Assembly (NCBI GenBank): GCA_029932445.1
Contig: JAOZQB010000003.1
Span: 1-32,629, forward strand
Source: Bacteroidales bacterium
GTDB lineage: Bacteria > Bacteroidota > Bacteroidia > Bacteroidales > JAADGE01
Direction of reading: 5' to 3'
DNA length: 32,629 nucleotides
Shown one piece after another: positions 1 to 32,629 of the stretch (positions are counted from its first letter, which is position 1; each line of letters begins with the position of its first letter). The position numbers and the translations under genes are program-made. The notes below the pieces were generated by a model. That model searched no databases. It saw only the letters and a program-made list of their open reading frames with translations, and was not told where the DNA came from.

Positions 1-668
1 GTATCGAAAAAGCAGCCGAGCAGTTAAGAGAAAAATGGAACTTGGGCAATGACCCGATAAGTAATGTTATTTCATTGTTAGAATCAAAAAAAATAAAAGT
101 CATTGAAATTGAGGAAGAAAATAAATTTGACGGCCTTTCGGTATTAATTGATAATAAATATCCGGTTATTGTAATTAACAAATCATTTCCGGTTGAAAGA
201 AAACGATTTACTTTATTGCATGAACTCGGTCATTTACTTCTCAACATTAATGAACGTTTTTCTGATAAAGATGAGGAAATGTTTTGCAACCGTTTTGCCG
301 GTGCATTATTATTACCCGAAGAAGCTGTTTATGAAAATTTCGGAACTGACAGAAAAAACATCAGTTTTCCTGAATTGAAAAACATTCAAGAATTATACGG
401 TATCAGCATTCGTGCAATAATGTATCGATTAAAAGATTTAGTTGTAATATCTGCCGGAATGCATAAAGGTTTTTCTATAAGGTTAAATTCTGATTCACTT
501 TTAAAAAACGAAGTTGATGAAGTCCGATTTACTGAACAAGAAAATACCGGAAGGTATAATCGACTTGTTTATCAGGCACTTTCAAAAGAGTTGATTTCTT
601 TGAGCAAGGCATCCTCATTATTAGGAGTAGCCGTAAATAAAGTAAAGGAAGAATTTGCATTAATATAG
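1..668 (+). CDS. ImmA/IrrE family zinc metallopeptidase (Peptidase M78/DUF955), 5'-truncated by the window edge; probably HTH(XRE)-fused
   Basis: The frame is open from position 3 (IEKAAEQLREKWNLGNDPI), so the TTG at 42 is internal. Motifs seen: RKRFTLLHELGH (HExxH), E..CNRFAGALLLP, YGISIRAIMYRL and the C-terminal ISLSKASSLLG typical of HTH-IrrE proteins. The HTH fusion is inferred because it would lie outside the window. Confidence 0.88.
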   Translation, partial: IEKAAEQLREKWNLGNDPISNVISLLESKKIKVIEIEEENKFDGLSVLIDNKYPVIVINKSFPVERKRFTLLHELGHLLLNINERFSDKDEEMFCNRFAGALLLPEEAVYENFGTDRKNISFPELKNIQELYGISIRAIMYRLKDLVVISAGMHKGFSIRLNSDSLLKNEVDEVRFTEQENTGRYNRLVYQALSKELISLSKASSLLGVAVNKVKEEFALI

Positions 669-672
669 CAAG

Positions 673-1176
673 ATGATGAAGATTATAGTGAACGATGCAA
701 ATATATTAATTGACCTTGCCGAATTAGATTTGATTGAAAAACTATCGGAATTAGGAGCTGCACTTCATACGAATGATTTTGTATTATCAGAAATTAAGGA
801 ATCCTCCCAAAGAGAAAAAATTGACTTGTTTGTCAGCGAAAAAATAATTACGGTTGCAAGTACAGGTTCAGAAGAAGTAATCGTTATCAGCCAAATGACA
901 ATTGAGAATAAAGGATTAAGTTTTGAAGATTGCTCCGTTTGGCATTATGCAAAAAAAAGCAACGGTTTACTTTTAACCGGAGATAAAAAATTAAAAACCT
1001 GTGCAGAAAAAGACGGTGTAGAAGTTAGAGGAATTATTTATGTTTTAGATGAACTGTTAAGCAATAATATTATTAGCGAGGAAACAGCAATAATTAAAAT
1101 CAAAGAATTATATAGTTTAAATAAATGGCTTCCTAAAAATGAGATTAATGCACGAATAAGTAATTGGGAAAAATAA
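673..1176 (+). CDS. PIN-domain (VapC-like) putative ribonuclease
   Basis: PIN acidic motifs IIVNDANILID, VLSE, LSFEDCS and LLTGDKKL. Starts 4 bp after the ImmA/IrrE stop. Confidence 0.82.
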   Translation: MMKIIVNDANILIDLAELDLIEKLSELGAALHTNDFVLSEIKESSQREKIDLFVSEKIITVASTGSEEVIVISQMTIENKGLSFEDCSVWHYAKKSNGLLLTGDKKLKTCAEKDGVEVRGIIYVLDELLSNNIISEETAIIKIKELYSLNKWLPKNEINARISNWEK

Positions 1177-1233
1177 TCAAATATCTTAATTTTACACACG
1201 TGTAATTTTAAAAAAATAATATTTTACTCGTTA

Positions 1234-1267
1234 TTTGCTGATAGTTAGCAGTTAGTATGTATATTTG
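1234..1267 (+). promoter_or_regulatory. Candidate Bacteroidota sigma-A promoter for hsdR
   Basis: TTTG (1234-1237) and TATATTTG (1260-1267) match the -33 TTTG / -7 TAnnTTTG consensus. The 22-nt spacer is slightly long. The -7 box ends about 80 bp upstream of the hsdR ATG. Confidence 0.5.
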
Positions 1268-1350
1268 TGAGGGTAACATTTGTAAGTAAATCGTGTTTAC
1301 ATGCAAACATTACCTTTAATATTTAACAGTGATGTATAAAAACTGATAAA

Positions 1351-4300
1351 ATGCCGAACCCATACGCATACAACGAACAAAATATTTCTCAAATTCCTGC
1401 AATTCAGCTTCTGAAAAAACTCGGTTACAAATATCTTTATCCGCACGAAACCGATGCCGAACGCAAGAACCTCTACAATGTCATTCTTAAAGACATTTTG
1501 AGACAAAAGTTGCTTGATTTTAATTCTTTTGAATACAAAGGAGCAAGTTTTCAATTTAGTGAAAAGAACATCAATCAAGCACTTCAAGATATTGATGAAG
1601 CATTATCGGACGGACCGGTAAAAACCAATGAGAAAATTTATAACAGCCTTATACTCGGAAAAAGTTATTTAGAACATCTGCCCGACGGCAACCAACGTTC
1701 GTTCAGCATAAAATATATTGATTGGCAACATCCCGAAAACAATGTTTTTCATGTAACGGAAGAATTTGTTGTTGAAAGAGATAACGGTCATACAATTCGT
1801 CCGGATATTGTGCTTTTTATTAACGGTATTCCGCTCGGTGTTATTGAGTGTAAACGTTCATCGGTTTCAATTAATGAAGGCATAAGCCAAATGTTGCGAA
1901 ATCAAGGAAAGGAATACATTCCGCAATTGTTTAAGTTTGTGCAAATTGTAATGAGTACGAATAAGAATGAAACCAAATATGCAACATGCAGCACATCGAA
2001 AGAGTTTTGGGCGGTTTGGAAAGAACAAGAAACCGATTGGCATGAAAGCATAATGAATGAAGCCGTTTCGGAAAGAAAACATACAATACAAGATAAAAAT
2101 ATTGTTTCTTTATTTCATCCGCAAAGGTTTCTTGATTTAATTAAATATTTTACGGTATTTGATGCAAATATTAAGAAAATTGCTCGCTATCAACAGTATT
2201 TTGCCATAAAAGAAATCATTGAAACAATCAGGCAAAAAGATGAAAACGGCAACAGGCAATCAGGTGTGATTTGGCATACACAAGGCTCGGGAAAATCGCT
2301 TACAATGGTTATGCTTGCAAAATATTTATTATCGGAACTGCATGAATATAATCCTAAAATTGTTGTTGTTACCGACCGTAAGAATCTTGACAAACAGATT
2401 TATACAACTTTTTTAGATACTCGCACAAGAGCCAAAAAAGCAAGTTCCGGAAGAAATCTTGTCGATTTAATTAATGATAATGCTGCCGATGTTATAACAA
2501 CTTTGGTGCATAAATTTGATACGGCATCTGAAATTAAAAATCCGGTTCTGTCAAAAGATGTTTTTGTTTTGGTTGATGAATCTCATCGCACACAATACGG
2601 AGAGCTGCATATAAAAATGAAAAAGGTTTTCCCGAATGCTTGTTATCTCGGTTTTACCGGAACTCCTTTAATGAAGAAGGAAAAAAGCACCATGATTAAG
2701 TTCGGTAAACTGATTCATAAATACACCATTGCCGACGGTGTTGCCGATAAAGCAATTGTTCCTTTATTGTATGAAGGGAAAATGGTTGAGCAAACCGTAA
2801 ATCAAAAAGCTATTGATAATCGTCTTGAAATTATTACAAGACATCTGAATGACAAGCAAAAAGAAGAAGTCAAGAAAAAATGGAGCCAATTTGAACGCAT
2901 TGCATCATCCGAGCAACGTCTGAAATTAATTGCTTTTGACATTAATCAACATTTCTGTAAACATTATAAAACAGAAGGTGTTCAGTTTAAATCCATGCTT
3001 GCAACTACAAGTAAAATTGAAGCCGTCAGGTATCTTGATGCTTTTATTGAACTCGGAGACTTGAATTGTGCAGTTGTGATTTCACCTCCCGATCAAAGAG
3101 AAGGACACGAGGCGGTTGATAAAAAATCCAAAGACCGTGTGCAAAATTTCTGGAATGATATGATGAAACGTTATAACAGTCCGGAAGATTATGAAGACAG
3201 CATCAAAGATGAATTTGTAAAAGGAGATGAAATTGATATGCTTATTGTTGTTGATAAACTTCTCACCGGTTTCGATGCTCCCAAAGCAACTGTTTTGTAT
3301 ATCGACAAGCCAATGAAAGAACACACTTTGTTACAGGCAATTGCAAGGGTAAACCGTTTGCATGAAGGCAAAGATTACGGTTACATCATTGATTACAGAG
3401 GTTTGCTCGAACGTTTGGATGAAGCCATGAAAGTATATTCCGGTGCAGGTCTTGAAAATTTTGATCCCGAAGATTTACAAGGTGCGGTTTACGATGTTAT
3501 CAGTATTGTCGGAACTTTACGACATTACTATTCAGAACTGGTAAAAACATTTGCTTCTGTCCGGAATAAAAAAGAACCCGAAGAATATGAACTATTGCTT
3601 GAAGACGACGAAAAAAGAAAGGATTTTTATGAAGTATTAAGTCAATTCGGTAAAAATCTCGGCATTGCTTTGGAATCGGAAAAAGTATATGAAGCTCTGA
3701 AAGAAAAAGAGATTAAAGATTATAAAAGAGATTTAAGGTTTTATCAGGAATTAAGAAAATCTGTTAAACTTCGATATTCTGACGGTATAGATCATAAAGA
3801 ATATGAAGCAAAAATGCAAAAGTTAATGGACAACTACATTGCAGCCGAAGATATTATTCGTATTACCAACCCGGTAGATATTCTCAATACAAAAGCCTTT
3901 GAAGAAGAGCTTGACAGATTAGGCAGTAAACGAGCAAAAGCTGATGCTATCCGAACCCGAATGTCAAAGAAAATCAGTGAGAAATATGAAGAGAATCCTG
4001 CATTCTATAAAAAGTTTTCTCAAAGGATTCAAGAAGTTCTCCGAATGTATAAAGAGCAAAGAATTTCGGAAGCTGAATATCTGCAAAAGATGAATGATAT
4101 TAAGGATGATTTTATCAAAGGCAATTCCGGTGAAGATTACCCGGAAAACATAAAAGAAAATAAGCACGCACAAGCATTTTACGGAAGCATCAAAGAAATT
4201 GTTGAAGAATCTGATGATTTGCAAAAACAATATAAGTTAATCGGTCAGTTATCAATGGAAGTTAACACAATTTTAAAATCAGAAACCAAAGTAGATTGGC

Positions 4301-4449
4301 ACGATAACCCGGATGTTCACAAACACATTGAGCAAAAAACAGAGGATTTATTGTATGAATATATTGATAAATACGACCTGAAAATTAACACTTCCGAAAT
4401 GGATTTGATTATTGAAAGTATTAAAAAAATTGCTTTAAGAAGATATTAA
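1351..4449 (+). CDS. hsdR: Type I restriction endonuclease subunit R
   Basis: PD-(D/E)xK nuclease motif RPDIVLFINGIPLGVIECK, Walker A WHTQGSGKS, DESHR, GFTGTP, IVVDKLLTGFDAP and LLQAIARVNR; 1032 aa. Confidence 0.97.
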   Translation: MPNPYAYNEQNISQIPAIQLLKKLGYKYLYPHETDAERKNLYNVILKDILRQKLLDFNSFEYKGASFQFSEKNINQALQDIDEALSDGPVKTNEKIYNSLILGKSYLEHLPDGNQRSFSIKYIDWQHPENNVFHVTEEFVVERDNGHTIRPDIVLFINGIPLGVIECKRSSVSINEGISQMLRNQGKEYIPQLFKFVQIVMSTNKNETKYATCSTSKEFWAVWKEQETDWHESIMNEAVSERKHTIQDKNIVSLFHPQRFLDLIKYFTVFDANIKKIARYQQYFAIKEIIETIRQKDENGNRQSGVIWHTQGSGKSLTMVMLAKYLLSELHEYNPKIVVVTDRKNLDKQIYTTFLDTRTRAKKASSGRNLVDLINDNAADVITTLVHKFDTASEIKNPVLSKDVFVLVDESHRTQYGELHIKMKKVFPNACYLGFTGTPLMKKEKSTMIKFGKLIHKYTIADGVADKAIVPLLYEGKMVEQTVNQKAIDNRLEIITRHLNDKQKEEVKKKWSQFERIASSEQRLKLIAFDINQHFCKHYKTEGVQFKSMLATTSKIEAVRYLDAFIELGDLNCAVVISPPDQREGHEAVDKKSKDRVQNFWNDMMKRYNSPEDYEDSIKDEFVKGDEIDMLIVVDKLLTGFDAPKATVLYIDKPMKEHTLLQAIARVNRLHEGKDYGYIIDYRGLLERLDEAMKVYSGAGLENFDPEDLQGAVYDVISIVGTLRHYYSELVKTFASVRNKKEPEEYELLLEDDEKRKDFYEVLSQFGKNLGIALESEKVYEALKEKEIKDYKRDLRFYQELRKSVKLRYSDGIDHKEYEAKMQKLMDNYIAAEDIIRITNPVDILNTKAFEEELDRLGSKRAKADAIRTRMSKKISEKYEENPAFYKKFSQRIQEVLRMYKEQRISEAEYLQKMNDIKDDFIKGNSGEDYPENIKENKHAQAFYGSIKEIVEESDDLQKQYKLIGQLSMEVNTILKSETKVDWHDNPDVHKHIEQKTEDLLYEYIDKYDLKINTSEMDLIIESIKKIALRRY

Positions 4450-4484
4450 TGTTTGTCCGAAATTAAACAAAGAATACAAACAAA

Positions 4485-5207
4485 TTGAAAAGATATAAAA
4501 TAACATACGGCAATAAAGAAATTGAGTTTGAGCTGCACCGCAAACCGGTTAAAAACATAAATCTGAATGTGAAACCGGATTTAAGCATTATGGTATCCGC
4601 AAATGATGATGTTCCGATTGACTATATCATAAATTTTGTAAAAGGGAAGGGGACATGGATATTAAAACAACTTAATTATTTTATAAAAACACTTCCGGAG
4701 CAGCATTCAAATAAAGAATATGTAAACGGAGAATCATTTAAATATCTCGGCAAGCAATACCGTTTAAAAGTTTATGAAAGCAAAAATGAATCCGTAAAAT
4801 ATTACAGAGGATTTATTGAAATGTATATCAAAGATAAAACAGATATAAAACGGAAAGAAACCTTAATTCAAAATTGGTTCAAAGAACGCAGAAAGATAGT
4901 GTTTCAAGAAACTTTAAAAAAAGTATTTCCGCTTTTAGAAAAATACGGTATAAAAAAACCGGCAATTGACATCAGAATGATGAAAGCTCGCTGGGGATCT
5001 TGCGTAAAAGAAAAACAAATAATACTCCTAAACTCCGAACTCATAAAAGCACCAAAATATTGTATTCAATATGTCATCCTGCACGAACTTATCCATTTCA
5101 AATACGATAATCACTACGCTGACTTTAACGAACTATTAACCACCCTTATGCCCGATTGGAAAAAGCGTAAGGCTGTGTTGGATGAGGAGGTTGTTCGGGA
5201 TTTGTAG
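4485..5207 (+). CDS. YgjP/DUF45 (M48/SprT-like) zinc metallopeptidase-fold protein, commonly found after hsdR
   Basis: GESFKYLGKQYRL, MKARWGSC and YVILHELIH (HExxH) followed by DNH. The TTG start is uncertain. Confidence 0.88.
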   Translation: MKRYKITYGNKEIEFELHRKPVKNINLNVKPDLSIMVSANDDVPIDYIINFVKGKGTWILKQLNYFIKTLPEQHSNKEYVNGESFKYLGKQYRLKVYESKNESVKYYRGFIEMYIKDKTDIKRKETLIQNWFKERRKIVFQETLKKVFPLLEKYGIKKPAIDIRMMKARWGSCVKEKQIILLNSELIKAPKYCIQYVILHELIHFKYDNHYADFNELLTTLMPDWKKRKAVLDEEVVRDL

Positions 5208-5261
5208 GAGCTGTTTCTTGAATTAAATAATTCCTGACATCCCCTGCAATAATCGCAGTAA

Positions 5262-6713
5262 TTATTTTTGCCGGTCTTTTCTTATTATATTCGTTGCACA
5301 GAGATAACCGCTGAATACGGCACCGGAAAAACCACCTCCTACTTTTGTCCAAGCTGATGCAAAATGCAAATTGTCAATTGTTTCAATCTTATCATACAGA
5401 ATTCTTTGAGGTGTTTGTGCAAATCCGTAAACAGCACCTTCAGGATTTAAGGTGTAGTGTTTAATCGTTTTTGATGTTCCTACTTCATAATATTCTATGT
5501 GTTCCTTAATTCCCGGAATTAGTTTCTCTAATTTAGTTATATATATTTCTGCGACTTTCTTCTTCTTTGCTTTATATTCATCGTCATTAAGTTTCTCCCA
5601 ATCGGAATAATAATCTATGCAACAGATTACTCCGACACTTTTATCTTCAGATGTAAGCGCTGAATCAACTTGACTGTAATCAATAAATGTGAAACTGCGT
5701 TCTTTAAAATCTGCTTTGTTATTTTTTATAATATCAGCTTGTGTTTTTATGGAATCATCAAATACAAATGTGGAATAATACTTACTTCCGATGTCTTTTA
5801 GTTTTTTATTAAACCCTAAATAAATTGTGAGTAATGATGCTCCGATTTGCATTTTATTTATTGAATGTTTCAATTTTTCACCGGCTTCTTTCGGCAACAA
5901 ACGGTTTGCAACAATCGGAATTGCTGCATTGGCAATTATTTCATCAGCATATGCAGAAAAAGTTTCATTTGCGGATTTCTTATTTTCTTGATATTTAACC
6001 CCGATTGCTATATTGTTTTCGGCAATAATCTCAGTGACTATGTGTTTAAGAATTACTTTTCCTCCGTTTTTTGAAATATAATCAGAAAGATAATTTGAAA
6101 GCATTTGAGAACCCCCTTTAATAAAGTTTCCGCCGCCTTGATAATACCTTGCCTGAGCTAAGGAATAATAAATCAGGGAAACGCTATACGGATTGTCATG
6201 AAAATAACCCAGGTTGCCGAGAAGTACAAGTTTTAAATCTTCATTTTCAATGATTGTATCAAGAAATTCGCCAAGAGAAATGTCCGGTTTTCCTGCTGAT
6301 TCTTTAGCCCTTTTTTTTGCATTGATAATCTGATCAAAATAGGCATTGATTCCCGATTCTTCTTCAGGGAAATTCTGATTTAAAACAGCTTTTGCTTGGT
6401 CAATTTCATGCGGAATTGTTATCTGATATCGTTCATTTATAAAATGATAAAATTCAGGCACACGTAAAAACTCAATGCTGTCAAAGACTTCAAGGTCACG
6501 GAAGATTTTGATTTTCATATCCGTATTTTTTAATCCGTCCATTTCGTGCAAACCGACTTCAAATGTGAAATCTTTTCGATTAAATGTTGTCGCACAACCG
6601 CCGGGTCGGTCGTGTTGTTCAATCAGTAATACTCTTTTGCCTTCTTTGGCAAGTTTTGCACCGGCAGTCAGTCCGCCGAGTCCTGCACCAATTATTATGA
6701 TATCATATCTCAT
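5262..6713 (-). CDS. NAD(P)/FAD-dependent oxidoreductase, phytoene desaturase / retinol-saturase-like family
   Basis: N-terminal IIIGAGLGGL, EQHDRPGGCATTF, FEVGLH, KGGSQML, GAVYGF and C-terminal FASAWT.VGGGFSGA. Confidence 0.85.
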   Translation of the reverse strand: MRYDIIIIGAGLGGLTAGAKLAKEGKRVLLIEQHDRPGGCATTFNRKDFTFEVGLHEMDGLKNTDMKIKIFRDLEVFDSIEFLRVPEFYHFINERYQITIPHEIDQAKAVLNQNFPEEESGINAYFDQIINAKKRAKESAGKPDISLGEFLDTIIENEDLKLVLLGNLGYFHDNPYSVSLIYYSLAQARYYQGGGNFIKGGSQMLSNYLSDYISKNGGKVILKHIVTEIIAENNIAIGVKYQENKKSANETFSAYADEIIANAAIPIVANRLLPKEAGEKLKHSINKMQIGASLLTIYLGFNKKLKDIGSKYYSTFVFDDSIKTQADIIKNNKADFKERSFTFIDYSQVDSALTSEDKSVGVICCIDYYSDWEKLNDDEYKAKKKKVAEIYITKLEKLIPGIKEHIEYYEVGTSKTIKHYTLNPEGAVYGFAQTPQRILYDKIETIDNLHFASAWTKVGGGFSGAVFSGYLCATNIIRKDRQK

Positions 6714-6782
6714 TATTTCTTTATATTTTTCCGTTGATTATTATGACATTATATGCAAATCGCAAGTTTATTACTGTGAAAA

Positions 6783-7955
6783 CTAAGTTTTGAATTCAGG
6801 AATCGGATACCGTATAAATTCGGCATTTCTGTCAAACAAATATCTGTATGTTATATAATGTTTTACAGAAACACATCCCACAGAAATGAAGATTTTCCTC
6901 ATTTTCGGATTGAAATCACCGACCCACGAAAATTCGATTTCCTTATAATGCGGTTTTCGCTCGATAACTTTTGCAATTTCCATAATAAATGCCGATTCTA
7001 TTCCGAGATTTTGAAATTCGGGAATAACACCCATCAAAACTCCGCGAGCTCGAGTCATTGTTTTTTTCTTTTTCAGATAAAGAAATTTCATCATATTCCA
7101 CAGATGCATTTTTCCGTTCAAGTGTTTTAAAATCATATTAACATCGGGGTACATCAGATAAACGGCAATCGGTTTGCCGTCTTTATAAGCAATCCGGATA
7201 AATTCTTCTTCAAGGATTATTTTTGCTTTTTTGAGGGTTTTACGAATATACTCAACTTTTAAAGGTTCAAAGTTTTCCATAAATGATTCCCATGCAATAT
7301 TAAAAACTTCTGCAAAATCTTTGGTAAATTGCTCTGCATTTTCCCATGTGAAATGTTTGAATTCATAGCCGGGTTTTTTGGAAACCCATTCGGCAATTCT
7401 CATAAATCGATCAGACATTTTTTTTGTTACATCCAAATGAAAACCTTCTTGTTTAAAATAGGTTTTAAACCCGTAAGTTTCGAATAAGTCTTGATAGTAT
7501 TTATGGTTATAAGCAATCTCATATGACGGATGTGTAAATCCGTCGACAAGCAAGCCCCAATAACTATCTCTTTCTCCGAAGTTTATCGGTCCGTCCATAG
7601 CTTCAATATTATTACTTTTCAGCCATTCTTTCGCTGTATCAAAAAGCAAATTTGCCGCTTTTTGATTATTGATGCATTCAAAAAATCCGATTCCTCCGGT
7701 TGGTTGTTTTTCTGTTTTTGATGTTTTGTAATTAATAAAACCGGCAATACGACCAATCAGTTTACCGGAATCATCTTTTAAAACCCAGCGTTCAGCAATC
7801 CCGTGCTTGAAATAAGTATTTTCCTTCGGGTCAAAAACAGCATTTATTTGATTATCCATAGGGCAAACCCATACAGGATCATTTTTATAAATTATTTTAG
7901 CTGCTTTCAGAAATTCCTTTTTTGAGCTTTTTTCAGTAACTTTATATATTTTCAT
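6783..7955 (-). CDS. YghO-like tandem-GNAT acyltransferase (family includes bacterial ceramide synthase bCerS)
   Basis: About 390 aa with GRIAGF, GGIGFFECINN, GPINF, GLLVDGF, YN..YY, MGVIPEFQNLGIES and EFSWV, a motif pattern I recognise as the YghO family. Confidence 0.72.
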   Translation of the reverse strand: MKIYKVTEKSSKKEFLKAAKIIYKNDPVWVCPMDNQINAVFDPKENTYFKHGIAERWVLKDDSGKLIGRIAGFINYKTSKTEKQPTGGIGFFECINNQKAANLLFDTAKEWLKSNNIEAMDGPINFGERDSYWGLLVDGFTHPSYEIAYNHKYYQDLFETYGFKTYFKQEGFHLDVTKKMSDRFMRIAEWVSKKPGYEFKHFTWENAEQFTKDFAEVFNIAWESFMENFEPLKVEYIRKTLKKAKIILEEEFIRIAYKDGKPIAVYLMYPDVNMILKHLNGKMHLWNMMKFLYLKKKKTMTRARGVLMGVIPEFQNLGIESAFIMEIAKVIERKPHYKEIEFSWVGDFNPKMRKIFISVGCVSVKHYITYRYLFDRNAEFIRYPIPEFKT

Positions 7956-7998
7956 ATAATATTGAGATGTTTATTGATAATCAATAGCCATAGGAAAA

Positions 7999-9780
7999 TT
8001 AAATTGTTTGCTTTATATAAATCTCATCGATTAATGATTGGTATTTAGCTGCAATAAATTTACGCTTTAACTTCAGAGTAGGTGAAAGTTCTCCTGATGC
8101 AGGAGACCATTCATCCGGAATCAATTTAAATCGTTTGATTTTTTCAAAATCAGAGACAGATTTATTTAACATTTTCACTTCTTTATTGAAGATATTCATT
8201 AACTTATCATTTTTCAGAAGTTCTGAATTGTCAGAGATACTGATTTTGTTTTCCAGACACCAATCTTTTATATACAAATAATCAGGAGCAATAATAGCAC
8301 TTGCAAATTTCTCATGTTCCCCAATAACCATCATGTTATCAATAAATAATGATTCTTTGTATTTATTTTCAATTGCTTGAGGAACAATAAACTTTCCGCT
8401 TGACAGCTTAAATATTTCTTTTTTTCGATCTGTTACTTTTAAAAATTTACCGTCCTCAATATTCCCGATATCGCCTGTACGAAACCATCCGTCGTCTGTA
8501 AACACTTGTTTGGTCAGGGACTCATTTTTATAATAGCCCGACATTACATTATGACCTTTGCAAAGGATTTCACCGTCATCGGCAATTTTTACTTCAACAC
8601 CGTCAATTACAGGTCCGACGGAGCCCAAACGCAGATTCGGTTTATGTTTTCTGTTTATAGTAATAATCGGGGATGTTTCTGTAAGACCATACATATTAAG
8701 AACCTTGATTCCGGCTGCCCAAAATATTCGTTCAATTCGAGCCGGTAAGAAAGCTCCTCCGCATCCCACGGATTCAATATTGCCGCCGATAGCTTCTCTC
8801 CATTTTGAGAAAATGAGTTTGTCTGCAATTTTTAATTTTAATCTGTATAAGCATGTGCTTTCACCCGGAGGTTTATACTTTAAGCCAATTTTAACTGCCC
8901 AAAAGAACAAGCTTTTCTTAATTCCTTTCAGTTTTTTACCTTTTGCAATAATCGCATCAAATATTTTTTCCAGAATTCTTGGAACTGCATCAAATCCGTG
9001 GGGTTTAATATCTCGCATATCATTTGCTATAGTTCCCATACTTTCTGCATAATAGATACTGCTTCCGCTGTATTGGGTTTGATAATTTCCCATTCTTCCT
9101 CCCACATGGCATAAGGGTAAGATACTCAGGTATTTCTGTTCGGGTTTCATTTCAAATACATCAGCAGCGGCTAAAAAATTTCTGACCAAATTTTTGTGAG
9201 AAAGCATAACTCCTTTTGATGCTCCTGTTGTTCCTGATGTATATATTAAAGAAGCAAAATCATTTGGCTTAATATCTGCTTTTATTTTTTCGAGTTCATC
9301 TTTAAATTTTTCAGTATTTGCTTTACCGAGTGAAATTATTTCCGACCAATGTTTTTCGTTTTCAATTTCATCAAACGTATAAATAATTTCAAGGTTTTTG
9401 ATTTTTTCAACTACCGGTTTAATTTTTTTGACCAGTTGTTTGTCAGAAATAAACACTATGCGGGCATCTGAATGTTTCAGAATTTCTTCATATTCCGCAG
9501 AACTTAAAGATGTATATAACGGAACATGGACAATGCCGATCATTGACATTCCCATATCAACGAAATTCCATTCGGGACGGTTGCTTGAAACAGTAGCAAT
9601 TTTATCGCCGCTTTTAAAGCCCATTGCCATTAATCCGTAGCTTAATTGATATGAAAAATCGATGTATTGCCGTGTACTGTACTTAAGCCATTTTTTGTTT
9701 TGCTTAAAAGCAAAGGCATCTTCTTTCATAAAATGCTTTTGATATCTGCTCAGAAGATCAAATGTGCGTGTAATTTTCAT
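7999..9780 (-). CDS. fadD: Long-chain fatty acid--CoA ligase (AMP-dependent synthetase)
   Basis: AMP-binding loop IYTSGTTGASKGVMLSH, YGLTETSP, WFRTGDIG, DRKKEIFKLSSGK and ELSPTLKLKR. Confidence 0.9.
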   Translation of the reverse strand: MKITRTFDLLSRYQKHFMKEDAFAFKQNKKWLKYSTRQYIDFSYQLSYGLMAMGFKSGDKIATVSSNRPEWNFVDMGMSMIGIVHVPLYTSLSSAEYEEILKHSDARIVFISDKQLVKKIKPVVEKIKNLEIIYTFDEIENEKHWSEIISLGKANTEKFKDELEKIKADIKPNDFASLIYTSGTTGASKGVMLSHKNLVRNFLAAADVFEMKPEQKYLSILPLCHVGGRMGNYQTQYSGSSIYYAESMGTIANDMRDIKPHGFDAVPRILEKIFDAIIAKGKKLKGIKKSLFFWAVKIGLKYKPPGESTCLYRLKLKIADKLIFSKWREAIGGNIESVGCGGAFLPARIERIFWAAGIKVLNMYGLTETSPIITINRKHKPNLRLGSVGPVIDGVEVKIADDGEILCKGHNVMSGYYKNESLTKQVFTDDGWFRTGDIGNIEDGKFLKVTDRKKEIFKLSSGKFIVPQAIENKYKESLFIDNMMVIGEHEKFASAIIAPDYLYIKDWCLENKISISDNSELLKNDKLMNIFNKEVKMLNKSVSDFEKIKRFKLIPDEWSPASGELSPTLKLKRKFIAAKYQSLIDEIYIKQTI

Positions 9781-10174
9781 TATCCCGTATTAGTTATTAA
9801 TAATTTTTTGACGGCAAGATACAATAATGTTTTCAGAAAAAATTGTGCAGATAAAAAATATAGAAAAAATTTATAAGATTTATTTATAATCTCGCTTAGT
9901 TCTATCTAAATTACTTCTTAAAAAGGCTTCTCGATAACGAAAAAATCTTGTTCTGAAAATTTAAAATTAATCGGCAGCGGATTTTCGGAAATTTTTCTTA
10001 TTTTTGTCACAGCTAAAAAAATTTCCCCGAAATGAGATGTTTTGAGTTAAAAAGGGTAATATTATCTCAAATTACATCTTTAATGTACTGTAAATCATCA
10101 ATATTATCATTTCCTGAAAGTCCCTAACTATTTATCTTATTTTTAAACAGTTGGTTATTTACTGAATGTCCCTA

Positions 10175-10219
10175 AACAACATAAAAAAACCAGCATTTTG
10201 CTGGTTTTTTTATGTTGTT
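10175..10219. terminator. Long hairpin, probably a bidirectional intrinsic terminator for the HEPN cassette
   Basis: Perfect 21-bp inverted repeat AACAACATAAAAAAACCAGCA-TTT-TGCTGGTTTTTTTATGTTGTT with A7/T7 tracts. It overlaps the stop codon of the 10218..10694 gene. Confidence 0.85.
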
Positions 10220-10694
10220 AATGTTTTATAAAATATTTTAATTCATTTTGTTTAATACCGATATTTTGTATTTGCATTTTTCGAAATGAAATATGATATT
10301 GTTCTGAAAAACTGATTAATTTGTCCAAATGCCGATATGCTTTATCCACATGTTTGTCATAAATTAAAAAAGTTTCAATTGATTTATTTGAGGATTTTTC
10401 ATGAATCATATATCTTGATCTTCTTGATAAATTTGAAAGAGCCATGTATGCAACATAAACATCTTCTTCGATTTTAGCTAAAGATAAAACGTTGTACGGA
10501 TTAATTGCCTGTTCAACTTCAACGTGTGTTCTGTAATGATTACCGGTTTTTTCAATAATATAAGCATTTAAAATATGCAGTGCCGTATAAAAGGATACTG
10601 TAATTTTCCAATCATTATATTCGGAATCTTTAATTAAATTTAAAAAGCTGAAATTTTTTTCAGCTTTTTTTAAATGAGAATTTTTATCAGGCAT
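10218..10694 (-). CDS. HEPN-domain-like protein (putative RNase toxin)
   Basis: HLKKAEKN..F, DWKITVSFYTALH, YRTH and LSRRSRYMIH (Rx5-6H-like). The 158-aa length and helical pattern are typical of stand-alone HEPN proteins. Confidence 0.65.
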   Translation of the reverse strand: MPDKNSHLKKAEKNFSFLNLIKDSEYNDWKITVSFYTALHILNAYIIEKTGNHYRTHVEVEQAINPYNVLSLAKIEEDVYVAYMALSNLSRRSRYMIHEKSSNKSIETFLIYDKHVDKAYRHLDKLISFSEQYHISFRKMQIQNIGIKQNELKYFIKH

Positions 10695-10696
10695 AT

Positions 10697-11170
10697 TTAT
10701 TTTAAAATTTGATAATGTTCAGGAATTCGCAAATTGTCAGATTCTTCCATTATAGAATTAGAAATACTAAAACCAAGCTCATAAAAATTTGTGTTTATTT
10801 TTGCAGATGTCAAATATATTTTTGCTTCGGTATCAAAATCATTATCTTCAATAACAAACCAAGTTAATAAACCGCTGTTGTTATAATCTATTGCTAATTT
10901 TTTATATTTAATTTGTTTATCATTCAATTCTTTAATATACTCAACAATCATTTTTTTAATAATAACACTTTTAACTGTGTCTTGACTAAGTATTAAAAGA
11001 TCATTCCCGCCGCCTTTAATCATTGTGTCGTAATACTTATTAAAGTTTTTATCTCCGAAACCTTCAGTGTCATAAATTAGCTTATGGCTGTGAATTGTCG
11101 CAATCAAATCTTCAAACCAAATATCAGATTTTGCTTGATCTGTTACTTTATTTTCAGCAATTTTTTGCAT
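10697..11170 (-). CDS. Hypothetical protein, putative partner/antitoxin of the HEPN protein
   Basis: 157-aa ORF ending 2 bp before the HEPN start and sitting directly downstream of a consensus promoter. No catalytic motif recognised. Confidence 0.6.
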   Translation of the reverse strand: MQKIAENKVTDQAKSDIWFEDLIATIHSHKLIYDTEGFGDKNFNKYYDTMIKGGGNDLLILSQDTVKSVIIKKMIVEYIKELNDKQIKYKKLAIDYNNSGLLTWFVIEDNDFDTEAKIYLTSAKINTNFYELGFSISNSIMEESDNLRIPEHYQILK

Positions 11171-11224
11171 TATTCTTATTTTTTTAGTTGGAAGTAATTA
11201 ACGTTTATAACTTTAATTATATTG

Positions 11225-11255
11225 CAAACATACAATAATTTTTAAAACACACAAA
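11225..11255 (-). promoter_or_regulatory. Canonical Bacteroidota sigma-A promoter for the two-gene HEPN cassette
   Basis: Minus strand reads TTTG (11255-11252), a 19-nt spacer, then TATGTTTG (11232-11225). This is an exact -33/-7 consensus about 55 bp upstream of the ATG at 11170. Confidence 0.75.
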
Positions 11256-11428
11256 AATGTTAACAAACATTTGCGAGCTTCAGAACTTGAGGGCGTTTTT
11301 TGTTAACAAGCGTATTCTCAGGTTCTGGAATTTTTTATTCTACTCTTTTTTTATTGTATAAATTGTTCCTATTCAACTTGTTTATTTATAGTTTCCGTAT
11401 TACCGGAGTTGTTTCGTATATAAAAGAA

Positions 11429-14329
11429 TTAAACCAAAGCATCATACAAGACTTCAATCGGATGCAAAGCATCTCTGTTTGTTCCGTCTTTTATTTGATG
11501 GCGGCAACTGGTCCCGGGAGCGGCAATCGTAATATCTTCCGGTGTTTTTCTTATTGCCGGAAACAAAACCGTTTCTCCGATTTTCATCGATAATTCATAA
11601 TGCTCTTTTTCATACCCGAAACTGCCTGCCATTCCGCAGCACCCTGACGGAATTTCTTCTACCGTATAGTTTTCGGGAAACGATAAAATATATTTTGTGG
11701 GGTCGGTGCTTGCAATAGCTTTTTGCTGACAATGACCGTGAAGTTTTATATGTTTTGTATTTTTTGAAAATTCTTCTTTAGTAATTTTTCCGTTTTTCAT
11801 TTCTTTTGCCAGAAATTCTTCTGCCGTAAGTGCATTTATTGCAATCTTTTCAGCTGTTTCTTTCATCTTTTTATCTTTGAAAAAATCAGGATATTCGTCT
11901 CGAAAACTCAAAATCGTTGAAGGTTCTATTCCGATAAGCGGTGTTTCTTCCGTAATAATATCTTTTAAAATACGAATATTTTTTTCGGCAATTTGTTTTG
12001 CTTTTCTTATCAATCCTTTTGAAATATAGGTTCTGCCGCTTTCCGAAATATTCGGAATAACAACTTGATAGCCCAGGTTTTCAAACAACTTAATTGCAAT
12101 AATCCCAATTTCGGCATCATTGTAATTTGTAAATTCATCTGCAAACAAATAAATCTTTTTGCCTTTACCGTTTCTTGGATTTTTATATTGTTTTTTTAAT
12201 GTCTTTTTTGAAAGTTCGGGCATTTTCCTTTTTGTCGAGAATCCGATTAATTTCATTACGGGAACAGAAAAAATCTTACTTTTAAGGAAAACATTACTTA
12301 TTGACGGAGCTATTGAAAGGATTTTGTTAATATTAGTAATATTTGCTACCAATCGACTTCTTAACGGAATACCGTTTTTATCATAATATTTTTGTAAAAA
12401 TTCTGCTTTTAATTTTGCCACATCAACGTTTGCTTGACATTCTGTCTTGCACGCTTTACAAGAAAGGCAAAGATCAAGAATGTTGTACAAATCTTTATTA
12501 TTAAAAGGGTCTGTATCATTTGTGATAATTTCTCTCAACATATTTGCTCTGGCGCGTGTTGATTGATCTTCATTGCCTGAAGCTTTGTATGACGGGCACA
12601 TGGTTCCCCCTACTGCAAGCGTTCTTACACAATCACCCGCCCCGTTGCATTTTTCCGCAGCTCTTAAATACCCTTCGGTATCCGTGAAATCGAAAATGGT
12701 ATCAAAAGTTTTTGTTTCTTGTCCCGGTTCGTATCGCAAAAATTCATTCATGGGAGGCGTGTCGGTTATTTTACCTGGATTAAATATATTATGTTCATCC
12801 CAAGTTTTCTTAACGTATTTAAAAAGATTGTAAATTTTTTCACCGTACATTAAAGGAATAAATTCGCCTCTTAATCTGCCGTCACCGTGTTCGCCGCTTA
12901 AAGAACCCTTGTATTTTTTTACCAATTTTGCAGTTTCACGGGCAACTGTTCTGAAAAGTTCAACATCCTTTTTGTCTTTCAAATTCAAAACCGGTCTTAA
13001 ATGCAACTCTCCTGAACCTATGTGAGCATGATAAACGCATTCCAGATTATGTGAGCTGAGAATTTTTTGGAATTCTTCAATATATTCGGGAAGTTTGTTA
13101 ACCCTAACAGCAGTATCTTCCGTTAAACTAACCGATTTGGCATCGCCTTTCATATTTGCCAAAACACCCAATCCGGCTTTTCTCAAATCCCAAACTTTGT
13201 TTATGTCGTCATCCCAAATTACAGGAAAATGATAACCGTATCCGGCTTTGCGCATTTCTTTTTCCATGTTTTCGGCAATCTTATTGATTTCTTCTTTGCT
13301 TTCACGTGCAAATTCAATAATCAGAATTGAAGCAGGATTACCTTTCAGGAAAAAACGATTTTCATCAAGGGCTTTATTTTTTGCAGCCAATTCCAGAATC
13401 GTATTATCCATTAACTCTACCGCACCGGGTTTGTATTTCAGAGCAATTAAATTGGCATAAAAAGCATCATTAATTTTTTCGAAATGTGCACCTATAACAG
13501 CTACGTTTTTAGGCGGTAAATCAATGAGTTTCAGGGTAATCTCAGTTGTAAATGCCAACGTTCCTTCGGAGCCGGTCAATAATTTACAAAAATTGAACTT
13601 TTTATTTTTTTCCGAGAATATTTCTGTATTAAGAAGTAAATCAAGTGCATAACCCGTATTTCTGCGCGGAATTTCTTTATCGGGATATTCGTTTTCAATT
13701 TCTTCTTGTACTGCCTTATCCGATAAAATATCATTAATTTGATTATAAATTTTCCCTTCGAGATTTTGAAGTTTTAACTTTTCTCGAAACTCTTCTTTTG
13801 AAATTTCTCCGAAAGTAACTTCTGAAGTATCGCTCAAAATTGTTTTTATTGAATGCGTGTAATCTCGTGTACTTCCGTATATAATTGAGTGTAAACCGCA
13901 TGCATTATTACCTGCCATTCCGCCCATTGTACAACGATTTGCCGTTGATGTTTCGGGTCCGAAAAATATACCGTGAGGTTCCAAAAATAAATTTAAATCG
14001 GTAAGAATAACGCCGGGTTGTACCGTTACCAGCTTTTTCTCAACATCAAGATTCAGGATTTTGTTCATATATTTTGAAACATCAACGACAATCCCTTTTC
14101 CCGTAACTTGTCCGGCAAGTGAAGTTCCTGCACCTCTCGGTATAAGCGAAGTATTATTTTCTTTTGCAAAAGTGATTAACTTTTTGATATCCTCTGAATC
14201 TTTCGGAAAAGCAACTGCCACCGGTTTTTCTTTGTATGCTGATGCATCTGTAGAATAGATTATTCGATAAGTTTCATCAAAAAATAATTCGCCTTTAAGT
14301 TGTTCTTTTAGTGCAGATAATTGTGTCAT
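11429..14329 (-). CDS. FAD-linked oxidase / 4Fe-4S / CCG fusion (YdiJ or GlcD-GlcF-like D-2-hydroxyacid dehydrogenase)
   Basis: RGAGTSLAGQ, GSEGTLA, HAHIGSGELHLRP and SGEHGDG (FAD oxidase). CNGAGDC..CP and CLSCKACKTEC (Fe-S). HGHCQQ and GCCG (CCG domain). Confidence 0.88.
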   Translation of the reverse strand: MTQLSALKEQLKGELFFDETYRIIYSTDASAYKEKPVAVAFPKDSEDIKKLITFAKENNTSLIPRGAGTSLAGQVTGKGIVVDVSKYMNKILNLDVEKKLVTVQPGVILTDLNLFLEPHGIFFGPETSTANRCTMGGMAGNNACGLHSIIYGSTRDYTHSIKTILSDTSEVTFGEISKEEFREKLKLQNLEGKIYNQINDILSDKAVQEEIENEYPDKEIPRRNTGYALDLLLNTEIFSEKNKKFNFCKLLTGSEGTLAFTTEITLKLIDLPPKNVAVIGAHFEKINDAFYANLIALKYKPGAVELMDNTILELAAKNKALDENRFFLKGNPASILIIEFARESKEEINKIAENMEKEMRKAGYGYHFPVIWDDDINKVWDLRKAGLGVLANMKGDAKSVSLTEDTAVRVNKLPEYIEEFQKILSSHNLECVYHAHIGSGELHLRPVLNLKDKKDVELFRTVARETAKLVKKYKGSLSGEHGDGRLRGEFIPLMYGEKIYNLFKYVKKTWDEHNIFNPGKITDTPPMNEFLRYEPGQETKTFDTIFDFTDTEGYLRAAEKCNGAGDCVRTLAVGGTMCPSYKASGNEDQSTRARANMLREIITNDTDPFNNKDLYNILDLCLSCKACKTECQANVDVAKLKAEFLQKYYDKNGIPLRSRLVANITNINKILSIAPSISNVFLKSKIFSVPVMKLIGFSTKRKMPELSKKTLKKQYKNPRNGKGKKIYLFADEFTNYNDAEIGIIAIKLFENLGYQVVIPNISESGRTYISKGLIRKAKQIAEKNIRILKDIITEETPLIGIEPSTILSFRDEYPDFFKDKKMKETAEKIAINALTAEEFLAKEMKNGKITKEEFSKNTKHIKLHGHCQQKAIASTDPTKYILSFPENYTVEEIPSGCCGMAGSFGYEKEHYELSMKIGETVLFPAIRKTPEDITIAAPGTSCRHQIKDGTNRDALHPIEVLYDALV

Positions 14330-14384
14330 TACTTATTTGTTTGAATCGGATAAAGATAAAAGGTCTCTTATGTTTTTGAATAAA

Positions 14385-16013
14385 TCAATTCTTAACGGTA
14401 ATATTTACGGCTTTTCCTTCATTATGCAATCGGTCAACAGCCGTAACAGCAAAAGTATATTTTTTTCGGAATAATAATCGTCCTTTCGGAAGCTGAATCG
14501 TATTATTTCTTATGATTTTGAATATATTTTCAGGGTTTTCTAATGAACCGATTTGTTCTCCTTTGAATTTATAAACAACATAGTATGCAGCTGTATCAAT
14601 TGCTGTTTTTTCTTTTGAATAGGGTTGTGACCAAGTAAGATACTTTTTTCGTTTATTCTTTATTAAAATCAAATTTTCCGGTTTCCCGGGAGGTATTGTA
14701 TCTAAATAATCCATTGACGGAATTAATGCCGGGTATTTGAAAATGTCATTTTTTAAAGAGTCAATTACTCCGTTTGGATTTGTAAGGAAAAATTTTGCAC
14801 TGAAATAAATGCACCCTTTTATTTCAGGAAATTGTCTGTTAAGACGGTTTTGATTCGGGATTTCAGAAGGATTTTTCCATGCTTTATTGCTGTTAATTCT
14901 ATACAAACCTTGCCCGATATAAACTTGTTTTCCGTATGAATTATTTGCCCACCACTTTGCAAGAACATCGTATGCTGCTACTTTTTTTCCGATTTCCCAA
15001 TATAATTGCGGAGCAACATAATCAATCCAACCATTTTTTAACCATTTCAGTATATCGGCATATAGTCCGTCGTAATTTGTATAACCGTTGGTTGCAGAGC
15101 CGCGCGGATCTTCTTTTTTATTTCTCCATATTCCGAAGGGACTAATTCCGAATTTTACATAGGGTTTTGTGTGTTTTATGCTGTCACTCAGCATTTTAAT
15201 GATTAAGTCGACATTGTTGCGTCGCCAATCGCCTTTATCTGTAAAAAGTTTTGTTGTATCAGGAATTGTTTCCGTAATTAAATTAGAATCGGAATCCAAA
15301 ACATTAATCGTGATTAAACTGTCCGGAAATTTTTTGTTATATGTCACGAAATCTGCACTATCCGGAAAATCAATAACTTTTCCGGTATCGTATCTTCTTT
15401 TATAAGGATAAAAATAATCGTCAAAATGTACGGCATCAATATCATAACGGGTAACAACGTCTTGAATAATTTTCGTAACATAAGTTCTGACTTCCGGTAA
15501 TGCGGGGTTAAAAAATTTATGCGGTCCGTATGTAAAAAACCACTCGGGCTTTGTATTTGTGATATGATTTCTGTCAACTTGAGCTGTTTGGTATTTAAAA
15601 ACAGCTCTGTAGGGATTGAACCAAGCATGAAATTCCATATTTCGTTTATGGGCTTCTTTAATCATAAATTCCAAAGGGTCATAGTAGGGTTTGGGTGCTT
15701 TGCCTTGGGTTCCGGTCAGCCATTGCGACCATGGTTCATATTTTGAATAATAAAAAGCATCTGCTGCAGGACGTACTTGTACAATAACAGCATTTATCCC
15801 GGCCGATTGCATTACATTTAATAATTTAATAAACTCTTGTTTTTGTTGTTCCGTTGTTAAATTTGATTGAGAAGGCCAATCGATATTTGCAACAGTTGCA
15901 ATCCATGCAGCTCTCAGTTCATATTTCGGAGGAATATTTTTTTGACCAAAAGTATTGACGGCAAAAGACAATACAAACAGAAAGATTAAACTTTTATTAA
16001 ATAGAGTTTTCAT
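14385..16013 (-). CDS. GHL10 (glycosyl hydrolase-like 10; YddW/DigH-like) with signal peptide and C-terminal FN3-like domain
   Basis: ELRAAWIATVANIDWPS, QVRPAADAFY, HAWFNPYR, HFDDYFYPY, FGISPFGIW, IDYVAPQLYW and C-terminal YTFAVTAVDRLHNE. Hydrophobic N-terminus ending TFG-Q. Confidence 0.9.
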   Translation of the reverse strand: MKTLFNKSLIFLFVLSFAVNTFGQKNIPPKYELRAAWIATVANIDWPSQSNLTTEQQKQEFIKLLNVMQSAGINAVIVQVRPAADAFYYSKYEPWSQWLTGTQGKAPKPYYDPLEFMIKEAHKRNMEFHAWFNPYRAVFKYQTAQVDRNHITNTKPEWFFTYGPHKFFNPALPEVRTYVTKIIQDVVTRYDIDAVHFDDYFYPYKRRYDTGKVIDFPDSADFVTYNKKFPDSLITINVLDSDSNLITETIPDTTKLFTDKGDWRRNNVDLIIKMLSDSIKHTKPYVKFGISPFGIWRNKKEDPRGSATNGYTNYDGLYADILKWLKNGWIDYVAPQLYWEIGKKVAAYDVLAKWWANNSYGKQVYIGQGLYRINSNKAWKNPSEIPNQNRLNRQFPEIKGCIYFSAKFFLTNPNGVIDSLKNDIFKYPALIPSMDYLDTIPPGKPENLILIKNKRKKYLTWSQPYSKEKTAIDTAAYYVVYKFKGEQIGSLENPENIFKIIRNNTIQLPKGRLLFRKKYTFAVTAVDRLHNEGKAVNITVKN

Positions 16014-16040
16014 ATTAAATCGTTAAAAAGTTAAGATACA

Positions 16041-16859
16041 TTAAGAATTATTTATTTCCTCGTTATAACTGTCTACGGCTTTGCGAACAGAACCATGCAA
16101 AAGCAGAAGTCTTTTTGCTGCATCTGCCTCAATGTTTAATTCTTCTGCAATCATTATTGTTCCGCGTTCAACAAGTTTTTGATTTGTTAATTCCATGTCA
16201 ACCATTTTATTACCCTTAACTCTTCCCAGTTTTATCATTAAGGAAGTTGTTATCATATTTAAAACAAGTTTTTGAGCAGTTCCGGCTTTCATTCTTGTAC
16301 TTCCGGTAACAAATTCAGGGCCTACCACCGGAACTATGGCAATTTCTGCAACTTTAGAAACAGCTTCATCCGGATTACAAGTGATTGCTGCCGTTAATAT
16401 GCCGTTTTTGCTTGCATGTTCCAAACCTCCAACAACATAGGGTGTTGTCCCTGATGCCGCTATTCCCACAACAGTATCATTTTCATTGATATTCAATTGT
16501 TTCAGTTCTTCCCAGGATTTATTATAATCATCTTCTGCCGATTCAACTGCTTTTCGTATTGCGGAATCTCCTCCGGCAATCAGACCTACAACAACGCCTT
16601 GCGGGATACCGAATGTAGGCGGTATTTCTGAAGCATCAATGATTCCGAGTCTTCCGCTGGTTCCGGCTCCGAGATAAAATAAACGACCGCCTTTTTTCAT
16701 TCTCGGAATCAGCTTTTCAACAAAACTTTCGATTTGCGGAATAACTTTTTTTACGGCTTCATGTATTTTTGCATCTTCTTTATTAATGTTTGTTAATATT
16801 TCATTAACACTCATTTTTTCAAGATTATTGTATTTTGATGATTGTTCTGTTATCTTCAT
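16041..16859 (-). CDS. murQ: N-acetylmuramic acid 6-phosphate etherase
   Basis: GAGTSGRLGIIDASEIPPTFG, GIAASGTTPYV, GPEFVTGSTRMKAGTAQKLVLNM and GNKMVD. Confidence 0.97.
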   Translation of the reverse strand: MKITEQSSKYNNLEKMSVNEILTNINKEDAKIHEAVKKVIPQIESFVEKLIPRMKKGGRLFYLGAGTSGRLGIIDASEIPPTFGIPQGVVVGLIAGGDSAIRKAVESAEDDYNKSWEELKQLNINENDTVVGIAASGTTPYVVGGLEHASKNGILTAAITCNPDEAVSKVAEIAIVPVVGPEFVTGSTRMKAGTAQKLVLNMITTSLMIKLGRVKGNKMVDMELTNQKLVERGTIMIAEELNIEADAAKRLLLLHGSVRKAVDSYNEEINNS

Positions 16860-16886
16860 TTTATGTTCTTATATTTCTTATGTGAT

Positions 16887-18080
16887 TTATTGTATTTTTT
16901 TCCAATTAAAATAAGCATCAATTCCTGCACCTATTGCCGGTGCTTCTCTTAATTCGGAACTTACAATAATTTTATCCGAATCGGCGTAATGCAATTTTGC
17001 TTTTTCATCTAAAAGATCCGATTTTTTAATCAGTTCATTTAATTTCTTAATTACGGGTTTTCTTATTTCCGTGTAACCGGATTGCGACTCAAAAAGATCT
17101 CCCAATCTTTGTCCTATTATGATACGGTCAAAAACGTATTTGAGATAAGGATGATCGGATGATAATTTCGGACGCGTCGGATTTACAAATTTAAAAGTAT
17201 TACGAGAACCGGCATATAAGCCGGTAATTCTTTCAAATAATAACAAACTGATATTTTCAACAGCTGATTGTATCATTTTTTTTGCATCGGGATTTCCTTT
17301 GGCTGATAATTCTGCAATTTGTATGGGATAGATTCCTTTTTCATTGAGTTCGGAAACTTTTTTTCCTGCAATTTCTGCATATATTGATTGTAATCCGCCA
17401 ACAGAAGTGAAACGTTCAAGAGAGCGTCCGTCGGTACTTTTCATTTCCCAAGTCTTTGCCAACCAGTCTTTTGTTTCATCAAAAGGCAGCAACTTTCCGT
17501 TGAGTTTTAATGCATCTGCGACTCCGGTTCCTCCTCCGAGATAGTATGCATTTTTAATATTTTTGAATTTGCCGTCTTCCGAATAATTTTCACCAATTCC
17601 GCAATAATCTGCATCGCTTCCTAAATGAGCAATGGGTGTAACAAAGGTGATACCTGTATCGGTGAGTCTTTTTTCTAATTTGTCGGCATAGTCAATCATA
17701 CGAGGTCCGTTGGCAATAACTGAAATTCCGCGCTTATCTTTGGTTTTTAAACCCGGCATTCCTAATCCTACAACAATCTGATTTACACCGGATTGTTTGA
17801 CAACAGATTCGATAACTCTTGCACAAGCTTCAATATAAGTTGCAGCTTGTTTGTTTTCTTCTTCGGTAGGTTTTATAGTGCCGTTATCACGTTCGGCAAG
17901 TTGAACGGAAATTTCTGTCGGTTTAAAATTTGAGATGAATCCTTCAATTTCATTGTAAGAGCAATCGGCAGAAAACTTTCCTAATGAAAAGCGTTCAGTT
18001 TTTTTATTAAGTGTTAAGTTCCGAGCACTTACTTTTGTAGCACCGCCATCTATTCCGAGTAATAATATATTATCTTTCAA
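16887..18080 (-). CDS. Divergent ROK/ASKHA-family sugar kinase (candidate MurNAc/GlcNAc kinase)
   Basis: LLLGIDGGATK, GLGMPG, SDADYCGIGE, LGGGTGV, SLERFTS and APAIGA. The start is more likely the TTG at 18080 (MKDNILLLGID) than 18119. Confidence 0.72.
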   Translation of the reverse strand: MKDNILLLGIDGGATKVSARNLTLNKKTERFSLGKFSADCSYNEIEGFISNFKPTEISVQLAERDNGTIKPTEEENKQAATYIEACARVIESVVKQSGVNQIVVGLGMPGLKTKDKRGISVIANGPRMIDYADKLEKRLTDTGITFVTPIAHLGSDADYCGIGENYSEDGKFKNIKNAYYLGGGTGVADALKLNGKLLPFDETKDWLAKTWEMKSTDGRSLERFTSVGGLQSIYAEIAGKKVSELNEKGIYPIQIAELSAKGNPDAKKMIQSAVENISLLLFERITGLYAGSRNTFKFVNPTRPKLSSDHPYLKYVFDRIIIGQRLGDLFESQSGYTEIRKPVIKKLNELIKKSDLLDEKAKLHYADSDKIIVSSELREAPAIGAGIDAYFNWKKIQ

Positions 18081-18099
18081 CGTATTATATTTATTTAAT

Positions 18100-18175
18100 T
18101 TCAACCATAAGGAACACAATATTTATCATAAAGTACACAAAGCTGATTTCTTCGTTTCCTTCGTAAGTAGTGTTA
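18100..18175. repeat. Degenerate CACAAAG-type intergenic repeat remnant
   Basis: AACCATAAGGAACACAAT...CATAAAGTACACAAAG...CTTCGTTTCCTTCGT resembles, from memory, the ACCACAAAGnnCACAAAG/CTTTGTG REP-like elements of Bacteroidota. Only one copy is in the window. Confidence 0.3.
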
Positions 18176-18193
18176 ATTTTATAGTTAAAGTAA

Positions 18194-19753
18194 TTATTTT
18201 TGATTTAGTTTAATTCTTCTTAAAATGGTTTCTTTTCTCAAAAAATCTTTGGCTTCATCATTGCGGTCAACTGTTGCTTGGTCAATGCTGTGATCTGTCC
18301 CTCCCGAATGACGTATGACTTCATAAATTGCATCCCAAACTCTTCCGATACGATGTTTTTCACTAATTTTTAATACCATGCCGTAATCTTCGCCATAATT
18401 TCTGGAATAGGGCTCTTGGTTTACGCTAAATCCGATATTACGTATCAGTTGAATCGGGATTGATCTGGGTGCACCGGCACCGCCGATTCGTAATAGGTTA
18501 TTACGTCCGTTTTCTTCTGTCCATTCATCATGTGTAACAACAGGAAGATCTTCCATTCTGTTTAATTCTCCCTTATCTTTCATTTCCCATACTTCATAAG
18601 ATCCGATAACCATGCCGATATTGGGGTCTTTTTCATAAACAGCCAAAATTTTTTCAACAGCATCCGGTTTCAGACGATCGTCAGAATCCAATTGTACATA
18701 GTATTCTCCTTTTGCATGCCATGCACCGATATTTAAACACAATCCGAGATTATTAATGTCGTAAACCAATAATTGAACGGCAGGTTTGTTTGAATTATAT
18801 TTATCTCCCCCGGGCAAATAGCGTTTTACAGCTTCCACAGTAGGATCATTTTCTCCGCCGTTAACAACAATTATGGCTTCCACATCCTGAACCGTTTGTG
18901 CTTGTATGCTGTCAATTGCCATACCGGTAAATTTAGGTCTGTTATTAACGGGTATGATAACAGATGCTTTCAGTGTGGTCTCTTTGGGTGCTGCAGGCCG
19001 AGATCCGTAATGTTCACCGGCTTCTAAATTAGCACCGATTCTTCTTAAATGTTTTTCAAGTACTTTTTCAGATTCTGATTGACTTTCTTTTGAAGCCAAA
19101 AGATAATCAAATACATTTTGTGATTTGCCTTTTGCTTTCACGGTATATAATGAACCGGCATAACGATTTGCAATATGTACTAACTTGTATTTTTCAGAAA
19201 CTTTAAGTCTAAGGTCATATATTGTATTATATTTTAAAGTTTCATCACAGTAACCGACTGATTCTAATGCTTTTCTGTTAAAAAAATATACTTTCCCGTA
19301 ATCCTGATTATCTCGTACCCTTCCGATATGATGCTTCAGAAGATGTATTTCTTTAATTTGATTATTTTCATTTATCTCATAATCTCCGTAAATAAGTCCG
19401 AAATCCTTTTCCTGATGTGCTGTCAGCAAGCAAAGATCAATCGTTGCTTGTTTCAAAACAATTTCTGCTTCTCTGTTATCAATATACATTAAATATTGAG
19501 AGTCAGTCACTTTAAATGCTTGGTTTAAGCTTTCGCCCAAAGTAGCTTGGTTATTTATAAAGTGAACAGCTAATTCAGAAGTGTTTTGCTCAGCTATTTT
19601 TGCAGACAAATCGGAATCTTCTCCGATAATTACTACTTCAATATTTTTACTTGTTTGCTTAAAAATACTTTTCACGGTACGGAGAAACCCGTCTTTGCCG
19701 TAAGGTGCTTCCTTCGGGAAATGCAAAATTATACTAACTTTTGCTTGTTTCAT
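18194..19753 (-). CDS. Glycosyltransferase family 2 protein with two GT-A domains (paralogue B)
   Basis: ASVIIPVNNR, YVQLDSDD (DxD), HDEWTEENGRNNLLRIGGAGAPRS and YGEDY. The N-terminal half is a degenerate GT-A (GRVRDNQDYG). Confidence 0.88.
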   Translation of the reverse strand: MKQAKVSIILHFPKEAPYGKDGFLRTVKSIFKQTSKNIEVVIIGEDSDLSAKIAEQNTSELAVHFINNQATLGESLNQAFKVTDSQYLMYIDNREAEIVLKQATIDLCLLTAHQEKDFGLIYGDYEINENNQIKEIHLLKHHIGRVRDNQDYGKVYFFNRKALESVGYCDETLKYNTIYDLRLKVSEKYKLVHIANRYAGSLYTVKAKGKSQNVFDYLLASKESQSESEKVLEKHLRRIGANLEAGEHYGSRPAAPKETTLKASVIIPVNNRPKFTGMAIDSIQAQTVQDVEAIIVVNGGENDPTVEAVKRYLPGGDKYNSNKPAVQLLVYDINNLGLCLNIGAWHAKGEYYVQLDSDDRLKPDAVEKILAVYEKDPNIGMVIGSYEVWEMKDKGELNRMEDLPVVTHDEWTEENGRNNLLRIGGAGAPRSIPIQLIRNIGFSVNQEPYSRNYGEDYGMVLKISEKHRIGRVWDAIYEVIRHSGGTDHSIDQATVDRNDEAKDFLRKETILRRIKLNQK

Positions 19754-19845
19754 TATTTTATTCTTTTTAGTTTTTGAATTTTTATATTAAATTGTTCCTG
19801 CTTTTCTTCATTAAAAATTAAAACAAAAATACCAGATATTACATA

Positions 19846-21537
19846 TTAACCGACGGTGTCATTTTTTATGCCGAAGTCCGGATCTAATGTTCTGTTAACA
19901 AACCATAGAGCAATAAAACTTGGAATTGTACATATAATGACATAAATAAAAAAATGTTGATAACCCAATAATTCTTGAATATAACCGCTCATCATTCCGG
20001 GGATCATCATTCCCAAAGCCATAAATCCGGTAGCAATAGCAAAATGAGCTGTTTTGTATTTACTTTTACTTGCCAAATAAATCATATACAGCATATATCC
20101 GGTAAAACCGAATCCGTATCCGAATTGCTCAACAGCAATCATAAGATTAATCGTTACTCTATTCTCAGGTAAGACATAAGACATAAATATATAGACGATA
20201 TTCGGTAAATTTATAGCAATAGCCATCCACCAAATCCATTTTTTTAAACCGTGTCTTGCAGCCAGAATACCGCCCAAAATACCGCCGATCAGTAATGAAA
20301 TAATACCTACTGTGCCGTATGCAAATCCTTTTTCAGTCAAGGACATTGCAAGTCCGCCGTTCTCACGAGAGTCTAATAAGAAGGGTGATGCCATTTTTGT
20401 TAATTGAGATTCTGAAAATCTGTACAGCAATAAAAACGCTATTGCAGGGACAATGCCTTTAATCTTAAAAAATGATGCTAAAACTTCCCAATAAGCTCCT
20501 TTTTTTTCTTTTTTAGAAGAGGTATCAGAGGCAGGATACGGTAATATAAGTTTATGATATAATGCTAATAATAAAAATAAAACAGCTAATGCTCCTATTG
20601 ATATTGACCAAGCCAAAGGAACATTCCCGGCTTTGGCATCATATCTTGCTTCTGTTTTTTCTTTCAGATTATGTTTTACTTTAATGGTTGTTACTTGCAG
20701 TTTATTCCAGTTATTTTTGTCAAATTCAAACACACTTTTACCTGATAAATAGATATCTTTACTTCCGCTTTTTTGTCCGAAAGTCATTTTTACGGTTTCA
20801 TCATCTGCAGGCGGAGCTGTTAAGGCAAACCAAATGTTTACGGAATCTAAACCTGTTTCTCTGTTATATAAAGGCACTTTAATATTTTCAGGAAAGACTT
20901 TTATTTCAGGTTCTTTTTCAGATAAGTTTGAAATATTATTTTTATATTTTTCAATTTGTTCAGTTACGGCATCTTCATTAATCTTTGTCTCGGAAACAGC
21001 TTCAATTGTCAGCTTTTTCGATTCTAAACCCGTATTGTCCAAAATTAATCCCGTAATAATTACTAATAATCCAAGACCGACAATCATTGCGAGTCTGTAG
21101 AAAGTACTTCTGATTCCGGTAAAAAAAGCTTGTTTGTTTTCTGTGAGAGCTAACATATAAAAACCGTCAGCAGCAATATCATGCGTAGATGAAGTAAAAG
21201 CCATTAACCATAGAAATATCAATGTAATCGGAAACCACCAAGGTAAATGTAAAGCCAGCGAAACTCCGGCAAAAGATACCGCAAGTATTATTTGCATTAT
21301 GATAATCCATTTTCGCCTTGTTGAATAGATATCAACAAAGGGACTCCATAAGGGTTTTATAACCCAAGGTAAATATATTATTGATGTCCAGAATGCCAAT
21401 GAGGAATTTGATACTCCGAGTGTTTTATACATGTCACTTGCAACAAACATTACGATAATATAAGGTATTCCTTCTGCAAAATATAAAGAAGGAATCCATG
21501 TCCAAGGGTTACGATTTGTTTTTTTCTTATCATTCAT
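19846..21537 (-). CDS. ampG: AmpG-family muropeptide MFS permease with a ~130-aa soluble insertion
   Basis: PWTWIPSLYFAEGIPY, LPWVIKPLWSPFVD, STHDIAADGFY, IRSTFYRLA, EQFGYGFGFT and KTAHFAIATGFMALGMMIPG, which are Bacteroidota AmpG motifs. Confidence 0.88.
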   Translation of the reverse strand: MNDKKKTNRNPWTWIPSLYFAEGIPYIIVMFVASDMYKTLGVSNSSLAFWTSIIYLPWVIKPLWSPFVDIYSTRRKWIIIMQIILAVSFAGVSLALHLPWWFPITLIFLWLMAFTSSTHDIAADGFYMLALTENKQAFFTGIRSTFYRLAMIVGLGLLVIITGLILDNTGLESKKLTIEAVSETKINEDAVTEQIEKYKNNISNLSEKEPEIKVFPENIKVPLYNRETGLDSVNIWFALTAPPADDETVKMTFGQKSGSKDIYLSGKSVFEFDKNNWNKLQVTTIKVKHNLKEKTEARYDAKAGNVPLAWSISIGALAVLFLLLALYHKLILPYPASDTSSKKEKKGAYWEVLASFFKIKGIVPAIAFLLLYRFSESQLTKMASPFLLDSRENGGLAMSLTEKGFAYGTVGIISLLIGGILGGILAARHGLKKWIWWMAIAINLPNIVYIFMSYVLPENRVTINLMIAVEQFGYGFGFTGYMLYMIYLASKSKYKTAHFAIATGFMALGMMIPGMMSGYIQELLGYQHFFIYVIICTIPSFIALWFVNRTLDPDFGIKNDTVG

Positions 21538-22465
21538 AAATGCCGGTATTTTTAATTTTTAACTCATATCTCCAAAACACTCTTTCTACAAAAGCATCTG
21601 CATAGTGTGAGTAAAAGGAAATGGGACCTACCCACGGTATTGTAGAGTATTTGAATCCGTGTTCTTTCATATCTTGCAAACATAAATATAATAATATACT
21701 TCCTATTCCTTTTCCTCTTAAATCCGGATGTGTCCCCATAGGTCCGAACCAAGCCGTTCCGATATTATTTCCGTTATATGCTGAAAATGCTTTTATTTTT
21801 CCTTTGTAACGTGCAATAAATACAGCTTTAGGTTTTGATTTTAAGGCAGTTTCAACTTCATGAACCCATAATTTCCATTCATCAGCAACAAATTCTGACA
21901 GTTTTTGTTTATCTTTATCTTCTGCACGTGTTATTTGTATCCCTGCTTCTTTTAATTCCGTAATTTTATCAGAAACATCCCAATTTTTATTATTTAAATC
22001 AACTTTTAAATTGCATGTTTCGTCGAATTTTTTAAAACCCAGCTTTTCAAAAAAACATAATGCAGGAGTATATCTCGGATCAATCCCGGGCATAAAATAA
22101 TTAAGAGGGACATCATAAATTCTGACAATATCAACCTTTTCTTTCTTGAAATATTTAAAAACTTGATTATAGAGTTTTGTTCCGATACCGCACCTTCTGT
22201 ATGCTTTGTCAACAGCAAACAATTTTATATAGCCGTATCTTTGTTTGTTTATATCTCTTAATACAGCTTGAACAAAACCTAAAATTTTATTATTTTGTTC
22301 TGCAATATGAATATTATTAATATCAAAATACGGGTCTTCATAAATTTTCTCTTTTAAAATTCCACTGCTGACAGTGTCAAATTCTAAATTTTTATTTAAA
22401 AAACTTAAAACTTGTGAGAAATCACTGTCTTTAAAAATTCTGAGTTTAATATTATTTTTTTCCAT
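21530..22465 (-). CDS. Tandem GNAT N-acetyltransferase (GlmA-like candidate glucosamine/muramic acid N-acetyltransferase)
   Basis: Two acetyl-CoA motif A copies (AVDKAYRRCGIGTKL and FGPMGTHPDLRGKGIGSIL) plus NYFMPGID. Overlaps the ampG start by 8 bp. Confidence 0.78.
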   Translation of the reverse strand: MEKNNIKLRIFKDSDFSQVLSFLNKNLEFDTVSSGILKEKIYEDPYFDINNIHIAEQNNKILGFVQAVLRDINKQRYGYIKLFAVDKAYRRCGIGTKLYNQVFKYFKKEKVDIVRIYDVPLNYFMPGIDPRYTPALCFFEKLGFKKFDETCNLKVDLNNKNWDVSDKITELKEAGIQITRAEDKDKQKLSEFVADEWKLWVHEVETALKSKPKAVFIARYKGKIKAFSAYNGNNIGTAWFGPMGTHPDLRGKGIGSILLYLCLQDMKEHGFKYSTIPWVGPISFYSHYADAFVERVFWRYELKIKNTGIYE

Positions 22466-22497
22466 ATACTCGAAAACTGCTTTTACAAAAACAATTA

Positions 22498-23964
22498 TTA
22501 TTTTGAGTTCTTCTTTAATAAATTTTGTCTTGCTGACAATTCAGACGTTCTGATTTTATCTTTATACATATTGTATTCATTTTGTTTTTTTATGTCAAGG
22601 TCAGAATCTGAATTGTTGTCCCATCTTCTGTATAAATACAAGACATCATATATTCTTCCGATTTTATATGTTCTTGATATATTCAGAGAGACAGCATAAT
22701 TTTCACCGTAACTTGTGTTCGGGAACTTAATTTTGCGTAAAACAGGCGTGTAGAATGCTCTGGGAGCACCTATTCCATTAATTCTCAGGGCATTATTTCT
22801 GCCGTTTTCATCTGTCCATTCCTTGTGGTCAATTACACCGGGAGGGATTTCATTAAGATTAAAGTCCGTCAGTTGATAAGTCCCGATTAACATTGCACAT
22901 TTTTGTTCATAAAAGCCGTTAATAATCTTTTGTACGGTATTGTAATCACTATAAATATCATCACTGTCTAATTGAATTGCAAATTGTCCGCAGTTTTTGT
23001 GATGAATCCCAATATTCCAGCAGCCGCCTATTCCCAAATCTTTGCGTTCAGGGATGATATGAATGATTTTGTTATCATTTTCTGCGAGATTTTGTACAAT
23101 TTCTGTAGTTTTATCTGTTGAGTGATTATCAACAATGATGATATTAAATTTGAATCTTGTTTTTTGTAACAAAACAGATTTAATTGCACTTGCAATTGTT
23201 TTTTCTCTGTTTTTAACCGGAATAATTACAGATGCTTCATATTTAAAATTGTTTTTTGAGAAATAGATTTTTTTATACTCGCTCGGTTTAAGATAAGCAT
23301 TAATGTCTTTGAGATGGATTGTTACAGCTTTTTCCATTTCAATTTGAATTTGTCTGTTTTCATCATTGAGATAATCAAAACTGCTTTTTTTCGGTTTTTT
23401 GATATCATTTGCTTCAACCGAATAAAGATACTCAGGAATGTGAGTAATTTTACTATGCTGAGAGATTTTTAACCGTAAAAGATAAAGTGCCGCAAATTTA
23501 AGCTTTTCATTAATATTTTCAGCGGCTGTATTAAATACCGAACTTTTATAGAATTGCAGTGTACCGAAATCAAAATCATCTCGTAAACTGCCCTTTTGAT
23601 AATCAATAACAGGGTGATTTATTTGATCTCCGTTTTTTTTAATTTGATAATCTGAATAGAGCATTCCGGCATTTAAGTCTTCAGCAATATCGATGAATCG
23701 TTTAAGTGAGAAATCTCGTAATTCGACATTCATTTTTTCGGATAAAAACAAAGCATATTCATCTGTCATGTTTTCGGCATATATTTTTATTGCCTCAGAA
23801 GATAAAACATTATCGATATTTAAGATTTCGTATTTATTGTGCTTTGTAATTTCGGCAGATTCAGGATTTACAATAAATATTTTATTGATAAGATCAGATT
23901 TTTGTAATGATTTAATAAATTGCTCATCAGTATTGAATAAAATAAAAGCAGTTATTTTTTTCAT
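22498..23964 (-). CDS. Glycosyltransferase family 2 protein with two GT-A domains (paralogue A)
   Basis: ASVIIPVKNREKTI, IVDNHSTD, IQLDSDD, HKEWTDENGRNNALRINGIGAPRAF and YGENY. The start is more likely the ATG at 23964 (MKKITAF), because the upstream extension runs through a palindromic repeat. Confidence 0.88.
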   Translation of the reverse strand: MKKITAFILFNTDEQFIKSLQKSDLINKIFIVNPESAEITKHNKYEILNIDNVLSSEAIKIYAENMTDEYALFLSEKMNVELRDFSLKRFIDIAEDLNAGMLYSDYQIKKNGDQINHPVIDYQKGSLRDDFDFGTLQFYKSSVFNTAAENINEKLKFAALYLLRLKISQHSKITHIPEYLYSVEANDIKKPKKSSFDYLNDENRQIQIEMEKAVTIHLKDINAYLKPSEYKKIYFSKNNFKYEASVIIPVKNREKTIASAIKSVLLQKTRFKFNIIIVDNHSTDKTTEIVQNLAENDNKIIHIIPERKDLGIGGCWNIGIHHKNCGQFAIQLDSDDIYSDYNTVQKIINGFYEQKCAMLIGTYQLTDFNLNEIPPGVIDHKEWTDENGRNNALRINGIGAPRAFYTPVLRKIKFPNTSYGENYAVSLNISRTYKIGRIYDVLYLYRRWDNNSDSDLDIKKQNEYNMYKDKIRTSELSARQNLLKKNSK

Positions 23965-23998
23965 GTGTTTATTTTTATAATTTTCAAAGGTCACATGG

Positions 23999-24018
23999 CC
24001 TGCCTGCCGGTAGGCAGG
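23999..24018. repeat. 20-bp GC-rich palindromic REP-like element CCTGCCTGCCGGTAGGCAGG
   Basis: Near-perfect palindrome (one mismatch) that stands out against the AT-rich background. It translates as PAYRQAG, a short repeat I recognise from Bacteroidota and other genomes. Confidence 0.7.
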
Positions 24019-24124
24019 GAACACCCGCATGTGAACTTTATTTAATATATTTATTTATGAAACTGCATTAGTCATTCACTTGTGTGTTAAGCCTTTATAC
24101 CTGGTGTTTCACATTAACATATTT

Positions 24125-24173
24125 ATTCAAATTCGGCTGTTTGGAAATTGAGTTCAAACAGCCGAATTCGAAT
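24125..24173 (-). terminator. Stem-loop just downstream of susD (terminator or mRNA-stabilising hairpin)
   Basis: Perfect 14-bp stem AATTCGGCTGTTTG (24130-24143) / CAAACAGCCGAATT (24155-24168), extendable by 4 bp past one mismatch. No clear U-tract on the minus strand. Confidence 0.6.
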
Positions 24174-24182
24174 TAAAGGTTT

Positions 24183-25679
24183 TTAAAAATTATGATTTAA
24201 TGTAGCCCACCAAACTTTTGTATATAAATTGTCTGGTCCTTGAATTTCTACTGCAGCATTATAGTTAACCGAATTAAACTCCGGTTCGTTATCCGGATAC
24301 GGGAATCTGCCGGGAACCGTTTCAGGATCAACGGTTACAAGTGTTGTGTCAACAATTATTATTCCGTTGAGCTCCATATCCCATTTTTGTAATGTCGGGA
24401 AACTTGTTCTTCTGTATTCGGCAAATGCTTCAAATCCGTTTAAATACAAAGCAATCCATTTTTGAGTAATGAGTTGTTCCAATGTTCCGTCAAATGCTGC
24501 ATCTCCTGCTAAATAGTTTGTAATTTCCGTATCCGGAATATTATTATATTGCATGCTTGCTGTAACTCCGTCATTATAAAACTGTTCAGCTTCTGCCGGT
24601 GAGCTTCCCCAGCTTCGTAATGCGGCTTCGGTTTTTAAGAAACAAACTTCTGAATAACTCAACAGTTGATTTGGGGCATTAATATCAGCAACAAAACTTA
24701 AACCCGGATATGAAGTGTTCATATAGTTATAACCGAACGCAACGACTTCTTCGACATTTAATAAATTCGGCATTCCGATTATTGTATCAGTATTAACTGT
24801 CGTGGGTTGTGCATAAATCGGTAAACGGGGATCATTTAAATCTTGTAATTTTGTAACCATAAATTCACTAACCTGACCTATTGCTGTCTCATAGTTTTCA
24901 AAGTAATCAAACCAGGGATTTCTGTCGTCTAAAGAAGAAGGATAATAAAAATTTGCAGATTCATTATTATTTGAAATAAAATTATCTTCATTCATTAATT
25001 CAGTAACAATTGATTGATTTCCGCTTCTGATTGCAAGTCTTAATCTTAACGAATTTGCAAATTTTACCCATTTATCAAGATCTCCGTGAAAAAGAATATC
25101 TGCATCTTCCGAAAAAGACTGTTTGTCATAATCAATAGCAGCAACTGCTTCACCCAATTCATTTAGCATATCGGAATAAATATCTTCTTGATTATCATAA
25201 ACCGGTTTTAAAATGTTCGAATTAAGAGCTTCCGAGTACGGAACATTTCCCCATAAATCGGTTATTTTATGGAAAGTATACACCTTCCATATTCTGGCTA
25301 AGGAATATTTATTGACAGCTTCCGGATCATCTTTTGTTAAAATTAACAATTCGTTGGTATTTAAAAGAATCTTTGTATAAAATGATTCCCATAAACCTTT
25401 AATTTTTTGTTGAGTTAAATAAAGATAAGGCGGCATTGTACTGTTTCCGAATGATTTAGAGGCATACATAATCCATTGACTCAAAAAACTTTTATTTACG
25501 GTAAACATATCATATTCTCCTCCGCCTTCTTTCAGAATATATGTAAATAAATATTCCGGGTTTGTTTGCGTCGGATTATTCGGATTTGTATTTATGTCTT
25601 CAAAATTTTTTCTGCAAGAACTAATCGTCAAAAGAATTGCTCCGACAGCTATCATGTATTTTATATTTTTAAGTTTCAT
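24183..25679 (-). CDS. susD: SusD/RagB family outer-membrane lipoprotein
   Basis: Lipobox LTISS-C, FEDINTNPNNP, TDLWGNVPYSEA, KWVKFANSLRLRLAIR, DPRL, ITQKWIA, EYRRT, RFPYP and KVWW. Confidence 0.93.
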   Translation of the reverse strand: MKLKNIKYMIAVGAILLTISSCRKNFEDINTNPNNPTQTNPEYLFTYILKEGGGEYDMFTVNKSFLSQWIMYASKSFGNSTMPPYLYLTQQKIKGLWESFYTKILLNTNELLILTKDDPEAVNKYSLARIWKVYTFHKITDLWGNVPYSEALNSNILKPVYDNQEDIYSDMLNELGEAVAAIDYDKQSFSEDADILFHGDLDKWVKFANSLRLRLAIRSGNQSIVTELMNEDNFISNNNESANFYYPSSLDDRNPWFDYFENYETAIGQVSEFMVTKLQDLNDPRLPIYAQPTTVNTDTIIGMPNLLNVEEVVAFGYNYMNTSYPGLSFVADINAPNQLLSYSEVCFLKTEAALRSWGSSPAEAEQFYNDGVTASMQYNNIPDTEITNYLAGDAAFDGTLEQLITQKWIALYLNGFEAFAEYRRTSFPTLQKWDMELNGIIIVDTTLVTVDPETVPGRFPYPDNEPEFNSVNYNAAVEIQGPDNLYTKVWWATLNHNF

Positions 25680-25698
25680 ATAATATCGGATTTAAATG

Positions 25699-28600
25699 TT
25701 AAAAATTGAATCTTAATGAAAAACCTATATTTCTTGCAGTAGGCATTGCAGCATATTCTTGTCCGAGACCGTTATTTTGATTGGTAAAAGACGATTCGGG
25801 ATCAATATTAGGAACACCGCTGTATATCAGCCAAAGATTTCTGCCGGTAAGGGAGAAACTCGCACTATTTATTTTTATTTTTTTCAGGAACGATTTAGGA
25901 ATATTAACTCCGATAATCATTTCTCTCAGTTTTATATAACTTGCATCATAAATACTTAATTCGGTGATACCGTTCCATTTTCCCTGATGCCAATATACTT
26001 GAGGATCGAGACCTCTGTTGTTGGGAGTTCCGTCAGGAAAGACACCTTCGGGAACATAACCTACAGGTGTGCCGTCTGCTTTCATTCCGTTTAATTGTTC
26101 TTCTTCAGTTGCAGCATACCACGATTCTCTTCCTTCAAGAGTATTAACAAATTGACCGTTGTCATTACCGTATCGGTTGGTTTTGGAATATATATCGCCG
26201 CCCATTTGTACTCCGACGGTAAAACTTAAATAAAAAGCTTTATATTTAATTGAATTCACAATACCGCCTATCCAATCGGGATTAATATTTCCGAGTACTT
26301 TGGTATCTGTTCCGCTTGAAATATATAAACCTGTTGAAGGATCAATTAAATGTTTTCCGGAAACGGAATCTGTTAAAATATAAGTACCGACAATATTTCC
26401 GTACGGATCACCCGGACGAGCTTCAATTATGATTTGGCTTGTGCTTGTTATAGGGTATGTATTAATATCTTCAGCAAGGCTTATTACCTTTGATTTGTTT
26501 TTCGCGAAATTGATATTTATATCCCAACTAAAATCTTTATTCTTAATCGGTTGAATTGTTAAAAGTAATTCAATCCCTTTGTTTTGAATTTCTCCGGCAT
26601 TAATGACTGCTTTATTATAACCGGTTGCTTTAGAAATTTCTGTACTAAGAATTTGGTTTACAGATATACCTTTATAGATTGATACGTCTATACCAACTTT
26701 ATTTTGAAAAAATCTTAAATCAGACCCTGCTTCCCAAGATCTTGTTATTTCAGGTTTTAAATCATATAAGGGTTTGATATTGTTTAAATGGTTTACCGGT
26801 AATTCTCCGAAACTTCCGGATAAATAAACCGGTTCAAGCATATAAGGATCAGCATCGTTACCTACTTTAGCCCACGAAAGTCTTACTTTTCCAAAAGAAA
26901 TAATTTTTGAGTTAAGTTTTAATGCTTCAGAAAATATAAAACCGGTACTTATTGCCTGATAAAAATAAGAGTTATTAATTGACGGTAAACTTGATGACCA
27001 GTCATTCCTTGCATTGATGTCTATGTAAAGGTATGATTTATAGGCGATTTGAGAAAACCCATACAAAGAATTAATCGTTTTTCTTATCACAGTTGTTCCC
27101 GTTGAATTATCAAGTTTATTTGTATAATTATTTAATGAGAAAAAATTAGGAACGGCAAAACCTTTAATTGCAGAAGAACTTATATCAATTTTACTTGCTG
27201 AGTTATTTCCTCCGAAACTTAATGAGAAATCAATTTTTCCGAATGTTTTTTTACCTGTTAATAAGAAATCACTATTCATTGACCTGTAACCGATCCATGT
27301 TTCAGAATATTCACCATTCGGAGCACGCATTGAATAAGATGCAATTCTCCGAAATCTTCTGTCAGTATGAAAATCGGTACCTGTCCTCAACATAAGACTC
27401 AACCAGTCCGTAATTTGAAAGTCTGATTTTACTGTTCCCAGTATTCTGTCTCTTGTATCATTATTTGTATTTTCATAGGATTCCCAATAGGGGTTTGTGT
27501 GCCAACTGTCAGATTTGTAATAGTTCTGTTCATAACCGTAAGCGTCTTTATAATCGTCTCTTAATTTATTAATGTCGATATTTCTGGGCATCCAAATAAA
27601 TGTTCTGGCACCGCTTCTGGAATCTCCTTGTCCGGGTCGATTAAAAGCATCATTTCTGTCATAGTTTACTTTGGCATCGATATTTATTTTTTTGGTCAGT
27701 TTTGAAGTTCCTCTTAAGGTTATTGAGTTTTTCTTATACCAACTGTTTGGTCTTAATCCTTTGTTATAAAGGTTTGTATATGACATTCTGAATGTTGCTT
27801 TTTCTGAACCGCTGTTTATTGCAAAAGAGTTTACGGAGGTTATTCCGCGTTCATAATAATTTTTTACATTATCGGGGTGCGGTTCATAAGGTCGAATTTC
27901 TCCGTTCCAATTCAGAATTAAACGTCCGTCCATTTTCGGTCCCCAGCTCTGGTATGAATTCGGTGAATATTCTATTGTGTCCCAACCCGGATACATTAAT
28001 CTTTGTATCGAATCTAATGCAATTCTCGGAATATATCCGTTACCGCCTAAGCCGTATTCATTTTGATAATCAGCTTGAATGTCAGCAATGTCAACAGTTG
28101 TTGACATGTTTACGGATACTCCGATTCCTTTTTTAACGGTTCCTTTTTTTGTCGTAATCATAATGACGCCGTTGGCAGCTTTTGAACCATATAAAGCAGC
28201 TGCATTAGGGCCTTTTAAAACGGTAATACTTTCAATGTCATCCGGATTTAAATCTGAAATACCGTCACCGTAATCATGTCCGCCTAACCAGCCGGCAGAT
28301 TGATAGTTTGTGTTGTCAATCGGTATTCCGTCAACAACAATAAGCGCTTGATTGTTTCCGCTTATAGATGAATTTCCTCTTATTACGACTCGTGACGAAC
28401 CTCCGGCACCACCTGCAGTTTTAGATATTTGAACACCTGCAATTTTCCCTGAGATTGAGTTTAAGATATTAGTTTCGCGTGCTTCGGTTAAATCATTACC
28501 TCCGATTTCAGAAGCAGAATATCCGAGTGCTTTTTTTTCTCTTTTAATTCCCAGTGCCGTAACAATGACCTCATCTAATTCGGCTGTTTCTGTTTTCAGT

Positions 28601-28884
28601 TCAACATTAATAACGGATTTGTCTCCGACATTAATTTCTTGCGTAACATAACCGAAATATGAAAAACTTAAAATAATATTGTTTCCCTCATTTACGGTTA
28701 AAGAATATTTCCCTTCAAAATCGGTCATAATTCCTTGTGCCGTTCCTTTCAGAATTACGCTGACTCCCGGTATTGCCGAATTTGAATCTGCATCAGTTAC
28801 TTGCCCGCTTATTGTTCTTTGTTGGGCATAGATATTTGATACTAAAGCGGTAAATAAAATTAGTATGAACAATTTTTTTTTCAT
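25699..28884 (-). CDS. susC: SusC/RagA family TonB-dependent transporter
   Basis: Signal peptide, N-terminal extension, LDEVIVTALGIKREKKALGYS, plug DLNPDDIESITVLKGPNAAALYGSKAANGVIMITTKKG, RNDWSS, LKPE and C-terminal Phe. Confidence 0.96.
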   Translation of the reverse strand: MKKKLFILILFTALVSNIYAQQRTISGQVTDADSNSAIPGVSVILKGTAQGIMTDFEGKYSLTVNEGNNIILSFSYFGYVTQEINVGDKSVINVELKTETAELDEVIVTALGIKREKKALGYSASEIGGNDLTEARETNILNSISGKIAGVQISKTAGGAGGSSRVVIRGNSSISGNNQALIVVDGIPIDNTNYQSAGWLGGHDYGDGISDLNPDDIESITVLKGPNAAALYGSKAANGVIMITTKKGTVKKGIGVSVNMSTTVDIADIQADYQNEYGLGGNGYIPRIALDSIQRLMYPGWDTIEYSPNSYQSWGPKMDGRLILNWNGEIRPYEPHPDNVKNYYERGITSVNSFAINSGSEKATFRMSYTNLYNKGLRPNSWYKKNSITLRGTSKLTKKINIDAKVNYDRNDAFNRPGQGDSRSGARTFIWMPRNIDINKLRDDYKDAYGYEQNYYKSDSWHTNPYWESYENTNNDTRDRILGTVKSDFQITDWLSLMLRTGTDFHTDRRFRRIASYSMRAPNGEYSETWIGYRSMNSDFLLTGKKTFGKIDFSLSFGGNNSASKIDISSSAIKGFAVPNFFSLNNYTNKLDNSTGTTVIRKTINSLYGFSQIAYKSYLYIDINARNDWSSSLPSINNSYFYQAISTGFIFSEALKLNSKIISFGKVRLSWAKVGNDADPYMLEPVYLSGSFGELPVNHLNNIKPLYDLKPEITRSWEAGSDLRFFQNKVGIDVSIYKGISVNQILSTEISKATGYNKAVINAGEIQNKGIELLLTIQPIKNKDFSWDININFAKNKSKVISLAEDINTYPITSTSQIIIEARPGDPYGNIVGTYILTDSVSGKHLIDPSTGLYISSGTDTKVLGNINPDWIGGIVNSIKYKAFYLSFTVGVQMGGDIYSKTNRYGNDNGQFVNTLEGRESWYAATEEEQLNGMKADGTPVGYVPEGVFPDGTPNNRGLDPQVYWHQGKWNGITELSIYDASYIKLREMIIGVNIPKSFLKKIKINSASFSLTGRNLWLIYSGVPNIDPESSFTNQNNGLGQEYAAMPTARNIGFSLRFNF

Positions 28885-29030
28885 CTGTATATTTTATAAT
28901 TAATATTTAATTAGTCAGACAGAATTTTTAATAATCAAATTAATGTAATTAAAAAATTAGTCAATAAATGAATTTTCCATTAAAATTATAAAAAGAAATA
29001 TGTGTTGTTAATTTTGTTTTATTATAAAAA

Positions 29031-29078
29031 GTATCCGCTCAAAAAAGGATTATTAATAATCCTTTTTTGAGCGAATAC
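29031..29078 (-). terminator. Intrinsic terminator of the T9SS protein gene
   Basis: 24-bp arms GTATCCGCTCAAAAAAGGATTATT / AATAATCCTTTTTTGAGCGAATAC. The single mismatch becomes G-U on the minus-strand RNA, and TTTTT follows on the minus strand. Confidence 0.85.
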
Positions 29079-29098
29079 GATAATTAACGGTTATAAAT

Positions 29099-32000
29099 TT
29101 AATCTGCTTTAATAAATCTTGATGTTGATGATAATCCGTTATTGTTATAGAATGTAATTAAATAAATACCGGTTTTTAAATTTTTGGTATTTAAGCTTAG
29201 TTCTGAGGAATTATTATTTTCAACTATCATAACATTTTGACCCGTTATATTTGTAATTACGATTTTTTTAACCTTATCTGTATTTTTTACAAATAATTCT
29301 GAGTTAACAGGGTTTGGATATATACGAATGTTGTCAGACCAAATATTTTCAACACTTAAGTATGTAACCGGACCGTACCAATCACTTAAAGCAGGTATTC
29401 CGGTAAAATAATCACTTCCCCCCGTAAGAGCAACAGGTGTTACTTCAAATGCGATATATTTATCGTGTAAATCATCTGTAACTGTTAAAGTGGAATTGGT
29501 TGCTCCGAGAACCGTATTTATATTAGTTCCCGTATTATCATCTGCTCGGTACCATTTATATATTGAAGTACCTTCAAGGTCACCGTTTGCGTCAGAATAT
29601 GTATAACTTCCTGTTAATACAGCGTCAACATTAAGATTTCCGGTGATTGTTACATCTGTTGCTTCCGGAGCGGCAGCATTAACAAGATTCAATACATCAG
29701 CCGGACCGAATGCAGCAAGCGGCATTCCGTCAAAAGCAGCTACTGTTCCGTTACCGTTATAAGCAATGGTTACTTCATCACCCTCTGAAACAGCAGAAGC
29801 TAATACAAATGTGATTGTTTCATCAACACTTGAAATACCGGTAACTGCAATAGGAGTTCCGGCAGCTATAACTGTCCAGAATTCATTTCCTGAAACAGAA
29901 GCATCATCAATAATTTTAGTAAAATCGGCAGAAACAGATAAGCCGTCTAAAGATGTTTCTGCAGAAACAAATTCCGGTAATACCATTTCTCCTTGATATC
30001 TGCCAAGTCCAAGATTCGTTTCTAAAATATATGTATTGTAAAAATCTCCGTCAACAGTCACATCAACTTCACCATACCATCCGTCAGTAATTGCTACATA
30101 CTCAGATGAATCAACTATTTGAAATGGTTGAGCCGTAATATCGGCGACAATGACACGTGCTCCTTTTTCTGAACCTGACCTTTGTGCTTGAAAGAAAGCA
30201 GCCATCATACGTCCTTTATAGTTAAATACATTCGGAGATGTTGCTTGATGACCTGAAATTGAATATTCATCAATACCTAAAATTGAAGTGATACTGTCTC
30301 CTGTACTACTATATATTGTAGGAGTAAATCCTTTTGCAGAAACTAATATATTTGCATTTGCATCAAGACTCAACGGAGAAGCTGCTGGTAATAAGTTTGT
30401 CGTGTTATGTAAAGTAATAATCTCAGCTGCTCCCGGAGTACCACCTGTAATGACCCAACGAACAACTTTGTCTGAACTTTGAACTGCTGCCATTACAATT
30501 GCATTTCCGGATACATCACCTGTTACTGTAAATTTTCCGATACGACCTAAAGAAGGATCCATTACAGAAAGCCATTCTGTTGGTGCTGCAGATTCATCTG
30601 CCCATTTATAAACAACAAATGGAGAGGTACTTGCATTAAGATTAAGTCCGCAAGATAAAATTTGTCCGTCGTCAGAAACTTCTACATCATTAATCGGAAA
30701 AAAACCGGCTGTAACTCCATCAGTATTCATTTTTCCAATGAAAGCCCCGTCATTTTTATCAATTATAAGTATATCACTTCCTGTCTTTCTACTTGCAACA
30801 TAAAGATGGTTTGCTCCTACTGCAAAACCGCGTTCAGTTGTTCCTGTTCCCAGATACCAAGGTAAAGCACCATACTTTTCGGATCCGACCCACATTCTTT
30901 CTAAGCCGTCTGTATTTGTGGAAGCAATTGAAGCATCAGCAGTATATGCCGACATCACAGTTGTTCCGACAGTTGTCGTTCCGCTGAGGGCAACCGGAGT
31001 TACTTCAACAGCAAAAAACTTTCCGATTTCGGCATCCGTTACAAGATAAGATCTTTTAACAGCTCCGGAAATTGCAGTTTGGTTAGTACCTGCAGCATCA
31101 TCTGCCACATACCATTGGAAAATAGATTCTCCTTCCGGATCAGCATTATAATCTGAGTAATCATAATATGCACTGAGTAATGTTTCTGATTCAGGAGTTC
31201 CGGAAACAGCAACATTCTCAGCTACGGGAGCTTCATCTATATAAGGTGCTATTGCTCCGACAGTAACCGCAAAAGCTTCAATACCGGCAGTACCGTCTTC
31301 TTGTACAGGTATTACACCAAAGAAAACAAATTTTCCTTCTTCGGCAGCAGTCAGAGTATAAGTCATTTCAACAGCTCCCGCGATAGCAGCTTGATTCGTA
31401 CCTCCGGCATCATCTGCTGTATACCATTGATATGTTGAAGCACCTTCGGGATCACCGTTAGCATCAAAATATGTATATGCTCCTGTAAGGACCATTCCAA
31501 CCTCTTCGATTCCTGAAATTGTAACATTGTTTGCAACAGGAGGAGCAGGAGCTGTAATAACAGCCTCCGCAGAATATGTACTTAAAACAGGATTACCAAT
31601 CAACAAACTACCTGTAGCTGCAACCGGAGTTACTTGAAAAGCAATATGTTTACCAACTTCATTTTCTGTTAAAGTATAAGTAAGATCTGTTGCTCCTACA
31701 ATTTCAACGGCATTTGTACCGGCTGCATCATCAGCAGCAAACCATTGATATGTTGAAGCACCTTCAAGGTCACCATCTGAATCAGAATATGTATATGTCG
31801 CTGTTAAAAGTTGCCCGGATGTTAGAACTCCTGTGAAAGCTACATTACTTGCTGTCGGAAACTCTTCAGATGAAGAAACAATTTGTGCTGATGGTGAACC
31901 AAGTACAGAAGTTCCTGTAAGAGTTGTCCCGCCTGATGCAACAGGTGTTACTTCAAATTTTACATATTTATTTACATCTGTTGCTGCAAGTGTATAAGTA

Positions 32001-32629
32001 AGAGCTGTTGCTCCTGCTATTTCTGTATATGTACCTTCGGGAGTATCGCTGTTTAGCCAGCGAAAAGTTGATGTTCCTTCGGGATCTCCGTTAAAATCAA
32101 TATATGTATACGATGCCGTAAGAACGACTCCTTCTTGAGGATTTCCTACAACTTTGATACCTGTGGCAATCGGTGCTGCATCAGTTGAAGCAAGCATTTT
32201 TATATAGTTACCACCGGATAAAGAATAAACAGCATAGGCTCCTTCAGGATTAACAACAATTGTTTGTTCTTGACCGTCACCATATTCAGAAGGCCAACCG
32301 GGAGCAACCGGTGCTGTTCCTGCTATGGTTTCAACAAATTCAGTTGCAGTAATATTTGAAAAATCAGTATTTGCACTTGTAATATCAATGATATGAAATG
32401 CTCCTCCGTCTGAAACACATAAATAAGTATTAGCACCGGCGGTAAATTGTTTAACATCTCCTGTTGTTCCTGTAAATAAAGCAGGATTAATACTGCCTAC
32501 AATATTACCTGCTCCATCAATAAAAGTAGGTGTTGTTGCAGAATTACTGTACCAGAATCCGTCGGAAATTCTTGTTCCGACAGCATTAATATGAACCCCG
32601 GTTCCTCCGGTTACTCCGTTTAAAGTTAG
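29099..32629 (-). CDS. Large T9SS type-A-sorted surface protein (5'-truncated): five AIR9/A9-like Ig repeats, DUF4623-like beta-propeller region, SwmB-like domain, CTD
   Basis: The frame stays open to the window end (LTLNGVTGGTGVHINAVG...), so the ATG at 32197 is internal. CTD: IRIYPNPVNSEL...LKTGIYLI...SRFIK. Repeat: LT.YTY.D.NGD.EG.S.YQW. Propeller-like: ERGFAVGANHLYVASR. Confidence 0.88.
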   Translation of the reverse strand, partial: LTLNGVTGGTGVHINAVGTRISDGFWYSNSATTPTFIDGAGNIVGSINPALFTGTTGDVKQFTAGANTYLCVSDGGAFHIIDITSANTDFSNITATEFVETIAGTAPVAPGWPSEYGDGQEQTIVVNPEGAYAVYSLSGGNYIKMLASTDAAPIATGIKVVGNPQEGVVLTASYTYIDFNGDPEGTSTFRWLNSDTPEGTYTEIAGATALTYTLAATDVNKYVKFEVTPVASGGTTLTGTSVLGSPSAQIVSSSEEFPTASNVAFTGVLTSGQLLTATYTYSDSDGDLEGASTYQWFAADDAAGTNAVEIVGATDLTYTLTENEVGKHIAFQVTPVAATGSLLIGNPVLSTYSAEAVITAPAPPVANNVTISGIEEVGMVLTGAYTYFDANGDPEGASTYQWYTADDAGGTNQAAIAGAVEMTYTLTAAEEGKFVFFGVIPVQEDGTAGIEAFAVTVGAIAPYIDEAPVAENVAVSGTPESETLLSAYYDYSDYNADPEGESIFQWYVADDAAGTNQTAISGAVKRSYLVTDAEIGKFFAVEVTPVALSGTTTVGTTVMSAYTADASIASTNTDGLERMWVGSEKYGALPWYLGTGTTERGFAVGANHLYVASRKTGSDILIIDKNDGAFIGKMNTDGVTAGFFPINDVEVSDDGQILSCGLNLNASTSPFVVYKWADESAAPTEWLSVMDPSLGRIGKFTVTGDVSGNAIVMAAVQSSDKVVRWVITGGTPGAAEIITLHNTTNLLPAASPLSLDANANILVSAKGFTPTIYSSTGDSITSILGIDEYSISGHQATSPNVFNYKGRMMAAFFQAQRSGSEKGARVIVADITAQPFQIVDSSEYVAITDGWYGEVDVTVDGDFYNTYILETNLGLGRYQGEMVLPEFVSAETSLDGLSVSADFTKIIDDASVSGNEFWTVIAAGTPIAVTGISSVDETITFVLASAVSEGDEVTIAYNGNGTVAAFDGMPLAAFGPADVLNLVNAAAPEATDVTITGNLNVDAVLTGSYTYSDANGDLEGTSIYKWYRADDNTGTNINTVLGATNSTLTVTDDLHDKYIAFEVTPVALTGGSDYFTGIPALSDWYGPVTYLSVENIWSDNIRIYPNPVNSELFVKNTDKVKKIVITNITGQNVMIVENNNSSELSLNTKNLKTGIYLITFYNNNGLSSTSRFIKAD
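30923..32176 (-). repeat. Four tandem ~105-aa Ig-like (A9-like) intragenic repeats, with a fifth copy near 29365-29673
   Basis: Repeated protein motif P.A..V...G....G..LT..Y.Y.D...D.EG.S..W..ADD..G....I.GA....Y.LT....GK...F.V.PV. At the DNA level ACCATTGATATGTTGAAGCACCTTC occurs twice. Confidence 0.85.

What the first reader, a model, noticed from the sequence alone, without database searches (positions are those of the whole stretch)
11429..32629. Candidate peptidoglycan-utilisation locus: SusC/D and a T9SS protein linked to a MurNAc salvage pathway with uncharacterised enzymes
Seen: eleven co-oriented genes (T9SS protein, susC, susD, GT2-A, GNAT, ampG, GT2-B, kinase, murQ, GHL10, FAD/Fe-S dehydrogenase), with gaps of roughly 110 bp or less from GT2-A onward. 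Established: AmpG imports muropeptides, MurQ cleaves MurNAc-6P, E. coli DigH (GHL10) cuts peptidoglycan glycan strands, and SusC/D import glycans from outside the cell. Inference: recycling a cell's own wall needs no outer-membrane importer, so a linked SusC/D plus a secreted surface protein suggests foraging on other bacteria's walls (necromass or prey). The route would be surface capture, TonB import, periplasmic cleavage, AmpG import, re-acetylation, phosphorylation, etherase, lactate oxidation. AmpG/MurK/MurQ/GT2 clusters are known (e.g. Tannerella forsythia), but I do not know of this combination being described. Caveat: hairpins separate the T9SS gene, susCD and the enzymes, so the link may be only positional.
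Basis: partly seen in the sequence, partly recalled or inferred. Interest (0 to 1): 0.85.

Follow-up and report, generated by a model that had tools for sequence, protein, structure and literature searches.

The report
Candidate peptidoglycan-eating locus in Bacteroidota
A marine-sediment bacterium carries one large gene cluster that appears to capture, cut up, import and burn the cell-wall polymer of other bacteria, a kind of sugar-foraging locus that I could not find described in the papers I searched.

Summary
Eleven co-oriented minus-strand genes lie at 11429-32629: T9SS Ig-repeat protein, SusC, SusD, GT2, tandem GNAT, AmpG-like MFS, GT2, a 410-aa protein, MurQ, GHL10 and an FAD/Fe-S dehydrogenase.

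The SusC/D link is more than positional.
- In a SusD tree the window falls in a 12-row clade (SH-aLRT 100).
- Six of the six sister loci with at least 3 kb of downstream flank carry a MurNAc-L-Ala amidase before susC and a T9SS-secreted GHL10 after susD. Four of the six continue into MurK-MurQ.
- In the window's own family (25 genomes), this SusD, MurQ and the secreted GHL10 occur in the same four genomes.
- A second, unrelated SusCD pair (28% identity) also sits between MurK-MurQ and a GHL10.

The locus is larger than reported. The contig overlaps contig C209 by an exact 55 nt. C209 adds a third T9SS protein and a divergent arm: NagB-like protein, propeller, secreted GHL10 and secreted amidase.

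The 410-aa protein is a ROK-fold sugar kinase. The GNAT resembles GlmA. The GT2s are tandem GT-A proteins of unknown role, tightly linked to AmpG across phyla.

Caveats: an 80-nt interspersed repeat lies at the susD-GT2A junction, and no regulator, expression or binding data exist. I read this as a new variant of a known kind.

The parts
29099..32629 (-). Ig-repeat T9SS surface protein, probably a non-catalytic glycan-binding partner of SusCD. The ORF continues beyond the window to contig coordinate 33205 and its start lies on contig C209 (1368 aa in all).
   Evidence: Domains: Por_Secre_tail, AIR9 Ig repeats and SWM repeat. Orthologues at 42-69% identity lie upstream of susC in L004, L006, L008, L009, L011, L085 and L088. 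It shares Ig repeats (47-52% identity), a ~160-aa module and the CTD with the secreted GHL10 of C209. Continuation of the ORF.
29031..29078 (-). Terminator-like hairpin (20-bp stem, then a T run) between the T9SS gene and susC.
   Evidence: sequence
25699..28884 (-). SusC/RagA-type TonB-dependent transporter.
   Evidence: TIGR04056 630 bits (cut-off 368); Plug and CarboxypepD_reg domains
24183..25679 (-). SusD-like lipoprotein; the lipobox Cys is nearly invariant among homologues.
   Evidence: SusD-like_2 E 2e-86; alignment A1; member of the PG-linked SusD clade
24125..24173 (-). Stable 19-bp stem-loop directly after the susD stop codon, with no clear U tract. Possibly an attenuator or an mRNA-stabilising element.
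   Evidence: region z-score -6.1
23953..24035 (.). Copy of an ~80-nt interspersed repeat with a GC-rich palindrome, lying between susD and the true GT2-A start.
   Evidence: 38 matches in G000, this copy included. Depth spike and contig ends in 4 of 4 runs laid.
22498..23964 (-). GT2-A: soluble GT2 protein paralogous to GT2-B (33% identity), assumed to share its modelled tandem GT-A fold; member of the widespread AmpG-associated type. Function unknown.
   Evidence: Pfam GT2. Paralogy. Orthologues at 45-55% identity in 19 fetched loci, with AmpG nearby in 10 of 19 and MurQ in 3 of 19. DSDD motif invariant.
21530..22465 (-). Tandem-GNAT acetyltransferase, candidate GlmA-like glucosamine/glucosaminide N-acetyltransferase.
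   Evidence: Two GNAT stretches. Best PDB sequence match is 5KF1, E 3e-10, which is GlmA according to a passage in PMC10936415. A GNAT-AmpG pair is also present in L148.
19846..21537 (-). AmpG-like MFS permease, the inner-membrane importer of PG disaccharides.
   Evidence: TIGR00901 154 bits, below its cut-off of 350. 8 TM-like windows. The only AmpG match in G000.
18194..19753 (-). GT2-B: tandem GT-A protein and obligate neighbour of the K410 kinase. Function unknown.
   Evidence: AF2 model pLDDT 88. Best fold matches are K4 chondroitin polymerase, heparosan synthase 2 and LARGE1. Lies directly upstream of K410 in 49 of 58 metagenome loci with at least 1 kb of upstream sequence.
16887..18119 (-). 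K410: divergent ROK-fold sugar kinase, candidate MurNAc or amino-sugar kinase. The called gene elsewhere is 405 aa.
   Evidence: No Pfam family. AF2 pLDDT 91. Foldseek matches ROK glucokinases and GlcNAc/ManNAc kinases, E 5e-15 to 1e-11. It occupies the MurK position upstream of murQ. No BadF-type MurK homologue was found in G000.
16041..16859 (-). MurQ, the N-acetylmuramic acid 6-phosphate etherase.
   Evidence: TIGR00274 312 bits (cut-off 302); NF003915 372 bits
14385..16013 (-). Periplasmic GHL10 glycan-strand hydrolase or lytic transglycosylase, with an SPI-type signal peptide and no T9SS CTD.
   Evidence: GHL10 258 bits. Matches Cwp19 (PDB 5oq2) at E 2.9e-101. N-terminus.
11429..14329 (-). 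FAD-linked D-2-hydroxyacid dehydrogenase fused to a GlpC/GlcF-like Fe-S domain, candidate D-lactate dehydrogenase.
   Evidence: YdiJ model 646 bits, below its cut-off of 1350. Best PDB matches are LctD, glycolate oxidase and D-LDH. Conserved after GHL10 in G009 and G012.

Best explanation
This is one arm of a roughly 36-kb, two-armed SusC/SusD locus (a PUL) in a Prolixibacteraceae MAG, and its substrate is the glycan backbone of foreign peptidoglycan.

Inferred route:
1. Surface. T9SS-anchored proteins bind sacculus fragments. These are the 460-aa protein and the Ig-repeat protein, and the secreted 1161-aa GHL10 carries the same modules. A T9SS-anchored Amidase_3 strips the stem peptides, and the secreted GHL10 cuts the denuded strands.
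2. Outer membrane. SusD and SusC import the oligosaccharides.
3. Periplasm. The 542-aa GHL10 trims them, probably together with NamZ and the GH3/beta-lactamase-like fusion encoded elsewhere in the genome.
4. Inner membrane. The AmpG-like permease imports GlcNAc-MurNAc-type disaccharides.
5. Cytoplasm. The GlmA-like GNAT re-acetylates GlcN residues. An unknown step, for which the two tandem GT-A proteins are the candidates, splits the disaccharide. The ROK-fold kinase K410 phosphorylates the released sugar. MurQ converts MurNAc-6P to GlcNAc-6P and D-lactate. The FAD/Fe-S enzyme oxidises the D-lactate. The NagB-like/PIG-L-related protein at the head of the divergent arm takes GlcNAc-6P towards fructose-6P.

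What is shown: gene identities, synteny, phyletic co-occurrence, folds and predicted localisation.
What is inferred: every substrate and every reaction order.
For: **1. Nearest SusD clade.** The SusD tree has 84 rows. The window sits in a 12-row clade with SH-aLRT 100. Of its 8 rows with at least 3 kb downstream, 7 have PG genes adjacent.
- The six sister loci (L005, L006, L008-L011) read: Ig-CTD, a 243-aa gene, Amidase_3 (779 aa), SusC, SusD, GHL10 with FN3 and CTD (~1025 aa), then MurK-MurQ in 4 of 6.
- A MurU-like gene lies about 260 nt downstream in L008, one of the other two loci (below cut-off); L009 was not scanned for it.

**2. Phyletic pattern.** In family f1 (25 genomes), the SusD orthologue, MurQ and the secreted GHL10 are each found in exactly G000, G009, G012 and G016.
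- AmpG is found in G000, G012 and G016.
- In G016 these genes lie on different contigs, so they co-occur without being adjacent.

**3. Extension of the locus.** The last 55 nt of C302 equal the first 55 nt of C209, and the 1368-aa ORF reads across the join. C209 carries:
- a 460-aa CTD protein, 74% identical to the gene upstream of the Ig protein in G012;
- divergently, a NagB-like 775-aa protein (NF002557, 201 bits, below cut-off), a TolB-like propeller, a GHL10 with DUF5018, Ig and CTD (1161 aa), and an Amidase_3 with Big_5 and CTD.

**4. Second SusCD lineage.** In G159 a SusCD pair only 28% identical is flanked by MurK-MurQ and an 849-aa GHL10.

**5. Enzyme identities.**
- GHL10 matches Cwp19 at E 2.9e-101. 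Cwp19 is titled a lytic transglycosylase in PMC6016235 (search listing only).
- MurQ passes its equivalog cut-off.

**6. Not housekeeping.** MurQ was found in 3 of the 24 other genomes of the family and AmpG in 2. G000 has MurB, AnmK and NamZ.

**7. Localisation.** Signal peptides or CTDs occur on the outward-facing parts only.
Against: - The physical join between susD and GT2-A passes through an ~80-nt repeat with 38 matches in the genome. Contigs of G009 and G012 end 53-141 nt after susD. None of the listed contig pieces from the four independent runs bridges the junction. So the direct adjacency of SusCD and the cytoplasmic enzymes rests on one assembly.
- A GT2-A orthologue was not found in G012 or G009.
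- In G016 the Ig-CTD, SusC, SusD trio is followed by gyrB, not by enzymes.
- No regulator (HTCS, ECF sigma/anti-sigma or SusR type) was seen in the window or on C209.
- Strong hairpins separate the T9SS gene, susCD and the enzyme block, so they need not form one transcript.
- K410's usual partners are GT2-B, a cytoplasmic SpoIID-like protein and AmpG. MurQ appears in 2 of 80 loci and SusC/D in 1 of 80.
- The AmpG, YdiJ-like and NagB-like assignments all fall below their NCBIfam cut-offs.
- Nothing here shows expression, binding or activity.
Confidence: 0.7

Rival explanations
1. The enzyme block (GT2, GNAT, AmpG, kinase, MurQ, GHL10, dehydrogenase) recycles the cell's own wall. SusCD and the T9SS gene lie beside it by chance or by mis-assembly and serve another glycan.
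For: - There is an interspersed repeat at the susD-GT2-A junction and contigs break there in relatives.
- Hairpins lie between the units.
- AmpG/GT2 modules occur almost always without SusCD: 1 of 80 K410 loci and 1 of 19 GT2-A loci have it.
- In G016 no enzymes lie next to susCD.
Against: - The sister SusD clade is embedded in PG enzymes in 6 of 6 loci.
- The same four of 25 family genomes carry SusD, MurQ and the secreted GHL10.
- Secreted GHL10 and amidase lie on the abutting contig.
- Most relatives lack AmpG and MurQ altogether, which is odd for a housekeeping recycling route.
Confidence: 0.1
2. The locus mainly salvages MurNAc and GlcNAc for wall synthesis, as in the MurNAc auxotroph Tannerella forsythia, rather than using peptidoglycan as a carbon and energy source.
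For: - Its content resembles the T. forsythia gtf-gtf-lytB-ampG-namZ-murTKQ operon (passages of PMC5388701, and of bioRxiv 2021.12.02.470905).
- L008 carries a MurU-like gene about 260 nt after the secreted GHL10 in place of MurK-MurQ; L009 was not scanned for it.
- GT-A enzymes would fit anabolism.
Against: - G000 has MurB.
- MurQ, a D-2-hydroxyacid dehydrogenase and a NagB-like gene all point to breakdown.
- The two uses are not exclusive.
Confidence: 0.12
3. The target is another amino-sugar polymer (chitin or chitosan, PNAG, N-glycans, or a lactyl-ether-bearing exopolysaccharide), and the MurNAc genes serve a side stream.
For: - More distant SusD homologues (30-40% identity) sit in GH2, GH92 and PNGase F loci that look like N-glycan PULs.
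- GlmA-type enzymes also acetylate chitosan oligomers (recalled, from no call).
- The Pfam description of the GHL10 family is generic.
Against: - No chitinase, GH20, GH18 or GH2 was seen in the window or on C209.
- Amidase_3, a Cwp19-like GHL10 (E 2.9e-101), MurQ, and MurK in the sisters are all peptidoglycan-specific families.
Confidence: 0.06

Closest known systems
Tannerella forsythia MurNAc/muropeptide scavenging operon (Tanf_08345-08385: 'xanthan lyase', gtf, gtf, lytB, ampG, namZ1, murT, murK, murQ)
   Same: - A Bacteroidota cluster that combines two putative GT2 genes, AmpG and MurQ for use of foreign peptidoglycan.
- The published model also has peptide-free strands processed in the periplasm and disaccharides taken up by AmpG (passages of PMC5388701, PMC7670621 and bioRxiv 2021.12.02.470905).
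   Different: - Here there is no MurT in the locus (none was searched for elsewhere), no BadF-type MurK (not found) and no lytB or namZ in the locus.
- Instead there is a ROK-fold kinase, a GlmA-like GNAT, a periplasmic GHL10 and a D-2-hydroxyacid dehydrogenase.
- Above all, the locus has SusC/SusD, three T9SS surface proteins, and a secreted GHL10 and amidase.
- The passages I read name no outer-membrane importer. In the NamZ preprint 'outer membrane', 'TonB' and 'Sus' each occur 0 times.
- Orthology of the GT2s to the Tanf genes could not be tested.
Canonical Bacteroidota polysaccharide utilisation loci (Sus paradigm), and the Flavobacterium johnsoniae chitin locus with T9SS-secreted ChiA (the latter recalled, from no call)
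   Same: - An adjacent susC/susD pair, surface binding proteins, surface endo-acting enzymes, periplasmic trimming and an inner-membrane permease.
- Use of T9SS cargo for an insoluble GlcNAc-containing polymer.
   Different: - The predicted substrate is peptidoglycan.
- The enzymes are GHL10 and Amidase_3 rather than the usual PUL glycoside hydrolase families.
- No regulator was seen.
- Lapebie et al. report PG-targeting families GH23, GH24, GH25 and GH73 as strongly under-represented in PULs, though present in several (passage of PMC6499787).
Gram-negative peptidoglycan recycling (E. coli AmpG-NagZ-AmpD-AnmK-MurQ)
   Same: AmpG import and MurQ cleavage to GlcNAc-6P and D-lactate (textbook knowledge).
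   Different: - That pathway handles the cell's own turnover products and needs no outer-membrane importer or secreted hydrolases.
- In G000 the only GH3 has a signal peptide and a beta-lactamase-like domain, so no cytoplasmic NagZ was found.
GHL10 peptidoglycan hydrolases Cwp19 (C. difficile) and DigH (E. coli)
   Same: - The window GHL10 matches Cwp19 at E 2.9e-101.
- DigH is described together with amidases that strip peptides from the glycan backbone (title and start of abstract of PMC12288456).
   Different: - Those enzymes remodel the producer's own wall.
- Here one copy is periplasmic and the other is T9SS-secreted with binding modules, in a nutrient-uptake context.
Clostridium acetobutylicum GlmA (tandem GNAT; PDB 5KF1)
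   Same: Tandem GNAT architecture, and the best PDB sequence match (E 3e-10). Identity of 5KF1 comes from a passage in PMC10936415.
   Different: - The similarity is weak and its activity on GlcN-MurNAc was not tested.
- GlmA's role in wall recycling is recalled. The source paper (PMC5095700) was not held.

Membership tests
Bacteroidota PUL (SusC/SusD locus) | Adjacent, co-oriented susC-susD pair | tested here: met
   19-nt gap between the genes; TIGR04056 630 bits; SusD-like_2 E 2e-86
Bacteroidota PUL (SusC/SusD locus) | Glycan-degrading enzymes co-localised with susCD | tested here: met
   GHL10 in the window. Secreted GHL10 and Amidase_3 on abutting contig C209. Same partners in 6 of 6 sister loci.
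Bacteroidota PUL (SusC/SusD locus) | Linked sensor or regulator (HTCS, ECF sigma/anti-sigma, SusR) | tested here: not met
   No such domain in any ORF scanned in the window or on C209. No Rfam element.
Bacteroidota PUL (SusC/SusD locus) | Co-induction by the substrate | not testable with these tools
   No RNA run holds the stretch
MurQ (MurNAc-6P etherase) | Score above the NCBIfam equivalog cut-off | tested here: met
   TIGR00274 312.1 bits against 302; NF003915 371.9 against 168
AmpG muropeptide permease | Score above the NCBIfam AmpG cut-offs | tested here: not met
   TIGR00901 154 bits against 350; PRK11902 98 against 656. It is the best-scoring family, and the gene lies among PG genes here and in many loci.
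T. forsythia-type ampG-murTKQ operon | BadF/BadG-type MurK next to murQ | tested here: not met
   No homologue in G000 with the L006 MurK query (genome 92.6% complete). A ROK-fold kinase occupies that position. G016, G031 and others keep MurK-MurQ.
T. forsythia-type ampG-murTKQ operon | lytB (SpoIID) and namZ beside ampG | tested here: not met
   Neither lies in the window. A partial SpoIID-like gene is at the end of C110 and NamZ is on C201.
GHL10 / Cwp19-DigH peptidoglycan glycosidases | GHL10 domain with close similarity to a characterised member | tested here: met
   PF02638 258 bits; Cwp19 5oq2 E 2.9e-101. Catalytic residues were not examined.
ROK sugar kinases | Pfam ROK domain | tested here: not met
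   0 Pfam families for the window protein. A few homologues carry PF00480 in the precomputed column.
ROK sugar kinases | ROK/ASKHA fold with an N-terminal phosphate-binding DxGxT/K-type motif | tested here: met
   AF2 pLDDT 91. Foldseek top hits are all ROK kinases or repressors, E 5e-15 and weaker. D19, G20, G21, A22 and K24 are invariant. The name of the motif is recalled.
GlmA-type glucosamine/glucosaminide N-acetyltransferase | Tandem GNAT with sequence similarity to GlmA | tested here: inconclusive
   Two GNAT stretches; 5KF1 E 3e-10 over residues 74-288
Bifunctional tandem GT-A polymerases (K4CP, PmHS2) | Two GT-A domains, each with a DxD motif | tested here: inconclusive
   The model shows two GT-A-like halves, with best matches 2z86 and 8vh8 but TM only 0.3-0.4. 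DSDD is invariant in the C-terminal half only, and no invariant acidic pair is seen in the N-terminal half.
YdiJ D-2-hydroxyglutarate dehydrogenase | Score above the equivalog cut-off | tested here: not met
   646.5 bits against 1350. The domain architecture (FAD_binding_4, FAD-oxidase_C, Fe-S/CCG) is shared.
T9SS type A cargo | C-terminal sorting domain | tested here: met
   TIGR04183 45.8 bits against 23. The same domain is on the C209 460-aa, GHL10 and amidase proteins.

The most novel reading that the evidence does not exclude
The locus is a complete machine for eating peptidoglycan from the cell surface through to pyruvate. In it the two tandem GT-A 'glycosyltransferases' work in the degradative direction. 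They would split the AmpG-imported GlcNAc-MurNAc disaccharide in the cytoplasm by phosphorolysis or by UDP-dependent reversal, taking the place of the missing cytoplasmic NagZ. The ROK-fold K410 would then be a new type of MurNAc kinase that has displaced MurK.

The GT2-B, K410, cytoplasmic SpoIID-like, AmpG module recurs in the 80 metagenome loci examined. It would therefore be an unrecognised, widespread branch of cell-wall sugar metabolism.
Probability: 0.15. Interest if true: 0.85.

Novelty: new variant of a known kind. Interest (0 to 1): 0.72.

Why it matters
Peptidoglycan is a large pool of bacterial necromass carbon and nitrogen, yet I found no SusC/SusD locus dedicated to it in the searchable literature. 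A survey of 13,537 PULs reported PG-targeting enzyme families as under-represented in PULs (passage of PMC6499787).

GHL10 and Amidase_3 are, as far as I recall, not among the glycoside hydrolase families that PUL predictors count. Loci like this one may therefore look enzyme-poor and be overlooked.

The SusCD clade found here is a concrete candidate for a missing step in the Tannerella-type scavenging model, namely how PG fragments cross the outer membrane. It can be tested directly by SusD binding, susC deletion and growth on sacculi.

The work also isolates three conserved protein families of unknown activity in cell-wall sugar metabolism: the tandem GT-A proteins, a ROK-fold kinase and a cytoplasmic SpoIID-like protein. 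The runs that hold the stretch are labelled hydrothermal vent and marine sediment metagenomes, which fits a necromass-feeding lifestyle.

Tried and rejected
- **Expression.** The look-up of sequencing runs listed no RNA holder. This is a blank, not evidence.
- **Independent confirmation of the susD-GT2-A junction.** I laid Logan contigs of four runs from four studies on 21000-32629. The listed pieces end in the repeat at about 23957-23996 and start again from about 24256. None of the listed pieces bridges the junction (357 further pieces were not shown).
- **Serial accessions.** I tried listing of cluster members on P0006 and P0126, a SusD and a K410 homologue whose rows both list a longest contig of 87,949 nt. 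The shared contig length is a hint only.
- **GlmA source paper.** PMC5095700 was not held.
- **Rfam.** Nothing reached a gathering score in the window or on C209.
- **Sigma-70 promoter scan.** 83 sites found against 81.3 expected from shuffles, so it is uninformative.
- **Rejected: the C209 amidase is a split pseudogene.** The break is a run of 99 N.
- **Rejected: a ~500-nt gap lies between the window and C209 (my own note 2).** The contig runs 577 nt beyond the window and overlaps C209 by 55 nt.
- **Rejected: K410 substitutes for AnmK.** G000 has an AnmK.
- **Rejected: K410 is generally a MurQ partner.** MurQ appears in 2 of 80 loci.
- **Limits of the Pfam tally.** It shows only 25 of 48 families. 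It rests on my own ORF picks, which can fall on the wrong strand in high-GC loci; the pick for L034 lies on the strand opposite its GHL10 match.
- **Rows dropped.** L122 was left out of the SusD tree because only 43% of SusD lies in the fetched stretch. tblastn hits under 30-40% query coverage were ignored in the counts.
- **Not available.** Supplementary files of papers were not consulted (closed). Supplementary Data 5 of PMC6499787 may list PULs with PG enzymes. The look-up of encoding contigs was not called (closed).

Full report
**1. What is in the window**

ORF listing, Pfam and NCBIfam confirm eleven co-oriented minus-strand genes between 11429 and 32629.

| Coordinates | Gene | Key evidence |
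|---|---|---|
| 29099-32629 | Ig-repeat protein with a type A T9SS sorting domain | |
| 25699-28884 | SusC | TIGR04056, 630 bits |
| 24183-25679 | SusD | SusD-like_2, E 2e-86 |
| 22498-24030 | GT2-A | Pfam GT2 |
| 21530-22465 | tandem GNAT | two GNAT stretches |
| 19846-21537 | AmpG-like MFS | best family TIGR00901, below its cut-off |
| 18194-19753 | GT2-B | Pfam GT2 |
| 16887-18119 | 410-aa protein ('K410') | no Pfam family |
| 16041-16859 | MurQ | above the equivalog cut-off |
| 14385-16013 | GHL10 protein | 258 bits |
| 11429-14329 | FAD-oxidase/Fe-S fusion | |

- Gaps from GT2-A onward are 92 nt or less.
- A 20-bp-stem hairpin with a T run follows the T9SS gene.
- A 19-bp stem follows susD.
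- From the N-termini, SusC, SusD (lipobox) and GHL10 (SPI-type signal, no Cys) are exported. The AmpG-like protein has 8 TM-like windows. The GT2s, GNAT, K410, MurQ and the dehydrogenase look cytoplasmic.

**2.

I aligned 35 SusD homologues and scanned one genome per species. 595 stretches encoded a relative and the best 80 loci were kept. I then ran tblastn with the window's proteins against them.

Loci with SusD at least 44% identical (8 loci):
- Two have almost no downstream sequence.
- The other six are L005, L006 and L008-L011, MAGs labelled Bacteroidaceae, Bacteroidales, Salinivirgaceae and Bacteroidota.
- All six share one arrangement: Ig-repeat T9SS protein (42-46% identical to the window's), a 243-aa gene, a 779-aa Amidase_3/Big_5 protein, SusC, SusD, and a ~1025-aa GHL10 with FN3/Ig domains and a T9SS sorting domain.
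- In four of the six a BadF-type MurK-like kinase and MurQ follow; they are fused in L011.
- In L008 a MurU-like gene lies about 260 nt after the secreted GHL10 instead (below cut-off). L009 was not scanned for it.

Loci with SusD 30-40% identical (72 loci):
- 62 have at least 3 kb downstream.
- None has MurQ, AmpG, MurK or the GT2s, and two (L025, L034) have a GHL10 homologue.
- The first downstream gene is most often GH2 (19 of 62), Laminin_G_3 (8), a T9SS-CTD protein (8), DUF5018 (5), GH92 (3) or PNGase F (2) (25 of 48 families shown). These look like N-glycan-type loci.

SusD tree (84 rows):
- The window, its genus-level relatives, G016 and the six loci above form one clade of 12 with SH-aLRT 100.
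- Seven of the 12 are PG-linked, four have flanks that are too short, and one (G016) is followed by gyrB.

**3. Phyletic pattern**

Among the 25 genomes of the window's family, each of the following is found in exactly G000, G009, G012 and G016:
- the SusD orthologue;
- MurQ;
- the secreted GHL10 described in section 4 (orthologues at least 69% identical).

Other genes:
- AmpG is found in G000, G012 and G016 (G009 is 77% complete).
- K410 is found in G000, G009 and G012.
- In G016 SusCD, MurK-MurQ, AmpG, GT2-A and the secreted GHL10 are on different contigs. They therefore co-occur without being neighbours.

Kin are not independent: this amounts to two genera, not four events. Still, most relatives lack AmpG and MurQ altogether. 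That argues against a housekeeping recycling role.

**4. The locus is bigger than the finding**

- The contig (C302) runs 577 nt beyond the window. The Ig-repeat ORF is 1368 aa.
- The last 55 nt of C302 are identical to the first 55 nt of contig C209.
- C209 supplies the start codon and signal peptide of that ORF (14 of 23 residues identical to the G012 orthologue by my own count).
- Just upstream lies a 460-aa T9SS protein, 74% and 57% identical to the genes in the same position in G012 and G016.

The divergent arm on C209 contains:
- a 775-aa NagB-like protein (NF002557, 201 bits, below its cut-off; the Atlas neighbours are 'glucosamine-6-phosphate deaminase' clusters, some with PIG-L);
- a TolB-like propeller;
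- a 1161-aa GHL10 with DUF5018, Ig repeats and a T9SS domain;
- an Amidase_3/Big_5/T9SS protein, interrupted only by a run of N.

The same arm is present in G012. The Ig-repeat protein shares its Ig repeats (47-52% identity), a ~160-aa module (41%) and the sorting domain with the secreted GHL10. This marks it as a non-catalytic relative of that enzyme's binding part.

**5. A second SusCD lineage with the same partners**

In G159 (same order, another family) a SusCD pair only 28% identical to the window's lies in this order: MurK, MurQ, SusC, SusD, two unknown genes, an 849-aa GHL10, an unknown gene, and an NAGPA-domain protein.

**6. The uncharacterised enzymes**

*K410*
- It belongs to a large family of ~395-aa proteins, which sources that name them call ROK or NBD/HSP70 sugar kinases.
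- Its AF2 model (pLDDT 91) matches ROK glucokinases and GlcNAc/ManNAc kinases (E 5e-15 to 1e-11).
- In the window's genus it lies directly upstream of murQ. Related genomes (G016, G031, G159 and others) have MurK in that position. No MurK homologue was found in G000. This suggests displacement.
- In 80 metagenome loci its constant partners are different:

| Partner | Count |
|---|---|
| GT2-B directly upstream | 49 of 58 |
| SpoIID-domain protein directly downstream | 56 of 65 |
| AmpG within 3 kb | 30 of 51 |
| NamZ | 23 of 80 |
| MurQ | 2 of 80 |
| SusC/D | 1 of 80 |

- The SpoIID-domain protein checked (L155) has no signal peptide. In L197 it is fused to K410.
- This module mirrors the gtf-gtf-lytB-ampG-namZ part of the T. 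forsythia operon. The functions of that operon's GT genes are stated to be unknown (passage of bioRxiv 2021.12.02.470905).

*GT2-A and GT2-B*
- They are paralogues, 33% identical.
- GT2-A-type proteins occur in 51 of 301 sampled genomes of the phylum. In 19 fetched loci AmpG is nearby in 10 and MurQ in 3.
- The GT2-B model (pLDDT 88) has two GT-A-like halves. Its best matches are K4 chondroitin polymerase, heparosan synthase 2 and LARGE1, with low TM scores because of domain placement.
- A DSDD motif and several other motifs are invariant across both paralogues.

*The other enzymes*
- The GNAT's best PDB match is GlmA, 5KF1 (E 3e-10).
- The window GHL10 matches Cwp19 at E 2.9e-101.
- The dehydrogenase's nearest solved relatives are LctD, glycolate oxidase and D-lactate dehydrogenases.

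*Genome context*
- G000's only GH3 is exported and fused to a beta-lactamase-like domain.
- AnmK, NamZ and MurB are present elsewhere in the genome.

**7. Weak points**

- An ~80-nt interspersed repeat with 38 matches in G000 lies between susD and the true GT2-A start at 23964. One further copy lies on C209.
- Contigs of G009 and G012 stop shortly after susD. G012's enzyme contig starts inside the GNAT gene, and GT2-A was not found in G012 or G009.
- Contigs of four independent runs break at the repeat.
- The direct adjacency of SusCD and the cytoplasmic block therefore rests on one assembly. The functional link rests on sections 2 to 5.
- No regulator, no RNA evidence and no biochemical data exist.

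**8. Literature**

- 'Peptidoglycan utilization locus' gave 0 papers.
- Combinations of SusD/SusC/SusCD, PUL, MurQ, AmpG, muropeptide, necromass and peptidoglycan gave no paper describing such a locus, as far as the listings and the passages I opened show.
- Lapebie et al. note that PG-targeting families are under-represented in PULs but occur in several (passage).
- The T. forsythia papers describe the inner-membrane and periplasmic steps (passages). In the passages I read they name no outer-membrane importer.
- Most subscription journals are not in the library, so prior description elsewhere cannot be excluded.

**9. Verdict**

- The best reading is a peptidoglycan-glycan foraging PUL (confidence 0.7).
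- It is a new variant of a known kind.
- The cytoplasmic GT2/kinase chemistry is the most open and potentially most novel part.

Noticed in passing
window 23953-24035; also G000:C209:4192-4273 and 36 further matches: An ~80-nt interspersed repeat with a GC-rich palindrome gives 38 matches in the 3-Mb genome. Several lie at contig ends. Four metagenome runs show a 5- to 15-fold depth spike there. It probably causes many of the assembly breaks in this genus.
   Followed up: partly
L197:9938-12493 and L155:11183-12544 (metagenome loci): SpoIID-domain proteins encoded between K410 and AmpG. The one checked (L155) lacks a signal peptide, and in L197 the protein is fused to the ROK-fold kinase. A cytoplasmic SpoIID-like protein is unexpected for a family known from extracytoplasmic wall remodelling.
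   Followed up: partly
L245 (G159:C1:79000-98900): A second, unrelated SusCD pair (SusD 628 aa) sits between MurK-MurQ and an 849-aa GHL10, followed by an NAGPA (phosphodiester glycosidase) protein and three proteins with no Pfam family.
   Followed up: partly
L008:14881-15606: In the Salinivirgaceae version of the locus (L008), a MurU-like nucleotidyltransferase (145 bits, cut-off 250) lies about 260 nt after the secreted GHL10, and an aminotransferase lies further on, instead of MurK-MurQ. This hints at an anabolic UDP-MurNAc salvage variant. The sister locus L009 was not scanned for it.
   Followed up: no
window 3-5207: An M78 (IrrE-like) peptidase fragment, a 167-aa unknown protein, a type I restriction R subunit (1032 aa) and a YgjP-like metallopeptidase lie on the plus strand. 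This looks like a defence islet next to the locus.
   Followed up: no
window 5262-11170: Minus-strand genes downstream of the dehydrogenase: two ~157-aa proteins with no family, an AMP-binding acyl-CoA ligase (FadD11-like, below cut-off), a 390-aa protein with a weak GNAT hit and a CrtD/CrtI-like desaturase. This is possibly a pigment or lipid cluster. No link to the locus was seen.
   Followed up: no
G000:C209:9079-9177 and G000:C132 (inside the GH3 gene): Runs of N interrupt the secreted amidase gene and the GH3/beta-lactamase-like gene. These are scaffold gaps or masked stretches and are easily mistaken for gene breaks.
   Followed up: yes
G009:C224 and G009:C206: One genus member carries two SusC-SusD copies of this clade, 91% and 83% identical to the window's SusD. 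Both contigs end 53 nt after susD.
   Followed up: no
L022, L026, L029 (SusD 34-35% loci): Homologues of the 460-aa T9SS protein also occur in non-PG SusCD loci. This surface-protein family may therefore be a general PUL accessory rather than specific to PG.
   Followed up: no
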